NCBI GenBank assembly: GCA_003225335.1
Contig: QHZE01000454.1
Span: forward strand, 1 to 57,190
Source of the DNA: Acidobacteriota bacterium
GTDB taxonomy: Bacteria; Acidobacteriota; UBA6911
Reading direction: 5' to 3'
DNA: 57,190 bases
Part shown: positions 1 through 57,190 of the stretch, in pieces
Layout of the letters: every line of letters begins with the position of its first letter
Numbering within the stretch: position 1 is the first letter of the stretch
The notes under the pieces: model-generated
Told to the model about the DNA's origin: nothing
The model's database searches: none
What the model saw: the letters and a program-made list of their open reading frames with translations, nothing else
Program-made: the position numbers and the translations under genes

Positions 1-2826
1 ATCCTCCCGAAAATCGGCGACCTCCATCGCCTCGTGAAACGCAATCCCGATCCGAACCGCGCGCTCGCGCGCCGCGAGAACATAGCGATTTTCCCGGCTA
101 TCCTCCGCCTCGTCCGACGGCGCGCTCAGGTTTCTCGTGGCCGGAGTTTCTTGGGTCAGGCGCCGGAGCTCGTCATACTGGCGCTTCAAAATCCCGCTCC
201 AATCCTCCGCTGATTCCCGGGCCGGCGCTTGCAGAGGAACCGCCGCAGGTTTCAAAGCTTTGACGTCGATGCGGCGAACCAGGGGCGAGCTCGTCGCAAG
301 GAATTGTGAAACGATAGGGTACACGGGCTCCAGCCGGGTCCCCTTGAGGTCCGGCTCATTCCCTTTCTTCTTCCATTTCACGCGAGTCGAGAGAACCAGG
401 TGGTCTCTGGCGCGCGTCATCGCGACGTAAAGAAGCCGGATCAGTTCTGCCTCCTCTCGCTGTCTCTCCCGGAACAACAGCTCCTCCCAGTCCGGAGTCC
501 GGAACCCCAACTCTTTCCTTCCCGCCGCAACACCGTAGACTTTGTCCTGCGCCGAACCAGCCAGGAATCGCGGCGGTGTGGTGAGCTTCTTCAGCCCGAG
601 GCCCGCGACAACGACAATGGGAAAATCCAGGCCCTTGGCTTTGTGTATGGTCATCATGCGGACGGCATTGCTGCGCTCCTCCACGATCCGGCTTTCGTTC
701 TCGTCGAATTCCTCCTCGTCCGTCGCTGTAAGAAAGTCCGCCACTTCGGAAAATGTCCTGCCGGACTGCTGAGCGCGAACCGTGCGCGTGAGCTTTCCCA
801 AATTCGCCAGGGACTGAAATCCGCCGCGGCGCGACGCGAGAATCTCTCTCGCGCCCGTTTCGGCCAGCAGGATCTCGAAGGTTTCCGACGGAGGCCGATG
901 GTGACGCCGACTGTGCAGCTCGTGCAGGACCTGGTAGGGGCGATGCAGCCTCGACTCGGGCGCCGCCTGCAACCGGTAATCCAGAGGTTCTCCCGCGATG
1001 CGCGCGCGCAAGAGATCTTCATCCGAGAGACCGAAAAAGATCGAGCGCAGGGTGCCGTAGAGCGCCACCGTGTCGTTGGGATTCTCAATGGCCCGAAGCG
1101 CAGTTATCGCCGATGAAACCTCGCTGCGCGCATAGTAAAATTTTCCCCCTTCCAGGACGTGGGGAATGCCCGCGTCCCGAAGAGAGTCTTCGAACGCGTC
1201 CGCCCGGGTGAGGGCCGGAAGCAAAATGGCGATATCGGAGTAATCCGGGGGACGCCAGAGCCCGGTGGATTTGTCGTGCACCTTCCAGTGCTCGCTTGCA
1301 TAAATCGCGGATATCAACCGGCCGATGCAGGCGGCTTCCCCGCGTACGAGGTCCTTTGCGGAGCCGGCGCGGCCGCTTCCGTCCGGCTCATTTGCCAGGA
1401 CATGCACGGACGGAGGGCTGATCTCTTCCTGGCGCCAGCCGCTTCCGTGAAAGGGCAGATACGAGGGTTGGTACAGGCCGTCTTCGGGCCGGCTCATCAC
1501 CTGGCCGAAGAGCGAATCGACGAATTTGAGAATCGAAGGGACCGATCGGAAATTGGTGGTCAGCTCCAGCCGTTCCAGCGGCTGTCCCTCCAGGCCGGTT
1601 TTGGAAACGGCATCCATATAGGTTTCGATATCCGCTCCGCGAAATCGATAGATGGATTGCTTGGGGTCGCCCACGATGAACAAGCGGCCGGGAGCAGCCT
1701 GAAGCCCATCCGGGTCCTCGCGGTCCACGCGCGTGTCCGACAGGAGCTGGACGATCTCGAGCTGCACGGGATCGGTATCCTGGAATTCGTCCACCAGCAG
1801 CGTGACAAAGCGCTCGTGGAAGTAGCGCCGAACGGCTCGATGCCGCTTCAGCAGATCGCGGGCCGCCACTAACTGGTCGTCAAAGTCAAGCGCCGCTTCT
1901 TCTCTCTTCCGCCTTTCCCACTCGGGCAGAAACTCGGAGACCAGCCAGAGCACGACGTCACGAAACAGCCGCCGCCCGGCCGTGGTCGACAGTTCTTCGC
2001 GGAGCTCCACAACCCGCGCGATGAACTTCCGGACAAGATCGACGGTGGCCTTGCCTCCTGCCCATTTGTCCTTCGAGCCCGCGTTGCCGGGCTTTTCTGG
2101 AACGGCGCGTTCCCGAGGCCACGACCTCAGCCATTGCATTGCAGCCTCGAGTTTGACGGCGAGCCTGTCTTCGGCAACCCTCGCCCGCGGCAGGTAGAGC
2201 TTGCCTTCTTCGATTAGCGGCCGGATCCGTTCCGTGATTTCCTCGTCCGTCATTGCCGGCCTGGGCCGCCACTCGCGCGCTATTCGCGAATGGAGCCGCA
2301 AGGTCCTGGCGGTTTCACCAAGCCCTACCATGTTCAGACCCGCGCGCAGCGCGCGCTCGAGGAGCGGATGACGCTCCTGCAGCCTCTGGCCCAGCCAGGA
2401 CTCCCAGACCGTGCGGAAAAGCAGCTCGCTCTGCAATTCATCGAGGGCGGTGAAGCGCGGATCGAGGCCGGCCTCAACGGGTCTCTCTTTGAGAAGAGCC
2501 ACCGCGAAGGCATGTATGGTCGAGATCGCGGCGGTCTCGAGGTCCCGCAATGCCTGCCGTGCCCGCCCGGCTTCCGGGCGCGTCGCGCGCTGCTCGAATT
2601 CCTGCCGCAGCCGCACTTTCATTTCTCCCGCGGCTTTTTCGGTGAAGGTAATGGCGGCGATCGTCGAGAGCCGGACGGGAGGTCCGTCAGGCCCCTTTTC
2701 CAGCACCAGATGCAAAATCCGGTCGATTAGGATGCTGGTCTTGCCGGTGCCGGCAGAGGCCTCCACGGCGAAGGAGCGGTTCGTCTCGCGCGCGGCCCTC
2801 TCGCGATCGAGCTCGAGCGAGATCAT
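1..2826 (-). CDS. addA: AddA/UvrD-family ATP-dependent helicase/nuclease subunit A (C-terminus runs off the left edge)
   Basis: Not in the ORF track because no stop lies in the window. Manual translation from ATG 2826 gives MISLELDRERAARETNRSFAVEASAGTGKT (Walker A), LDFDDQL, LLVDEFQDTDPVQ (motif II) and FIVGDPKQSIYRFRGAD (motif III). ATGA overlap with the addB stop at 2823-2826. Confidence 0.92.
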   Translation of the reverse strand, partial: MISLELDRERAARETNRSFAVEASAGTGKTSILIDRILHLVLEKGPDGPPVRLSTIAAITFTEKAAGEMKVRLRQEFEQRATRPEAGRARQALRDLETAAISTIHAFAVALLKERPVEAGLDPRFTALDELQSELLFRTVWESWLGQRLQERHPLLERALRAGLNMVGLGETARTLRLHSRIAREWRPRPAMTDEEITERIRPLIEEGKLYLPRARVAEDRLAVKLEAAMQWLRSWPRERAVPEKPGNAGSKDKWAGGKATVDLVRKFIARVVELREELSTTAGRRLFRDVVLWLVSEFLPEWERRKREEAALDFDDQLVAARDLLKRHRAVRRYFHERFVTLLVDEFQDTDPVQLEIVQLLSDTRVDREDPDGLQAAPGRLFIVGDPKQSIYRFRGADIETYMDAVSKTGLEGQPLERLELTTNFRSVPSILKFVDSLFGQVMSRPEDGLYQPSYLPFHGSGWRQEEISPPSVHVLANEPDGSGRAGSAKDLVRGEAACIGRLISAIYASEHWKVHDKSTGLWRPPDYSDIAILLPALTRADAFEDSLRDAGIPHVLEGGKFYYARSEVSSAITALRAIENPNDTVALYGTLRSIFFGLSDEDLLRARIAGEPLDYRLQAAPESRLHRPYQVLHELHSRRHHRPPSETFEILLAETGAREILASRRGGFQSLANLGKLTRTVRAQQSGRTFSEVADFLTATDEEEFDENESRIVEERSNAVRMMTIHKAKGLDFPIVVVAGLGLKKLTTPPRFLAGSAQDKVYGVAAGRKELGFRTPDWEELLFRERQREEAELIRLLYVAMTRARDHLVLSTRVKWKKKGNEPDLKGTRLEPVYPIVSQFLATSSPLVRRIDVKALKPAAVPLQAPARESAEDWSGILKRQYDELRRLTQETPATRNLSAPSDEAEDSRENRYVLAARERAVRIGIAFHEAMEVADFRED

Positions 2827-5800
2827 TCTTCTTCCTCCAAAAGGCCGTCGACCATTCTCATCTGAACGAACCGCGAGACGGCAGGGTCGCCGGACTTTCT
2901 TTCCTCGCGCTGCGTACGGTCCTTTCCGCAAATCGTGAGATAGTCGCAGAATTCGCAATGTCCACCGGGGCGCACGCTTCCACTGGTCCGCGCGAAGAAG
3001 ACGCCTCCTTCGATCCCTTCGCCTATGACCTCGAGGACAGCAGGCAGATGGTCGATGGCTTCGGCAAGAACTTCCGCATCCAGGGAGCATGGGGCAGTCG
3101 CGCCGTCCTTGGGTTGGAGGTGCAGATACTCTCCCCGGACCTCCCGGACTGCGGAAAACTCAGGCAGAGCCGACAACGCGCCCCGGTACACGGCGATCTG
3201 CATTTTCTCTCCTCCCATAAGAGGCGTTTTCGGTTTTCCCGTCATCGTGGAGGGGAGCGAACCGACCTTGTAGTCCAGCACGCGCGCACGCGTCCCGTCG
3301 CGTGACAGATCCAACCGGTCGATCCTGCCCCGGAAGTCGAAGACGAAGTTTCCTGTCTCGGCCCGATAGGCGGGAGATTTCTGTTTGGGAGAAAAATCTC
3401 CAAACGGAAGCTCGAAATACGACGGCAGGAGGCCGTCCTGGAGCCTTGACAGTTCGTAATCGAGCCAGTTGTGCAGCATCTCGAGCAGGCGGTCCTGCTC
3501 GATCTCCCACAGAAGATCCGGAATGCCCGCCGGCCGCGCTTCGTTGAGGCGCCGGCGTGCATGACGATCCAGAGAAGCGAAAAGAGCTTCGCGTGCGGCG
3601 CCGAGGATCTGCTCGCCCGCAAACTCTACCAGGAATTTCTCCAAAATCTCATGGATCGCCTGACCGCGGTGCTGAGGTTCCATGCCTTCGGCACTTTCGA
3701 CCTCTTCCCACTTCTTGAGACCAAAGACTCGCTTGAGAAAAAAGAGATAGGGGCAACGGGCATATTCCTCCAGGCCGCTTGCAGATACCGGACCGGCCGA
3801 CGCCCCGAAGTTGGCGTCGATCCATCGCACGAGTGCAGGGTCTTGCAGCCGCCCATCGAAGGGGGTCAGGGCGCCTTTCCAGCGCGCGTGGTCAAATGCC
3901 TTCGGTTCCCTGAGGCGTTGAGGCTCCAGTTCCGCCAGCGCTTCCAACACGCGCCCTCCCGGAGCGAAAGCTGTTACCAGACGCAGCCGGATTTCCGCTT
4001 CGTCTACGGCGACTTCCTTTTCTGCCGGCGCTGGCGAATCCAGCCTCCGGAGGAAAAAGTCCGACGGTATCCGCTCGCGATCCGAGCTCTCATCCAGCCG
4101 GGACGCGATCAACACCAACCTTTTCTCGGCCGAGCGCGCCGCCATGTCGAACAGGAGTTTTTCTTCGTCCACTCTCAGGGACTTGAGCGGGAGCCTGCCT
4201 ATGCCGCGGCGCTCCTCGTCCAGCAGAAAAGGATCCTGGCGCAGTCTGGATGGAAACTTCCCTTCGTCCAGTCCGGGCACTATCACAAGAGGGAAGCGCA
4301 GGCCGCGAGATGCAGTGACAGACAGGACATTCACACCGCTCCTCTGGAAGCGGCCCTCCGGACGCGAAAGGGCGTCCATGGCGTCTTGCAGAGCATTGCC
4401 CATCTGCTCGCGCCCCACCCGGGGCTCGATGCCCGCGGTCCCGGCAATCACTTCCAAGGAACGGATCTCATCCAGGGCCGTGGTAAACGCCTGCCAGTCC
4501 TCCGAGCCGCCAAGCAGCGGTTCCAGGCGCTGTTCGAGCAGGGTCGCCCATTCTCCCCAGGGCAGCCGCTGCGGCCAGTCCGCCGAGGCGCCGCGCAGAA
4601 CGCCCCAAGCCCGGCGCAAGGCCTGCGCGGCCTCCAAGCGCTTTTGTGCCTGCGCCACGGAAAGCGCACGCTTTTCCGGATCCTCGTCGTCGGCCGGTTC
4701 GGAAGACCGGGTGGGGAGCTCCTCAGCCCGCTTCAACTCGCGCCAGCCATTTTTTATCAGCGCTTCCACGCCCAGGTTCCAGGACTGGACGCCGGATAGA
4801 AAAACCGGGTCGTTCGCGAGCGCCCGCCACTGAGGGATGTCCCAGGCAGCGGCCGCATCTTCCGGCAGCGCGGCTGCGATCCACTCCATAGCGCGGAATA
4901 TGGCCTGGCGGGGAAACGCATCGGCCTCCAGAGAGGCAATGGCCCTCACGGCCTGTGTCAACGGGCGCTGCGAAAGAGGGACGCCGCCGTGCAGATAGAA
5001 CGGGATCTTGCGCAGACGGAAAGCCTCCGACAGGATGGGAACCTCGCTCTCAGGCTGACGGAGCAATATGGCCGCTTCGTGGAAGCCGGAAATGACCCCG
5101 TCTCTGACGGCGCGGAGAATCTCACGCACGATTTCCACCGCAACCCGCGATTCCCCCGGAGCCAGGACAAGCATCAGAGAGCCTGCACGGATCCCCTGCG
5201 AAAACTTCGCATCGAATATTCCACCGCTCACGACGGAGCCGCGGCCGTCTGGGAGCGGACCCAGGGGCTCGGGCTTGACGGACAGCTCCTTTGCTCTGGC
5301 TTCCAGGAACGGCTTTGCGAAAACTGATGAAGCCTCGTCGCAGTAGGGAACGAAATAGATCAGCTCAAGACTTTCTTTGAGCGCATGCAGCAGATCCTCC
5401 TGCTGGCCGGTCACGTCGTAGATCCCGTAAATAAGAAGGTGGTCGCGGCCGAGAATATCCCGCGCACGCGGGGTATTGGAGAGCGCCTCGTGAAAATCGT
5501 CGTCCACGTCCCGAAAGAGATCGACCTTGCCTCTGAATTCCTGGAACAGGCGCGCGACTCCTTCCAGGTGTTCCTTGCGGTCCACCCTCGATTTCTCTGC
5601 TATCGCACGGTTCAGACCTTCGGGAGCGATGCCGGCGTCCCGGAGATCGCGAAAGGTGTCCAGCAAGGCGGCGCGAAACCCCGGATACGCGGAAATCTCC
5701 TTGAATACCGCCGGTCCGCCTTGCCTCAGGATTGTATCGAGAATAGAGCCAGGCCCCAGGCGCGGCAGCCTGGGCTTCTTCTGGTCCGGTGAAGCCGCAG

Positions 5801-6026
5801 CAAGGCTACCAGCCAAGTCCAGGAATGTGTAGAAGCGCAGATTGGCAGCGGCGCGTCCCTGCTCCGCGATGCGGTACTTGAGATACGAGGCCAGGACGTT
5901 GGAGCCCACAAGGAGGGCGACGGGCGCCAGTGGATCCTCCTTCTGTCGTGCGGCGATTTTCTCCAACAGGCGGCCTTCCAGAGCTTCAAACGGACCAGCA
6001 TAAATCTGGTGTTCCATCGCGCGCAT
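2823..6026 (-). CDS. addB: AddB-like inactive helicase plus PD-(D/E)XK nuclease with Fe-S cysteines
   Basis: RGLRFPLVIVPGLDEGKFP, SASGLEEYARCPY, RGQAIHEILE, RGRIDRLD..VLDYK, Q-x-x-x-Y and C-terminal CEFCDYLTIC. No intact Walker A. Start may be ATG 6017. Confidence 0.88.
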   Translation of the reverse strand: MRAMEHQIYAGPFEALEGRLLEKIAARQKEDPLAPVALLVGSNVLASYLKYRIAEQGRAAANLRFYTFLDLAGSLAAASPDQKKPRLPRLGPGSILDTILRQGGPAVFKEISAYPGFRAALLDTFRDLRDAGIAPEGLNRAIAEKSRVDRKEHLEGVARLFQEFRGKVDLFRDVDDDFHEALSNTPRARDILGRDHLLIYGIYDVTGQQEDLLHALKESLELIYFVPYCDEASSVFAKPFLEARAKELSVKPEPLGPLPDGRGSVVSGGIFDAKFSQGIRAGSLMLVLAPGESRVAVEIVREILRAVRDGVISGFHEAAILLRQPESEVPILSEAFRLRKIPFYLHGGVPLSQRPLTQAVRAIASLEADAFPRQAIFRAMEWIAAALPEDAAAAWDIPQWRALANDPVFLSGVQSWNLGVEALIKNGWRELKRAEELPTRSSEPADDEDPEKRALSVAQAQKRLEAAQALRRAWGVLRGASADWPQRLPWGEWATLLEQRLEPLLGGSEDWQAFTTALDEIRSLEVIAGTAGIEPRVGREQMGNALQDAMDALSRPEGRFQRSGVNVLSVTASRGLRFPLVIVPGLDEGKFPSRLRQDPFLLDEERRGIGRLPLKSLRVDEEKLLFDMAARSAEKRLVLIASRLDESSDRERIPSDFFLRRLDSPAPAEKEVAVDEAEIRLRLVTAFAPGGRVLEALAELEPQRLREPKAFDHARWKGALTPFDGRLQDPALVRWIDANFGASAGPVSASGLEEYARCPYLFFLKRVFGLKKWEEVESAEGMEPQHRGQAIHEILEKFLVEFAGEQILGAAREALFASLDRHARRRLNEARPAGIPDLLWEIEQDRLLEMLHNWLDYELSRLQDGLLPSYFELPFGDFSPKQKSPAYRAETGNFVFDFRGRIDRLDLSRDGTRARVLDYKVGSLPSTMTGKPKTPLMGGEKMQIAVYRGALSALPEFSAVREVRGEYLHLQPKDGATAPCSLDAEVLAEAIDHLPAVLEVIGEGIEGGVFFARTSGSVRPGGHCEFCDYLTICGKDRTQREERKSGDPAVSRFVQMRMVDGLLEEEE

Positions 6027-6043
6027 TTAACCAAACCCACCGG

Positions 6044-6345
6044 CAACTGACAACTAACAACAAAGAGCTGGCCGCGAATTACACGGTGCAGCCACAGCCA
6101 CAACCAAAAGCCTTCGCGATTCCTTTGCGCACTTAGCGACTTTGCCGTAAGACTGAGCCGGAGTTAACCGCGAAGACGCGAAGAGCGCGAAGGGTCGCCA
6201 AGAATTTTCCTGAAAGTGCAAGAATTGCTGGCTAGCGATAGCGAGTGAGCCTCATACCGCCGAGGGTAGGGAACCGCCGATGGACGCCGATCCACGCCGA
6301 TGAGCGGCGCCGAACATCGGCGTGCATCCGCGTTCATCGGCGGTT
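6044..6345. repeat. Cluster of short-period repeats and hairpins upstream of addB
   Basis: caactga-caactaa-caacaaa (6044-6064); ttcgcgatt...cgcgaagacgcgaag hairpin (6082-6192); aaccgccgat...atcggcggtt hairpin (6272-6345). Confidence 0.8.
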
Positions 6346-6854
6346 TCAAACAACTGCGCTTGTTCCATTTCTCTTTTATCAACCATGCCTCTCGGACGAA
6401 ATTTGACCATTTTGTGAACTTTGTGTCCACCAAGTGGACCTAGCCTGGCTGGCGGGGGCTGGCTTAATTTGGAGGGATTTCGCTGACATGGACCGCCGGC
6501 GAGAGAACAAATTCGTGAAATCCGCGGTAAGGCTTTCCGGAGTGGTCTCCGGAGGGCTAGCCTGCATGGTTAGTCCGTTAACTTACCCCTCGGACGGTTA
6601 GTTCGGTTGTGGAATTGAATCGCCCATCTCGAATGAAATATTATCTATGGCGTTCCCCCCCCGCTGTTGTGCGCAATGAGCGAAGTGTTTTTCAACTGAG
6701 AAACGTTGCGCCTCAAGTGAACAGAGTTTCGCAAAGACGGCGCCTTTGGCAGGTCGCTCCTGCAGGATGAGGTTCTGGCGAAGCGCGAAAGGTGGTCTTT
6801 CCCGTCTCGAATTGCGTTGCAAGAGCGGGACTCGACCGCCAAGGGTGAGTTGCA

Positions 6855-7499
6855 TTGATCACGGTTCTTTTGATACTTTCGGCGTTGAGCATTTTGACGG
6901 CTAGCCTCGTTTTTGGCGTCAAGACACGGGGAACTCCAAACGTAATGGGACAAGCGCACCCACCTGGCGAGCTGCCCACATTCCCTCCTATTCCACCTTT
7001 TGCGGTCGGCGTTACCCAGGTGACGGCGAGCGGCGTCTCCAAGACTCTCGCCGCCGGAAGGTACAGGAAGATCACAGCCAGCGAAGGGGCGAAGATTATC
7101 TTGACAGGGGGGACGTACTACGCCGATCAACTGGTACTGTCCGGAGGGTCCTCTCTTGTCCTGCCCGAGGACGTCAAGACAGTGCTCTTCATAAAATCGC
7201 GGTTGGACCTGTCCGAGGGATCGGTAACGAGCCCGAGCCGGAAACCGGCCTTTTTCCAAATCTTCTATGCGGGCGCCACGAAGGCAACCCTGTGCGGATA
7301 CGGCGGCTTCTGTGGCACGGTGTATGCCCCAAACGCGAAGCTGGAACTGAACAGCGCCAGTGAGTTTTATGGTTCCTTCACAGCGAACTCTCTTACCGCC
7401 AGCAGCGGGTCCCATATCCGCTGCACCGAGGGGCTTCTCCGCGACGTACAGAGTACCACGCCCGTCATGACGTGGGCGGGAACGCAGAGGAGTTATTAG
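6855..7499 (+). CDS. Exported beta-helix-like protein, resembles the PilX C-terminal / DUF7305-type domain
   Basis: TTG start after aagggtgag, N-terminal hydrophobic segment, and GTVYAPNAKLELNSASEFYGSFTANSLTASSGSHIRCTEGL, which matches the recalled VYAP..FYG....S.....HYDE pattern. Confidence 0.65.
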   Translation: MITVLLILSALSILTASLVFGVKTRGTPNVMGQAHPPGELPTFPPIPPFAVGVTQVTASGVSKTLAAGRYRKITASEGAKIILTGGTYYADQLVLSGGSSLVLPEDVKTVLFIKSRLDLSEGSVTSPSRKPAFFQIFYAGATKATLCGYGGFCGTVYAPNAKLELNSASEFYGSFTANSLTASSGSHIRCTEGLLRDVQSTTPVMTWAGTQRSY

Positions 7500-7539
7500 A
7501 TCTTCCTAAGAATGCGCGCTCTGCGTTCTCCTGGAGCGC

Positions 7540-7664
7540 AGGGATCCTGTTCACCACAAAGACATGTAACACGCGAAGAATCGCAAAGGATTTCTTCGCG
7601 TCTTCGCGCCTTGGTGGTGAGATTTTTTTGGTTGCGGCTGGGCTGTGTTCATCGGTGGTTTCAT
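7540..7664 (-). repeat. About 125-bp composite dispersed element, copy 1
   Basis: Reverse complement aligns by eye with 45801-45926: tgaaaccaccgat..cagccca..gcaaccaaaaa.atctcaccac..acgcgaagaaatcct.tgcgattcttcgcg..gtggtgaacaggat. Confidence 0.85.
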
Positions 7665-7685
7665 TTCGTAGTGTCTGGGCTGCGA

Positions 7686-8309
7686 TCATAGCTCACGGAG
7701 GATCGCACGGACCGGAGAGCCATCGAGCCCCGCGAGTCTCAGCGGCAGGCAGATCAACTCGTAGTCGCCGGGTCGCACGTCAGCCAACCGCGCTCCTTCC
7801 AGAATCGCCACGCCGTGCTTCAACAGTAGCTTGTGAGAAAGGAGTGTCTTGCTTTCGAACGCATCAATGGAAGGCGCATCCGTACCTACGAGGCGCAGAC
7901 CCCTCTTCCCCAGGAATTCCGCTCCATCCTCGCTCAGATAGACAAAACGGGGATCAAAATGCTCCTCCGCCCACCCGATGGTACGCGTCTTGAAAATTAC
8001 GCGGTCCACCCCCTCCCAGTTCAAACGTTCGAGATCGGGAACCGCAATCACCCGCTCGACTTCCATCGATACGACGCGCGCCGGACCCAGGTACTGTTCG
8101 AGGCAGACTGAAGCAATGTCGAGGCCGGAATCATCGAAATGAAAGGGGGCGTCGAGATGAGTGCCCGTGTGGGTACTCATGGTCACCCAAGATACGTTGC
8201 AAGAATCGCCTTTGCGGATTTGCATCGTCCAGTTCCGGTGGAATTCCTGGTCCCCCGGCCAAACTGCCATCCCCTCCCGTAGCGTCTGTGAAATGTCGTA
8301 GATCCTCAT
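7686..8309 (-). CDS. kynB: Cyclase-family protein / kynurenine formamidase
   Basis: HTGTHLDAP metal motif, VGTDAPSID, ILEG; directly downstream of the kynureninase-like gene. Confidence 0.85.
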   Translation of the reverse strand: MRIYDISQTLREGMAVWPGDQEFHRNWTMQIRKGDSCNVSWVTMSTHTGTHLDAPFHFDDSGLDIASVCLEQYLGPARVVSMEVERVIAVPDLERLNWEGVDRVIFKTRTIGWAEEHFDPRFVYLSEDGAEFLGKRGLRLVGTDAPSIDAFESKTLLSHKLLLKHGVAILEGARLADVRPGDYELICLPLRLAGLDGSPVRAILREL

Positions 8310-8324
8310 GAATCCCTGTTCGAC

Positions 8325-8412
8325 GGATTGCGGATTGGCGATTGCAGGATTGCGGATTTAATGGAAAGCCTCGATTACGACAATCCGAAATCCGCAATCC
8401 GAAATCCGCAAT
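8325..8412. repeat. GGATTGC / AATCCGC heptamer hairpin
   Basis: ggattgcggattggcgattgcaggattgcggatt ... caatccgaaatccgcaatccgaaatccgcaatt between kynU and kynB. Confidence 0.9.
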
Positions 8413-9576
8413 TCAAAAGGCTCTGGTGTCGATGATCCGGCGGATCTCTTGTACTACCGCCTCGAGTTCTTCGTCCGCCGTGTAGAAATGAGGCGAGATT
8501 CGGATCCCTGCGCCGGGCCGAAAATCCACCAGGTACTGACGGCGCACCAACTCGCGCGAAATCTCGTAGGCGTGCGGCGTATTGACCGCGACCGTTCCGC
8601 CGCGCCGTTCCGCCTCTTCGGGAACGTTGACGGTAAAACCCTCACCGCGCGCCAGCTCGATCAGCCGGGCCACCTGGCGCCGAGACTTCTCCCGGATCGC
8701 CTCGACCCCGATCTTTCCGACAATCTCCAGGCCCGGGCGGGCCCCATAGAGACAGGGAATCTGCGGCGTCCCGTTGAGAAATCGGAAGGCGTCATCGCGA
8801 AATTGCATATCTCCGATCTGGAAGGCGAACGGGTCCCGATGCGCCATCCATCCGGTCAAGCGCGGGCACAGCGTCGCGCGCAGCTCGGGCCGCACGTAAA
8901 GGAAGGCGGCCCCCGGCCCTCCGCAAAGCCATTTCAAGCAGCCTCCTATCGCAAAATCCACGCCCCATTCTTTCACGTTTACGGGAACCGCCCCCGCGGA
9001 CTGGTACACATCGAGAACGACATAGGCGCCGGCTTCGCGCGCGCGTCTCACGATGGCCTCGGCATCCATGACGCATGCGGTCCGAAACAAGACGTGGCTC
9101 ACCGGCACCAGGAGAGTCCGCTCATCGATGGCGTCGAGAAGACGCGAGAGGTCCACGCCGATGCCGTCTTCAGATCTTACGATGCAGATCTCCGCACCTT
9201 CGGATTTTTGGGCGTGGCAGAGATACGTCACGGAAGGGAAGTCCATGTCCGTAAGGACGATCTTCCGCCTGGGACCGCGAAAATCGAAACACGAAAGAAC
9301 GATCGCTTCCGCGATGGTCACGTTCGGATGAAAGGAGACTTCCCCCGGATTTGCGCCAATAATCGGAGCGACCAGATCGCCCATACGGACAGGCATCTCC
9401 CACCAGGAATCCGACCACGCCTCGACTCCCCGGCTTGACCACGCGTCGGCGTACTCCTTCAAGGCAGTATAGGCCGCTTGGGGCATGGCGCCGAGGGAGT
9501 TACTGATCAGGTAGGTGCACTTTTGCAAAATGGGGAATTCCGGCCGCCATTTCAGCAGCATGTCATCCGGCATCAT
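8413..9576 (-). CDS. kynU: Kynureninase-like PLP enzyme (aminotransferase class V)
   Basis: YLISNSLGAMP, LDVYQSAG, GGCLKWLCGGPG (PLP Lys), GWMAH, DFRPGAGIRISPHFY. GGAGG precedes ATG 9576/9573; the track start at 9585 is TTG. Confidence 0.82.
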   Translation of the reverse strand: MMPDDMLLKWRPEFPILQKCTYLISNSLGAMPQAAYTALKEYADAWSSRGVEAWSDSWWEMPVRMGDLVAPIIGANPGEVSFHPNVTIAEAIVLSCFDFRGPRRKIVLTDMDFPSVTYLCHAQKSEGAEICIVRSEDGIGVDLSRLLDAIDERTLLVPVSHVLFRTACVMDAEAIVRRAREAGAYVVLDVYQSAGAVPVNVKEWGVDFAIGGCLKWLCGGPGAAFLYVRPELRATLCPRLTGWMAHRDPFAFQIGDMQFRDDAFRFLNGTPQIPCLYGARPGLEIVGKIGVEAIREKSRRQVARLIELARGEGFTVNVPEEAERRGGTVAVNTPHAYEISRELVRRQYLVDFRPGAGIRISPHFYTADEELEAVVQEIRRIIDTRAF

Positions 9577-9600
9577 CCCCTCCAAATAATGATCGAAACC

Positions 9601-9680
9601 TCTTCGTGGTTCTTCGTGCCTTCGCGTCTTCGTGGTGGATTGTGTCCGGTCCTTACCACGAAGACGCGAAGGCGCAAAGA
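9601..9680. repeat. TTCGCGTCTTCGTGG / CCACGAAGACGCGAA hairpin
   Basis: Inverted arms seen directly between the exported-protein gene and kynU. Confidence 0.85.
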
Positions 9681-9685
9681 ATTGC

Positions 9686-10561
9686 CTACTTGGGTGGCAC
9701 CGGTTTCGAAAAGAAGGAATCGAGAAGATTGTTGCTCAGCGTGATCTTGGTCAGAAAGAGCTGGGATGCCTTCCGGCCGTTGACGAAACCGTCGATGCGA
9801 AGAGGAAGTTTTACTCCCTGAACGACGTGCCACTGACTGTACTCTTCCACATTCCTGAGGTGGACTCCTCGTTTGTCCACATCTCGATATTCCACCTTGG
9901 CCGGCAATTTGCTCAAACGGTCAAAGTAAATCGTGACCGTATCGTTTTCCGGATCCAGAATCTGCACCAACTCGAGGGAAACGTCACCCCCCTCTCCCGG
10001 CCCGAGATAGAAGACCTTGTTCTGAGGATCCTTCCAGCGGAAGCGCAGGATGTTGTCCAGGCTGTGCTTGACGGCGTTTTTGAAAGACTTCATCTCGTCC
10101 GGCGTGGCGTCGCGAGTGTCCTTCTGCCCCTCCAGGATCCAGCCTTCGTTCTTTTCGAGGTTGAAGACGGTGACATCGCGTTCCTTTTTCTTGTTGCCCA
10201 GTTCGTTTCGGCTTTTGTCGGGGAATTTTGTCCAGTCGTTGAATTTGATGAGTCCCGAGGAGTCCCCGTCTCGGTTGAAGAGAAAGTAATTCCCCTCGCT
10301 CACCGTATCGGTGACTTTCAAGTAGGTCTCGCCGCCCATGGCCTCGATCGCCTCGCGGAATAGTTTCTGGATCTTTTCCTCGTCCTGCGCCGGCAGCAGA
10401 GGAATTAGCAACACCGCGCACGCCAGAAACAGGCAAAATTTCGGATTGCGGATTGCGGATTGCGGATTGGGAAAAACCGTAAATCGGAAGCCCGAGATCC
10501 GCAATCCGCAATCCGCAATCCGCAATCCGCAATCGACGTCAGTTTCCGATGTATTTCGCAT
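9686..10561 (-). CDS. Exported protein, possible LolA-like / lipoprotein-sorting fold
   Basis: Signal-like KFCLFLACAVLLIPLLPAQ followed by AIEAMGGE..TDTVSEG and a beta-rich body ending FFSKP. Start uncertain; ATG 10561 overlaps the end of moeB. Confidence 0.7.
   Translation of the reverse strand: MRNTSETDVDCGLRIADCGLRISGFRFTVFPNPQSAIRNPKFCLFLACAVLLIPLLPAQDEEKIQKLFREAIEAMGGETYLKVTDTVSEGNYFLFNRDGDSSGLIKFNDWTKFPDKSRNELGNKKKERDVTVFNLEKNEGWILEGQKDTRDATPDEMKSFKNAVKHSLDNILRFRWKDPQNKVFYLGPGEGGDVSLELVQILDPENDTVTIYFDRLSKLPAKVEYRDVDKRGVHLRNVEEYSQWHVVQGVKLPLRIDGFVNGRKASQLFLTKITLSNNLLDSFFSKPVPPK
10442..10534. repeat. GGATTGC / AATCCGC heptamer hairpin inside the 5' end of the exported-protein ORF
   Basis: About four heptamer units on the left arm and five on the right; reads [11 protein letters not shown]...NPQSAIRNP in frame. 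Confidence 0.9.
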
Positions 10562-11561
10562 AGATGCGCTGCGCCTCATCCGAATTCTGGGTGCCTCGGA
10601 TAATGCCGCGCCCGTCTCGGAAAAGTGCGATCTCCAGATTGTCTACGTGGGCCCGCAACAGAAACTCGTTGTACTGGACCGGCCCCAATCGCGCGAGGCG
10701 TTCGGCGATGGGTTTGAAATCGACCGGCCTGGGACTGCTTCTCCATATCTGAACGGCGTTGCGGCCGCACAGTGCCTGCGTCCGCCCCTCGTGCGCCCCT
10801 TCAAGGAACTCGAATCGCCGCTGGCCGCAGGCAGGGCACCGGCCGTCGCGATTCAGTTGGGACAGGTCCAGTGTCGCAACCCGATTTTCCCATACGTCCA
10901 CAGTGACAACCTTGCGGTTCACCTGGCGCAGGTTCCCGGTAAGGATTTTCAAGGCCTCCGCGGCCTGCAGGGCGGCAACCAGGTGGACGATCGGCCCTAC
11001 GACTCCGCTTGTATCACAGGTGGGAGAGCTTCCCGGAGGAGGAAGTTGCTGCAAAACGCAGCGCAGACAAGCGGTCAGGCCCGGCAAGAAAGCCAGGCAC
11101 AGCCCGTAGCTTCCCACGCATGCGCCGTAGATCCAGGGAATGTTCCATTTCAGGCTGGCATCGTTAAGCAGATAGCGCGTTTCAAAGTTGTCGGTTCCGT
11201 CGAGGATCAGGTCCTGTTCTTGAACGAGAGACGCCACCGACAGCGCGTTCACGTCCGCGATTCGCTCCACGATCTCCACGGCGCTATTGATCTCGCGCAG
11301 ATGCCGCACCGCCGCGACAGCCTTCGGCAATCCCTCCCGGGCATCGGCCTCGGTGTAGAGCGACTGGCGCTGCAGGTTGGACTCGTCCACATAGTCCCTG
11401 TCCGCCAGTGTGAGGCGTCCGATGCCCGCGCGCACCAGGATCTCGGCAAGCACCGAGCCGAGGGCGCCGCACCCAACGAGAAGCACGCGCGCACGGCCCA
11501 GTTTTTCCTGACCTTCCCGTCCAATGGGCTGGAAGAGAACTTGCCTGGAATATCTTTCCAT
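10539..11561 (-). CDS. moeB: ThiF/MoeB-family adenylyltransferase (E1-like)
   Basis: RYSRQ, GCGALG, DRDYVDESNLQRQ, DGTDNFETR, CLRC and CPAC zinc ligands. Start placed at MERYSRQ. Confidence 0.88.
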   Translation of the reverse strand: MERYSRQVLFQPIGREGQEKLGRARVLLVGCGALGSVLAEILVRAGIGRLTLADRDYVDESNLQRQSLYTEADAREGLPKAVAAVRHLREINSAVEIVERIADVNALSVASLVQEQDLILDGTDNFETRYLLNDASLKWNIPWIYGACVGSYGLCLAFLPGLTACLRCVLQQLPPPGSSPTCDTSGVVGPIVHLVAALQAAEALKILTGNLRQVNRKVVTVDVWENRVATLDLSQLNRDGRCPACGQRRFEFLEGAHEGRTQALCGRNAVQIWRSSPRPVDFKPIAERLARLGPVQYNEFLLRAHVDNLEIALFRDGRGIIRGTQNSDEAQRIYAKYIGN

Positions 11562-11621
11562 CGCCAGTCTCCGCAGTCTGGTCAATATCGTAGCATAAGC
11601 GTCATGTGTGAGGGCTAGTAG

Positions 11622-11678
11622 CCACAGAGCCACAGAGACACCGAGAAAATCTGTCTCTGTGTCTCCGTGGCTCTGTGG
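11622..11678. repeat. CCACAGAG / CTCTGTGG hairpin between divergent moeB and PBP genes
   Basis: ccacagagccacagagacac ... ctctgtgtctccgtggctctgtgg. Confidence 0.8.
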
Positions 11679-11738
11679 ATAGAATCGGGCTCACAAGCTG
11701 ATATAATTCGCCGATATGCTCAGGGAGTTGAACCATTC

Positions 11739-14138
11739 ATGAGATTTCCCCGAATCCGCTTTTGGAAGATCGCCGCTGCTCTGGTCAGCATTCCGGCGAT
11801 TGTCATCGGGATTTTTCTCATCCGCTACTATTTCATTTTCAACCGTATCATGACGGAAAAGCTCGCCAAACACTATACGCTCGGCGACACGCAGATTTTC
11901 GCCGGCCCCTCCGTCCTCTATCCGGGAAAGCCTCTGCCGCCCAGTGACCTCGTCACCGCGATCCGGCGCATGGGCTACGTCGAGGAAGAAAAGCCCGGGC
12001 GCGCGTCGCTCTCCACTTTCCGGGTTGAGAAGGCGAATCGGATACTCCTTCACAACGAGGCCAATCTGCCTGAAGATGCCAATCGATCCGCGGAAGTGCA
12101 TTTCTCGGCCAACTCGATCCGTTCGATCGTGGACGCTGATACGCGCGCGCCCTTGAACCGCTTCTCTCTGAAACCCGAACTGTTGAGCAATGTCATCAAC
12201 AAAAACCGTGAAAAACGCAGGTATGTTTCCTATCGCGATCTGCCGAAGGTGCTTGTCAACGCGGTGCTGGCCTCGGAAGACCGGCGTTTTTTCAGTCACA
12301 GCGGCGTCGATCCCATTCGCATTCTCAAGGCCCTGATTATCGACGTCCGCGAGGGCGACACTGTGCAGGGCGCCAGCACGTTAACACAGCAGTTTGTGAA
12401 GAACTACTTCCTGACGCCGGAGCGGACCTGGAAGCGTAAGTTGGCGGATGCCTACATGTCGATACTGTTGGAACAGCGCCTCTCCAAGGAGGAGATTTTC
12501 GAACTGTACAGCAATGATGTCTATCTCGGGCAGAGGGGGTCCTTCGGCATCGTCGGATTCGGAGAGGCGGCAGAAGCTTACTTTGACAAGAGTGTGAAAG
12601 ATCTTACGCTGGGGGAAGCGGCTACCTTGGCAGGCATCATTTCTGCGCCCAATCGATACACGCCTATTCGCTATCCCGACAAGACCAAAGCCCGCCGGAA
12701 CCTTGTTCTGGACGTGATGGCCGAGTCCGGGACGATCTCGCGGAAGGAAAGGGACGAGGCCAAGGCCAAACCCCTCGAAGTTAAGCCCAGTTCCGCGTTC
12801 AATTACTCGGAGGCTCCCTACTTTGTCGATTACGTTCAGGACATTCTGGTCGATAAGTTTGGCGATCCCGTCCTCACGCGCTCCAACTACAAGATCTACA
12901 CCAGCCTGGACTTCGGAGTGCAGCAGGCCGCGTTTGAATCGATCCGTGAAGGCCTTGTCGAGCTCGACGCGCACTTCGCGAAGGGGAAAAGAGGAATCCC
13001 GCCCGGCACGGTGCAAGCCAGCCTGATCGCCCTGGATCCCAGGAACGGCCGGATACTTGCCATGGTGGGCGGTCGAAATTACGGAGCCAGCCAGTTCAAC
13101 CGGATCACACAGTCAAGCCGGCAGCCTGGGAGCATCTTTAAGCCTTTTGTTTACACGGCGGCGCTCGAGACGGCATATGGAAATGCCGAGCCTCTGACCG
13201 CGGTCTCCACTGTGCTGGACGAGCCGACCTCCTTCTCATTTGAGGACCTGGTCTACGAGCCCAGAAACTTCAAGGACGAATATCTCGGCCAGGTGACGAT
13301 GCGGCAGGCGATATCCAAATCGCTGAACGTCGCCACAATCAAATTGGCCGAGAGAGTGGGGTACCCCAAGATCACGGAGCTGGCGCGCCGGCTGGGTCTG
13401 AACGAGCAGATCAAGCCTTATCCTGCCATGGCTATCGGCGCCTTCGAGGTGACCCCGATTGAGATGGCGCGAGCCTATACCGCCTTTGCCAACGGCGGCC
13501 GCCTCGCCGAGCTTACACCGGTTTTGAAAATCACTGACGGGCAAGCCGGACTGGTTTTTGCGGCAAGTCCAAAGAGCGAGCCGGTTCTCGCGCCTCAAGT
13601 GGCATTCATGATCACTTCCCTTTTGGAGTCCGTGGTCAACAATGGCACAGGGGCGGGGGTACGCGCCCGCGGGTTCAACCTGCCCGCCGCGGGCAAAACG
13701 GGCACGTCCCATGACGGCTGGTTCGCGGGGTATACGCCGGATCTGCTCTGCATCGTCTGGGTCGGGTTCGACGACAATCGGGAGCTCAACCTTTCCGGGT
13801 CCCAGTCTGCGCTGCCAATCTGGACGGCGTTCATGAAACGCGCCGTCACACGATATCCCTCGAGCGGCGAGGGGTTCACGCCGCCGGAAGGGATCGTTCA
13901 GGTTGAAATCGACCCGACCACCGGGCTCCTTGCCACAGAACACTGCCTCGACCGGCAGTCAGAGTACTTCATCAAGGGAACAGAACCCGCTATCCAGTGC
14001 TACGGTAACAGCTACGAGCAGATGCTCGGCGGGGCCTCCGGCATTTACTCCTCTCCCACTAAAGACTCTCCCAACAGTGCCGATAGTAAGGATGTACTTC
14101 CCCCCGAGGAAAAGAGAAAGCCGGCAAACCTGCCTTAG
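11739..14138 (+). CDS. mrcB: Class A penicillin-binding protein (PBP1b-like: TM, UB2H-like, transglycosylase, transpeptidase)
   Basis: EDRRF, QGASTLTQQ, SIFK (SxxK), SLN (SxN), KTG. Single N-terminal TM; start at MRFPRIRF. Confidence 0.88.
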   Translation: MRFPRIRFWKIAAALVSIPAIVIGIFLIRYYFIFNRIMTEKLAKHYTLGDTQIFAGPSVLYPGKPLPPSDLVTAIRRMGYVEEEKPGRASLSTFRVEKANRILLHNEANLPEDANRSAEVHFSANSIRSIVDADTRAPLNRFSLKPELLSNVINKNREKRRYVSYRDLPKVLVNAVLASEDRRFFSHSGVDPIRILKALIIDVREGDTVQGASTLTQQFVKNYFLTPERTWKRKLADAYMSILLEQRLSKEEIFELYSNDVYLGQRGSFGIVGFGEAAEAYFDKSVKDLTLGEAATLAGIISAPNRYTPIRYPDKTKARRNLVLDVMAESGTISRKERDEAKAKPLEVKPSSAFNYSEAPYFVDYVQDILVDKFGDPVLTRSNYKIYTSLDFGVQQAAFESIREGLVELDAHFAKGKRGIPPGTVQASLIALDPRNGRILAMVGGRNYGASQFNRITQSSRQPGSIFKPFVYTAALETAYGNAEPLTAVSTVLDEPTSFSFEDLVYEPRNFKDEYLGQVTMRQAISKSLNVATIKLAERVGYPKITELARRLGLNEQIKPYPAMAIGAFEVTPIEMARAYTAFANGGRLAELTPVLKITDGQAGLVFAASPKSEPVLAPQVAFMITSLLESVVNNGTGAGVRARGFNLPAAGKTGTSHDGWFAGYTPDLLCIVWVGFDDNRELNLSGSQSALPIWTAFMKRAVTRYPSSGEGFTPPEGIVQVEIDPTTGLLATEHCLDRQSEYFIKGTEPAIQCYGNSYEQMLGGASGIYSSPTKDSPNSADSKDVLPPEEKRKPANLP

Positions 14139-14171
14139 AACATGATTTCGTAAATATGGCAACGTTTATTC

Positions 14172-14370
14172 CGCCCCAGCGAGGCGAAAGGAAATTAGCC
14201 GGGGGTGAGCGAAGCGAATCCCTGGTGGAAGAGGAACAACGATACGCACCCCGGCAGGGGTCGCCGGAGGTCCCAGCGCCGCTGCCGGGGCGCATTTCGT
14301 TTGTTGCAATATTCCCGGGGGTTCGCTTGCGCTCACGCGCGGCTAAGCTCCCAGCGCCCTTCCAGGGCGC
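14172..14370. repeat. Long composite REP-like palindromic element
   Basis: Nested inverted arms: ttagccgggggtgagcgaagcgaatccctgg ... cccgggggttcgcttgcgctcacgcgcggctaa; ccccggcag ... ctgccgggg; gcgcccttccagggcgc. Confidence 0.75.
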
Positions 14371-14391
14371 ACTTGCCTCGGATCTTGAAGA

Positions 14392-17300
14392 ATGCTAGTC
14401 GGCGACCATGTCACCTTACATCCGAGGCCTAGGTTTCCCGATCCCATGGAAGCCGGCGGTCATTCGATCCGAGAGACATATGTTCTGACCCGGGAGACGG
14501 GGGAGATCTGCGCTCGTATTCTGCGCCGGCTCGCCTGTTATGCGGATTCCCAGCCCGGAGGATTCTTCTTCACAGGTGAGCGTGGAGTGGGAAAGACCCA
14601 CCTCCTTCGCTACCTTGGCACGTTCCTCGAGAATCTATCGGACCCGGAATGGGCTGTGTTTGAACCGTTCCTTCCCGATAACGCCCAACCTCGTGTGCCA
14701 GTAAACAGCTTGTTCATAAACATCCCGGAAGACCCCTCCGTCCCGCTGGGGCGTTTTCTGGCGGCGCAATTGGGAACGCCGAAGCCGTCCGCTCCCGGCA
14801 TCAGTGAAAAGCCTGAGGCCGACCTTTCAGAAGAAGAGTTTGCCGCCTTGATCCCGGAGGCCGTTTCGGAGCAGGCTATGCGCTCCGTGGGCATGCTGGT
14901 TCTGGACAACATCTCCCGGCGTCTCGATCGGATCGCCACTCCCGAGAGTCTGGAGCGGGAATTTCGGCTTCTCAAGATCGTGACGGACAGCTTTGCACCG
15001 AGTGGCGTGCTGGTTGTTCTGATAATGGACGAGCAGCATCTCAAGTGGGAAGACGCAACCGGCATACAGTTGACCCTCATGAACAGCCTGGGAGACTCCT
15101 GCGACTTTATCTGGCTCAGCCGCAATCATATTGTGGAGATCATCGCTTCGGCGCTGGCGAGCAAGAACGACGGTCAGAAACTGGCAATCCGCGGAATCTT
15201 GAATCGGCTACGAAAAAAGCTTCCTTACTTCGGAACGAAGGCGGAAAACTTTATCGACCTTTACCCGATTCACCCCGATGTGTTTTACAGTCTCTTTCGC
15301 TTGCGCTCGCTCCTCCCCGGATTCTCCCCTCTGCGTTTTGTCCAGGGCGCCATCGATGCGATGAGCGGAGAGCCCGCGGAGCGTCTCGTCACCCTCGATT
15401 TCCTGTTTGATCGCATAGTGGACGATTTGAGGGCGTCCGGCAAATACACATCCTTGCTCTACGCCTATGACCGTCTTCAGCAGGAAATCGTGCCGTTTCT
15501 GAAGCCCGCAGTACAAGCCAGGGCCCAGTTGTTGCTGAAGGGAATCGCTTTCCTGTCGATCTGCGAGTCCCAGCCTCCTTCCGTTCGAGCGCTCACCAAC
15601 TCCCTGTTGATCTATCATGACGCGGATTTCCTGCCGAGCTACAGCATGACCTCGGCCATCCTGATGGAGCTGGAACAAAAGGGGGGGAAATATCTTGTAG
15701 CCGAAGGAGAGAAGCAAGACCGCCGCTACCGCCTGCTCGATTCGTCAAACAGACTCGGTTTCCCCACGGTGCGGGACCTTCTGGCGAACGAAGACGAGTT
15801 TGCCCTCCAGTTTCCGCTTCTCGTTTATGAGTGGTTGCACAGCGAAATCCCGGATTGGAACCCCGACACCACAGCGCGGGCTTTGCGCAACTCCCAGTCG
15901 CTGGTGTCCCCCGCTCCGGGAGAGCTGAATGCCCCAAGGGGATTGGTTTTTTTCAAGAGTATCTTCGACCCAATCTGGTCGCCCGAGGATCTGGTATCGC
16001 TTGAAGAGAGTCCATTTCCATGGATCCTGTTGATACTGAGTCCCTTCGAGCGTTTCTACGAATTCGAACAGGCTTTCCGCGAGCTGTCCTCCGGCCTGAG
16101 CCGGCTGATCGTCTGGCACCCGGACATTCCGACCCTCGATGAAACCGGGCAATTACGCAAGCTCGCCGCGGAACGTTATGACCTTGAGTTGAACAGGCCT
16201 CCCAAAGCAACGTCCGCCGAGAAAGAGGGGTGGAACAAGGCCAGGCTCGAAGCCGGGGAGATTCTGCAGTCCCTGTATGTTCAGCGCGGGCGCCTGATGA
16301 CCGCGTCCGTTCAGTTCTCCGTCGGGGATGAGATCAAAAAACAGAGACTCTCCGGTTTCATTGCGGGTCACCTTGTGTTCCTGCAGGATGCTTTCGAAGC
16401 CGGCCTGGCCGGTTCAGGTCTGCCCCAGGCAGGAGTCGCCGCGCGAGATTTGGAGTCTGAAAAACAATGGCTGCACTGGGCAGCGCTATTGGCCGGCCGG
16501 GATGCCATTCGCGACAGCAACCCGGACGAAGCGAAGAAGCAAGTGATCGACTGGTGGATCCACGTAGAATCTGCGGGTCTGGCAGGCGGGCTGGTGGAGC
16601 TCCCTGACAGTCTCCTCACCATTCAGTTCTGGGACTACGTGAAGTCTTTTGGGACTTATCTGGAGCTGTTGCGTCCTGCCATGATACGGCTGCGCGAGGG
16701 AGATCAGACTTTCGAAGAAACAATGGCCCAGGTGGCGCGATCCTTTAACCTCGAAGAAGACCGTCTGCAAATATGGAAACAGTCGCTTGAGAATCTCCGG
16801 GGATTCATTCGCTGGGTTTCTGGCTTTGAACGCGCTTGCAATTATCTTTATTCCGCCGTTCCTACAGGCCAGCAGGCGCTCGAGCGCATCCGAAGCCAAC
16901 TCCTGGCTTCTCTGGACCGCCCAGAGCACTTTCTCGATGCGCTTAATCGGGACACCTTCGAGCAGCGGTTCCTCCAGTTCAAGAAGGGCTACGTGGACTA
17001 TTACTGCAGGGTGCACGACAGTGCCCTGCACATCGCCGGACGAGAGGGGAAAACAGAATCGAAGCTGGACCACGCCGCCCTCCGCAACCTGGAAATGCTT
17101 TCGAATCTGCCGTTCGCAGACAAGAACTATCTGAACCGCGTACGAATTATCGGGAAGTGGGTCGAGGCCAACCAATGCGACTTTCCCGTACTCGAAATCC
17201 TGGAGAGTTACCCCCGCTGCTATTGCAGCTTCAACCCGGCAGGAAACACACACCTGCGTGAGTCGGTAACCCAGATGAATGCCATTATCCAGGACGGCGT

Positions 17301-17514
17301 CCAGTACTTCAGAAATATCCTGCGGCGCTGCAAGACGCGCGTCATCCAGGGACTCAAGACCATGAACGTTGACGACCTCCACGCCCGCCAGATTGCCGCC
17401 TTATTAAGCCAACGGCGCATGGTTCTGCTGGAGCCGCGCACGGTCGAAATCTTGAACCGCATTATCCAGAAGAACTCCAAGAGCTTCCAGGCCCAGATCC
17501 GTTCCCTGCGCTAG
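14392..17514 (+). CDS. Divergent DUF6079-like (BREX BrxC/PglY-type) large P-loop protein
   Basis: ETYVLTRE, FFTGERGVGKTHLL (Walker A), LVLDNIS (Walker B without Glu), FIDLYPIHPD and late RCYCSFNP. These parallel recalled DUF6079 motifs (TYVIS, GNYGTGKSHLM, LVVDE, LFPVHPD, CPHCGFRP). Confidence 0.7.
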   Translation: MLVGDHVTLHPRPRFPDPMEAGGHSIRETYVLTRETGEICARILRRLACYADSQPGGFFFTGERGVGKTHLLRYLGTFLENLSDPEWAVFEPFLPDNAQPRVPVNSLFINIPEDPSVPLGRFLAAQLGTPKPSAPGISEKPEADLSEEEFAALIPEAVSEQAMRSVGMLVLDNISRRLDRIATPESLEREFRLLKIVTDSFAPSGVLVVLIMDEQHLKWEDATGIQLTLMNSLGDSCDFIWLSRNHIVEIIASALASKNDGQKLAIRGILNRLRKKLPYFGTKAENFIDLYPIHPDVFYSLFRLRSLLPGFSPLRFVQGAIDAMSGEPAERLVTLDFLFDRIVDDLRASGKYTSLLYAYDRLQQEIVPFLKPAVQARAQLLLKGIAFLSICESQPPSVRALTNSLLIYHDADFLPSYSMTSAILMELEQKGGKYLVAEGEKQDRRYRLLDSSNRLGFPTVRDLLANEDEFALQFPLLVYEWLHSEIPDWNPDTTARALRNSQSLVSPAPGELNAPRGLVFFKSIFDPIWSPEDLVSLEESPFPWILLILSPFERFYEFEQAFRELSSGLSRLIVWHPDIPTLDETGQLRKLAAERYDLELNRPPKATSAEKEGWNKARLEAGEILQSLYVQRGRLMTASVQFSVGDEIKKQRLSGFIAGHLVFLQDAFEAGLAGSGLPQAGVAARDLESEKQWLHWAALLAGRDAIRDSNPDEAKKQVIDWWIHVESAGLAGGLVELPDSLLTIQFWDYVKSFGTYLELLRPAMIRLREGDQTFEETMAQVARSFNLEEDRLQIWKQSLENLRGFIRWVSGFERACNYLYSAVPTGQQALERIRSQLLASLDRPEHFLDALNRDTFEQRFLQFKKGYVDYYCRVHDSALHIAGREGKTESKLDHAALRNLEMLSNLPFADKNYLNRVRIIGKWVEANQCDFPVLEILESYPRCYCSFNPAGNTHLRESVTQMNAIIQDGVQYFRNILRRCKTRVIQGLKTMNVDDLHARQIAALLSQRRMVLLEPRTVEILNRIIQKNSKSFQAQIRSLR

Positions 17515-17530
17515 TTGTTGGAGGCCGGTT

Positions 17531-17584
17531 TGGAGTTCAGCCTTTAGGCTGCCCAGGAGCTGTGCAGGTTAAAGCCTGAACTCT
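17531..17584. repeat. GGAGTTCAG..CCTGAACTC REP-like palindrome, possible terminator between convergent genes
   Basis: ggagttcagcctttaggctgc ... gcaggttaaagcctgaactc; same family at 20882-20933, 46630-46808 and a partial copy at 50912-50935. Confidence 0.8.
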
Positions 17585-17599
17585 AAGCCACAGGGGTGG

Positions 17600-19333
17600 T
17601 TACTTTGTAATCAGAAAATTGCCCAATACCAGGGCATCCATCTTCGTGGTGGCGAAGCAGTGCAACGCATCCTGCGGAGAGCAGACAATGGGCTCGTTTT
17701 CGTTGAAGGAAGTGTTCAGGACCAGCGGTATGCCGGTCCGCCGGCGGAAGGATTCGATCAGATTCCAAAAGCGAGGATTGACGCTGCGCGAGACGGACTG
17801 GACCCGGCCCGTGTTGTCCACGTGACGGGTGGCCGGGATATTCGCGCTTCTTCCCGGCCGCACCTTGAACACCATCAGCATAAACGGAGAGGGATACGAG
17901 TCTTCAAAGTATTCCTGGACATATTCCTCCAACACGGCCGGAGCAAAAGGCCGGAAACTCTCCCGGTGCTTGATGCGCAGGTTCAAGAGGTCCTTCATCT
18001 CAGGCTGGCGCGGGTCCGCAAGGATGCTCCTGTTCCCCAAAGCTCGGGGACCAAACTCCATTCGCCCCTGAAACCAGCCTACAATCTTTCCCGAGGCTAT
18101 CAATTCTGCGGCGCGCTCTTCCACGTCGTCAGCCCGCTGATATGAAGCCCCAAAACTTCTAATCGCCTCCTCCAGTTCCGCATCGCTGTATTCCGGCCCC
18201 AGATAGGCGTCTCTCATTACGTAGGTGCGGGGATTTCCGAGGAGGGTGTTCCAGATGTAGAAGGCAACACCCAGCGCCGTTCCGCTGTCGCCGGCCGCGG
18301 GCTGGATAAAGATCTCCCGAAAAGGAGTTTGCTGCCGGATGAGGCCATTCGCCACGCTGTTATAAGCCACTCCGCCCGCGAGGCACAGATTCGTCGAGCC
18401 CGTGTACCGGTGAAGCGCGTTGAGAATTCTGAAGAGATGCGCTTCCAGGCATTTTTGCAGCGAGGCAGCGATGTCCCGGTGGTGCTGGGTGATTTCTTCA
18501 TGAGGCAGACGCGCAGGGCCGAAAATCTCGGCGAGCTTGTCCGAATAAACTCTGCCGACGTGCGGTTTCCCTTCATCCCAGCTCATCTCGACCCCTCGGG
18601 CGTGATGGGTGAAGAAGTCGAGGTTCAGCTGAAAGCCGTGTTCGCCGTCCGGTTTGACAATGCTCATCATCTCGTCCAGGTACCGGGGCTCGCCGTAAGG
18701 AGCCAGCGCCATTACCTTTCCCTCATCCCCGTAATTGAGAAATCCGAGATACTGGGTGATGGAGGTATAAAAGAGACCGAGAGAGTGAGGAAACAGCACG
18801 GAATCCAGTTTCTCGACGTTTCCTCCCGCGCCGCGACCGAGCATGGTGCTGCAGAAATCACCAAAGCCGTCCACGGAAAGCAGGGCCGCTTCCTGGAAAG
18901 GCGAGACCAGGAACGCGCTGGCCATGTGCGCCACGTGGTGCTCCACATTGTGAAATTCCATCTTGAGGTCGGACTCGCGAACGCCAAGGGAGTCCGCCAA
19001 CACGGTCTGGATATTTCGAATCCTGTCGACGTTGCGCAGACGGTCCAGGCCCTGCTGTGTGAACATGAGACGGTTGTAAAGAACGAAGGTTATCTTGTTG
19101 ATGAGGTGCGCGCTGGGAACGCGGGAAATTCCGATGTGATCCACTTCCGAAATGGAAATACCCGCACGCCGCAAGCAATACCGGATCGCGTGAGAGGGAA
19201 AGCCCGCGGAGTGCTTCATCCGGCTAAACCGCTCCTCTTCGACTGCAGCCACGACGCTCCCGTCCTTGAGAAGAACTGCCGATGCGTCTCCGTGGTAGGC
19301 ATTTATTCCAAGAATGTAGGTTGCTTTCCCCAT
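17600..19333 (-). CDS. O-carbamoyltransferase (NodU/CmcH family)
   Basis: YHGDASAVL, VEEERF, VEHHVAH, GGVAYN, EFGPRALGNRS, FRPFAP, LNTSFN. Confidence 0.92.
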   Translation of the reverse strand: MGKATYILGINAYHGDASAVLLKDGSVVAAVEEERFSRMKHSAGFPSHAIRYCLRRAGISISEVDHIGISRVPSAHLINKITFVLYNRLMFTQQGLDRLRNVDRIRNIQTVLADSLGVRESDLKMEFHNVEHHVAHMASAFLVSPFQEAALLSVDGFGDFCSTMLGRGAGGNVEKLDSVLFPHSLGLFYTSITQYLGFLNYGDEGKVMALAPYGEPRYLDEMMSIVKPDGEHGFQLNLDFFTHHARGVEMSWDEGKPHVGRVYSDKLAEIFGPARLPHEEITQHHRDIAASLQKCLEAHLFRILNALHRYTGSTNLCLAGGVAYNSVANGLIRQQTPFREIFIQPAAGDSGTALGVAFYIWNTLLGNPRTYVMRDAYLGPEYSDAELEEAIRSFGASYQRADDVEERAAELIASGKIVGWFQGRMEFGPRALGNRSILADPRQPEMKDLLNLRIKHRESFRPFAPAVLEEYVQEYFEDSYPSPFMLMVFKVRPGRSANIPATRHVDNTGRVQSVSRSVNPRFWNLIESFRRRTGIPLVLNTSFNENEPIVCSPQDALHCFATTKMDALVLGNFLITK

Positions 19334-19454
19334 CTGTTGCCGCTCCGGTCGACAAGGCCCATTCTAACAGACCTGTATCGTCTCTTGTAAGGGACTACTT
19401 GAGAACTCTTTCTGTCAAGTCATGAACTCCGGCTCTCGTGGCAAAAAAGATCGT

Positions 19455-19526
19455 GGCGCGCCCTCCGCGCCTTCGCGGTTAGTTCTGATTTCGCCTAGGA
19501 ACCGCAAAGACGCAAAGGGCGCGAAG
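19455..19526. repeat. CGCGCCTTCGCGGTT / AACCGCAAAGACGC hairpin
   Basis: Inverted arms related to the GAAGACGC family. Confidence 0.65.
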
Positions 19527-19543
19527 CAAAAGGGGAAATCAGG

Positions 19544-20710
19544 CTACCCCGCAAGCAACTCGGCGATCGTGGAGACGATGCAATCAATCTGCTCTCCGGT
19601 CAGCTCCGGATATATGGGCAATGCCAGGGCCTGGCGGGAGGCTGCATGCGCTTGAGGAAAATCCGACGGCTGGTAACCCAGGTACCTGAAACATTCCTGC
19701 TCGTGGAGAGGCACCGGGTAATAAATCTCCGTTTCAATGCCACGTTCGCTCAGGAAGCTGCGAAGCTCGTCTCTGCGCTGGCAGCGGATGACAAACTGGT
19801 GGAAGACATGCACCCGATTGGGAAGCACCTCGGGCAGGGCGATGCGATCCAACAAGTCTGCGGCCTGAAACTTCCTCTTGTATTCGCCGGCGATCTTCTG
19901 CCGGGCCTTTGACCAGCGCTCCAGGTGCCGCAGTTTTACGCGTAAGATAGCGGCCTGGATCTCATCCAGCCGGCTGTTAAACCCGACAATCTTGTGAAAG
20001 TACTGCGGCTGGGCCCCGTGTGTCCGCAACAGCCGGACACGGTCAGAGAGGTCCTTGTCACCGCTTACGACCATCCCTCCGTCCCCGGCTCCGCCCAAGT
20101 TCTTGGAAGGGAAGAAACTGAAGCAGCCCAAGGCGCCCATACTGCCGGCAGGCTTGTCACGGAATCGCGCCCCGATGGCCTGGCAGCTGTCTTCCACGAC
20201 TGGAATGCTGTGGCGCCCCGCTATGCGGAGCACCGCGTCCATGTCGGCGCATTGCCCAAACAGCTGGACCACAATCACGGCTTTCACTGTAGCGCGGGAT
20301 TGCAGGTGAGCTCTACGAGACGAAGGGCCCGCACTGCAGCCTTGCTCCAGGAGCAGCTCGAGCGCTTTCGGGTCCATATTGAAGCTCGCGTCTTCACTAT
20401 CCACGAAAATCGGCCTCGCCCCCAGATTGGCTATAGCCCCGGCGGTGGCGAAGAACGTGAACGGGACGGTCACCACACCATCTCCCTGCCCAACTCCGAG
20501 GGCCTTCAGAGAAAGCAAAAGGGCGTCCGTACCTGAAGCCACGCCGACAGCATAGGGGACGTGGCAGAATCGGGCCACGTCCTGCTCCAGGGCGGCGACC
20601 TGCGGCCCCAGAATGAACCTCTGGCTCTCGAGAACTTCATCCACGGCCGACCGCAACTCATCCCGGATCGTCGCGTACTGCGCCTTAAGATCCAGAAAAG
20701 GGACTTTCAT
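19544..20710 (-). CDS. DegT/DnrJ/EryC1/StrS nucleotide-sugar aminotransferase
   Basis: MKVPFLDLKAQY, SGTDAL, FTFFATAG, EDSCQA, SFFPSKNLG (PLP Lys), NSRLDEIQAA. Confidence 0.92.
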   Translation of the reverse strand: MKVPFLDLKAQYATIRDELRSAVDEVLESQRFILGPQVAALEQDVARFCHVPYAVGVASGTDALLLSLKALGVGQGDGVVTVPFTFFATAGAIANLGARPIFVDSEDASFNMDPKALELLLEQGCSAGPSSRRAHLQSRATVKAVIVVQLFGQCADMDAVLRIAGRHSIPVVEDSCQAIGARFRDKPAGSMGALGCFSFFPSKNLGGAGDGGMVVSGDKDLSDRVRLLRTHGAQPQYFHKIVGFNSRLDEIQAAILRVKLRHLERWSKARQKIAGEYKRKFQAADLLDRIALPEVLPNRVHVFHQFVIRCQRRDELRSFLSERGIETEIYYPVPLHEQECFRYLGYQPSDFPQAHAASRQALALPIYPELTGEQIDCIVSTIAELLAG

Positions 20711-20764
20711 ATTTTTAGCAAGTGCTTTCGATTGACCCATGGTCGGTGTCAATACCCCAGTGGG

Positions 20765-20933
20765 AGACCTCAGACTTCAGAGATCATACCTCAGACCTAG
20801 AACGCTTGAATATCTGCGGGGCTTTCTGTCGTGCCCGGCTCAGTCTGAAGTCTGATCCCTAAGATCTGAAGTCTGACCCGAGCAGGCTAAAGCCTGAACT
20901 CCGAACACGCAGGCTAGGGCCTGTACTCCAAAC
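20765..20933. repeat. CAGACCT/AGTCTGA heptamer hairpin followed by two REP half-sites
   Basis: gacctcagacttcagag..cctcagacc ... gtctgaagtctga..tctgaagtctga (20765-20877); gcaggctaaagcctgaactcc and gcaggctagggcctgtactcc (20882-20933). Confidence 0.85.
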
Positions 20934-20970
20934 CAGGCATTAACGCGGTAAATCGACGGGATGAACGTAC

Positions 20971-21924
20971 TCAGCCCGCGGGGGCGGCTCGCGTCCTGAA
21001 GTACCCGATCGTGCGGCGCAAGCCTTCTTCCAAGGACACGGTGGGACTCCATCCCAGGAGCTTTTGAGCCCGGGTGATGTCCGGCCTGCGTACCTTTGGA
21101 TCATCTTGGGGCAGGGGTTTGAAATCGATCGCGCTCGAGCTATCGGTCAGATCCAGTACCTTCCGGGCGATCTCCATCACCGTCAGTTCGTGCGGGTTGC
21201 CGATGTTTACGGGTTCGTGGACCCCGGGCGATGCCGGAGCCAGGAGCAGCCGCACAATCCCTTCGATTTCGTCGTCCACGTAGCAGAAACTGCGGGTCTG
21301 CGCTCCCGTGCCATAAACCGTCAGTGGTTCGCGTCTGAGAGCCTGGACGATAAAATTGGAAACCACGCGACCGTCGTGAGGTCGCATCCGCGGCCCATAG
21401 GTGTTGAATATGCGTACTATCCGTGTATCCATGCCGTGCGACCTGTGATACGCCATGGTGAGAGCCTCGGCAAATCTCTTTGCTTCATCATAGACGCCTC
21501 GCAGGCCGATTGGATTTACGTTTCCCCAGTACGTCTCGGGCTGGGGGTTCACTAGAGGATCTCCGTAGGTTTCCGAAGTGCTGGCGAGAAGGAAGCGCGC
21601 TCCTTTGTCTTTGGCGAGGCCCAGGGTCTTATGAGTCCCCAACGCTCCCACTTTCAGCGTCTTGATTGGATGTTCCAGGTAGTCGCGGGGGCTGGCCGGG
21701 GACGCGAAATGCATGACGGCATCCACGTTATCCGCGATAAAGATGTACTCGGTCACGTCGTGCTTGTAGAAACGGAATCGCTCATGACCGAGGAGGTGCG
21801 CAATGTTATCGACACTGCCGGTAATAAGGTTGTCGAGGCAGACAACCTCGTGTCCCAGTGCCAGCAGCCGCTCGCACAGGTGGCTTCCCAGAAAGCCTGA
21901 ACCTCCGGTAATTACTATTCTCAT
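20971..21924 (-). CDS. UDP-glucuronate decarboxylase-like extended SDR
   Basis: [39 protein letters not shown] (YxxxK), [20 protein letters not shown]. Confidence 0.92.
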
Positions 21925-21935
21925 CGGTTTGAGCA

Positions 21936-22033
21936 ATTTCGGATTTCGGATTTCGGATTGCGGATTGTGAAGCCGGGCGTTTTGAAATCCGCAATCCGCA
22001 ATCTGCAATCCGAAATCGGAAATCCGAAATCCG
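21936..22033. repeat. GGATTTC/GGATTGC heptamer hairpin
   Basis: tttcggatttcggatttcggattgcggattg ... aatccgcaatccgcaatctgcaatccgaaatcggaaatccgaaatccg. Confidence 0.9.
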
Positions 22034-25000
22034 TCACGGTTTCCCCTTGGCTAGAGACTTATAGTACTCCTCAACGAGCCTCTTGTAGCTCGACGGCGCC
22101 TCGTTGTCGTCGGAGTAGAAGTATTTGTCCTTCTGGAGCAGCCGGGCAAGGTCGCGGCCGAGATCGAGCTCCACCTGACGGAGCAGGTCTATAGATTGTT
22201 TCAGGCGGGCCGCTTCTTCGGGATCACTGTAGTCGCGGGCAATCTCCATGCGCCGCAGGCTTTCGATGACCTGATCCAGGTTCTGCCCCTGCGTGGAATT
22301 ACGGTCGAAGAGGCGACGGAGCTCCTGTGCGTCGCCGAGTCGCTGCTGCAGTTCACGCGGCAGCTGACGAGAGTCCTCTCCACCGTACGGGCCGATCCCG
22401 ATCGGCGGCCGCATTGCCCTGCTGTTTCCCCTGCTGGCCCTGACCCTGTTGCCCTTGTTGGGCCCCTCGCTGCCCAGACTGGTTTGGAGTCTCGCCCTGC
22501 TGTTGGCCCTTTTGTCCTCCCTGACTGGCCTGCTGTTGTCCGGGAGTGTTACCCTGTTTGCCCTGGCCTTTCTGCATTGTCCGCAGACGTTGCTGCATCG
22601 ATTCGAGCCCTTCGGCCAGCTGGCGCGTCTTGCTGACCCTCTCTTCCAACTTGCCTTCGCCCGTCTGTCCGAGACTGTTGCGTGCCGCTTCGAGCTGCTT
22701 GTTCAGTTCTTCCAGCCCGCCACGGATGAAGTCTTCCCGTGCCTTGATAAAGTCGTAGTACCCAGCTTCCATGAGCTGGTTACTCTGCAGGATTCGTTCC
22801 GGTAGTTTCTTGTCCCGAATAGTCCCCGCTGCCTCGCTGAGCTTGCTGCTTGTCTCGCGCTGAGTCTTTCGAGCCCGTTTGGAAAGATCCTCGATTTGGC
22901 CACCCAAGTTCTTCAGGCGGTCGGCCTGAACAGCCTTTCGCTCAGACAGGTCTTCTCGCCGTTTCTGAAACTCCGGCGTTCCCGCATGCTGTTTCTCCTG
23001 GGACAGCCGGTCCAGGGCTTCCTGGATTTGCTTCTGCTGTTCGAGAAGCTGCTTCGACTCCTCCGCGGCCCGCTCCAGGCCCTGGTTCAGACCCGCGTCC
23101 TGACTTCGCGCAAGGGCACGCCTGGCATCTTCCAGTTGCTGCAGTGCCCGGATCCCTTGGGCGGTGGCTTCCTGGCTGCTCCCCTGCTGGCTTTTGTCCA
23201 GAGACTTCTTCATCTCCTGGATGGCCTGCTGGAGCTGGCTGCTGACCCGGTTCAATTCGGGCGAGCTCCGCTCCCGGGAGAGCCGCTGCAGCTGGCGCTG
23301 GAGCCGTTCGGCTTCCTCAATCAGCTCTTGCTGGCTCTGGCCTCCCCCTCCGGCGGAGGCGGAAGAGGAGCCCCTCTGGCCGAGCATCCGGTTACGCTCG
23401 TTCAGCTGTTGCTGGCGCTGCGCCAGTTCTTTGAGGCGCTGCAGCGCTTCGTCCAGATGCTGGTCACGTGCCTGCTGCTCTCCGCGCTGGATGGTTTCGT
23501 ACTGGTTCTTGAGCTTGTTGAGCTCCAGCTCAAACAAGTCGGCCAGATCCTCGGCATTCGCCTGCGACCCACCGCTCCCCTGCGTCCCGAGGCTGATCTG
23601 GATCTCGCGAAACAGGCTCTCGCCGCGCATGAGTTGCTGAAGCGACTTTTGTTCCGGAGGCAGGGCCTCCGATGGTTTCTGCTCTCCGAGCCGGAGGGCC
23701 GCCTGCTCCATCTCGACGACCGCCGCCTTCAGGTAGTCCACCAGTTTCGCAAAAAGAGAACTTACGTCCAGCGCCCCGCGCCGCTGCATGCGGTCGATCA
23801 AGCCCTGCGCTTGCGCCTGCAGCCGGCCCTGAACCAGCGCCAGCGATTTCAGGTCGTCCGCATACTCCTTGGAATCCATCTTGTCCTTTTCTCGAATCAG
23901 CTTGAACGTGGCGCTGATGATCTCCTTCTGCTGCCGGCTCAACGATTCCTCCGCCTCTCCGCCGCCGCCGGGGCCGGGCGCCGCCTGGGTCTGGGTGTAC
24001 TTCTGTTCGAAGGGTCGAATCTCGATGAAATAGATATCGGATGAGGACGAACCGGGGCCGGTGACGTTGTTGTTGTCGATGGCCTTGCCGTAGTAGGAAA
24101 TGACATCGCCCGGCTGCAGGTTGAATTCTTCCAGGAAAAACGTGTGGCCCGAAAGGACGTTCGGTTGAGACGCGGATTTGCCGTCGAAAAGCCTGATCGG
24201 CTTTTCCGCCCCGCCGTTGACCGCGTAACGGATCTCGACTTTCGCCACGCCAATATCGTCTTCCGCCTTCACCTCGGCAAAAACCTCTTCGACATTGGTC
24301 GCGCGCAAGTCGCGCAAGGGCTTCGTTATCGTTACCTTCGGAGGCACGTCCTCGAGAGCCTCGATCTGATACTCCGAAGACGCCGGATACTGGCGAGCGT
24401 CCGCATTTACAAGCTGGACCACGTAGGAACCCGAGCGCCGAAGGTCCAGCGTTCCGGAAAAGGCTTTGTCTCCTGCCGGTGCGAGCGCAAGCGTGGACTG
24501 GTTATCAAAGAGAAGCCGTGCGGAACGCGCCGGCTGGTTCAAATGAATATTGAAATCCACCCTGGTCCCCTTCAGGGCGGAAATGTCCCCTCCATCTTCC
24601 ACTGTCTCAGGAGACATACCGGTATAAGAGGGGAATCGATAGGTGAGCTGAATGCGCTCGACTTTCGGAACATCGACTACCTTGATGGTGAAAGGGGGGG
24701 AACGCACTCCCCGGGATTCGACATAGTAACGCAGAGAGGATTGCACGTCGACCAACAGGTAGAGAAAACCGCTCCCGCGCGTTTCCGGTTCCATCGGGAG
24801 CAGCGTCCACACCGTCGCGGATTCTGGTTGGGTAAAAAGCTTTACTTCGGGGGAATCAAAGCCGACCAGCTGCGCCCGTATCTGCTGGTCCGTCCCCTTC
24901 GCCAGTTCGGTATTCCCGGGCGTCACGAGCACCATCAAAGGCTCGTTGGAAGAGGCTTGGCTCCATCGAATGTAGAGCTTCTGAAAGCCGTAGGGAAAGA

Positions 25001-25502
25001 AAGACGGACCCCAGCTCAGCAGAACCAGCAACACCAGCAGTGCCCCGGCAGCCAGGCTTCCATGGGTCGCTATGCGCTTGCGATTGACGAAGACCGAAAA
25101 GTCCAACCGGTTCGTCTTGTCCAGAGCATCCTTGATCAGCAGATCCAGCATTCCAGCGGAGATGCGATCCCCCCGGCCGAATTCCATAGCCGTAACGAGC
25201 CGGTCTTCGAGCTTCGGGTAGCGCTCTTCCACGTACTGCGCCACCTGAACGTCGGACACCCGGCGCCTCAGCGGGAGGTAGAGGAAGCGGACAGCAACAA
25301 ACACTACAGCGCCTCCGGTCAGAAGGCGCATGGCCCACAGCGCCCCCGGCTTGAAGCCGAACAAGTCCGCTCCCCACACGCTGAGAACGAGCAGAGAGAT
25401 GCTCGAGGCCAAAAAGAGAGAAACCCCTTTTATCAGGATCTGCGTGCGCCATCTGCGGCGCACCATCCGGATCCTTTCGCGCAAGCTTTCATAGGAATTC
25501 AT
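22034..25502 (-). CDS. DUF4175-like membrane-anchored Ig-like/coiled-coil protein (about 1155 aa), interrupted by a 1-bp frameshift near 22428-22431
   Basis: Three N-terminal TM segments, a beta-rich middle ([20 protein letters not shown]) and a Q/E-rich coiled coil with [14 protein letters not shown] 22034..22414 supplies the typical EEYYKSL C-terminus. Total length 3469 = 3n+1. Confidence 0.75.
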
Positions 25503-25515
25503 GGGTTCCCCTCCC

Positions 25516-25590
25516 GATTGCGGACTGCGGATTGCGGATTTCGGATTGCGGGACCTGGCTGTTCAAATCCGAAATCCGCAATCCGCAATT
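25516..25590. repeat. GGATTGC / AATCCGC heptamer hairpin
   Basis: gattgcggactgcggattgcggatttcggattgcgg ... aaatccgaaatccgcaatccgcaatt. Confidence 0.9.
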
Positions 25591-25593
25591 CCC

Positions 25594-27705
25594 CTATTCC
25601 CGTTTGAGGGCTAACCGGTTCCCTAGCAGGCCCTCACTCACCAAGAATACCAGAACCGCGGCAAGAAGCAGGCGCCATAATCGCTGCTTCCGCTCCTGCT
25701 CTTCCAATGACATGCGTTCGTTCTCAACCGCCGGCTGGGGCGCCCCGGATGCTTCCCTAGGAAGCCAGCCCGCCACAAACTCTTCCACGTTGGCGTGTGC
25801 GAGATCCGATTCTTTCGGCACCGGGTTCACGGCAACCGTGATGCTCAGCCGCGGCGAACGGATCTCGTAGAGCCCTATTTTCTCGAGCGTCAGAGCGCTG
25901 GCCCCCGGAACCGCAGGAACGCGCCTCTTGTCGGGGCTCATGACGACGATCGCCTGGTTCAGATCGAAGTCGGCTCTGCCCTGACGCAACGCAGACTCAG
26001 CCAGGATCTTTTGCGGCTCGATGGTCTCGCCTACCTCCACCCACCGGCGCCCTTCACGAAGATTTCCCAGGTGCCGCAGGATCTGCTGCCACAACGGCGC
26101 AAACACGGCCTTAACCGGGAAATCGTTGTTGCCCGAATCGTCGGCTGGAAAAGCCAGCACCACAACGCGGCCCTTGTCGATGTTCGCTGAAACGACCGCC
26201 GGAAGACCGTTATCGAACCGCGCCAGCACTTCACTCCCCTGGGCTGCCTTCAGGCGTGCGTATTTGAAGAATTTCGCCCCGGTGAAGTCCCCGGAATGGG
26301 GTTCGCTGAACGGTTTGAAAATCGGATGGTCCATCCGCAGGTCGGTCAGAAGCGCATAGTCGTGGCTCGCCTGGCCCGGCCGCTTTGCTTGCAACGAAGG
26401 GTCTTCCATCTGCACGGGAACCCAGGAACCGAAAGTCCGGTTGAAGTCCTCCGCGGTCACCGCCTTTCCGAGGACGACTGCCAGTCCGCCGCCGCCGCGC
26501 ACGTAATCCTGGAGCTTTTTCTGCAGCGCAGGGCCGCCGCCCGAAGCATCGTTCCAAATGACAAGGCTGCCCGTGAGGGTGCTCACAGACTCGGCCTTCT
26601 CAAGGGCGACCGCCGTCAAACGATAAGGGGAAAACGACGAAACGTTCAAGGCGTGAGAAAGAAAGAAGCTGGGAGACCTGCCTCCTTTCGGTTCCGGATT
26701 CTCCACGGAAAAGACGGGGGTCTTGCCACGAGCTTCGAGAATCATGCTGAACCGGTTATCGCGTGTGAGATTGGGATCCTCCACTTCGAGAACGACGGGG
26801 TGCGCGCCCGCTGTCAGCGCCGGAATTTGAAATTCCACGCCCCGGAGAGCAGAGCGGTCCGCGTCCACGGCTTTTTCCGCCACCACGCGGCCGTGCAGCG
26901 ACAGGCTTACGCGAATGTTTTTCCGGTCTTCGGTTCCATAGTTCACGACCGTGGCTTTAATCTGGAAGCTTCCGGCGTTGCTTTCGTCCGCATCAAGAAC
27001 CTTCACCTCGCCAAAAGTCAGGTTGCTGAAGCTGTCAGAGCCGAGATCCACCGGCTTCAGCTCCACGGAAGAGCTCAAGCGAGAATCCTGCTCATCTGCA
27101 TCCAAACCGCTTTTCTGAAAGTCAGAGATAAGATAGATGATGCGTTTTTCCGCGCCTGCCTCCAGCGCAAGTTTCTCGGCCAATCGGAGCGCCTGGCTAT
27201 ACCTGGTCGACTTTTCGGTCAACTCGACCCCGTTCTCGATCTGTCCCAGCAGCGTGTCCTTGCCGGTCACTATCTGGGATCGTGCGAAAACGCGATCCGA
27301 GAACTCCAGAAGCGCGAACTTGTCTCCCACGCTAGCCCTGCGGACGATCTCTGCCGCAGCCTTTTTGGCCCTTTCCCAGCGGTCGCCGTAGGACATGCTC
27401 AGAGAGTTGTCCAACAGGATGATGTGCGCCGTCGTGACCTTACCGCCCGCTGCGGACACCTGCGGCATCTCCCGGAACGGGCGCGTAAATGCCAGCGCAA
27501 GGAACAAGAAGGCCAGAACTCTCAACAGAAGCAACAACAAATGCCGTAGTTTCTGGTACCGGATCGTCCTTTTGCTGACCTTGCGAAGGTACATGAGCGT
27601 GGGGAACTCGATCCTCCGGGCGCGCTCCCTTCTGATCAGGTGCAACAGCACCGGGACCGCCGCCGCGAGCGCCCCCCAAAAGTACAACGGATTCAAGAAG
27701 CTCAT
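25594..27705 (-). CDS. BatA-domain membrane protein with VWA, beta-sandwich and GATase-like domains
   Basis: MSFLNPLYFWGALAAAVPVLLHL..FPTLMYL (BatA N-terminus), DNSLSM (MIDAS), ISDFQ, LTRDNRF and a C-terminal LWRLLL..SEG TM segment. Confidence 0.85.
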   Translation of the reverse strand: MSFLNPLYFWGALAAAVPVLLHLIRRERARRIEFPTLMYLRKVSKRTIRYQKLRHLLLLLLRVLAFLFLALAFTRPFREMPQVSAAGGKVTTAHIILLDNSLSMSYGDRWERAKKAAAEIVRRASVGDKFALLEFSDRVFARSQIVTGKDTLLGQIENGVELTEKSTRYSQALRLAEKLALEAGAEKRIIYLISDFQKSGLDADEQDSRLSSSVELKPVDLGSDSFSNLTFGEVKVLDADESNAGSFQIKATVVNYGTEDRKNIRVSLSLHGRVVAEKAVDADRSALRGVEFQIPALTAGAHPVVLEVEDPNLTRDNRFSMILEARGKTPVFSVENPEPKGGRSPSFFLSHALNVSSFSPYRLTAVALEKAESVSTLTGSLVIWNDASGGGPALQKKLQDYVRGGGGLAVVLGKAVTAEDFNRTFGSWVPVQMEDPSLQAKRPGQASHDYALLTDLRMDHPIFKPFSEPHSGDFTGAKFFKYARLKAAQGSEVLARFDNGLPAVVSANIDKGRVVVLAFPADDSGNNDFPVKAVFAPLWQQILRHLGNLREGRRWVEVGETIEPQKILAESALRQGRADFDLNQAIVVMSPDKRRVPAVPGASALTLEKIGLYEIRSPRLSITVAVNPVPKESDLAHANVEEFVAGWLPREASGAPQPAVENERMSLEEQERKQRLWRLLLAAVLVFLVSEGLLGNRLALKRE

Positions 27706-27792
27706 AAGCTGTTGTGGCACGGGCGTCTCGCCCGTGAAAAAACCCTCCGGAGATATCCAACCCGAATCATGGCCGGGACGGCCATGCTACGA

Positions 27793-28707
27793 TCAGTAAA
27801 GCTGCTGGCGTCTCAGAAGGTAAGCAAAAAGCGCGTGGTCCAACGGCTGCGACGTGTCCAGCAGAGCGAAATCCATTCTGTCCTTCTGACACTCCTTTTC
27901 AAAAAAAGCGACCTGGTTCTTCATGATCTTTCTGTATTCCTGCCGGAGGAAATCCGGCACAACGTGCATCTCCGCCCGGGTCTCCATGTCGATAAACTGC
28001 GCGCTCTCTTCGAAATCAAAGAGCAGTTCCGAGGGGTCCAGAACCTGGAACACGATGACGTCATTGCCGTGCAGCGCGAGGTGGCGCAGACCATCCATCA
28101 CCCGTTGAGGTTCATCATAGAGATCCGATATCAGGGCCACGATGCCCCGTTTCCGGATCCGCTCTGAGACGGCAACCAGGGGTTTGAGGAAGTTGCTTTT
28201 CTGCGCCGCACTCGTTCTCTCTATCGTGTGCAGCACGGTATTCAAATGACCTATGCTTCCGCGAGCCGGCACGAACTCCCGCACCTGCTCATCGAACGAG
28301 ATAAAGCCCACACTGTCCCGCTGCTTGAAGGCAAAGTAAGCGAGCGAGGCGGCGACAAACTGGCCGTACTCCAACTTTGGTATCCCCCGGTTTCCGTACC
28401 TCATAGACTGACTGCAGTCCAGGATGAGATGGATGCTCGTATTGGTCTCGCCTTCGTACTCCTTAACGAAGAATCGTTCCCGACGGCCGAATACTTTCCA
28501 GTCGATCTTGCGGATATCATCACCCGGCCGGTAAGGCCGATACTCGGCGAAGTTAACGCTGAATCCCAGATGCGGTGACCGGTGCAGCCCGGCCACAAAT
28601 CCCTCGACGACGGTGCGCGCCACGAGCTCCAGACTCGAGATGCGGGTCAGAACCGTCGGGTCGATAAAGCGCGTCGGTTGCGGCAATGCCGGGTGCGCAT
28701 GAATCAT
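27793..28707 (-). CDS. DUF58 domain protein (MoxR partner, VWA-like)
   Basis: GLHRSPHLGFSVNFAEYRPYRPGDDIRKIDWK, DCSQSM, ISDLY. Confidence 0.9.
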   Translation of the reverse strand: MIHAHPALPQPTRFIDPTVLTRISSLELVARTVVEGFVAGLHRSPHLGFSVNFAEYRPYRPGDDIRKIDWKVFGRRERFFVKEYEGETNTSIHLILDCSQSMRYGNRGIPKLEYGQFVAASLAYFAFKQRDSVGFISFDEQVREFVPARGSIGHLNTVLHTIERTSAAQKSNFLKPLVAVSERIRKRGIVALISDLYDEPQRVMDGLRHLALHGNDVIVFQVLDPSELLFDFEESAQFIDMETRAEMHVVPDFLRQEYRKIMKNQVAFFEKECQKDRMDFALLDTSQPLDHALFAYLLRRQQLY

Positions 28708-28767
28708 TGTCAGACTCCAGATCAATTGACGATTGTTTGCCGATCGTCAGTCATGATCCGAACGAAA

Positions 28768-28866
28768 GGAATTCAGAATCCAGAATATCCGGCACACCCC
28801 CTCTATTCTGCATTGTGGCTCCTGGATTCTGGATTCCTGAACAATCGTCATTCGTCATTCGTAAAT
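28768..28866. repeat. CAGAATC / GATTCTG and TCGTCAT heptamer repeats
   Basis: attcagaatccagaat ... ggattctggattcctgaa; tcgtcattcgtcattcgt. Confidence 0.8.
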
Positions 28867-28868
28867 CC

Positions 28869-29891
28869 TCACAAACCTGACTTAGGCGCAGGAACCGCCT
28901 CGAGCAGGCGCCGTATGATTTCCTCGGTGGTGACGCGCTGCGACTCGGCGTGAAAATTGGTGAGGATGCGGTGCCGCATCACCGGATACGCAAGGGCCCG
29001 TACGTCCTCAATGGAGACGTTGAATCGGCCGTTCAGCAGCGCCCGGGCCTTGCCTCCCAGGATCAGGTACTGGGACGCGCGCAGACTCGCTCCCCAGTTT
29101 ACCCACTCCTTTATGAAATCAAGACCACCGTTCTTCGCAGGCCGCGTAGCGCGGGCCAGTGAGACCGCATAGCGCGAGACGTGGTCCGGCACCGGCACGC
29201 GGCGAACGAGTTTTTGAAATTCCAGAATGTCCTCGCCGCTGACGGTCCGCGCGATCTTGACTTCGCGCGCGGAGGTCGTGGCAGTGACAACGCTCAGCTC
29301 GTCTTCCTCGTCCAGATACTCGATGATGATATTGAACATGAAACGGTCCAACTGGGCTTCAGGCAGAGGATAAGTCCCTTCCAGTTCGATCGGATTCTGG
29401 GTGGCCAGCACGAAGAACGGGCGATCCATGGGATACGTGACGCCCTGTACCGTCACCTGGACCTCTTCCATCGCCTCGAGCAGCGCGGCCTGAGTTTTCG
29501 GAGGCGTGCGGTTGATCTCGTCCGCCAGAAGAATGTTGGCGAAAATCGGACCCTTGACGAAGACGAGCTCTCTCCTTCCGGTAGTGACATCCTCCTGGAT
29601 GATGTCGGTTCCCGTGATGTCTGCCGGCATAAGGTCCGGCGTGAACTGGATGCGTTTGAACTTGAGATCCAGGACACTTGCCAGCGTCTTGATAAGCAGG
29701 GTCTTGGCGAGACCCGGAACGCCGGTGATCATTGAATGGGCCCCTACCATCATACAAATCATGACCTGCTCGACCACGGAATTCTGAGCGATGATGACCT
29801 TGCGCAGTTCCCGGAGGATCTCCTGGTACCCATGCTTGAGTTTTTCTATGAGCGCTGCATCGTCGGCGACGACCTGCTGGACGTTTTCCAT
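28869..29891 (-). CDS. moxR: MoxR-family AAA+ ATPase
   Basis: GVPGLAKT, RIQFTPDLMPADITG, LADEINRTPPKTQAALLEAM, ATQNPIELEGTYPLPEAQLDRF. RBS aaggggga precedes ATG 29891. Confidence 0.95.
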   Translation of the reverse strand: MENVQQVVADDAALIEKLKHGYQEILRELRKVIIAQNSVVEQVMICMMVGAHSMITGVPGLAKTLLIKTLASVLDLKFKRIQFTPDLMPADITGTDIIQEDVTTGRRELVFVKGPIFANILLADEINRTPPKTQAALLEAMEEVQVTVQGVTYPMDRPFFVLATQNPIELEGTYPLPEAQLDRFMFNIIIEYLDEEDELSVVTATTSAREVKIARTVSGEDILEFQKLVRRVPVPDHVSRYAVSLARATRPAKNGGLDFIKEWVNWGASLRASQYLILGGKARALLNGRFNVSIEDVRALAYPVMRHRILTNFHAESQRVTTEEIIRRLLEAVPAPKSGL

Positions 29892-29952
29892 CCGCAGACT
29901 CCCCCTTTCTTCGGATTCTCTGTTGCTCGGGCGTTCGGCTTCACCACGGGAA

Positions 29953-30037
29953 AATTGCGGATTCCGGATTGCGGATTGTCGTACCAAGCCTTCCGTTATC
30001 TTCCAATCCGCAATCCGCAATCGCCAATCCGCAATCC
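29953..30037. repeat. GGATTGC / AATCCGC heptamer hairpin
   Basis: aattgcggattccggattgcggattg ... caatccgcaatccgcaatcgccaatccgcaatcc. Confidence 0.9.
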
Positions 30038-30038
30038 C

Positions 30039-30824
30039 CTAGTGAGTCAACGCGTATACAACATAGTTCACGCCGTATTTATAGGCCTCGTTGGTTTCTT
30101 CGATGGGCATGAACGGATCGTTGGACCACTCCCAGTACTCGCTGATATCGTTGTTGTAATCGACCACCATCATGAGGCGCTGCTTGTCGTCGCTCATGCC
30201 CAGGTACTGGGGAATGAAGCTGCGAGCGTAAGGAGGTGGAGGCAACAGGTTCGAGATATCATAGAAACACTTGAATATCTCGTGCGTGCGGGGCAACTCC
30301 TCAAGGGAGTGCTCCGGAAACACCATCTTCAACTGCGCTTTGAAGTTTTCGATCTCGCGCTCCCCCCGGAAGTCGTCCACGATCAGAAAACCTCCGCGCA
30401 GGAGATACTCGCGCATGTTGTGCGCCTCTTTCTCGGACAGGTCCAGAAACCCTACCTCGCAGAGATACGCAATCGGATATTTGAAGACCTCGTCGTCGTC
30501 AAAGGAAACAATATGTCCTTCGCCGTTGACGTCGAGCTTGGTGACCTCCGCCAGGATCTTCATGAGGTGCTGGTGGGCCGCTGGATAATCGTGACTCCAC
30601 GGAGGACCCTGCCCGCCAAAAGCCCACCAGTTCAAGCTCGGAGTCGTGTACCGGATACGCGCCAGCGTAAACTTGTGTTTCACCAACGGCGCTTCATCCT
30701 GCGCCACGACTCTCAACGTGACGAGGGAGGCAGCTACCGCGCCTAGAACGAGGCTCCCGAGCAGCCAGAGCTTTCTTTGCCTGACGTTGCGATCTCCGAG
30801 TGTTCTGACGGTCCCTTCACTCAC
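30039..30824 (-). CDS. DUF4159 domain exported protein (paralog 2)
   Basis: Signal peptide, WSHDYP, FKYPIAY..EVG, YLLRGGFLIVDDF, HEIF, NNDISEYWEW, GVNYVVYALTH. GTGA overlap with the upstream stop. Confidence 0.85.
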   Translation of the reverse strand: MSEGTVRTLGDRNVRQRKLWLLGSLVLGAVAASLVTLRVVAQDEAPLVKHKFTLARIRYTTPSLNWWAFGGQGPPWSHDYPAAHQHLMKILAEVTKLDVNGEGHIVSFDDDEVFKYPIAYLCEVGFLDLSEKEAHNMREYLLRGGFLIVDDFRGEREIENFKAQLKMVFPEHSLEELPRTHEIFKCFYDISNLLPPPPYARSFIPQYLGMSDDKQRLMMVVDYNNDISEYWEWSNDPFMPIEETNEAYKYGVNYVVYALTH

Positions 30825-33454
30825 GGTTCACTCCCGGTGAGTTTCAAAAGAAGCTGCTGTGCTTTCTCGAAAGTCGGGGCGATTTCCAGTGCCCGAAGAG
30901 TCTCCTTCTTCGCCTCCTGCTTGCGGCCGGACTCCGACCACGCTCGCGCGAGGTTGAAGTGGGCTCCGGCGAGATCGGCCGGATTCAGCCCGACAAGAAC
31001 TTTATAGGCCGCGACCGCCGTCGCCCAATCGCGGGACTCCATGGCGGCTTCCCCCAGCATTGTATGCGCTGCCGGATCGTAGGGATGGATGTAGACGGAG
31101 AGCTGCAGCATCCGGGCCTCATTTTCCCAATCCTTACGTTCCCTGTAGATTTCCGCGGCGCGCATCAAAGGAGCCAGCGCGTTTTCGTCGTAACGGGACC
31201 AGCCGAGAAGTTGGGTGAGCGCCTCATCCGGCCGCTTTTCTTCCAAGTAGATATCAGCCAACACCTGGTACGGGTTCCCGGGTTCGACATATTCCGGAAA
31301 CAGCGCCTGCGCTTTCTTTAAATAGACCTCTGCCGCGCCGTTGGCTTTCTCTTTCTTTAAGATACCTCCCAGCTGCAGATTGGCGAAGAAGTCGTCCGGG
31401 TTCCGTTCCAGGACCCCCTTCAGAGCCTCCTTGGTCCGGCTCGACTCGTCACCCTCGGCGTGCCGCTGAAAATCCAGGTGGGGGGCAACTTCGCGAAGAC
31501 GCGCATCGACGTACCGGGCATATTCGGCATCCAAAGTCGCCGCATCCCAACCAAGAGAACGCCGGAAAACCTCGACCGTGGGGAGGCCCTCGGCAAACAA
31601 CAGCAGAGATTCTCGAATTTTGGCAAATCCGAATTTTTCCTCGATCAGCTCGCACACCAGCGAAGCCTGGTAATAGGAGAGCGCGACCTGCTCGGGAAAT
31701 TTCGGACGCATCATGCCGGAGTTCAGCTCGCTTACTTTGAGGACCTTTCCTTCCTTGTATGCTTTGACGAACGGCGCGTTCAGGTCGTCCCCCCAACCCG
31801 GTCGCGCCCGCCTTTCTTCGTACACTGAGATACCTTCCGAGAACCAGCGCGGAATGTTATGGCGAGTCATCTGGAGCGTAATCACGTGGGCAAACTCGTG
31901 CCACAGTGTCGATCCCCAGTTGAAAGAGCCGGGTTTCCGCGCGCGTGGGGAGTCGAGAGCTATCACCTTGCCGAAGCAGACGCCCAGCGCGCCCAGCCCC
32001 GGGAGGCCGAGTGTCCGAACCGCAAAACCGCCATGATCGGGGAAAATCTCCACCTGCAGGGGCCCCACGGGCTTGAAGCCGTATTTCTGGCTTAATTTCG
32101 CGAACACTTCTTCAGCGAGCTTCGGCGCATATACGGAGAGGACCGGCTCATCTTCTTTCGCCAGACGCAACAGAAAATGCTCGCTGCGCACCTCGACGAA
32201 CTTGTCCATCTGGTCCAGCAGATCCAGCGTATTGAAGGCCCAGACGTTGTACGGGTCCCCTTCGAATGCCTTCTGAACCGCCCGCCGGCCCTCGCTCAGT
32301 TCGCCGACGCGCATGAGATTCATCCCCAGGCTGGCCCAGGCGGCCCAGAGCTTGGGGTCCAGATTCAGCGCCTTGCGGTTGAACTCGATGGCCTCTGCGT
32401 ATTTTCGCCGATTGGCCAGATTCTCGGCGATGGTGAAGTAGAGCCGGCCGAAGGATGGATGAATCTCCAGGACCCTGCGCTCCGCCTGCGTGAACGCCGC
32501 CTGGTCCCCTCGAAATTGGTGATAAACGGCCTCCAGGCTGAGCGCTTCCAGGTCGGAGGGATTCACGGCCAACGCGCGGCGCACCTCGCGGATCGCCTCC
32601 TCGTAATTTTCCTCCTGGATGCGGAGTTCCGCCATCAGGTTGATCGCGGGGACCAGGTTGGGATTGACTTCAAGCGCCTTCCGCGCGTTTGCTTCCACTT
32701 CGTTGTTGTTTTCATATTTCTTCGCCAGCGCGATGCCCAGGAGGGCGTCGGCGTAGCGCGGGTTTGTCTTGAGGCAATCGCGGAACACTCCCAGCGCGTC
32801 GGTAGCGTTGTACTTCTCCAGAAAGAGGTAGCCGAAGCTCGCCAGCGCCTCGACCGAAACGTTCTTGCCGCTGGTCGCGTCCAGGAATATGTCTTTGGCG
32901 TCCTGCGCCCATCCCAACTGCCACGCCGCCACGGCCACATTTCCCAGGTCCTGGCTGCCGCCGACGGCGCCCTTCCGATACTCCTCGACGGTCCGCTGCC
33001 AGAGTCCTTCCGCTTCGCTCCGCCGCCCGGTCTCTTCCAACAGGAATCCAAGTTCGCGCACGGAGTCCAGGCGCGCGGGCCCGCCAAGCTGTGTCGCGCG
33101 GCGCAGGTGTTGCTCGGCTCCGCCGAGGTCTCCGGCGGCCTTGAACGAGCGTCCCATCTCCAGTTGCAGCTTGGCGGAATTTTCACGGGCCTTGAGGAAC
33201 TCGATCCCCCTCTTCAGCGCTTCCCGGTATTGTCCGGTTTCGCGCAGAACCTGCAAGAGGCCGGCCTGGTTTGCTTCGTCCTCCGCTCTGGATTTGAGCG
33301 CGTCCTCGAAGTGCGCTCGCGCCTTATCGTAATCGCCGGAACGCAACGCTTCGGCGCCCCTGGAGTTACTCTGCGCCCCGCCGGGACGCGTGGCAGAGCA
33401 GCACCCCAGAACGAAGAACAGCCCAAAGCCACACGCTGCAATTCTCGTCCCCAT
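30821..33454 (-). CDS. TPR-repeat protein with central gluzincin (peptidase MA-like) domain, possible lipoprotein
   Basis: Many TPR-like helices; LWHEFAHV..PRWFSEGISVYEE (HExxH plus E); N-terminal FFVLGC. Confidence 0.85.
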   Translation of the reverse strand: MGTRIAACGFGLFFVLGCCSATRPGGAQSNSRGAEALRSGDYDKARAHFEDALKSRAEDEANQAGLLQVLRETGQYREALKRGIEFLKARENSAKLQLEMGRSFKAAGDLGGAEQHLRRATQLGGPARLDSVRELGFLLEETGRRSEAEGLWQRTVEEYRKGAVGGSQDLGNVAVAAWQLGWAQDAKDIFLDATSGKNVSVEALASFGYLFLEKYNATDALGVFRDCLKTNPRYADALLGIALAKKYENNNEVEANARKALEVNPNLVPAINLMAELRIQEENYEEAIREVRRALAVNPSDLEALSLEAVYHQFRGDQAAFTQAERRVLEIHPSFGRLYFTIAENLANRRKYAEAIEFNRKALNLDPKLWAAWASLGMNLMRVGELSEGRRAVQKAFEGDPYNVWAFNTLDLLDQMDKFVEVRSEHFLLRLAKEDEPVLSVYAPKLAEEVFAKLSQKYGFKPVGPLQVEIFPDHGGFAVRTLGLPGLGALGVCFGKVIALDSPRARKPGSFNWGSTLWHEFAHVITLQMTRHNIPRWFSEGISVYEERRARPGWGDDLNAPFVKAYKEGKVLKVSELNSGMMRPKFPEQVALSYYQASLVCELIEEKFGFAKIRESLLLFAEGLPTVEVFRRSLGWDAATLDAEYARYVDARLREVAPHLDFQRHAEGDESSRTKEALKGVLERNPDDFFANLQLGGILKKEKANGAAEVYLKKAQALFPEYVEPGNPYQVLADIYLEEKRPDEALTQLLGWSRYDENALAPLMRAAEIYRERKDWENEARMLQLSVYIHPYDPAAHTMLGEAAMESRDWATAVAAYKVLVGLNPADLAGAHFNLARAWSESGRKQEAKKETLRALEIAPTFEKAQQLLLKLTGSEP

Positions 33455-33477
33455 GGAGAATTCTTTCGACCAAAATC

Positions 33478-33560
33478 CTCTTCGCGTCTTCGCGTCTTTG
33501 TGGTGAAGGCGGAGTGCCCTTTCACCACAAAGACGCGAAGACGCAAAGAATCGCAAAGAA
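33478..33560. repeat. TTCGCGTCTT / AAGACGCGAA hairpin
   Basis: ttcgcgtcttcgcgtctttgtggtgaa ... ttcaccacaaagacgcgaagacgcaaagaa. Confidence 0.9.
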
Positions 33561-33571
33561 CTTTCTGCCTT

Positions 33572-34750
33572 TCATTTGTTCTTACGCAATTTTGCGTTGA
33601 TAGTTGCCAGGCGAACCAGAAGTCCCTCCAGTTTCTTCTCGTACTCGGCTTCGGGCATTTCGGACCTGGCATACTTCAAGGCTTCAATCTGCCTTTCAAC
33701 TGTTTGCATTTCTGCTAATAGAGCCTCTTCCTCCGGGGTGCCCTTTCCCCGGGCCCACGCTGGAACCCCCGTGTCCAGGTAGGTAGTCCGCGCCAGGAAT
33801 CCTTCGCCGTTCTCCGGGCCGGGATCACTTTGCCCCTTTCCGTCGCCATCGTCATCCAGGACTGGATGCTCCGTCTTCAGAAGGCCCTGAGTGGAGTAAT
33901 ACTCTTCCACCTTGTGAGCGGCGTAATTGAAGGCTTCGAGGACGGAAACACGGCCGTTCTTGTCCGAATCCGCATTTCCGTTCTTGAAGGCTTCGACAAA
34001 AAACCTTCCCATCTGAGTCTGGTTCTTTTCCATACCGCTCTTGGTAGCCGAGACCACGATCTTCCCCTTCTGCGAGAGCGCGGGAACACTGGCTCCGCTG
34101 CAAGTAGTCATGTTGGCCACGACAAATCGCGCGGCGGGTATCGAATACAATATGGAGGCCAGTTCCTCGGCGGTCGGATCCGGGCCGGGAAGATTTAACT
34201 TGTAAGTCTTCGCGTCAAAGTTGCCATGGCCGGCAATGAAGACGAAAACCAGATCGTCCTTTCCCACGCGGGATGCGATCTCACGGCAAACCTTTTCCAG
34301 GTTCTCCCGCGTGGATTTGTAGGAAATCAGGCCGGGGTCTTTGGAGGGGTCGTCGAACAGGACAAAAACGTGGCCGCGATCAAACTGCATGGGCCCCGCA
34401 AGGGCAGCGTGAAGATCGCGAATCCACTTCAAGAACTCCTCCTGCAGCTCCGGGTCGCCGCTGATCCCGGAAATTAAGATGGCCCAGCGCCCCTGCCCGG
34501 AATCGCTCGCGAGGGAAAACGGCGGCATCATTAAGAAGAGAGCGAGCACAGCCACACCCCACAGACGGAAGGCGAGGGGCAGAGGGGCGGAGGGACAGAG
34601 GGGCAAAGGGGCAGAGGGGCAGAGGAGCCGAGGGGCAGGGGGGCCGAGGGGCAGAGGGACAGAGGGCAAAAAGCTTCGTGAATGAAGGCCGTCGCAAGCC
34701 CTTCCCTTTGCCCCTCGACCCCTTGACCCCTTTGCCCCTAGTTTACTCAT
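33572..34750 (-). CDS. Exported caspase/legumain-fold (C13/C14-like) cysteine peptidase
   Basis: WAILISG, VFIAGHG (His), NMTTCSG (Cys), VVSAT, EF-hand-like DSDKNGRVSVLE, EHPVLDDDGDG. ATG 34750 overlaps the upstream TGA (ATGA). Confidence 0.75.
   Translation of the reverse strand: MSKLGAKGSRGRGAKGRACDGLHSRSFLPSVPLPLGPPAPRLLCPSAPLPLCPSAPLPLAFRLWGVAVLALFLMMPPFSLASDSGQGRWAILISGISGDPELQEEFLKWIRDLHAALAGPMQFDRGHVFVLFDDPSKDPGLISYKSTRENLEKVCREIASRVGKDDLVFVFIAGHGNFDAKTYKLNLPGPDPTAEELASILYSIPAARFVVANMTTCSGASVPALSQKGKIVVSATKSGMEKNQTQMGRFFVEAFKNGNADSDKNGRVSVLEAFNYAAHKVEEYYSTQGLLKTEHPVLDDDGDGKGQSDPGPENGEGFLARTTYLDTGVPAWARGKGTPEEEALLAEMQTVERQIEALKYARSEMPEAEYEKKLEGLLVRLATINAKLRKNK
34574..34740. repeat. AGGGGC(A) / TGCCCCT heptamer hairpin within the 5' end of the peptidase ORF
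   Basis: About 13 purine-rich units, then loop aaaagcttcgtgaatgaa, then ccctttgcccctcgaccccttgacccctttgcccct. Confidence 0.9.
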
Positions 34751-37047
34751 GCCAGACCCTTGCGTTTTCGCAGCACCCACTCGGCCGAGATCGATCCGAC
34801 CAGAAGCAGGTACAACAGCGGCATATCCCACAGGTCCTTTTCTTCGATCCTTGACGAGCCGTTGTCCACATAGGAAATATCTTCGGGCAACGTGCGGACA
34901 TCGCGCGGCGAGTAGTAATGGCCGCCCGTTTCTTCGGCCAACCGTTTGAGCAACCCGACATTGAGGGCCGCGTTGTGAAACTCAGCCGTAGACTCCGCTA
35001 TCCTGAAATTCGCTTTTGCTTTTCCGAGGCTTTTGGCGCCCTGGAGAGCTTCAACCGACACTTCGTGGATCCCCTCTTCCCTGGGACGGAAGATAGCCGA
35101 GTAATAGCCTTCCCGGCTTACGTCCCAGTTCAGCGGCAAGCTGACGGTCTCGCCCGAAGGGGATTTTACGTCTGCCTTCACGCGGGCGTTGTTTTGATGA
35201 ACGAAAGTATTGTCGGTTACTTCGGCGGTCAGAACCACCGCTTCTTCGAGCGAATAGGAATGCTTTTCTGTCTCGATGGTCACGGGATCCGGAGCGTCGC
35301 TCACGAGCCAGCGCAGCATCTGTTTCCAGAAGACTTCGTGCGTGGTGTTGCGGCTGTCGACCTGCATGCGCCAGTTCCACGTGGCCCCCGTGGTAAGAGC
35401 CATGGCCTTCCCGCGGCCGAAACGCTGGAAAGCCAGCAGAACCGGATTCTGTCCCCGTGCTCCGGAGAGTGCGACCTGAGCGAGCACGGTGGCCCCGGGT
35501 TTGGCTCCGGACGTGGGATTCAGGCCCACAAGGGGAGGCAGTGTTTCCCAACGCTTGCGGTTCTCATCCTCCGTAAGGGCAAGGCGCATCACCGGATGCA
35601 GGGCGCCGTAGCTGGTCAGGCGCAGCTTGTACTCCACATCCTCGTAAGGAGGGATGGAGGAATTCCCCTGACCGAAGCGGATGTTCACGGGAAGGACGTC
35701 CTCGAGCGGAGTATTGACATACCCTCCCTGTGCGAAAGAATTCTTTCCGCCGAGCATCAGAAGCCCGCCGCCGCGCTGGCTTACGAAATCGGAGATCATG
35801 CGGAGCTGGTCGAAGGTGAAGAACGTGGCCTCCACGCTGCCCAGTATCAGGCCCTTGAACGTGTAAAGCTCCCCCTTATCGGTCGGAAAGCCTTTTTCCA
35901 GCGTGGAAGTGCTGTTTTCGTCCAGACCCTGACGATAGAACTTGCCGTGCGCCTGACGCAGCAGCGTGAGCAGCCGCAGGTTCTTGTCCTCCTGGACCGC
36001 GCGCCGCAGGAACGCGTAAATCCAGCGAGGTTCGCCTTCGCAGTAGAGAATGCGCGGTTGCTCGTCCTCGACGCGAATCAGTACGTCCTGGTCGTTATTC
36101 TCGGCAATCACTTCGTCCTGAAAGGGTTCGACCCTGAAGTTGAAAATCCTGGGTCCCGCCGTGTCGCTGCTGAAGTTGACTTTGTAGGTCTTTACCTCGC
36201 CGTTGCTTCCGAGGGTGATTTCCTGACTCTGGACCAGCCGGTCGCGCTCTTTAACGACAAGTTTGGCGCGGCGCCCCGCGTACCCGGTTGCCCGAATTGC
36301 AACATCCGCCTCTATCATCGCGTCCTTGAGCACCTTCTTGGGCATGCTGACGCGGGCAATCTCCATGTCGCGCGAGAAGTCCGGCGATCCTATCCCGACC
36401 GGGTATACCGGGATCCGCCGGGCGCGGAGCTGGGCGGCAATGCCGCTCAAATCCTTGGAGCGGTTGTCGGCGCCATCCGTGATCAGAATGATTCCTGAAA
36501 CTGGCACAGTCCCCAGTTCTGCGACGATCTGGCCCAGGGTCCGTTCCAGATTGGTTGCATTTCCATGACGCGCCACGTCCTCGAAGCCCGAGCTCTTGTC
36601 GGCGGAATTCGAGAACCGGAAGTGGCGAACCTTGAATTTCTTCCCAAGCTCCTCCAGCATCGGATTGCCGACCGGCCTGAGGAGATGTTTCTCAATTTCG
36701 ATGCGCGACTGGCCCTCGGCTCCGTCGCGAATCTCCATGCTCTTGGTTACATCGTAAGCGACCGCAACAAAGCTCTTTTGCGGGGTCACCGTGTACAGAA
36801 TCAGAACGGGCTGAAGGAAGATTACCAGAAGGACAAGCAAAGAAAGGCCGCGAAGACCTGCGAGCCCCACGCGCCAGGGGATGGGCACCACTGCCTTGGT
36901 CTTGTGATACAGAAGATACGCGCCAACCAGTGCGGATCCGGCGAGGATCCAGGTGACGTAAGAGGGCCAGGGCGGTTGAAACGCAAGCTTCCCCTTTTCG
37001 AAAAGAAGAGGCCGGTACTTGAAGAAAAACTCAAAAATCGTATCCAT
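34747..37047 (-). CDS. Membrane protein with VWA, beta-sandwich and GATase1-like domains
   Basis: Two N-terminal TMs, DVTKSM..ITDG (VWA), ENN, LMLGGKNSF (GATase-like, no Cys), FGRGK, FWKQMLRWL, LAEETGGHY and C-terminal LWD..AEWVLRKRKGLA. Confidence 0.82.
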   Translation of the reverse strand: MDTIFEFFFKYRPLLFEKGKLAFQPPWPSYVTWILAGSALVGAYLLYHKTKAVVPIPWRVGLAGLRGLSLLVLLVIFLQPVLILYTVTPQKSFVAVAYDVTKSMEIRDGAEGQSRIEIEKHLLRPVGNPMLEELGKKFKVRHFRFSNSADKSSGFEDVARHGNATNLERTLGQIVAELGTVPVSGIILITDGADNRSKDLSGIAAQLRARRIPVYPVGIGSPDFSRDMEIARVSMPKKVLKDAMIEADVAIRATGYAGRRAKLVVKERDRLVQSQEITLGSNGEVKTYKVNFSSDTAGPRIFNFRVEPFQDEVIAENNDQDVLIRVEDEQPRILYCEGEPRWIYAFLRRAVQEDKNLRLLTLLRQAHGKFYRQGLDENSTSTLEKGFPTDKGELYTFKGLILGSVEATFFTFDQLRMISDFVSQRGGGLLMLGGKNSFAQGGYVNTPLEDVLPVNIRFGQGNSSIPPYEDVEYKLRLTSYGALHPVMRLALTEDENRKRWETLPPLVGLNPTSGAKPGATVLAQVALSGARGQNPVLLAFQRFGRGKAMALTTGATWNWRMQVDSRNTTHEVFWKQMLRWLVSDAPDPVTIETEKHSYSLEEAVVLTAEVTDNTFVHQNNARVKADVKSPSGETVSLPLNWDVSREGYYSAIFRPREEGIHEVSVEALQGAKSLGKAKANFRIAESTAEFHNAALNVGLLKRLAEETGGHYYSPRDVRTLPEDISYVDNGSSRIEEKDLWDMPLLYLLLVGSISAEWVLRKRKGLA

Positions 37048-37073
37048 CGAACAATGGAAGATCTCTTTGTTCC

Positions 37074-37089
37074 GTAGGGGCGCCCCTAC
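37074..37089. repeat. Perfect 16-bp palindrome GTAGGGGCGCCCCTAC
   Basis: Equals the two outer ends of the REP-like element at 50824-50902 joined with no interior. Confidence 0.85.
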
Positions 37090-37106
37090 GTCACGTCAAT
37101 TTTTTC

Positions 37107-37901
37107 TCAGTGACTCATGGCATAGACGATGGCATTGATCCCCATCTGGTAGGCATACGTGGAATACTTCGCAGGATATCCGGGAAGATCGGCCCATTCC
37201 CAGGCGTCTCCCAGGTCGGTATTCCAGTTAATAATTACCATAAGCCGGCCGTTCTCATTAAAAATACCGCGACAATGGGGGACGTAGCCGTCCTGTTCGT
37301 AAGTTACGCGATTGTACAAGGCGTTGCCGACGTTAGGTACTTGGAGAATCTGGGGAATGTCGTAGTAGCAATGAAAGATTTCATGGGTCGTGGGAATCTC
37401 GACGATGTTGGTCCCCGGAAGGACACGCTCGATGGTTTCCCGAAACCACTCCCACTCGGCGCTGCCCCAGAAATCGTCGCAGAAGAAAAAACCGCCGCGC
37501 TGCAAGTACTCCCTGAGTGCGCGCACCTCTTCCTCGGTCAGGTTCATATGCGCCGCCTCGACCGCATAAATGAAAGGATAGCGGAATATCTCAGGATCGG
37601 TAAGTGGGATGGTCTTCCCTTCGTCGGCGATTCGGATATTGGTCAGCCGCTGGACGCCAAGGATGAACTGGCGGTCGGCCTTGGGCCAGTCCGTGTACCA
37701 GCCCTTGTAGTATCCCCAGGGACCTCTTCCCGTGTAAACGGTCCGAACGAAAGTAAACTCCGGCTCGGCATTTTCGAGATTCTTGGGACTCTGCCTTTTC
37801 AGGAATCCTGGGACCTGAGCCAATACCGCTATGAGACCCAGCCCCGCGAACATTACGGAGCCGGCGATCCCGAGAATCCAGGGGCTTGCAAATCTCCTCA
37901 A
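37107..37901 (-). CDS. DUF4159 domain exported protein (paralog 1)
   Basis: Signal peptide, WYTDWPKAD, FRYPFIYAVE, YLQRGGFFFCDDFWG, HEIFH, NTDLGDAWEW, GINAIVYAMSH. TTG start. Confidence 0.85.
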   Translation of the reverse strand: MRRFASPWILGIAGSVMFAGLGLIAVLAQVPGFLKRQSPKNLENAEPEFTFVRTVYTGRGPWGYYKGWYTDWPKADRQFILGVQRLTNIRIADEGKTIPLTDPEIFRYPFIYAVEAAHMNLTEEEVRALREYLQRGGFFFCDDFWGSAEWEWFRETIERVLPGTNIVEIPTTHEIFHCYYDIPQILQVPNVGNALYNRVTYEQDGYVPHCRGIFNENGRLMVIINWNTDLGDAWEWADLPGYPAKYSTYAYQMGINAIVYAMSH

Positions 37902-38020
37902 TTTCAGATCAATCCCTCGCTTGAATTACTATCGCAAGGTTTCCGAAGATTATATCAAAGCGCCGTGCTTCAGCCCAAAGCGATTCCCCCGGCGGCAGCA
38001 TCGCTCCAGCGCAGTTTCTT

Positions 38021-38090
38021 TGCCACGAATTTCACGAATTACACGAAAAAGGGATAAACACAATTCGTGGAATTCGTGAGATTCGTGGCA
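38021..38090. repeat. CACGAATT / AATTCGTG hairpin
   Basis: tgccacgaatttcacgaattacacgaa ... aattcgtggaattcgtgagattcgtggca; same family at 39926-40008. Confidence 0.9.
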
Positions 38091-38359
38091 AGTCTTTCTG
38101 TCGTAGACTCTTCCTCCTGAGATTAACGGGTTATAGCGCAGCACGTGTTCGATTCGAGATGCAAAGACCCGTCCTACTACCCACATCGGTGTTGCCTTTC
38201 CGCCCTCCTAAGTTGCAGTTGGCTCCGACTGGGCTTTCTGGTAACGACCGGCCACGCTTTGGGATTTCCTTCACTGTTCTAATACGATGGATTCGAGCGG
38301 GTGTTCTACATTCTTCCTTGGGCCTTGCAACTGAGAATGAATCTCTCCCGTTAAAAGCT

Positions 38360-38464
38360 AAAGGGGCAACGGGGACAAAGGGGCAAAGGGGTAAACGGGA
38401 AAAGCTTCGTGATGAATGCGTCTCCTACCTTAATTAAGCTTTCCCTTTGCCCCTTTGTTCCTTC
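38360..38464. repeat. AAGGGGC / GCCCCTT heptamer hairpin
   Basis: Same family as 34574-34740; shares the loop sequence aaaagcttcgtga(a)tgaa. Confidence 0.85.
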
Positions 38465-39839
38465 AAGGCGCAGTTTGGACAGAGCCGAGCGATTCAAGAC
38501 CGGACTTGAGAACAGCGGCGGGACCACGAACGTAAATCAGCACCCCTCCCGGAAAGATCCATTCCTTGGCGGTTTCCTTTACAGACTCCACGGAATTGCG
38601 CTTTACAAGGTCTGCGAACGTTGCGATGTAGTTTGTGCCAAGGCGATAAAGCTCAGCATCCAGAAGAACATCGCAGATCCCTTCGGAAGAACTTAGAGAT
38701 TTTCTGAACTCTTCGATCCAGGACGTCTGCGCACCCGCAAGTTCGTCTGGTGAAACCGCCGAGCCCTTGAACTCTTCGGCCATGTCCAGGATCTTCTTGA
38801 TTTCGGACAGCGCCTGTTCTGCCGCCGCCTGGCCCTGAACATAAAAAGGACCCTGCAACCTCCGGCCCTCGGCGGCCACGGTCAACAGCGACGTGGGAAG
38901 CGCGCGGGTCAGACGTTCCTGAAGAATGCGAGTTGCGAGAGCTCCGGCGTGATACCCAGGCTCGTCCCGGCGCGGCCAGAGATTGCCCAAAACAAACTGC
39001 GCTGCAGGCGAATCCCGATCGTCTTCAAAAACCACGCTTCTCGAGGAAGGGGTGCGCGGCGGGAGAAACGTAAAGGGAACTTCATCCCTCCGCACCCAGA
39101 CGCCCCAGATACGCGCCGCTTTCTGTTGCACCAGCGCGGGCGGGGCAGATCCCGCTATCACAAGGGACGAAGTATTGGGCGAGACGTACCGCCGGTAAAA
39201 ATAGCGCACATCTCCCACAGAAATATTTTGGAGGGAAAGTTTTGATCCCTGCAGCGGGCGGCCGTAACTCGTCCCGCGAAACAGCGCCGCTTCGAAACGG
39301 TTGCGCGCCAGCTGGCGAGGGTCCTGGGGCCGGTCGAGCGTCTGGAGAATTTCTTCCTTTACCTTCGAGAAATCCGCCTCATCGAATACCGCCTCACCAA
39401 CAATCTGGTATAGAAGCAGCAACGAGCGTTCGAACCGCGAACTTTGGCCTCTAAGAATGAACCGGATGCCATCCCAGTCGCAGCGCACTTCAATCGTCGC
39501 GCCCAGAGAACTTAACTCGTCCTGGATAGCTTTAGAGGTCCTGTCCTGGGTCGCTTTCAAAAACATCCGCGCAACGAGATGGGCGAGGCCGCCTTTGTCG
39601 GCCGGGTCAAAGACGGAGCCATAACGCAACACCAGGCCGATCGTCATGCTCTCGCCAAGATGAGGGGCAGAGGCTACGACGATCTGCAAGTCGTTGAGCA
39701 GGCGCCGGAACGAAAGCTCCGGATAGACAAGAGGACTCTGTTCCGAGGCAGCGGGCGCCTGCGCGTGAGTCAGACAGGACGCAACTGCCGGGCAGGTGAT
39801 AAGCAAGATAGCGAAGATACCGATCGCACGAGCGGCCAT
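38463..39839 (-). CDS. M16 (pitrilysin-like) family protein, probably non-catalytic
   Basis: Signal peptide, LLNDLQIVV, GSVFDPADKGGLAHLVARM (HxxEH not intact), HPYG-like TSYGRPLQG, FYRRYVSP. Confidence 0.85.
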   Translation of the reverse strand: MAARAIGIFAILLITCPAVASCLTHAQAPAASEQSPLVYPELSFRRLLNDLQIVVASAPHLGESMTIGLVLRYGSVFDPADKGGLAHLVARMFLKATQDRTSKAIQDELSSLGATIEVRCDWDGIRFILRGQSSRFERSLLLLYQIVGEAVFDEADFSKVKEEILQTLDRPQDPRQLARNRFEAALFRGTSYGRPLQGSKLSLQNISVGDVRYFYRRYVSPNTSSLVIAGSAPPALVQQKAARIWGVWVRRDEVPFTFLPPRTPSSRSVVFEDDRDSPAAQFVLGNLWPRRDEPGYHAGALATRILQERLTRALPTSLLTVAAEGRRLQGPFYVQGQAAAEQALSEIKKILDMAEEFKGSAVSPDELAGAQTSWIEEFRKSLSSSEGICDVLLDAELYRLGTNYIATFADLVKRNSVESVKETAKEWIFPGGVLIYVRGPAAVLKSGLESLGSVQTAP

Positions 39840-39925
39840 GCCTCATCCGTTCGAAAGCCCCGGAAGGCTATCATACAGGGTATGAAAACTCAACCGACCC
39901 CGACTCGACGATCTCAGCGAACTGA

Positions 39926-40008
39926 AAAAACTGGCCACGAATTCCACGAAGTCTTCCACCCTCAGCTGGGCTGTTTCGTGGACTTCGTGGAATTCGTGGC
40001 CAGTTTTT
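39926..40008. repeat. CACGAATT hairpin between divergent genes
   Basis: aaaaactggccacgaattccacgaagtc ... gacttcgtggaattcgtggccagttttt. Confidence 0.9.
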
Positions 40009-40152
40009 AAAAGAGTATTTTCCTCCTCCAGGGCTCTGGATAGACGATAGGATCCTGTCGTATCCTGTGGGTGTACTGATCGCCGGGAACTTTGAGGATG
40101 TATTGAGGGTCATAGAAGCCGTAGGCGGTGACCTCCAGAAAGAAATTTGAGC

Positions 40153-40668
40153 ATGCTGGAACTGAGCATTCCTGAGGGCAAAAGCCCCCGACTCAAGATA
40201 ATGGCCTATACCTGCGCCATCTTCGTTGTCGCGGCCGGGGTGGTGGTTCTGTATGCTCGCTTCCAGGCAGGCCCTCAACCCTCGGGATCCGTGACAGGCC
40301 CGGTGCCGGGGATCGTCCGTCCCGGCGAGCCTGATTTCGAATACTACAAGAAATACATCCGTATTGCCGACGTCAAGGCGTCTCTGGGAACCAACTTCGC
40401 GAAGAGCCGGATAGCCATTGTCTCGGGGTTCATCACGAACGAAGGGGATCGGAAGCTTGAAGCCCTGGAATTGCGCATAGCGCTCTACGATGTGTACAAC
40501 AAGCTCTCCAAGGAACGGATCAGCACGCCCCTGCGCCCGGACGCCGGGCTAAAACGTCCCTTGCAGCCCCTGGAGAGGCGCGACTTCACCGTCTGGATCG
40601 AAAACATCGAGCAGCTTTGGAACCCGAGGCGGCTGGAAATCGAAATAAGCGGTCTCAAATACCAATAA
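40153..40668 (+). CDS. Single-TM protein with FxLYD/DUF3426-like domain
   Basis: TM AIFVVAAGVVVLY, IVSGFITNEGDR, RIALYD, LQPLERRDFTVWIE. Confidence 0.7.
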   Translation: MLELSIPEGKSPRLKIMAYTCAIFVVAAGVVVLYARFQAGPQPSGSVTGPVPGIVRPGEPDFEYYKKYIRIADVKASLGTNFAKSRIAIVSGFITNEGDRKLEALELRIALYDVYNKLSKERISTPLRPDAGLKRPLQPLERRDFTVWIENIEQLWNPRRLEIEISGLKYQ

Positions 40669-40674
40669 TCGTTC

Positions 40675-42900
40675 GTGAAATACGGGGACAGTCACCTTTT
40701 TTCGCCGGCGAGGATTTCTCCCAACGGACGCTCCAGAGCGAAAAAAGGTGACTGTCCCCGTATTTCTTCGTGTCTTCGCGGTGCGTTCCTAGCTTTCCCT
40801 CTTGCCCTGTTCCTCCTCCCGGCCGGGTGCGGAAGGCGAAAGCTGAGCTCGGATGAACTGGAACGTAACCGGCTGTTTGCCGAAATCCTCAAACGTGAAG
40901 ACCGGCGGACCTTGGGAGAAGACGATTTCTTTCCCCGCAACCTGCATTTCTCGACACATCCGGAGGTTCGCCAATGGTGTGCCGTCGCTCTTGGCCGGAT
41001 AGGAAACCGGCGCGCTCTTCCCTGGCTCTACAACGCGCTTCATTCGTCCTATGCAAGCGTGCGGGCTGCCGCGGCATTTGCCGTCGGAGAGATTGAAGAT
41101 CGCGAAACTCTGAAAGAGGAGTTCCTCCGGGTGGATCCCCGCGCCGCCTCGGAACTCGTTGCAGCTCTGGACGACCCTTCGATCCAGGTACGCATGCGCG
41201 CTGTGGAAGCGCTTGGTAAGGCGGGATCGCCTTCGGATTCGGTTGAGATCATCCGGCGGCTTCATGCCCTTCCTTACGAAGGATCTCCCGTGGAGCAAAC
41301 CTACCTCAGACTCGCCATAACGGCCTTGACGCGTTTGAGGGACCCGTCGGCTGTTCCTGCTTTAGAGAAGCTTGCGGAGTCGCCGGACCCCGAAATCCAG
41401 TGGCGCTGCGCCAACGGTCTCTATGGTCTCCGCGCGCGGAAGGCCCGGTCCACCTTCTTGAGACTCCTCCGGAGTTACAACCCTGATGTTCGCGCCCATG
41501 CCGCGCGCGGCGCCGGCATCTGCGAGGCTCCGGACCTGGCTGACGCGCTCATTCCGCTGATCTCGCTGCACGATCCTGACTCCGGAAAGCCAAACTCGCT
41601 GGGGGTGCGCGCCAGCGCGGTCGAAGCACTCGGGAACCTCCGGAACCCGGGGGCAATCCCGGCAATCCGGAAGGCCCTGCAGGAAGCTCCCATCGTTCGT
41701 GCCAACCCGGAGCAGGTCAATTTTGCCGTGCAGGCCGCCGCCGCTCTCGGAAACATTGGCGCGCCGGAAGGGAAGGATGCGCTGGTCCCGCTCACCAGGA
41801 TTCAGGGGCCTGCTGCCGTGAGCGCGGTCATCGCCCTGGCAAAGTTGTCGAGAGGAAACGCGACGTTTTTTGATCTGGTTCGGCTGGAAGACTTCACGAC
41901 CGAAGCCGCGCGTCGTGCGGCGGCTCAAGCCCTGGGCGAAGTTGGCGGCCCGGAGGCGGTTCGCCGTCTGAAACTGATGTTGATTCAGGCAGCCAGCGAG
42001 CGCGCAACGGCGGCGGAGATCCGTGCCGTCCCGGCCGCGGTCGAAGCTCTGGCCCGGATCGGAGTCGAAGATTTGCAGACAATAGTCGAACCCTATCTTG
42101 CGTCGCATGACGGCGTCATCCTGCGAGCAGCCATCAAGGCCTACAAGCCGCCACCGCGAAGAAAAGCGCCGTGGAAACCGCTGGTCGAAGCTTATCAAAG
42201 GATGGCCCCCGGCTGGGACCTGGAGGCGAAGGTGAGTGCGCTGAGCGCCCTGCAACCCTGGCTTTCCGAACAGGACGTGCAGGCGGTTCTGCGCTCGGCG
42301 CTCGGCGACCGGCAGCGCAATGCTCGCGTCGCTGCTTTAAGTCTGCTGCGCAAGGCCGGAGCGACCGATGTGCCGGACGATCCCGGCCCCTCCGAAAGCG
42401 CTACGACCGATATAACCTACAGCATTCTCGCCGTCTCACGGCAGAATCGTACCGTCGCGACTCTCGAGACGGAGCGAGGGAACATAGAGATCGAGCTCTA
42501 TCGCGAGGACGCTCCACTCACGACAGCGAACTTCATCTCCCTTGCCCGCGGCGATTTCTTCAACGGCCTGAGCTTCATGCGCGTCGTGCCCTACTACGTG
42601 ATCCAGGGCGGGGATCCGCGCAACGACATGGAAGGAGGTCCCGGTTACACGATCCGGTGCGAGATAAACATGCGCGCTTACGAAAAGGGGAGCGTCGGGA
42701 TGGCGCTCTCCGGGAAGGACACCGGAGGGAGCCAGTTTTTCATTACTCTTTCGCCACAACCCCGTCTGGATGGCGGGTTCACCTGTTTTGGCAGGGTGAT
42801 CAGCGGGATGCAGGCGGCCCAAAGCATGACTGCCGGGGACAAGATCCTCAAGGTCCGGATTGAGGAAGACCACACCCTTTTCGACTACCGCCGTTATTAA
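40675..42900 (+). CDS. HEAT-repeat protein fused to a C-terminal cyclophilin-type PPIase domain; putative lipoprotein
   Basis: Repeated VR..AA.ALG units; TERGNIEIEL, FFNGLSFMRVVPYYVIQGGDP, GMALSGKDTGGSQFFIT; signal-like FLAFPLALFLLPAGC. Confidence 0.88.
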   Translation: MKYGDSHLFSPARISPNGRSRAKKGDCPRISSCLRGAFLAFPLALFLLPAGCGRRKLSSDELERNRLFAEILKREDRRTLGEDDFFPRNLHFSTHPEVRQWCAVALGRIGNRRALPWLYNALHSSYASVRAAAAFAVGEIEDRETLKEEFLRVDPRAASELVAALDDPSIQVRMRAVEALGKAGSPSDSVEIIRRLHALPYEGSPVEQTYLRLAITALTRLRDPSAVPALEKLAESPDPEIQWRCANGLYGLRARKARSTFLRLLRSYNPDVRAHAARGAGICEAPDLADALIPLISLHDPDSGKPNSLGVRASAVEALGNLRNPGAIPAIRKALQEAPIVRANPEQVNFAVQAAAALGNIGAPEGKDALVPLTRIQGPAAVSAVIALAKLSRGNATFFDLVRLEDFTTEAARRAAAQALGEVGGPEAVRRLKLMLIQAASERATAAEIRAVPAAVEALARIGVEDLQTIVEPYLASHDGVILRAAIKAYKPPPRRKAPWKPLVEAYQRMAPGWDLEAKVSALSALQPWLSEQDVQAVLRSALGDRQRNARVAALSLLRKAGATDVPDDPGPSESATTDITYSILAVSRQNRTVATLETERGNIEIELYREDAPLTTANFISLARGDFFNGLSFMRVVPYYVIQGGDPRNDMEGGPGYTIRCEINMRAYEKGSVGMALSGKDTGGSQFFITLSPQPRLDGGFTCFGRVISGMQAAQSMTAGDKILKVRIEEDHTLFDYRRY
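40678..40765. repeat. Perfect 28-bp inverted repeat (GGGGACAGTCACC family) with a 32-bp spacer, inside the 5' end of the ORF
   Basis: aaatacggggacagtcaccttttttcgc (40678-40705) / gcgaaaaaaggtgactgtccccgtattt (40738-40765). Confidence 0.95.
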
Positions 42901-42955
42901 GCAGCGGGCAATAGGCAGTTTCTGCCTTCTGCCGACTGCCTTCTGCCTACTGCTT
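42901..42955. repeat. CTGCCTT/CTGCCTA heptamer run between convergent genes
   Basis: gggcaataggcag ... ctgccttctgccgactgccttctgcctactgc. Confidence 0.8.
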
Positions 42956-42956
42956 T

Positions 42957-44201
42957 TCAGTGGACTTTCTGCACTTTGTTGCGCATGTAGTCCATCAAGA
43001 TGTATTGGCCGAGCGAGCGCGGCGTCGTGAAGTAAGCCTTTCCCCGGCATATCTCCGTGACTTTTCGCACGAACGCGACCAGATCGTAATCCCTGGCCAG
43101 CATGAAGGTGTTGATGAGGATGTTGGAGCGCCGGCACTGGCTTACCTCTTTGAAGGTGAGCCCAACCACGTAGGGATCCAGACCGAAAGCATTGCGGTAG
43201 ATCGATCCATCTGGCTCGGTAACCGCGGAAGGCTTGCCGTCGGTGATCATGATGATCTGGCGCATATCCTTGTTTTCTCGTGCCAGGATACGCTGAGCGA
43301 GGCGGAGACCTTCGCGCGTGTTTGTATAGAAAGGTCCCACCTGCACGCGCGCCAGCCGGCTCAGCGGGATTTCCTCCGCGGAATCATGAAACAGCACGAC
43401 ATGCAGCGTGTCTCCGGGATATTGGGTGCGGATCAAGTGCGCGAGAGCGAGCGCGACTTTCTTGGCCGGGGTGAAGCGATCTTCGCCGTAAAGGATCATG
43501 CTGTGACTGCAGTCCAGCATCAGGACGGTCGCGCAGGAGGACTGGTACTCGCACTGGTGGATCTCGAGATCCGCATACTCCAGGTCGATGGGGACCTTCA
43601 GTCCTTCGCGGCGTATGGCATTCAGTATGGTGCCACTCACATTCAGGTTCAACGTATCGCCAAATTCGTAGAGCTTGGAGGCGCCGCTTGCCTCCACGCC
43701 GGTTGCCATGTCCCTGGTGTCGTGCCGGCCGAAGCTCGACTTACCCAAAGAGCCGAGCAGGTTCTTAAGGGTCTTGTACCCCAGAAAATCGAGGGCCTTG
43801 TCGGTAAGCTCGAAACGCACCTGGGATTGCGAAAGACCCCGTCCTCCCTTGCCTGTGACGGGTTTCTTACTCTTCTGAATCCTGATGTAACCTTCCCGAG
43901 CCAGGCGATCGATCAGATACTGGACGAGACGCGAGATTTCAGAATTCTCGAACTCCTCTCTGTCCTCCATCCGCTCGAGTTGATCCAGCATCTCGTCCGA
44001 AAGCGTGCCGCTGCGCAGGAGCGCGTTCAGGATGGCGTCGTGCAAGGCTTGTAAGTCCCGGTCCGAATTCCGGAAATCGTCGAAGTATGGGTTGTTGAAA
44101 CCCGACTGGAGGAGGAAATCAGAAAGCTTGTTGAGCAACTCCTCGATGCTCAGCGAGTCCCAATCCTCTCCCGTATGCCTGGAATACTTGATCGACTTCA
44201 T
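42957..44201 (-). CDS. VWA domain protein (partner of ChlI-like ATPase)
   Basis: GRHDTRD, DCSHSM (MIDAS), [22 protein letters not shown]. Confidence 0.88.
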
Positions 44202-44205
44202 GATT

Positions 44206-44251
44206 CAGTGGCCGGTGGCCAGCGAACCACTGACCACTGGCCACTGACCAC
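44206..44251. repeat. CAGTGGC / CCACTGA heptamer hairpin
   Basis: cagtggccggtggcc ... accactgaccactggccactgaccac. Confidence 0.8.
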
Positions 44252-44256
44252 CGCCT

Positions 44257-45738
44257 TCAGTTCCACTTCTTTCGATTCTCGCCCTGGTTTTCGAAGTAGG
44301 CCTCGCGCTGTTTCTTTTCCAAAGCCGCAAACACGCGTTCCTCGTCGCGGCTGATCTTCTTCTGAGCATAAAGACCCTCCAGCACGAACTCCGCGGCTGC
44401 GACACGCTGGTCGGCGGAATGTTTTCCGGAGCCCAGAAGCCTGTCAGCCTTCTCGAGCAATCCCTGGATCGCCCGGAACTGCGAGAGGCATTCTTCCGTG
44501 GAGGCGTCCGCAGGCACGCGCAGGCTCCCTCCCAGTTCGAACCAGTCCACGATCCGGACAAAGTCTTCACCCTCGCTGTATTTCTGGAACACTTCGCCTA
44601 CTGCGGCGCGAATCAAGTCACGCGCCACGTTTTCGGCGCCCCGGAGCTCCCCCTCGTATTCCAGCTCAAATTTTCCCGTCAGGGAGGGCATGGCCGCGTA
44701 CACGTCGCCCACCCTGGGAACCACGACCTTTTCTTTATGAAACAAGGCGCGCCGCTCGGCGTTCGAAAGTGTGTTTTCCATGCAGGTGATCGGCAAACGC
44801 TGGCTCACGCCGCTGCGCTTGTCCACCCGCGGATCCTTCCGAGCCGCGAAGGCCACCGCCTCGACGATCTCCGCCACGAATGGAGGGATGACAGACGGAA
44901 TCTCTCCGTTGCGATTGAGCCACGCCTCCTGCCGGGTGATAGCCATTCCGTCTCCAGGCGTCAATGGGTAATGTGTCCGGATCTCGGAGCCGATCCGGTC
45001 TCTGAGTGGCGTGATGATCTTCCCGCGCGCCGTATAGTCTTCCGGATTCGCGGAAAACACCATCACTACGTCCAACGGGAGACGTATAGGGTATCCCTTG
45101 ATCTGAACGTCCCCCTCCTGCAGGATATTGAACAGACCGACCTGGATCTTGCCAGCCAGATCGGGGAGCTCATTGACGGCGAAGATCCCTCTGTTGGCGC
45201 GAGGCAGCAGGCCGTAATGGATCGTGAGCTCGTCCGAAAGATCCAGTCCTGCTTTGGCTGCCCGGATCGGATCTACGTCACCGATCATGTCGGCGATTGT
45301 GACATCGGGAGTTGCCAGCTTTTCAACATAGCGCTCTTCCCGGTGGCGAAAACCAATAGGCAGGTTGTCCCCCATCTCTTCAAGGCGCCGGCAACAGGCT
45401 CTGCAGATCGGGGAATAGGGTGAGTCATGAATTTCGCACCCTGCCACGCACGGGAACCACTCATCCAGAAAGTGAACAAAGGAGCGCAGAATCCGGCTCT
45501 TCGCCTGGCCTCGCAAGCCAAGCAGGATCATGTTATGTTTACTCAAAATCGCGTTGATGATTTGGGGGACCACGGTTTCGTCGTAACCCACGATGCCCGG
45601 AAAGAGGGTCTCTCCCTTGCGAAGCTTTTCGAGCAGGTTCACCCGCATTTCGTCTTTAACAGTACGCCCTCCGGAGTGCAGCGCATGATAGGGACTGTTG
45701 CGGAGCTCTCCAAACGTCCTGGGGAACTTCTGATTCAT
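44257..45738 (-). CDS. Magnesium-chelatase (ChlI)-like AAA+ ATPase
   Basis: True start MNQKFPRTFGELR (ATG 45738); LGLRGQAKS, YVEKLATPD, FAVNELPDL, SANPEDYTARG, DRIGSEIRTHYP. Confidence 0.88.
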   Translation of the reverse strand: MNQKFPRTFGELRNSPYHALHSGGRTVKDEMRVNLLEKLRKGETLFPGIVGYDETVVPQIINAILSKHNMILLGLRGQAKSRILRSFVHFLDEWFPCVAGCEIHDSPYSPICRACCRRLEEMGDNLPIGFRHREERYVEKLATPDVTIADMIGDVDPIRAAKAGLDLSDELTIHYGLLPRANRGIFAVNELPDLAGKIQVGLFNILQEGDVQIKGYPIRLPLDVVMVFSANPEDYTARGKIITPLRDRIGSEIRTHYPLTPGDGMAITRQEAWLNRNGEIPSVIPPFVAEIVEAVAFAARKDPRVDKRSGVSQRLPITCMENTLSNAERRALFHKEKVVVPRVGDVYAAMPSLTGKFELEYEGELRGAENVARDLIRAAVGEVFQKYSEGEDFVRIVDWFELGGSLRVPADASTEECLSQFRAIQGLLEKADRLLGSGKHSADQRVAAAEFVLEGLYAQKKISRDEERVFAALEKKQREAYFENQGENRKKWN

Positions 45739-45800
45739 GCCCCTAACACTAGCCGAAACAGCGAAGCGAGTCAAACGCTCAAACCTTCCAAGCGTAACCG

Positions 45801-45926
45801 TGAAACCACCGATAAACACGGCGCAGCCCAGTCGCAACCAAAAAATCTCACCACGAAGACACGAAGACGCGAAGAAATCCTGTGCGATTCTTCGCGTCTT
45901 CGTGTCTTCGTGGTGAACAGGATACC
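45801..45926 (+). repeat. About 125-bp composite dispersed element, copy 2
   Basis: Inverted copy of 7540-7664. Confidence 0.85.
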
Positions 45927-46023
45927 TGGTGGACGAAGAGAATGAATTCGTTTTAAATGAGGCGGCTTTTCGAATAAAATCGGCACTCAGGGATACATTC
46001 AAACACCCTTCAAGGTTGCCATC

Positions 46024-46557
46024 ATGTCCGTGGGTGTGATCTATTTTCTGACTTTTGTGACCGGCTTGGGGTACACCATGCTTGTCGGCCTGGCGGGCCA
46101 CTTCTTCGGCGATCACGGAGTTGACGTGCACATGGAGGCAGGCATGGATCTTCCCATCAGCCCCTTGAGCCCAACAGTCATCGCCACGTTTCTCACGGGC
46201 TTCGGTGGAGGCGGGTTGCTTGCAAATTCCTACTTTCAGCTTTCTTTGGGAAAGGGCGTACTGGCGGCGCTGCTGACTGGAATCCTGCTCAGCGGGGGCA
46301 CGTTTGGCATGCTGACGCTCCTGTTCCGAGGCACCCAGGCGGGGAGCGAGTTCTCGTTCCAGGACATGGTGGGAAAGGTAGTGCAGGTGGTCACACCAAT
46401 TCCGGAGAACGGGACCGGAGAGATCGCCTTGATAGCAAAGGGCGCGAGAATCAACTCCCCCGCCCGCGCGGTCGATGGCAGCGCCATACCGCGCAATGCG
46501 GCCGTCGAGATCGTGGAGGTAGTCGGAACTGTCTTTTACGTCAGGAATGTCCATTAA
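46024..46557 (+). CDS. NfeD-like membrane protein (OB-fold C-terminus)
   Basis: Three hydrophobic segments, LSPTVIATFLTGFGG, VVTPIPENGTGEI, ARAVDG..IPRN..VEIV; upstream of flotillin. Confidence 0.85.
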   Translation: MSVGVIYFLTFVTGLGYTMLVGLAGHFFGDHGVDVHMEAGMDLPISPLSPTVIATFLTGFGGGGLLANSYFQLSLGKGVLAALLTGILLSGGTFGMLTLLFRGTQAGSEFSFQDMVGKVVQVVTPIPENGTGEIALIAKGARINSPARAVDGSAIPRNAAVEIVEVVGTVFYVRNVH

Positions 46558-46564
46558 GGGCCCG

Positions 46565-46808
46565 TCCAAACCTCTGGACCGTATTTTCATGCGCTTGGGT
46601 GCGGCGCGCATGTAAGACTGCCGTCAGGCTCGGAGTTCAGGCTTTAGCCTGCTCGGACGCCGTGCAGACTGAAGGCTGAACTCCAAACCTGTGGACCGTA
46701 TTTTCATGCGCCTGGGTGCGGCCCCGGCGCATGCAAGACTAACGTTAGGCTCGGAGTTCAGGCTTTAGCCTGCTCGGACGCCGTGCAGACTGAAGGCTGA
46801 ACTCCAAA
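46565..46808 (+). repeat. Tandem duplication (117 + 121 bp), each unit containing a REP-like palindrome
   Basis: Both units read tccaaacct.tggaccgtattttcatgcgc.tgggtgcggc..gcgcatg.aagact..cgt.aggctcggagttcaggctttagcctgctcggacgccgtgcagactgaaggctgaac. Confidence 0.92.
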
Positions 46809-46857
46809 TCTTGAGAGTTCTCAGTTGCAACGCGTAAGAATCTAAGGCGGAGTCGAC

Positions 46858-48312
46858 ATGTTTGGCGAATTGAATGTGGCGTTTGTCTTCGTGGGCCTGG
46901 CAATGGCATTCATCCTGGCAATCTATGCCGTAGCCCGGCGCTACAAGAAAGTGGGTCCCAACCAGGTAATGGTCATTTCCGGCCGGAAGTACAAGATAAA
47001 GACACCTGACGGCCGTGTTGAAGAAGTAGGATTCCGGATCCGGCGCGGCGGCGGTGCCTTCATTGTCCCGCTGCTGGAAAAAGTCGACCTGCTCAGCCTC
47101 GAGATTATGACGCTCGACGTCACGACTCCCGAGGTTTACACCAAGCCCGGCGTCCCGATTATCGTCGATGCCATCGCTCAGGTGAAGGTTGGAGGTGACG
47201 AGCAGTCGATCCGAACGGCCTCGGAGCAGTTTCTCGGAAAGAGCTCCGAACTGATCAAAGAAATCGCCCTCCAGACCGTCGAGGGCCACCTTCGGGCGAT
47301 CATCGGTACCATGACGACCGAAGACATTTACAAGAACCGCGACCAGTTCGCTTCCTCGGTCCAGGAGGTGGCCGTTTCCGACCTCGCCAACATGGGGTTG
47401 AAAATAGTCTCGTTCACCTTGAAGGACATCCGTGACAGTCACGGGTACCTGGACGCCCTGGGCAAGCCTCGGACTGCCGAGGTGAAGCGCGACGCTATCA
47501 TCGCTCAGGCGGAGGCGGATCGTGATGCTGCGATCAAGTCGGCACAGGCGCGACAGGCAGGGGAGATAGCCAAGTTCCAGGCAGAAACGCAAATTGCGGA
47601 AGCGCAGAAGAACTTCCTGCTGCAGAAAGCGGTTTTCGACGCAAAGACGAACGAAGCCAAGGCCCAGGCGGACCTTGCGTACGACCTTCAGCGCTTCAAG
47701 ACCAACCAGGCTCTGAAGAAAGAAGAGGTTCAGGTCTCAGTCGTGGAGAAGGAACAGCAGATTACCGTGCAAGAGAGAGAGATTCTCCGGCGCGAGAAGG
47801 AACTGGAAGCGACGGTCAAACGGCAGGCGGATGCCGAGCGCTACAAAGTCGAAACCGAAGCGGCCGCCACGCGGTTCAAATACGAAGCCGAGGCCCGCGG
47901 TCAGGCAGAGGCTCAGAAAGCGAAGGGTCTGGCGCAGGCGGAGGTAGTCAAGGCTACCGGTACCGCGGAGGCAGACGTAATTGCCCTCAAGGGCCGTGCC
48001 GAAGCCGATGCCATGGCCAAGAAGGCCGCGTCCTGGAAAGAATACAATGAGGCGGCCGTGATCCAGCTTGTGCTGCAGGCGTTGCCGGAGATCGCAAGAG
48101 CGGTTGCCGAGCCTCTCTCTAAGACGGACTCGATTACCATCGTCAACACGGGGGGCGACAGCGCCGGGGCGAGCAAGCTGACGCAGGATGTTTCCGTCAT
48201 CATGGCTCAATTACCTCCGATTATTCAGAACCTCGGAGGGATAGACCTGAAAAAACTTGTGGAACTGGTTCCCACCCTCAAGGCCGGCAAGCCAAAAAAG
48301 ATTGACGAATGA
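46858..48312 (+). CDS. Flotillin (SPFH/band 7) protein
   Basis: KKVGPNQVMVISG, LSLEIMTLDV, EGHLRAIIG, YLDALG and A/E-rich coiled-coil repeats. Confidence 0.93.
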   Translation: MFGELNVAFVFVGLAMAFILAIYAVARRYKKVGPNQVMVISGRKYKIKTPDGRVEEVGFRIRRGGGAFIVPLLEKVDLLSLEIMTLDVTTPEVYTKPGVPIIVDAIAQVKVGGDEQSIRTASEQFLGKSSELIKEIALQTVEGHLRAIIGTMTTEDIYKNRDQFASSVQEVAVSDLANMGLKIVSFTLKDIRDSHGYLDALGKPRTAEVKRDAIIAQAEADRDAAIKSAQARQAGEIAKFQAETQIAEAQKNFLLQKAVFDAKTNEAKAQADLAYDLQRFKTNQALKKEEVQVSVVEKEQQITVQEREILRREKELEATVKRQADAERYKVETEAAATRFKYEAEARGQAEAQKAKGLAQAEVVKATGTAEADVIALKGRAEADAMAKKAASWKEYNEAAVIQLVLQALPEIARAVAEPLSKTDSITIVNTGGDSAGASKLTQDVSVIMAQLPPIIQNLGGIDLKKLVELVPTLKAGKPKKIDE

Positions 48313-48396
48313 CGAATGACGATTGAACTACCTTAAGATTCTTCACTCGTCATTCGTCACTCGTCATTCGTCACTCGTCATTCGTCATTCGTCAAT
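48302..48396. repeat. AATGACG / TCGTCAT heptamer hairpin; overlaps the flotillin stop
   Basis: tgacgaatgacgaatgacg ... ctcgtcattcgtcactcgtcattcgtcactcgtcattcgtcattcgtca. Confidence 0.92.
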
Positions 48397-48399
48397 CCC

Positions 48400-49629
48400 A
48401 TGAGCGATCGACGTCAGGCGCGCGTCGCCCTTGCCATTCTGACCGGCATTAATTTCTTGAACTACATCGACCGGTATGTCCCGGCCGCAGTGTTCGAACC
48501 GATAAAACGGGAGCTGCACTTCAGCGATGCGCAGCTGGGCTGGACAATCTCGGCATTCATGGTCTCCTATTCGATCACATCGCCATTGTTCGGCAGGTTC
48601 GGCGACCTGTTCATCCGGAAACACGGGATTGCGGCCGGCGTGGCGCTCTGGAGCCTGGCAACCGCAGGAGCGGGGCTGGCCCGGAGTTTCTGGCAGATGT
48701 TCATTCCACGCTCTCTGGTGGGGGTGGGCGAAGCGGCCTATGCTACCATGGCCCCGGGGATCATCGCTGACTTCTATGAAGAGCAACGGCGAGGCCGGGC
48801 GCTCGCCGTGTTTTACGCCGCTATCCCGGCAGGCAGCGCGCTCGGTTTTGTCCTGGGAGGCCGTCTCTCCGAACTGTACGGTTGGAGAGCCGCTTTCTTT
48901 GCGGTCGGACTTCCCGGGCTGCTGTTTGCCGCCCTAGTGTTGGCCATTCAAGAACCACGCCGGGGGGCTGCAGACAGAGACCCGATATTTCCCCCTGGAG
49001 CGGTCCTCACACTGAGAGAAACGTATCGGATGCTGTGGAAAAACAGGGTCTATGGAGTAGTGACGGTGGGCTTCATCGCATACACCTTCGCCTTGGGAGG
49101 TCTGGTGGGTTGGATCCCCGCCTTTCTGGAACGGTACAACGGCATGACGACGGCCAGGGCCAACGAAGTCTTCGGTGCCATTACCGTCGTTTCAGGATTC
49201 TTGGGCACGTTCGCCGGAGGATTTCTAGGGGACTATCTGCTCCGGTACACCAGGCACTCGTATCTTTGGATTTCCGGCCTGTGCATGTTCGCGGGAGCTC
49301 CGATAACAGTGCTCGCGCTCAGCTCCCGCGACCCGGCAATTTTTCTGCCCGCCATTTTCACGGCGGAGTTCTTCCTGTTCCTGAACACCGGCCCCTTGAA
49401 TGCCGTTCTCTTGGGATGCGTCCCTGCCAATATTCGTGCCACGGCCATGGCCGTCAATATATTCTTCATCCACGCTCTCGGGGATTCTATTTCTCCTCCG
49501 ATCATCGGGATCTTGTCGGACCGGTTCGGCCTCTACCGCGCCACTTTGATCACACCGGCGATGATGCTTGTCAGCGGCGCAGTCCTCGCGTATGCCATCC
49601 GCGTGGAGAAATCCGTGGAGTCCCGGTAA
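48400..49629 (+). CDS. MFS transporter (Spinster-like)
   Basis: INFLNYIDR, GRFGDLFIRK, RSLVGVGEA, IADFY..RGRA; about 12 hydrophobic segments. Confidence 0.9.
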   Translation: MSDRRQARVALAILTGINFLNYIDRYVPAAVFEPIKRELHFSDAQLGWTISAFMVSYSITSPLFGRFGDLFIRKHGIAAGVALWSLATAGAGLARSFWQMFIPRSLVGVGEAAYATMAPGIIADFYEEQRRGRALAVFYAAIPAGSALGFVLGGRLSELYGWRAAFFAVGLPGLLFAALVLAIQEPRRGAADRDPIFPPGAVLTLRETYRMLWKNRVYGVVTVGFIAYTFALGGLVGWIPAFLERYNGMTTARANEVFGAITVVSGFLGTFAGGFLGDYLLRYTRHSYLWISGLCMFAGAPITVLALSSRDPAIFLPAIFTAEFFLFLNTGPLNAVLLGCVPANIRATAMAVNIFFIHALGDSISPPIIGILSDRFGLYRATLITPAMMLVSGAVLAYAIRVEKSVESR

Positions 49630-49666
49630 GGCACGCCGCGGCGAAACGAAAGTTGGTAACTTTGGG

Positions 49667-50728
49667 CTACTCCTGGAGGCGGGAATGCGGTAGGTCGTTG
49701 GGAGCATAGTAACCGGGCCGGGCCGAGACCACCACTCCGGATTGAGCCACGCGGGCCTGGATACGGCGATAGCTGCCGTCCTTTATCTTGTTCGAGGAAA
49801 CGTACCCGAGAGTGTACTGGCTTCTCAGTTCCTCATCCACTTCGGCATAGATGTTGTCCAGTTGCCCGAAATTGTTGGGATAGAGGACACGTCCCCCGGT
49901 TTCATAGGCGATTTTTCGCAGAGCGGCATCCGCCTCGGCGAAAACCTCGTGCGGGATACCCTCGTAGATTCGCTGCTGCGCCATATTGAACAGGATCGAC
50001 TGACGCACCGACTCGGTCTTGCTCACGACATAAATCATCGCCTCGGAGCGAACGGCGGCGTCCAGCATTCCCGAGTATCCGACGGAGCTGTCGTTGTCCA
50101 GTCCGTCACTCATGATGATCATGGCCTTCTTCTCTTGCACACCCTTGAAGACTTCCGTGCAGACGAGCCAGATGGCATCCCAGAGGGCGGTGTTCCCTTT
50201 GCAATAGACCGACGACAGGACCGCATCGACACGGCTGGAGCTGTTTCCCCAATCCATCTTGAGCCGGGCCTGCTCGTCAAAAGTGACCAGGGCGAACTTG
50301 TCTTCGGGTTTCAGATGCTCGATGAATTTCTTTGTCGAGTATTTGATAGAACCCCACTCGTAACGCACGCTCCCGCTCGTATCCAGGGCGATCGCGATAC
50401 GCGCCGGGACCCCCTCCTGGGCGAAGTAAAGAATCTCCTGCGGCTCCCCGTCTTCCAGGATTTGGAACGAGCTCTGCGGCAGCCCTTTCACAAACCCGCC
50501 GGCCGGCTTGCGCACGGTGACGGGCACGGTGACCAGATTCACTTCCACACCGATTTTGAACGGCTCCTGCCCTTTCTTCTCTTCCTGCTTCTGTTCCTGG
50601 GGCTGCGCCTTTTCCTGTGATATCGATAAGGGGCTCCAGCCGCCGGCCCCCAGGCACAAAAGAAGAGCCAGTGATCCTTCGGTTACACGCCGCCTGAACG
50701 GGCCCAGTTTCCATCTGTCATTTGTCAT
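49667..50728 (-). CDS. Exported VWA protein (acidobacterial VWFA-related type)
   Basis: FKIGVEVNLVTVPVTV, ILEDGEPQEI, DTSGSV, TALWDAI, MSDG, ETGG, ELRSQYTLGY, ARPGYYAP. Confidence 0.88.
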   Translation of the reverse strand: MTNDRWKLGPFRRRVTEGSLALLLCLGAGGWSPLSISQEKAQPQEQKQEEKKGQEPFKIGVEVNLVTVPVTVRKPAGGFVKGLPQSSFQILEDGEPQEILYFAQEGVPARIAIALDTSGSVRYEWGSIKYSTKKFIEHLKPEDKFALVTFDEQARLKMDWGNSSSRVDAVLSSVYCKGNTALWDAIWLVCTEVFKGVQEKKAMIIMSDGLDNDSSVGYSGMLDAAVRSEAMIYVVSKTESVRQSILFNMAQQRIYEGIPHEVFAEADAALRKIAYETGGRVLYPNNFGQLDNIYAEVDEELRSQYTLGYVSSNKIKDGSYRRIQARVAQSGVVVSARPGYYAPNDLPHSRLQE

Positions 50729-50823
50729 CGGTCATTCCGTAATTGATCGTTCTGCATCTGTTTTTGCGTGTTCCTCTCGGCGCTTCGTAATGCCTCAGAA
50801 GACGTGAAAAAATCAATCCGCCT

Positions 50824-50902
50824 GTAGGGGGCGACCCTGTGTGGTCGCCCGCCCAGCCAATAATAGCGGGCACTCGCGGGCGGCCACGCAGGGCCGCCCC
50901 TA
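50824..50902. repeat. GTAGGGG(G)CG...CGCCCCTA REP doublet
   Basis: gtagggggcgaccctgtgtggtcgccc ... gggcggccacgcagggccgccccta. Confidence 0.85.
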
Positions 50903-50979
50903 AGAACGGCGCAGCCTGAAGACCGAACTCCAAACTTGGCGAGCGCGTTAAATAAGGACACTCTTGGGTCTCCATACGC

Positions 50980-52395
50980 TCAGCGGGCGGCAAGCGCCGC
51001 CGGCAGTTTTTCGAAAATCCCGCCAAAGCCGCCGTTAGACAAGATGACGATCCAATCACCGGCGCGGGCTTCCTCGCAAACTTTCTGGATTATACCTTCC
51101 ACACTATCGAGATTCCAGGCCGCCCGGCCGGTCTGTCTCAAATCCGCGATCAACTGCGCGAGATCCAGACGCTCTCCGTCCGGGACCTTCTCGGGCCGGA
51201 ACAGCGCGGGGACGGCAACACAGTCCGCCAGGCTCAAAGCCTGGGCGATCTCCTTCTGAAAGAAGTTCCGGCGGCTGGTAGCGGAACGCGGTTCATAGAT
51301 CGCCCACAACCGCTTGGGGTGGAAAGCGTCGCGCAATGCCTGAAGCGTCTCACGCACGGCGGTGGGGTGGTGGGCGAAATCCTCGTAGATCCGGATTCCG
51401 TCAACCTCGGCGAGCAGTTGAAGCCGGCGGCGCACGCCAAGAAAGGCTTCCAGGCCGTCCCGGATGTCGTCTTCGGGAACACCGAGGCGATGCAGGACGG
51501 CCGTCGCCGCCAGAGCATTGCGAACGTTATAAACTCCGACCAGATCGAGACGCAATCTTCGGAAAAGTTTCTTCCGGTAGAGAACGTCGAAAGAGAGCTT
51601 GCCCCCTTCCATGGCAGTATCGCGCGTTCCCCAATCGTTCTCAGGGCTGAGTCCAAAGGTCTCGCTGAGGCAATACGTTTTGCGGCAGACCTCGAGTGCC
51701 ACAGGGCTGTCGGCGCCAACGGCGAGGTAACCGCGCTCCGGAATCAAATTGATGAAGCGCGAGAACTGAAGCCGTATTGCGTCCAGGTTCGGGTAAATAT
51801 CGGCATGGTCGAACTCTATGTTTCCCACTATCGCCACATTGGGGAGGTAGTGCATGAATTTCGGGCCCTTATCAAAAAAAGCGGAGTCGTATTCGTCGCC
51901 CTCCACGACGAAAGGCGCGCCTCCTTCCATCCGATAGCTGGATCGAAAGTTTTCCGCAATGCCGCCTATCAGGCAATTGGGACGGAAGCCCGCGAAGTGG
52001 AGCACCCATGCGATCATGGAAGTGGTCGTAGTTTTCCCATGGGTCCCGGTGACTACGACCGAAGTCTTGTCGCGCAGAAAAAAGTTCTTGAGCGCTTCCG
52101 GGAAGGAAGTGTAAGGGACTTTGAAGTTGAGAATGTATTCCACCTCGGCGTTGCCGCGTGAAACGGCATTTCCCACAACTGCCAGGTCGGGTTCCGGCTT
52201 CAGGTTTTCCACTCGATAACCCTGCATCACCTGAATCCCTTTGTCGGCGAGAAAGTCGCTCATAGGAGGATACACGCCCTCATCCGAGCCGGAAACCTGA
52301 TAACCGCTCTCTTTCAACATGGCGGCAAGAGAGGCCATACCTGTTCCGCAAATCCCAATGAAATGAATCCGCCTGATTTCGCTCTGTGAAAGCAT
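50980..52395 (-). CDS. mpl: UDP-MurNAc:L-Ala-gamma-D-Glu-meso-DAP ligase (murein recycling)
   Basis: IHFIGICGTGM, VTGTHGKTTT, VEGDEYDSAFFDKGPKF, EFDHADIY, GVRRR, EDFAHHPTA, YEPRS, SNGGFGG. Confidence 0.93.
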   Translation of the reverse strand: MLSQSEIRRIHFIGICGTGMASLAAMLKESGYQVSGSDEGVYPPMSDFLADKGIQVMQGYRVENLKPEPDLAVVGNAVSRGNAEVEYILNFKVPYTSFPEALKNFFLRDKTSVVVTGTHGKTTTTSMIAWVLHFAGFRPNCLIGGIAENFRSSYRMEGGAPFVVEGDEYDSAFFDKGPKFMHYLPNVAIVGNIEFDHADIYPNLDAIRLQFSRFINLIPERGYLAVGADSPVALEVCRKTYCLSETFGLSPENDWGTRDTAMEGGKLSFDVLYRKKLFRRLRLDLVGVYNVRNALAATAVLHRLGVPEDDIRDGLEAFLGVRRRLQLLAEVDGIRIYEDFAHHPTAVRETLQALRDAFHPKRLWAIYEPRSATSRRNFFQKEIAQALSLADCVAVPALFRPEKVPDGERLDLAQLIADLRQTGRAAWNLDSVEGIIQKVCEEARAGDWIVILSNGGFGGIFEKLPAALAAR

Positions 52396-52414
52396 CCTCG
52401 GACCCCCAGATAAC

Positions 52415-52479
52415 GCCTTCAGACCTCAGACCTCATCCAATTTCCCCGGTCTGAGGTCTGAAGTCTGAGGTCTGAAGGC
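52415..52479. repeat. CAGACCT / AGGTCTG heptamer hairpin
   Basis: gccttcagacctcagacctc ... ggtctgaggtctgaagtctgaggtctgaaggc. Confidence 0.9.
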
Positions 52480-52503
52480 CCTCTTTTATGGTACAAGAAT
52501 AGC

Positions 52504-52719
52504 ATGACATTCCCGCTGAAGGTCCTCCTGGAAGACGAAGCCCAGGCGGAGCGCGAGATCGAGCGGATATGCGAAAGCTTTGACATGGACTGTATCGACC
52601 TGAACCACGAGGCCTGCTGGCGGGGAGAGCGGGGTACCATGCCCTGCTGCGGTCTGGAAGTGGAATTCGAGAAGGTTCACGGTATCTGTCCTTTCCTCTG
52701 GTTCAAACACAACAGCTGA
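52504..52719 (+). CDS. Small acidic Cys-rich hypothetical protein (71 aa)
   Basis: ATG start, GC3-rich codons like neighbouring genes, lies in an otherwise empty gap divergent from mpl; six Cys and three His. Confidence 0.6.
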   Translation: MTFPLKVLLEDEAQAEREIERICESFDMDCIDLNHEACWRGERGTMPCCGLEVEFEKVHGICPFLWFKHNS

Positions 52720-52880
52720 AGGCGCCAGCCCCTCTGCAGCCTCGCGACTCCTCTGAAAATAGGTTTCGCCGACTGGCAAGTGCGGTGAGGGCACGACTGA
52801 AGCCGCGCCCTCCCGTTCTGACCTGTTTTCATTCGCTGTGGCGAGCCGCAGAATCATGGAAACTCTGTGGTGGAACCCCG

Positions 52881-53531
52881 TTATAGGCCGGCTCCCTGCT
52901 TCAATCGGCTTGCGATAGCCACACGGATCTCTGAAGTCAGAGTCGCGGCAGCCCCTTCAAATTCTTCTTTAGAGCCAGGCTCGAACCTGGGGCATGAGAC
53001 AGGCCGTAAATACTCCACCCGCACTTTGCGCGGTCGAGGAAACCACATCTTCGGGCTCCATACGTTTTCGCCCCCGTGGATCGCAACAGGAAGAACCGTT
53101 GCGCCGGTTTTGAGGGCCAACCGGGCGGCTCCCTCTTTAAAAGGTTGCAGCCGTCCATCCGCCGAACGGCCTCCTTCGGGAAAGACCATCAGGGCTTTTC
53201 CGCCTTTCAGCACTCGAAGAGCCGTCTTGTACGCGCTGGATTCCGGGTTCACAAGACTTACAGGAAAGGCTCCCAGCCAGCGCAATATTCTCCCCGCCAC
53301 AGGGATTGTGAAGATCTTGTCCCAGGCCATAAAGCAAACCGCGCGGCGCATCGGGACCCCAACCCAGAAAGGATCGAAGTAAGTCACATGGTTCGGCGCA
53401 ATGACAAGGGGGCCGTTCGCGGGTATGTTCCCGAGACCGTGGTGCTCGATGCGAAAGAGGACACGCATCGTGCCCATCAGGAATCCGCGGAACAGCTTTA
53501 CGGAGATCGCGTTACTTCCTTGATCGATCAT
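52881..53531 (-). CDS. plsC: 1-acyl-sn-glycerol-3-phosphate (lysophospholipid) acyltransferase
   Basis: APNHVTYFD (NHxxxxD), FPEGGRS, FKEGAARLA. Confidence 0.88.
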   Translation of the reverse strand: MIDQGSNAISVKLFRGFLMGTMRVLFRIEHHGLGNIPANGPLVIAPNHVTYFDPFWVGVPMRRAVCFMAWDKIFTIPVAGRILRWLGAFPVSLVNPESSAYKTALRVLKGGKALMVFPEGGRSADGRLQPFKEGAARLALKTGATVLPVAIHGGENVWSPKMWFPRPRKVRVEYLRPVSCPRFEPGSKEEFEGAAATLTSEIRVAIASRLKQGAGL

Positions 53532-53680
53532 TGACGTCACGTCGATCCTAAAGTGTAAGCTACTCCGCGTAAACTGCACAAAATGAAACCACCGATGCGC
53601 ACCGGTGAACTCAGATCCGTGTTATCTGTACTACTAACCAGCAAATTCTTGGCCGCCTCGAAAGAATTTATCCGGGTTTT

Positions 53681-53729
53681 CCTGGGAGCGCACGCTTCCA
53701 GCGTGCTCACGGTTTCGCGATTAACAGAG
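53681..53729 (+). repeat. 49-bp inverted repeat, left copy
   Basis: cctgggagcgcacgcttccagcgtgctcacggtttcgcgattaacagag is the exact reverse complement of 54787-54835; part of a local hairpin 53678-53757. Confidence 0.92.
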
Positions 53730-53980
53730 CACGCAAGATGCGTGCGCTCCCAGGAAACGTCCTCACCGGTCTGAATCTTTTTTTGGTTGCGGCTGGGCTG
53801 TTCTCTGAAATTCGTGGCGAGGCTTTTCTAAAAAACTCCTTGACTGTTGTGACAGAAGCCAATTACGTTTGAAGGCCCTCAGTTTTTCCCTCGAGTTTGA
53901 ATTCAAGTTCGAGCCAGACCTCGCTGTACGTCGATCCCTAAGGCTCTCTGCAACTACTTTCAAGCCTGGAGGGCTGGAGT

Positions 53981-54676
53981 GTGTCCAAGACACTCGAGGG
54001 CTTCAAATTCGGATTCTCCCCAATTCAAGCCGCAGATATCCTTTCCCTGAGCTCTGGGCGGGTTCCGTCGCTGGACGATTGGCCGCCTGAACAGCTGTCG
54101 CGGATGCGAGTGATATTCAGAAAATTGACCTCGATGCGAATCGTGAACCCCGAGGATGCGGAGGACGTTGTCCAGGAGACTTTTCTGACCATGGCAGAAA
54201 AGTTTCCGTGCGTCCGGCTTCAGAAGGGGCTTCTCGTGTGGGGTATGGGAATCTTGCGCCGCAAGGTCGGAAACTACTATCGCCGGCCAAACCGCACGGC
54301 CGGGCTGGATCAGGAAATAGTGGATGCGTCTGTATTGCGCGTCGTCCAGTCGCAGCCTTCGCCGGAGTCCCACTTCCGTCGCGCAGAGCTTCAGACGCTC
54401 GTGCAATCGCTCGTTCGGGAATTGCCGCCGAGGGAACGGATCGTGATGGATCTCGTTTTGGCGGGGCTGGCAACGCATGAGATCGTGGATCTTCATTATC
54501 CGGAACCCTATCAGAACGTCACGAACCGTATTCATCGCGCGCGCGGGCGGCTGCTCAAACGGCTTGCGAAATACGGTTACAGGGTGTACACACGGCGGGA
54601 AAAGAGTGGGCGAAAGCCCGCGGGGTGCGTCTCTGGACGGGGATCTTCCGGCAACGTCTCAAAGGGACACGGATGA
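53981..54676 (+). CDS. ECF-type RNA polymerase sigma-70 factor
   Basis: DAEDVVQETF (region 2.2), WGMGILRRKVGNYYRR, LPPRER, VTNRIHRARGRL (region 4.2); GTG start after ggagggctggag. Confidence 0.85.
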   Translation: MSKTLEGFKFGFSPIQAADILSLSSGRVPSLDDWPPEQLSRMRVIFRKLTSMRIVNPEDAEDVVQETFLTMAEKFPCVRLQKGLLVWGMGILRRKVGNYYRRPNRTAGLDQEIVDASVLRVVQSQPSPESHFRRAELQTLVQSLVRELPPRERIVMDLVLAGLATHEIVDLHYPEPYQNVTNRIHRARGRLLKRLAKYGYRVYTRREKSGRKPAGCVSGRGSSGNVSKGHG

Positions 54677-54786
54677 TCAGGGCGCGGCATAGCCCCGTAA
54701 CCATGAATGAAGCCACCGATGAACACAGCGCAGCCGAAGCCGCAAAAGGGTGAGGCCGCCTCCTGAGAGCGTCCCGCGCAGCGGGT

Positions 54787-54835
54787 CTCTGTTAATCGCG
54801 AAACCGTGAGCACGCTGGAAGCGTGCGCTCCCAGG
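54787..54835 (-). repeat. 49-bp inverted repeat, right copy
   Basis: Exact reverse complement of 53681-53729. Confidence 0.92.
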
Positions 54836-54893
54836 GATCACCGCCGAGACGCGGAGAACGCAGAAAAATCCTTTCCGGAAAGCGTCTCTCACT

Positions 54894-55457
54894 TCAAGAC
54901 GCGGCCCTGGCGCTTCTGCGCAGCCAGCGATAACCGAGTATTCCTCCGGCGAGAAGGAGCGGAATAAGCCAGAGCAAATAACCGGGAAGGGAGACAAGGT
55001 TCTCCCAGATCGTTCGGCCGAAGCGATAGGCCAGCACGGTGTAAAACGAAGACCAGAGGACCGCGCCGATAAAATTCAGAAAGCCGAAAACAACGGGCCG
55101 CATCCCGCCAACGCCGCACGCCGTCGAGATCGCGATACGCATTCCTGTCACGAAGCGGGAGACGAACGCCACGGCGGGACCGTATTTCTCCACCAGGACC
55201 TGCGCCTTCGGGTAGGCGCGCATGAACTTGCTGGAGCGCTGAAACAGCCGTAATCCGCAGAAGCGGGCAAAGTGGAAGTACGCCTGATCTCCGAGCGACC
55301 CTCCGAGCGCAGCTGACGCGATGACGGCCGGGAGCGAGAGGTACCCTTCACGTGCCAGCACGCCGCCCATGAGGGCGACTTCTTCTCCGCCGACCATGGC
55401 GAACAACACTATTCCCGCATATCCATAAGCTCGTACGTAATGCTCCAAAGTCCCCAT
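54894..55457 (-). CDS. dedA: DedA family membrane protein
   Basis: YGYAGI, GGEE, ALGGSLGDQAYF, YGPAVAFVSRFVTGMR, NFIGAVLW. Confidence 0.9.
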   Translation of the reverse strand: MGTLEHYVRAYGYAGIVLFAMVGGEEVALMGGVLAREGYLSLPAVIASAALGGSLGDQAYFHFARFCGLRLFQRSSKFMRAYPKAQVLVEKYGPAVAFVSRFVTGMRIAISTACGVGGMRPVVFGFLNFIGAVLWSSFYTVLAYRFGRTIWENLVSLPGYLLWLIPLLLAGGILGYRWLRRSARAAS

Positions 55458-55754
55458 GATTCACTTCTTGTCAGCTGAGATGCGGTGGGACAGGATTCTT
55501 TTTTTCATAAGTTAACCGGCCAATCTTCCTGGTCCAAGATAAAACGGGACGATTGGCCACTTCGATTAACCAAGCACGAGAAGCTGATCTGATGTATTTT
55601 CCCCCAGCTGTGCTTTGTTCTTGAGTCGAAAAAGTTCATTTTGGCTCCTGTGGAGCGAACGAATATGGCTTTCCTGCAATCGAGACAAGGTGGTTCTCAA
55701 AAAAAAATTGGTCAATTTTACAGGCTCCAATCTGGGCACCGATTAGCCGGTTAA

Positions 55755-56804
55755 TCATTGGATATCAAGAAACGAAACTCTCACCGCGGAAGGCGCGCCC
55801 GAGGACTTCAGGAACGAAACCAGGTCCAGAAGCTCGCGCAGGGTGTAAATCTCGCCGTAGCGCTCCGGCATCGCCGATCGAGTTTGGGGCTCAACGCTCT
55901 GGATTTTTTCCTTTGCGAGGCGCCGGAGAACCGGCGGGACCCTGCTCATGTCGAAGACTCGAACGGCCGCGGGCGTCTCTTCCTGCTTCAATCCCAGAAT
56001 CTTCTCGCCGTCTTTCATTACGATGCGGAGAAGCGGCTTGCTCGCGTCAAGGGCAGGCCCGGGAAAAACAATGTCTCCAAAAAGCGCGCGCGCATTTCTG
56101 CGAACCGAGCCCGTCAGATCCGGGCCCACGGGATTTCCTTTGCCGTCTATCACGTGACAGCCGACGCATCCTCTTTCTCCCGCTGTGGCGAAGAAAAGCT
56201 GTTCGCCACGCGCAGGATCTCCCACGAGGCTTTCGGGCAGGGGAGCTGCTGGAGCTGTGAAAGCCGGCCTGGTTTTCTCGGGGGCGAACCCGGCAGAGGA
56301 GGGTTGGCTTTTCACCGGCTCTTCTCCGGAGATCGAAAGGATGTAGGCTGTGACTGCCGAGATCTGCCGTTCGGTGAGTTTGTCATTCCAGTTAGGCATC
56401 GACGTATTGGGGATCCCTTCCATGATGACCTTGCGCAGTCGAGTGACTTCCCACTTCTTGTCCCTCACCGAGGGTGCGCGTCCAGCGGCCCCTTCGCGGC
56501 CATGACAGTAGGTGATAGAGCAATTTTGAGCAAAGACCTTATCCCCCTCGGAAATCAGCTGTGGGTCCTTGAGATCGATCGGCGTCTTCTGAGCACTGGA
56601 GATTTCCCGAGCCGCCGCTCCTGGAACCGGAAGAATGAGGAGAGGAACAAGCACAGCAAGCCGGAAAACAATTCGTGATTCTTCGCGTCTTCGCGTCTTC
56701 GTGGTGAGTCGGGGTCGGGCTTTACCACGAAGACGCGAAGACACTAAGAATCGCCAAGTTTTTGGTTGCGGTTCCGCTGCTCGGCGTTCATCTGCGGCGT
56801 GCAT
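55755..56804 (-). CDS. Exported c-type cytochrome with putative heme-binding domain (two heme sites)
   Basis: CSITYCH (CX4CH), GIPNTSMP, GDPARGEQLF, CVGCH (CXXCH), VGPDLT, SAMPERY, LLDLVSFL. Start uncertain. Confidence 0.82.
   Translation of the reverse strand: MHAADERRAAEPQPKTWRFLVSSRLRGKARPRLTTKTRRREESRIVFRLAVLVPLLILPVPGAAAREISSAQKTPIDLKDPQLISEGDKVFAQNCSITYCHGREGAAGRAPSVRDKKWEVTRLRKVIMEGIPNTSMPNWNDKLTERQISAVTAYILSISGEEPVKSQPSSAGFAPEKTRPAFTAPAAPLPESLVGDPARGEQLFFATAGERGCVGCHVIDGKGNPVGPDLTGSVRRNARALFGDIVFPGPALDASKPLLRIVMKDGEKILGLKQEETPAAVRVFDMSRVPPVLRRLAKEKIQSVEPQTRSAMPERYGEIYTLRELLDLVSFLKSSGAPSAVRVSFLDIQ
56672..56804. repeat. GAAGACGC hairpin plus TTTTGGTTGCGG element at the cytochrome 5' end
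   Basis: ttcttcgcgtcttcgcgtcttcgtggt ... accacgaagacgcgaagac; tttttggttgcggttccgctgctcggcgttcatc. Confidence 0.85.
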
Positions 56805-56829
56805 GCCTTCGGTTGCGATTTGGGCGGCG

Positions 56830-57190
56830 TCAGGGTAAGGTGAAGACAAACAGGGTGGCTCCCGCTACGAAATCCTTGGCCTCGGGCCATACTTCTGTCA
56901 GGCCGTCATACACGGCGCCCCCTCCGCCGGAAGGCGTGGCTATGTACTGCTTTCCGTTCACAGCATAGGTGATCGGCGATCCGCGATGCCCGGCTCCCGT
57001 GTTGAAGCTCCAGAGCTTCGTTCCGCTTCGCGCATCCAGCGCAAAGAAGATCCCTTCCGGATCTCCCGTGAAAACGAGGCTGCCTCCGGTGGAAAGAATG
57101 GAGGCGAGCAGTGCGTACCGGGATTCATGGCTCCACTCTTTCTTCCCCGTGATGGGATCGTGGGCATCGAGGTGCGTGATAACCCTTCCC
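56830..57190 (-). CDS. PQQ-dependent dehydrogenase (methanol/ethanol family), C-terminal fragment
   Basis: Manual translation: DAHDPITGKKEWSHES..LSTGGSLVFTGDPEGIFFALDARSGTKLWSFNTGAGHRGSPITYAVNGKQYIATPSG..LFVFTLP-stop. Confidence 0.88.
   Translation of the reverse strand, partial: GRVITHLDAHDPITGKKEWSHESRYALLASILSTGGSLVFTGDPEGIFFALDARSGTKLWSFNTGAGHRGSPITYAVNGKQYIATPSGGGGAVYDGLTEVWPEAKDFVAGATLFVFTLP

Follow-up and report, generated by a model that had tools for sequence, protein, structure and literature searches.

Short-period hairpins at the gene junctions of a soil Acidobacteriota genome are a fast-turnover kind of repeat element

What are the hairpins that lie between so many of the genes in this stretch of DNA? 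The window (the whole stretch that was analysed, 57,190 nt) comes from an uncultured soil Acidobacteriota MAG, and a sequence-only reading of it described hairpins with arms of about 7-nt periodicity at nearly every gene junction. We conclude that they are a known but poorly understood kind of repeat element with fast turnover. Our manual catalogue of positions 6027-57190 contains 24 hairpins with 7-10-nt periodic arms, spread over 22 of 36 gene junctions, and 11 more that are not periodic; counting any hairpin, 29 of the 36 junctions have one (Table 1). A strict detector (arms of at least 16 nt, at least 80% complementary, loop of at most 100) found 27 hairpins, as compared to 0.98 per shuffle across 40 dinucleotide shuffles. 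Periodic arms (period 6-10) were found in 17 of these 27 and in 0.025 per shuffle, so the original observation is borne out.

Table 1. Hairpins and related elements in the window, with variation among strains and relatives
Position	Element	Further observations
6110..6200	Degenerate GAAGACGC-family hairpin, head-to-head, 5' of AddB start	
6227..6443	205-nt MITE-like element enclosing CGCCGATnnn (10-nt period) hairpin 6272-6345	Second copy, 95% identical, at 20911 in four strain contigs, with flanking direct repeat of 7-10 bp
7551..7650	GAAGACGC hairpin (7551-7620) and conserved flank GATTTTTTTGGTTGCGGCTGGGCTG, convergent genes	
8324..8412	GGATTGC hairpin filling kynureninase-to-cyclase junction	0 nt from stop codon to its start, 14 nt from its end to next start
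9601..9681	GAAGACGC hairpin, head-to-head	AATGACM hairpin and GC hairpin in its place in strain contig L146
10438..10534	GGATTGC hairpin, ThiF / next gene junction, 32-nt arms 97% complementary	Strain length differences -14 and -21 nt
11620..11678	CCACAGAG (8-nt period) hairpin, divergent ThiF / PBP1A	
17530..17585	Non-periodic hairpin, GGAGTTCAGGCTTTAGCCTGC family, convergent genes	
19455..19525	Degenerate GAAGACGC hairpin, DegT / carbamoyltransferase junction	
20765..20876	CAGACCT hairpin, 43-nt loop	
20882..20935	GGAGTTCAGGC-family element	MITE insertion site in strains L137, L139, L140, L141; synteny breakpoint in L141
21936..22033	GGATTGC/GGATTTC hairpin	Unit-variant order mirrored between arms
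25516..25589	GGATTGC hairpin, BatA / DUF4175 junction	+7 nt in six strain contigs
27714..27787	Two small GC-rich non-periodic hairpins, DUF58 / BatA junction	
28727..28862	Nested pair: decayed outer AATGACG arms around intact CAGAATC hairpin (28767-28838)	Strain length differences -8, -7, +7 nt
29954..30037	GGATTGC hairpin, DUF4159 / MoxR junction	Intergenic 29911-30039 swapped entire for unrelated small hairpins in four strain contigs (two alleles)
33479..33560	GAAGACGC hairpin, head-to-head, C13-like gene / TPR gene junction	
34574..34739	GAGGGGCA (8-nt period) hairpin, unequal arms of 11.6 and 2.8 units	+24 nt in two strains
37075..37095	Small GC hairpin GTAGGGGCGCCCCTAC	
38020..38091	CACGAATTn (9-nt period) hairpin	
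38360..38460	AAAGGGGC (8-nt period) hairpin	2 nt from M16 peptidase stop codon
39926..40008	CACGAATTC hairpin, perfect 28-nt arms	Loop flipped in strain contig L150
40677..40766	Perfect 29-nt inverted repeat, GGGGACAGTCACCTTTTTTCGC type, non-periodic	Related copies in distant relative L013
42899..42955	AGGCAG/CTGCCTT hairpin filling a convergent junction	
44205..44251	CAGTGGC/CCACTGA hairpin	
45848..45916	GAAGACGC hairpin, tail-to-tail, perfect 29-nt arms, divergent region	
46565..46808	121-nt tandem duplication with two GGAGTTCAGGC-family hairpins	Single copy in three strain contigs
48300..48397	AATGACG hairpin, flotillin / MFS junction	Wholly inverted in L001, L002, L004, L136; arm unit counts variable
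49639..49641	Empty site	81-nt GAAGACGC hairpin inserted in strain contigs L001 and L136
50700..50735	Single TGTCATT arm over called start of VWA gene	
50828..50935	GC-rich inverted repeat and GGAGTTCAGGC-family fragment	
52415..52479	CAGACCT hairpin 3' of MurC start	
53678..53757	Non-periodic hairpin, 31-nt arms	One arm repeated at ~54795-54835, across sigma-factor gene
56666..56763	GAAGACGC hairpin, head-to-head, PQQ-dehydrogenase / cytochrome c junction	

The inverted- and tandem-repeat search that had been proposed as a check, run on the window, shows a bias towards junctions. All 24 periodic elements lie inside non-coding DNA, which makes up 12% of 6027-57190; stop codons are firm, while several start codons were set from Pfam and ortholog lengths and placed so as to leave hairpins out. 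The catalogued hairpins take up 43% of the non-coding DNA in this region. Among co-directional junctions, 15 of 21 have a periodic hairpin, and there are others at convergent and divergent junctions. The hairpins begin 0-11 nt past the preceding gene's stop codon and do not cover the next gene's Shine-Dalgarno: they persist only in the narrow gap from one stop codon to the ribosome-binding site that follows. Predicted stabilities range from -29 to -94 kcal/mol.

All of the families and positions that had been listed are present, as judged from TRF, inverted-repeat searches, and inspection of the sequence, and the description of many families with a single architecture, mainly at co-directional junctions and similar to STRR or REP elements, holds. 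TRF reports periods of 7-10 nt and 2.4-11.6 copies in the window. There are at least 11 unit families, mostly not G4-prone, and the same units return at 5-7 loci within 57 kb. Some details need amending. The elements at 6110 and 19455 are degenerate, and AATGACG at 50715 is a single arm over a gene's called 5' end. The AATGACG arm at 28845 has decayed and is the outer one of two nested hairpins; the inner hairpin belongs to the CAGAATC family, which had not been listed. CGCCGAT at 6272 has a period of 10 nt and lies within a MITE. The spacer of 20-50 nt had been claimed for most elements; the loops that we measured span 7-79 nt.

Two families are particularly informative. First, the five copies of GGATTGC in the window have five unrelated loops, and indeed each locus with a heptamer hairpin has a loop of its own. 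Arrays of this heptamer recur in many phyla with their polarity fixed: 67 partnered arrays read 5'-GGATTGC..GCAATCC-3' and 2 are reversed. (Metatranscriptome contigs contain GGATTGC hairpins with yet other loops.) Second, besides the array, the GAAGACGC elements have conserved non-periodic motifs at head and tail. The module is directional, with a TCACCAC head, an octamer array, and a AAGAATCGCAAAG tail, and modules pair in both head-to-head and tail-to-tail orders. So this family consists of a directional module in paired copies, much like a REP doublet.

How long have these hairpins been in place? In the relatives L013-L016, the genes of the orthologous Bat operon are separated by gaps of -4 to 46 nt that are free of hairpins, so in this operon, which the relatives keep compact, the hairpins are derived insertions. 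In L011, the junctions that have hairpins in the window also have them, mostly from different families; the relatives L011 and L013 share the families AATGACG, CACGAATT, and CTGCC. Strain contigs that are about 99.7% identical differ in length by steps of 7, 8, 9, 14, 21, or 24 nt in either direction, although some of the differences in unit number may be artefacts of metagenome assembly. Arms add or drop whole units of 7-9 nt, and recombination between the two arms flips the loop. At 9585-9685 and 29911-30039, one hairpin has been swapped for another between flanks that are 99.4-99.9% identical. Across the strain contigs, there are 4.9 indel events per kb of non-coding DNA as compared to 0.02 in coding DNA, and the mismatch rates are 1.0% and 0.25%, respectively. 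Gain, loss, and swapping of whole hairpins outpaces the accrual of 1% sequence divergence.

At least one element, 6227-6443, is a classical MITE, complete with a duplication that resembles that of a target site. The element at 7522-7645, which has a dispersed copy at a new locus in strain contig L136, shares some of the features of a MITE (conserved interior, TIRs, target-site duplication). For the 81-nt insertion at 49640, we found no donor copy, and a metagenome scan returned the same locus only. The heptamer hairpins show no clear target duplication and no MITE-type conserved interior. Nor is there a transposase or RAYT gene in the window; the Pfam matches of its genes include no RAYT domain (IS200/IS605-like Y1 transposase).

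The sequence-only reading suggested that RNA processing or stabilisation at the hairpins might tune operon stoichiometry, and the hairpins could be intercistronic structures (RNase III sites or exonuclease barriers) that are kept by selection. There are precedents: a stabilising effect on hupSL transcripts has been proposed for the STRR hairpins between hupS and hupL (PMC2670836), and the stoichiometry of the cellulosome is set by intercistronic stem-loops (PMC4423207). The frequency of periodic hairpins at co-directional junctions, their placement between stop codon and Shine-Dalgarno, and the strength of their stems would also fit. But the same operon lacks hairpins in relatives, near-identical strains swap, lose, or flip them, and they are also found at convergent and divergent junctions. 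Furthermore, stability is not biased towards the sense strand: sense minus antisense folding energies sum to -2 kcal/mol over 17 elements, with 8 negative and 9 positive. None of the 17 co-directional hairpins within operons has a sense-strand U-tract (at least 5 T in the 8 nt past the stem). So we find the stoichiometry proposal unsupported, and we consider selected RNA elements to be unlikely. Nor do these 17 fit the description of Rho-independent terminators, in which a U-tract on the transcribed strand follows a GC-rich stem; only 7551-7620 resembles a canonical terminator (T-run, + strand). Rfam gave no match for the window's elements, and given the absence of energy bias and their loss or replacement in relatives and strains, we do not class them as selected structured RNAs.

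Instead, we think that the junction hairpins are probably foldback-type repeat elements, of the same class as STRR, the Xanthomonas GGGAATC pairs, REP/REPIN, Correia, and MITE: a mixed set of small non-coding repeats that would have spread into the DNA between genes in this Acidobacteriota lineage. Each family may trace to one founder, and descent from a founder would explain a family's fixed polarity. Slippage, along with conversion from arm to arm and copy to copy, could keep the arms within a family alike. Simple copy-and-paste transposition would not yield the unique loops of the heptamer hairpins. When transcribed within operons, near-perfect stems of 25-45 bp would be substrates for RNase III or barriers to 3' exonucleases, and it is likely that the hairpins affect mRNA in these ways. 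The altered fate of the mRNA would then be a side effect and not a selected, conserved function.

Could each hairpin instead be an immobile local product, with replication slippage and quasi-palindrome template switching having extended a short stem that was already there? Length polymorphism in unit steps, the mirrored order of unit variants between arms, and the unique loops all fit with this, as does the diversity of units in other genomes (222 distinct units in 477 arrays). However, the same units are found repeatedly, both within 57 kb (5-7 loci) and in relatives, their polarity is fixed (67 versus 2), and whole hairpins arise at sites without a precursor. Also, IMG/VR has 64, 33, and 30 arrays of GGATTGC, GACGAAT, and GAAGACGC, versus 2 and 13 for scrambled controls (2-30 times commoner). 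We view a purely local origin as very improbable.

Another idea from the sequence-only reading is that the hairpins are empty docking sites of small mobile cassettes. More specifically, inverted heptamer arrays might be the ends of cassettes that carry small genes (four-helix-bundle Avd/S23p-like, GxxExxY, or other), similar to the intervening sequences of 23S rRNA, and the short-loop hairpins would be the cassette-less form. We checked small genes elsewhere, and TIGR02436 four-helix-bundle genes at four independent loci in other phyla (L019, L083, the L158 group, and the L167 group) are all flanked by inverted arrays, with four different units. Other genes or nested elements occupy GGATTGC loops in L026, L030, L082, L025, L060, and L072, AATGACG arms in L011 enclose loops of 170 and 400 nt, and the window itself has the nested hairpin at 28727-28862. 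In intervening sequences, moreover, RNase III cuts a terminal stem of 28 bp (PMC4990558). On the other hand, no window junction is filled in any of the 31 strain contigs, and the polymorphisms that we did observe exchange one hairpin for another. An HMM built from 117 homologues (TIGR02436/PF05635) has no match between arms or elsewhere in the window, as had been noted, nor in the strain contigs, and four-helix-bundle genes are also absent from 144 array-bearing IMG/VR loci. The long L011 loops have no recognisable gene, and arrays far outnumber four-helix-bundle genes. Overall, the docking-site idea is half borne out, and the cassette explanation seems decidedly improbable for the window. Integron attC sites and cassettes were rejected as a class: the genes on either side of the hairpins have housekeeping or operon roles and a synteny that is conserved across relatives, and there is no integrase.

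A broader reading is that inverted tandem-heptamer arrays form a class of elements that crosses phyla, is mobile or renews itself, and lacks a recognisable transposase. This is suggested by the fixed polarity of families, the unique loops, the clean swaps between near-identical strains, and the small genes (Avd-like four-helix-bundle) in loops; still, we would give it only a small chance. The pattern would fit directional, sequence-independent generation, for instance by a structure-specific recombinase or by fold-back self-primed synthesis on a template that bears repeats, better than ordinary transposition. We note that the same heptamer in many phyla is unusual for REP-type elements.

How do the junction hairpins compare to known systems? 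Intervening sequences of 23S rRNA that carry S23p / four-helix-bundle ORFs place this small gene within the loop closed by a long terminal stem and are excised by RNase III (PMC4990558). The four loci with four-helix-bundle genes between inverted heptamer arrays are similar, but the window's hairpins sit between protein genes and have no gene inside. Drosophila foldback (FB) transposons have inverted arms of short tandem sub-repeats whose length varies between copies, and a variable middle that at times contains unrelated genes. They are eukaryotic and kilobase-scale, however, with no sequence relation to our hairpins. Correia/NEMIS and ERIC elements are about 100 nt long, intergenic, with inverted ends, and are co-transcribed with genes; RNase III or RNase E cuts their hairpins, which changes mRNA stability. 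But they have a conserved interior and a defined target duplication, and only the 6227-6443 and 7522-7645 types are comparable here.

REP and BIME elements of enterobacteria and Pseudomonas are extragenic palindromes at operon junctions, with inverted doublets that form long hairpins and several families per genome. REPs have no tandem units, are lineage-specific, and are linked to a RAYT transposase. The window has multicopy extragenic inverted doublets, as REPINs are inverted REP doublets (PMC3116915), and the two pairing orders of the GAAGACGC modules are BIME-like. Unlike REPs, the window's arms consist of tandem units, there is no RAYT in the window, and a single heptamer family is found in many phyla. 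In Xanthomonas, intergenic arrays of GGGAATC form 70-75 convergent inverted pairs, and repeat length varies by species while the type is retained (PMC4692102). That is a single G-rich family that was read as forming G-quadruplexes, as opposed to at least 11 families that are mostly not G4-prone.

Finally, the STRRs (short tandemly repeated repetitive sequences) of filamentous cyanobacteria are tandem 7-nt units that are intergenic, often within operons, with several unrelated units per genome, and are capable of forming hairpins; proposed roles include transcript stability, translational coupling, and termination (PMC2670836). The window's arrays are likewise intergenic and made of tandem 7-nt units. 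The STRR1-3 units of heterocystous cyanobacteria are CCCCAGT, TTGGTCA, and CAACAGT; with an Acidobacteriota host and different units, our arrays are STRRs only in the broad sense. They also differ from STRRs in that nearly all of them are paired into hairpins, in their extreme density (22 of 36 junctions), and in their documented turnover between strains.

The junction hairpins are best read as a community of repeat elements of the foldback type, which evolve at the level of DNA and which the genome tolerates nowhere but at gene junctions. The sequence-only reading had reported hairpins with periodic arms at nearly every junction, and at the places that it named, Tandem Repeats Finder identified paired arrays with a period of 7-10. 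In an inverted-repeat search, the paired arrays were complementary (arms of 16-40 nt, 80-100%). With one fixed detector, we found 27 hairpins, as compared to 0.98 in dinucleotide shuffles, and 17 of the 27 have periodic arms, as compared to 0.025 in the shuffles. In our hand-checked catalogue, 22 of the 36 junctions in 6027-57190 carry periodic-arm hairpins (24 hairpins in all); with 11 further hairpins that are not periodic, 29 of 36 junctions carry a hairpin of some kind. So the junction hairpins are real and strongly non-random.

All of the catalogued hairpins lie within the non-coding 12% of the region, of which they fill 43%. The stop codons are firm, but gene callers run through the repeats, and we therefore placed several start codons ourselves, guided by Pfam and by the lengths of orthologs; the absence of hairpins from coding sequence is thus partly by construction. 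Most hairpins start 0-11 nt past the preceding stop codon and extend to within a few nucleotides of the next Shine-Dalgarno sequence, and their predicted stabilities range from -29 to -94 kcal/mol. A tRNA search gave no match, and any purine or GC-skew bias in the 5' arm was inconsistent from family to family. We also considered integron attC sites and CRISPR arrays and rejected both.

The genes of the window are ordinary chromosomal genes (see the table). The source is a metagenome-assembled genome of an uncultured soil acidobacterium; the 57-kb window has a GC content of about 58%, and proteins identical to its own occur in dozens of soil metagenomes. We rejected the idea that the hairpin-free first 6 kb is an island: AddA and AddB are two long overlapping genes with zero intergenic space. 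The minus-strand frame is open throughout 1-2840. Its product is an AddA/UvrD-like helicase with a Walker A motif (AGTGKT) near 2740; the gene overlaps the end of AddB and extends beyond the window edge.

Genes and repeat features of the window
Feature	Position	Strand	Remark
AddA and AddB	1-6026	minus	
Kynureninase-cyclase cluster and ThiF			
PBP1A			
Bat/MoxR aerotolerance-type operon, complete	22034-37901	minus	part of a long cluster
MurC; flotillin-NfeD; PQQ-dehydrogenase with its cytochrome c			
MITE (205-nt element)	6227-6443		
GAAGACGC module, tail-to-tail	7551, 45848		also the insertions in strain contigs L001 and L136
GAAGACGC module, head-to-head	9601, 33479, 56666		
GGAGTTCAGGCTTTAGCCTGC...GCAGACTGAAGGCTGAACTCC family	17530-17585, 20882-20935, 46614-46702, 46735-46808, 50910-50935		about 60 nt, non-periodic
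GAAATACGGGGACAGTCACCTTTTTTCGC inverted repeat	40677-40766		perfect, 29 nt
Hairpin with 31-nt arms	53678-53757		extra single arm of the same sequence at ~54795-54835
ECF-type sigma-factor gene	53981-54676		
CCACCGATGAACAC-like motifs	~53590, 54715, 7650		

A few other features of these genes deserve mention. In the window, the DUF4175-family gene (22034-25502) is broken near 22353-22414 and occupies two frames; it is intact in several strain contigs (1187 aa, or 1169 aa in one) and is 1193-1207 aa in relatives, so the break is due to a frameshift or to an error in the assembly. In a near-identical strain contig (L144, 7389-10502, corresponding to 14392-17514), the DUF6079/AAA gene comes out as three called ORFs and has an opposite-strand ORF of 195 aa in its middle, which suggests an insertion. 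An MFS transporter gene varies in length between strains by 69 nt, in frame (L136 at 6642, corresponding to 48687-48755), and is called at 430 aa in L001 versus 409 aa in the window. Finally, the stretch of about 200 nt at 6440-6640, ahead of the DUF7305 gene, has no ORF and no repeat, but it has local stem potential (GGCTTTCCGGAGTGGTCTCCGGAGGGCTAGCC); Rfam gave no match to this stretch.

Comparison with relatives shows that the hairpins are derived, that is, that elements invaded an operon that was ancestrally compact. A first scan of genome contigs with the BatA protein found no relative. BatA relatives were found at 52-61% identity, and their contigs have the same gene order as the window. 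The operon of relatives L013-L015 and L016 is compact, with gaps of -4 to 46 nt and one of about 105 nt, and has no periodic hairpins. In L011 and L012, the same junctions contain hairpins, mostly from different families (AGGCAG/CTGCC and GCAGTTC). At the MoxR-DUF58 junction, these two have AATGACG arms, while the window has a CAGAATC hairpin inside decayed AATGACG arms. The CACGAATT and AATGACG families are also present in the genomes of these distant relatives, so the families predate the lineage.

The hairpins also turn over within the species. We compared 31 contigs from other samples to the window, from which they differ at 0.25% of coding sites; non-coding sites have 1.0% mismatches, and there are 4.9 indel events per kb in non-coding sequence as compared to 0.02 in coding sequence. 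Most indels are of whole units (±7, 8, 9, 14, 21, or 24 nt), and some of these differences in unit number may be assembly artefacts. The larger events were each found in independent assemblies, except for the L146 allele, which is from one contig. First, an 81-nt GAAGACGC hairpin at 49640 occurs in two contigs and is missing from seven; a search for its donor matched only the same locus in another sample. Second, four contigs have a 205-nt element at 20911 that is 95% identical to 6227-6443 and has a flanking direct repeat of 7-10 bp. One contig has a synteny break at this insertion site. Third, hairpins are swapped. At 9585-9685, an AATGACM hairpin and a GC hairpin replace the GAAGACGC hairpin in strain L146, and at 29911-30039, small unrelated hairpins replace the GGATTGC hairpin in two other alleles (four contigs). 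In both replacements, identity in the flanks is 99.4-99.9% and reaches as far as the stop codon and the ribosome-binding site. Fourth, four contigs carry the element at 48300-48397 in inverted form, and in one contig the 39926-40008 element has a flipped loop, which implies that the arms recombine with each other.

The GAAGACGC elements have more in common than the octamer: they contain a directional module, TCACCAC, (GAAGACGC)n, AAGAATCGCAAAG, which is often accompanied by the flank TTTTTGGTTGCGGCTGGGCTG and whose pairing in either orientation resembles REP doublets. A copy of the 7522-7645 type is present at a new locus in L136. The loop is different in every copy of the heptamer families (GGATTGC, AATGACG, CAGACCT, AGGCAG, and CAGTGGC) and of the 8-9-nt families (GAGGGGCA and CACGAATT), and each of these families has a single polarity in all copies seen.

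There are other repeats besides. The GGAGTTCAGGCTTTAGCCTGC...GCAGACTGAAGGCTGAACTCC family folds into its own hairpin; one copy is the insertion target of the MITE, and two copies lie within a tandem duplication of 121 nt, of which other strains have a single copy. The GAAATACGGGGACAGTCACCTTTTTTCGC inverted repeat has recognisable kin (at 557-640 and 20230-20300) in L013, an acidobacterial genome whose BatA is only 56% identical to the window's. It is far better conserved than the periodic hairpins; possible explanations are a regulatory site and an old REP family. Also, the hairpin with 31-nt arms and its extra arm bracket the ECF-type sigma-factor gene in inverted orientation.

Similar arrays occur well beyond the Acidobacteriota. 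The exact three-unit GGATTGC array is found in GTDB species genomes, on at least 119 contigs. Hosts among the matches listed include Acidobacteriota, Verrucomicrobiota, Planctomycetota, Bacteroidota, Chloroflexota, Gemmatimonadota, Armatimonadota, Fibrobacterota, and Proteobacteria. Again among the matches listed, about 45% of arrays lie within 300 nt of an inverted partner; the order is 5'-GGATTGC..GCAATCC-3' in 67 and the reverse in 2, and the remainder are solo arrays. In the same 864 kb, arrays of period 7-9 number 477 and comprise 222 distinct units. In IMG/VR contigs, where a match required three exact units (2.5 for the octamer GAAGACGC), 64 stretches match GGATTGC, 33 match GACGAAT, 30 match GAAGACGC, and 2 match CAGACCT, as compared to 2 and 13 for two scrambled controls with the composition of GGATTGC. 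So it appears that some units are favoured, yet almost any unit is possible. The GGATTGC arrays of other phyla show only weak depletion (0.65 vs. 0.79) under a crude six-frame mask of long ORFs, which is a poor test of junction bias because the arrays lack stop codons.

Could the hairpins be empty docking sites of small mobile cassettes, as the sequence-only reading suggested? It noted that four-helix-bundle genes are often flanked by such repeats, and this held up elsewhere: all four TIGR02436 genes that we looked at, two found by chance (L019 and L083) and two fetched deliberately (the L158 and L167 groups), have inverted heptamer arrays on either side, with four different units and with unit numbers that differ between samples. 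Both of the genes that we fetched are inserted in otherwise ordinary gene pairs. One splits two 2-oxoacid:ferredoxin oxidoreductase subunit genes, on the opposite strand, and the other lies between gltX and a gene with a B12-binding domain. Also, the loops of GGATTGC pairs at fetched loci range from 6 nt to 1.3 kb, and some (L026, L030, and L082) contain nested repeats or whole genes. On the other hand, the TIGR02436-family HMM has no match in the window and none in the strain contigs or in 144 array-carrying IMG/VR loci, and no strain contig has a filled allele at a window junction. So the arrays are not merely scars of four-helix-bundle genes; these genes may use the hairpins or be captured by them. 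A regex for GxxExxY proteins gave only spurious matches.

The other suggestion was a role in RNA processing, and folding energies do not favor it. For the 17 hairpins between co-directional genes, there is no systematic lowering on the sense strand: as compared to antisense, 8 are lower and 9 are higher, and the differences sum to -2 kcal/mol. None of the 17 has a sense-strand U-tract after the stem, so we reject canonical terminators for these hairpins. The exception is 7551-7620, between convergent genes, which does have a U-tract after the stem. No Rfam family matched the hairpins. The locus was found in only four soil metatranscriptome runs, as assembled contigs that break at the repeats, and a further search for RNA yielded only runs of DNA contigs. 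Near-perfect stems of 25-45 bp in a polycistronic RNA would be expected to act as RNase III substrates or exonuclease barriers. REP and Correia stems are precedents for this. So are intervening-sequence stems (PMC4990558) and intercistronic stem-loops (PMC4423207). We infer that an effect on mRNA is likely.

This locus gives a concrete picture of heptamer-repeat dynamics: the invasion of a compact operon, changes by whole units, flips, and swaps within a species. To us, the most interesting part is how heptamer hairpins originate and spread, given their unique loops, fixed polarity, and clean swaps. There are three wider leads: units that are common across phyla, family polarity that is fixed, and four-helix-bundle genes that are framed by arrays. 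Should the elements also cleave operon mRNAs or stabilise them, they would provide fast-evolving variation in expression in a phylum that is among the most abundant in soil. As a practical matter, metagenome assemblies break up at the hairpins, and several gene callers are misled into extending ORFs through the repeats.

Within our incomplete coverage of the literature, we found no published work on the exact repeat strings, no published tie of four-helix-bundle or GxxExxY genes to heptamer repeats, and no papers on these elements in Acidobacteriota or on GGATTGC arrays across phyla. The over-representation of heptamer repeats in bacteria has been known since 1990 to 2007. A study of Xanthomonas, which stated that detailed literature on heptameric repeats was lacking at its date, reported about 185 GGGAATC arrays, 70-75 of them in inverted pairs (PMC4692102). 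In cyanobacteria, the STRR heptamer arrays between hupS and hupL can form hairpins and have been proposed to act in transcript stability, translational coupling, or termination (PMC2670836). The hairpins of the window also share part of their architecture with REPINs (PMC3116915), with Correia elements, and with foldback transposons.

Follow-up and report, generated by a model that had tools for sequence, protein, structure and literature searches.

In bacterial operons, an ATGA overlap of a stop codon with the next start codon is an arrangement for translational coupling. A long N-terminal extension can precede a normal hydrophobic core and cleavage site, as in the ESPR of autotransporters and in other long Sec signals; the ESPR is itself a conserved motif, for which a function has been proposed. 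Comparable repeats have been described in other bacteria. Rickettsia palindromic elements (RPEs) and other intragenic MITE-like repeats form in-frame fusions with host ORFs (PMC10969869). In Geobacter metallireducens, the "global regulator binding sites" of classes 1–3 are described as three to five tandem repeats of 7–9 nt which are paired on opposite strands (PMC2700814).

Here we describe a junction that can be compared with these systems. The window, that is, the whole 57,190-bp contig of an Acidobacteriota bacterium that was analysed, carries on its minus strand a gene for a membrane protein followed by a gene for a caspase-fold peptidase, and a long hairpin of tandem repeats lies just past the overlapping start of the second gene. 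Comparison of sequences indicates that this hairpin is probably translated from the coupled ATG at 34750 and discarded together with the signal peptide.

As in other cases of ATGA coupling, the start overlaps the upstream stop, the overlap is conserved in the family and a synonymous position is selected to retain the start codon. Unlike the usual case, a stem of about −100 kcal/mol follows almost directly past the coupled start and would have to be melted by the reinitiating ribosome. Both the ESPR and the hairpin extension precede a normal core, but the latter is a fast-evolving, low-complexity translation of repeats without conserved sequence.

Like RPEs, the hairpin is a multi-copy palindromic repeat inside a coding gene, in frame, free of stops and apparently tolerated as a dispensable segment, and comparable insertions recur across several lineages. 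Unlike RPEs, it encodes no conserved peptide, and its arms consist of tandem 7–10-nt units which vary between copies and between lineages. Because this unit architecture and the variability of the peptide set it apart from the RPE families, we do not class it as an RPE proper. It is inserted not in the body of a domain but in the n-region of a predicted cleaved signal peptide, a few codons past a start that overlaps a stop; it changes in length by gain and loss of units, filtered to triple units; and its host is a free-living soil Acidobacterium rather than an organism with a reduced intracellular genome. The Geobacter sites share its architecture: short tandem repeats form two blocks, one on each strand, whose spacing varies, and the many copies are mostly intergenic. 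However, the unit sequences differ from those of the hairpin, the sites are interpreted as protein-binding, and translation within a signal peptide is not described in the part of that source which covers them (PMC2700814).

Gene pair, hairpin and signal peptide

The features of the junction are as follows.

34747..37047, minus strand: upstream gene for a 766-aa membrane protein (GATase1_like, weak VWA hit), with its TGA stop at 34747–34749
34748..34750, minus strand: start of the peptidase gene, an ATG that shares bases with the upstream TGA (ATGA) and at which termination-reinitiation coupling is proposed
34704..34739, minus strand: 5' arm, made up of about 4.5 tandem units of 8 nt (AGGGGCAA-like); in-frame peptide GAKGSRGRGAKG
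34667..34703, minus strand: hairpin loop or spacer of 37 nt; in-frame peptide approximately RACDGLHSRSF
34574..34666, minus strand: 3' arm, made up of 11.6 tandem units of 8 nt (TGCCCCTC, mRNA sense); in-frame peptide LPSVPLPLGPPAPRLLCPSAPLPLCPSAPLPL
34508..34564, minus strand: hydrophobic core and cleavage region, L63–A81 (LWGVAVLALFLMMPPFSLA), with a predicted signal peptidase I site SLA/SD (the slash marks the cut)
33572..34507, minus strand: mature peptidase of clan CD (legumain/C13-like, caspase-fold), including the stop at 33572–33574

Reading of the minus strand confirmed the overlap of ATG 34750 with the upstream TGA and the open frame through the hairpin into a hydrophobic segment, both of which had been reported in a preliminary description of this DNA. 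From ATG 34750 the peptidase ORF runs for 392 codons without a stop and ends at 33572–33574. Neither terminator-like nor promoter-like sites were found between the two genes in a scan of 34300–35000.

The hairpin spans 166 nt (34574–34739), which correspond to codons 4–59 of the ORF from the overlapping ATG. Its computed RNA MFE is −105 kcal/mol (z = −3.9), and no U-tract of an intrinsic (Rho-independent) terminator is seen in the sequence after the 3' arm, CGCCTTCCGTCTGTGGGG. All three sense frames are without stops across 34574–34739; therefore the open frame as such is uninformative for this hairpin. A candidate compensatory pair, 34714 G>C with 34632 C>G, pairs only in an alternative register (probability 0.46) and is present in all four haplotype combinations in the population, so we did not use it as evidence. 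The tryptic peptides ACDGLHSR and SFLPSVPLPLGPPAPR are contained in the repeat-encoded extension.

After the hairpin-encoded peptide comes LWGVAVLALFLMMPPFSLA/SDSGQGRW. By inspection this segment has the features of a Sec signal, R62-LWGVAVLALFLMMPPF-SLA/SD, with an atypical predicted n-region of 62 residues. Its highest-scoring 12-aa Kyte-Doolittle window reaches 2.55, and equivalent hydrophobic segments are present in all orthologue N-termini inspected.

The earlier label "caspase-fold" holds at the fold level. The AlphaFold2 model of the peptidase (pLDDT 82, pTM 0.76) has legumains, metacaspases and MALT1 as its best Foldseek PDB matches (probability 1.00, TM 0.45–0.56). A PDB sequence search with the profile of the peptidase family gave no match. 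Pfam PF01650 (Peptidase_C13) is weakly matched by 22 of 25 family members, with a best E of 8e-6; the copy in the window reaches 16.4 bits (E = 0.007), below the gathering threshold of 22.8. The pattern of a catalytic dyad is visible, with an invariant H92-G93 and with the Cys of the window in NMTTCSG. Some members of the family have Ala in place of the catalytic Cys.

Candidate starts and the genomic background

Start codons other than ATG 34750 are available in the same frame. The preliminary description had named TTGs inside the repeat as the only ones before the core; these TTGs exist (codons 28 and 49), but two GTGs, 34555 and 34549, are found right where the hydrophobic core begins. Within the core there are two ATGs, 34531 and 34528. 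The region with the GTGs is the following.

34547..34560, minus strand: rival start region with SD-like GGGGTG (34560–34555), GTG codon 66 (34555–34553) and GTG codon 68 (34549–34547)

Annotators differ on the start of the peptidase, with products of 392, 368, 344 and 319 aa. The shortest of these (P0121) is the version on this contig in NCBI-derived sources. It would start at ATG 34531 and be a cytoplasmic protein, with the upstream part non-coding. Such a start lies inside the hydrophobic segment and would abolish the signal peptide, a segment which the orthologue N-termini inspected all keep; it has no SD-like site (−1.4 and +1.6 kcal/mol), and the annotators do not agree on it. We regard the public annotation as extremely unlikely to be correct.

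A start at a GTG deserves more attention. The start might have moved to GTG 34549 (or 34555) after the insertion, so that the hairpin is untranslated or incidentally translated and the open in-phase frame is a by-product of a stop-free, G/C-rich sequence; a mixed version with both starts in use is possible. The SD-like GGGGTG is 5 nt ahead of GTG 34549 and gives an anti-SD duplex of −8.5 kcal/mol, compared with −2.3 kcal/mol for GTG 34555. Yet SD use in this genome is moderate, as duplexes of −6 kcal/mol or stronger are found at 38% of starts versus 17% of random internal ATGs. With this moderate use and an SD-like site at the rival GTG, the Shine-Dalgarno analysis is not decisive between the starts. 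The hairpin being open in all three frames is in accord with a GTG start, and so are several orthologues annotated with short uncharged N-termini. In L002, the closest GTDB relative, the coupled ATG is out of frame and a new ATG stands immediately 5' of the hydrophobic core. The SD-like site at good spacing and starts of the L002 type make a post-hairpin start feasible. The signal peptide made from it, however, would be a hydrophobic stretch of 13–15 residues without an n-region, and GTG 34549 is CTG in L197 and L198. Taken with the frame constraint described below, we consider a shift of the start to a GTG unlikely. Relatives like L002 seem to start just 5' of the hydrophobic core, without a charged n-region.

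Hairpins with tandem arms are abundant in this genome. We counted 768 in 7.54 Mb, nine of them of unit class AAAGGGGC and about 14 in the window, and a hairpin lies within about 15 nt 3' of the stop codon at 95 of 163 co-directional junctions. Genome-wide, the frame of the downstream gene is open across the hairpin at 119 of 376 junctions, compared with 112 and 119 for the control frames. The open frame is thus not informative, and testing was moved to phase and to relatives. Starts that overlap a stop in phase are not enriched at hairpins genome-wide either (counts 23/43/29), and both results are compatible with a GTG start. Five other candidate loci with an in-phase stop-overlap start have no signal peptide past the hairpin and are probably due to chance. 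Among the six co-directional hairpin junctions captured by a scan of the window, only the peptidase junction is in phase with the stop-overlapping start position.

These counts bear on two claims made earlier. The idea that junction hairpins as a class are tolerated as disposable extensions finds no support, since neither open frames nor in-phase overlaps are enriched and only one of the six junctions in the window is in phase. It had also been proposed to judge the reading by whether open frames across such repeats exceed chance; they are indeed no commoner than chance genome-wide, but this is not a valid refuter of the peptidase locus.

Frame and repeat number in relatives

The upstream stop at orthologous loci was placed by means of the C-terminus of the upstream gene, which is conserved at 174 of 178 analysable loci. 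NTGA is found at 142 of 149 junctions. At 129 of 148 distinct junctions an ATG, GTG or TTG lies over the upstream stop, in phase and with an open frame, and 137 are in phase. GCA serves as the final Ala codon of the upstream gene in 44 of 79 cases, versus a background of 9.6% (p ~2e-24). By these comparisons, the start overlapping the upstream stop is ancestral and under selection. A comparison with orthologs lacking the repeat was recommended in the preliminary description: in relatives without a hairpin, the overlapping start leads straight into an ordinary signal peptide.

Fourteen orthologous junctions carry a significant hairpin, defined as an inverted repeat with a score of at least 15 (shuffled maximum 14). 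They belong to at least nine unit families in hosts that are 33–65% identical, although some of the hairpins may share ancestry. The units of these same-junction hairpins are unrelated and so are the encoded peptides. Thirteen of the 14 are in phase and open (binomial vs 1/3: 6e-6), or 12 of 13 when the window is excluded, and the in-phase spacers range from 107 to 452 nt, every one of them 2 mod 3. Inside the hairpin intervals there are no stops in the coupled frame, whereas 15 occur in the +1 frame and 16 in the +2 frame. Accordingly, all 14 hairpins are stop-free in the coupled frame, versus 5 of 14 and 2 of 14 in the other frames (Fisher 4e-6). The coupled frame stays free of stops also in L179, L171 and L174, whose units include TGA or TAA triplets. 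L004 and L028 lack any usable in-frame start codon (ATG, GTG or TTG) from the hairpin to the hydrophobic core, and in several relatives the residues ahead of the core come from the hairpin loop or its 3' arm.

The lineage of the window was sampled with 22 gap-free contigs, which contain 14 distinct junction sequences; in sister strains the overlapping start is ATG or GTG. We found four independent changes in repeat number: two different deletions of 24 nt and one of 72 nt in the 3' arm, and a deletion of 24 nt in the 5' arm of L202. As L202 has a scaffold gap within the 3' arm, only its 5'-arm deletion was counted. Every change is a multiple of 24 nt, that is, of three 8-nt units; the chance of four out of four is 0.012, in a small sample of four indels. 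The best internal homologies of the hairpin are 16 nt apart. Out-of-frame or stop-containing alleles at the peptidase junction were found in none of the 22 contigs. A phase-variable repeat switch was considered and rejected, because no contig has an out-of-frame allele and the four length changes preserve the frame.

A start at GTG 34549 predicts no constraint on the frame 5' of it. Yet four of four changes are frame-preserving, no contig of the 22 is out of frame, and 12 of the 13 other hairpin junctions keep their phase and are stop-free only in the coupled frame.

The same data speak to the suggestion that the hairpin is removed or bypassed on the mRNA, by excision, by processing and re-ligation or by ribosome hopping, to yield a protein without the repeat residues. 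A very stable stem whose base joins both flanks is its sole support. Removal at the RNA level would let the interior of the hairpin bear stops and vary by any number of units; it would demand neither the stop-free interior in the coupled frame nor lengths that change in multiples of three. A further point against it is that the loop or the 3' arm encodes the residues preceding the core in several relatives. This suggestion, which came with the preliminary description, is disfavoured, and we hold it to be highly improbable.

The hairpin-encoded peptide is polymorphic within the lineage. The extension has 0 synonymous and 4 non-synonymous polymorphic sites in 195 nt and the mature part 4 and 4 in 915 nt, a contrast whose direction fits an unconstrained peptide and which is not significant (p = 0.21).

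The next junction downstream offers a contrast.

33479..33559, minus strand: neighbouring tandem-unit hairpin between the peptidase stop and a gene for a TPR/Peptidase_MA lipoprotein

This junction is not among the six captured by the scan of the window. An ATG (33575–33573) overlaps the peptidase stop here too (ATGA), and the lipoprotein gene has its own ATG (33454–33452) and a lipoprotein signal past the hairpin. The alleles measure 111, 121 and 123 nt. In the 121-nt allele carried by the window, the coupled ATG is out of frame and a TGA lies in the path; this out-of-frame allele is present in three contigs. The hairpin has a clean compensatory pair, 33533/33495, with a pair probability of 1.0.

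A probable discarded extension and its implications

An insertion followed by translation and cleavage would account for these observations. The hairpin is a copy of the abundant palindromic repeats of this genome, with arms of tandem 7–10-nt units, which usually lie about 15 nt or less past stops. As the start of the peptidase gene overlaps the upstream stop and leaves no intergenic space, the element would have landed in codons 4–59 of the precursor. Ribosomes that finish the upstream membrane-protein gene would reinitiate at ATG 34750, and would then unwind and translate the hairpin. It would add about 56 residues, so that about 62 low-complexity residues now stand ahead of the hydrophobic core. 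We infer Sec targeting with a long n-region, followed by cleavage by signal peptidase I past SLA (A81), by which the extension would be lost. With a cut after A81 the mature caspase-fold enzyme would be unaltered, and selection would then act on the frame and the absence of stops and not on the peptide sequence.

An in-frame, translated and disposable extension, as originally proposed, is supported by the phase, the stop-freedom and the indels of the lineage at this junction, and its generalisation to other junctions is not supported. Some points weigh against this reading. With about −96 to −105 kcal/mol, a stem that begins about 11 nt past the ATG should hinder elongation, an n-region of 62 residues is unusual for a Sec signal, and phase alone has a one-in-three chance.

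A functional role of the structure itself can be imagined and seems quite improbable to us. Hairpins of tandem units might be placed or kept past stops as 3'-end or inter-cistronic RNA structures that set the ratio of expression; at overlap junctions they might act as a helicase-limited throttle on reinitiation, lowering the output of a potentially dangerous secreted protease relative to its membrane partner. If this were true, the signal peptide would hide the encoded peptide, and the repeated arrival of unrelated hairpins here, seen in at least nine lineages, would reflect selection for structure and not mere tolerance.

If the hairpin is translated and then discarded, this junction is a clean natural experiment showing that a bacterial coding sequence can accommodate a very stable repeat hairpin of 166 nt. 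Only on the reading frame can selection be seen: changes in unit number are filtered to triples, and stops are barred from one frame only. The n-region of a cleaved signal peptide would be a safe harbour for repeat elements, and operons so compact that stop and start codons overlap would force intergenic repeats into genes. In practice, annotation pipelines disagree on this gene, and its public version on this contig lacks the signal peptide, so that wrong starts and wrong cellular locations are probably a systematic problem for the secreted proteins of repeat-rich Acidobacteriota.

The peptidase locus and its hairpin

The gene of the caspase-fold peptidase overlaps the stop codon of a membrane protein gene, and a 166-nt tandem-unit hairpin (34574-34739, minus strand) lies early in its open frame. 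The features of the junction are as follows.

34747-37047, minus strand: membrane protein gene, 766 aa, GATase1_like with a weak VWA match; TGA stop at 34747-34749
34750-34748, minus strand: ATG, putative coupled start codon, completed by the A just before the upstream TGA
34704-34739, minus strand: 5' arm of the hairpin, about 4.5 tandem 8-nt units
Between the arms, minus strand: hairpin loop, 37 nt
34574-34666, minus strand: 3' arm of the hairpin, 11.6 units

The open frame from ATG 34750 comprises 392 codons and runs to 33572 on the minus strand, with the hairpin as codons 4-59. R62, the hydrophobic segment LWGVAVLALFLMMPPF, SLA|SD and the conserved RWAILISG of the mature protein follow in this order. 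For the hairpin RNA, stability is predicted at between -96 and -105 kcal/mol according to which stretch is folded (z = -3.9), and no promoter-like or terminator-like signal was found between the two genes. The preliminary description of the locus, an ATG/TGA overlap with a frame open through the hairpin into a hydrophobic segment, was correct; its account of alternative starts was incomplete, as it left out two in-frame GTGs (34555 and 34549) at the start of the hydrophobic core.

Public pipelines disagree on the gene product, with four different lengths (392, 368, 344 and 319 aa). The shortest of these calls, annotated on the window's own contig, begins within the hydrophobic core (34526-34531). 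That it has the true start is hardly credible, as the signal peptide would be deleted, whereas the inspected orthologues keep it.

A PDB comparison of the AlphaFold2 model of the mature domain (pLDDT 82) finds matches to legumains, metacaspases and MALT1, which assigns the domain, on the model, to the caspase/legumain fold; the Pfam Peptidase_C13 match is below threshold. In the family alignment the presumed catalytic Cys position (NMTTCSG) is Ala in some members, so part of the family may be catalytically inactive.

The coupled start in orthologues and sister strains

We gathered 191 orthologous loci from the same GTDB family, one genome-contig scan and one metagenome-contig scan, selected via the mature domain only, with the upstream stop placed by homology. 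The base before this stop is in phase with the peptidase in 137 of 148 distinct junctions, and 129 of the 148 have an ATG, GTG or TTG at the stop overlap with an open frame. TGA is the upstream stop in 142 of 149 junctions. Among upstream proteins ending in Ala, the codon GCA, which makes ATGA, is used in 44 of 79 against a background of 9.6% in the same genes (p ~2e-24), and hairpin-less relatives show an ordinary signal peptide directly after the overlapping start (for example the ortholog L026, MRVLVQNLIFKICACLVSLVAGCLMFSGAMRA). The conserved in-phase overlapping start and the GCA excess indicate that ATG 34750 is the conserved, translationally coupled start of the family, with the hairpin sitting within ancestral coding sequence.

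Fourteen distinct orthologous junctions carry a significant inverted repeat, that is, one stronger than any shuffled spacer (score at least 15; shuffled maximum 14). They comprise at least nine different repeat units (ACGTGAAT, GTGCATTC, GCAGATAAAC, CACGAAGA, CAGTCGG/CAGTGGG, a GTCAGCC-like unit, the GGACAGGA palindrome and GAGGGGCA, with two long complex structures also counted), in hosts whose peptidases are 33-65% identical to that of the window. Thirteen of the 14 are in phase and open (binomial against 1/3, 6e-6; 12 of 13 with the window removed), and their spacers span 107-452 nt, every one 2 mod 3. The exception, L005 (G038:C3), has a single-base indel among the hydrophobic-core codons, so that the frame of the coupled ATG and hairpin no longer matches that of the mature domain; the locus is a pseudogene or else wrongly assembled, and P0112, a related protein, is intact. 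Stops within the hairpin intervals number 0 in the coupled frame and 15 and 16 in the other two, and all 14 hairpins are stop-free in the coupled frame versus 5 and 2 of 14 in the others (Fisher 4e-6). Two loci, L004 and L028, have no ATG, GTG or TTG between hairpin and hydrophobic core, so the signal peptide there could be made only by reading through the hairpin.

The 392-aa product falls in a 90% cluster of 64 members. Sampling of lineage DNA via the hairpin-blind 319-aa calls together with 344-, 368- and 392-aa calls yielded 22 gap-free contigs with 14 distinct junction sequences. The distance from the coupled start to R88 is 261, 237 (two different deletions) or 189 nt, and in strain locus L202 24 nt of the 5' arm are gone. 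All four length changes are multiples of 24 nt (three 8-nt units), with the longest internal homologies 16 nt apart, and no out-of-frame or stop-carrying allele occurs at this junction in the 22 contigs. At the coupled start the contigs carry ATG or GTG. Amino-acid changes are frequent in the extension (S9A, R12P, G13R, L22F, P40R and others), and among 261-nt alleles all four of its segregating sites are non-synonymous, against 4 synonymous and 4 non-synonymous sites in 915 nt of the mature part, a contrast that is not significant. With frame-keeping indels and frequent substitutions, the sequence of the extension looks free and its reading frame does not.

Initiation at GTG 34549, alone or in a mixed model that uses both starts, is the main rival reading, and we consider it unlikely. 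This codon has an SD-like GGGGTG (-8.5 kcal/mol), and the closest species-level relative apparently took up a new start immediately ahead of the hydrophobic core; however, the frame-preserving indels and the family-wide pattern would be left unexplained, and two contigs carry CTG in place of GTG 34549. Excision of the hairpin from the RNA, or its bypass by ribosomes, is very improbable, since a stop-free interior and length steps in triples would then be unnecessary; the RNA removal that had been offered as an alternative is thus unsupported.

The relative in question, L002 (G003:C49, 72% identity), has no hairpin and its stop-overlapping ATG is out of frame; a new ATG immediately ahead of the core apparently serves as the start (MSVAFVSLCLWFFVVAPASA), leaving no charged n-region. 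In the orthologues L113, L115 and L119 (70%, 70% and 66% identical) the spacers from coupled start to anchor are 374-395 nt, in phase and open, with no significant inverted repeat, and may be old, decayed insertions kept as long N-terminal extensions.

Hairpins elsewhere in the genome and at the next junction

The genome (7.54 Mb, 58.7% G+C) holds at least 768 hairpins with arms of tandem 6-12-nt units. In an arm of tandem 7- or 8-nt units each frame reads the unit in every register in turn, so either all frames are open or none is; in the hairpin under study all three are. A trained codon model yielded 376 sites at which a confirmed coding frame leads out of a hairpin; across the hairpin, the gene frame is stop-free in 119 of them, compared with 112 and 119 for the control frames. 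An open frame alone thus means nothing as to translation of the hairpin. That open frames are no commoner than chance was to count against the preliminary idea, and genome-wide this would sink it, yet the criterion is too blunt.

The hairpin starts at most 15 nt past the upstream stop in 95 of the 163 co-directional gene-hairpin-gene junctions, a pattern suggestive of targeted placement at the 3' ends of genes, or of selection there. The phase of putative stop-overlapping starts relative to the downstream gene shows no enrichment in the genome's co-directional hairpin junctions (23/43/29). With no genome-wide excess of open or in-phase frames, extending the idea to other junction hairpins finds no support.

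Two unlinked copies of one 10-nt-unit hairpin (CGCCGATGAA-like; C313:1101-1167 and C640:9219-9285) follow a stop-overlapping ATGA or GTGA, and reading them in the frame of the downstream gene gives a near-identical peptide (..KRNETAD.RRFT.M.PTKIGV.RRASAV), with no signal peptide after it; either chance or a flank carried along by part of the element may account for this. In the window, 46565-46808 holds 2.1 tandem copies of a 121-nt unit (92% match) containing the GCAGGCTAAAGCCTGAAC motif, also found at 20882-20933.

At the next junction downstream an ATG again overlaps the stop (ATGA; ATG 33575-33573), and a tandem-unit hairpin (33479-33559) comes after it; there a separate ATG (33454), with the lipoprotein-type signal MGTRIAACGFGLFFVLGC, opens the TPR/Peptidase_MA gene past the hairpin. 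This junction (33452-33575) is polymorphic in the population, with alleles of 111, 121 and 123 nt. In the 121-nt allele, present in three contigs including the window, the overlapping ATG is out of frame and runs into a TGA 17 codons on; loss of 10 nt from this allele gives the 111-nt one, in which the frame is regained. A clean compensatory pair (33533 T>G and 33495 A>C) preserves the stem. Where a normal start comes after the hairpin the frame is only loosely kept, as expected for an untranslated hairpin, and the four cases once put forward in the window cannot all be equivalent.

Proposed translation of the hairpin and comparison with known elements

In our proposal, the hairpin belongs to the palindromic repeats that this genome carries close to stop codons and, as the stop/start overlap leaves no intergenic space, would have landed about 11 nt inside the peptidase gene. 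Ribosomes ending at the TGA would reinitiate at the overlapping ATG 34750, melt the stem and translate it, and the resulting 62-residue n-region would be lost with the signal peptide at the predicted SLA|SD site. Junction phase, stop-freedom and frame-keeping indels support the original core claim of in-frame translation and disposal, and on this comparative evidence the hairpin is probably translated from the coupled ATG and removed with the signal peptide.

Rickettsia palindromic elements (RPEs) and some other intragenic MITE-like repeats are established cases of palindromic repeats that insert in frame into ORFs (PMC10969869), and a catalogue from Geobacter metallireducens lists paired short-tandem-repeat blocks on opposite strands, read as regulator sites (PMC2700814). 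The hairpin would work like an RPE, yet it is not one: it lacks a conserved element peptide, its arms are tandem units, and it sits in a predicted cleaved signal peptide behind a stop-overlapping start. Unlike RPEs, too, one junction, in the window and its relatives, has repeatedly captured unrelated hairpins.
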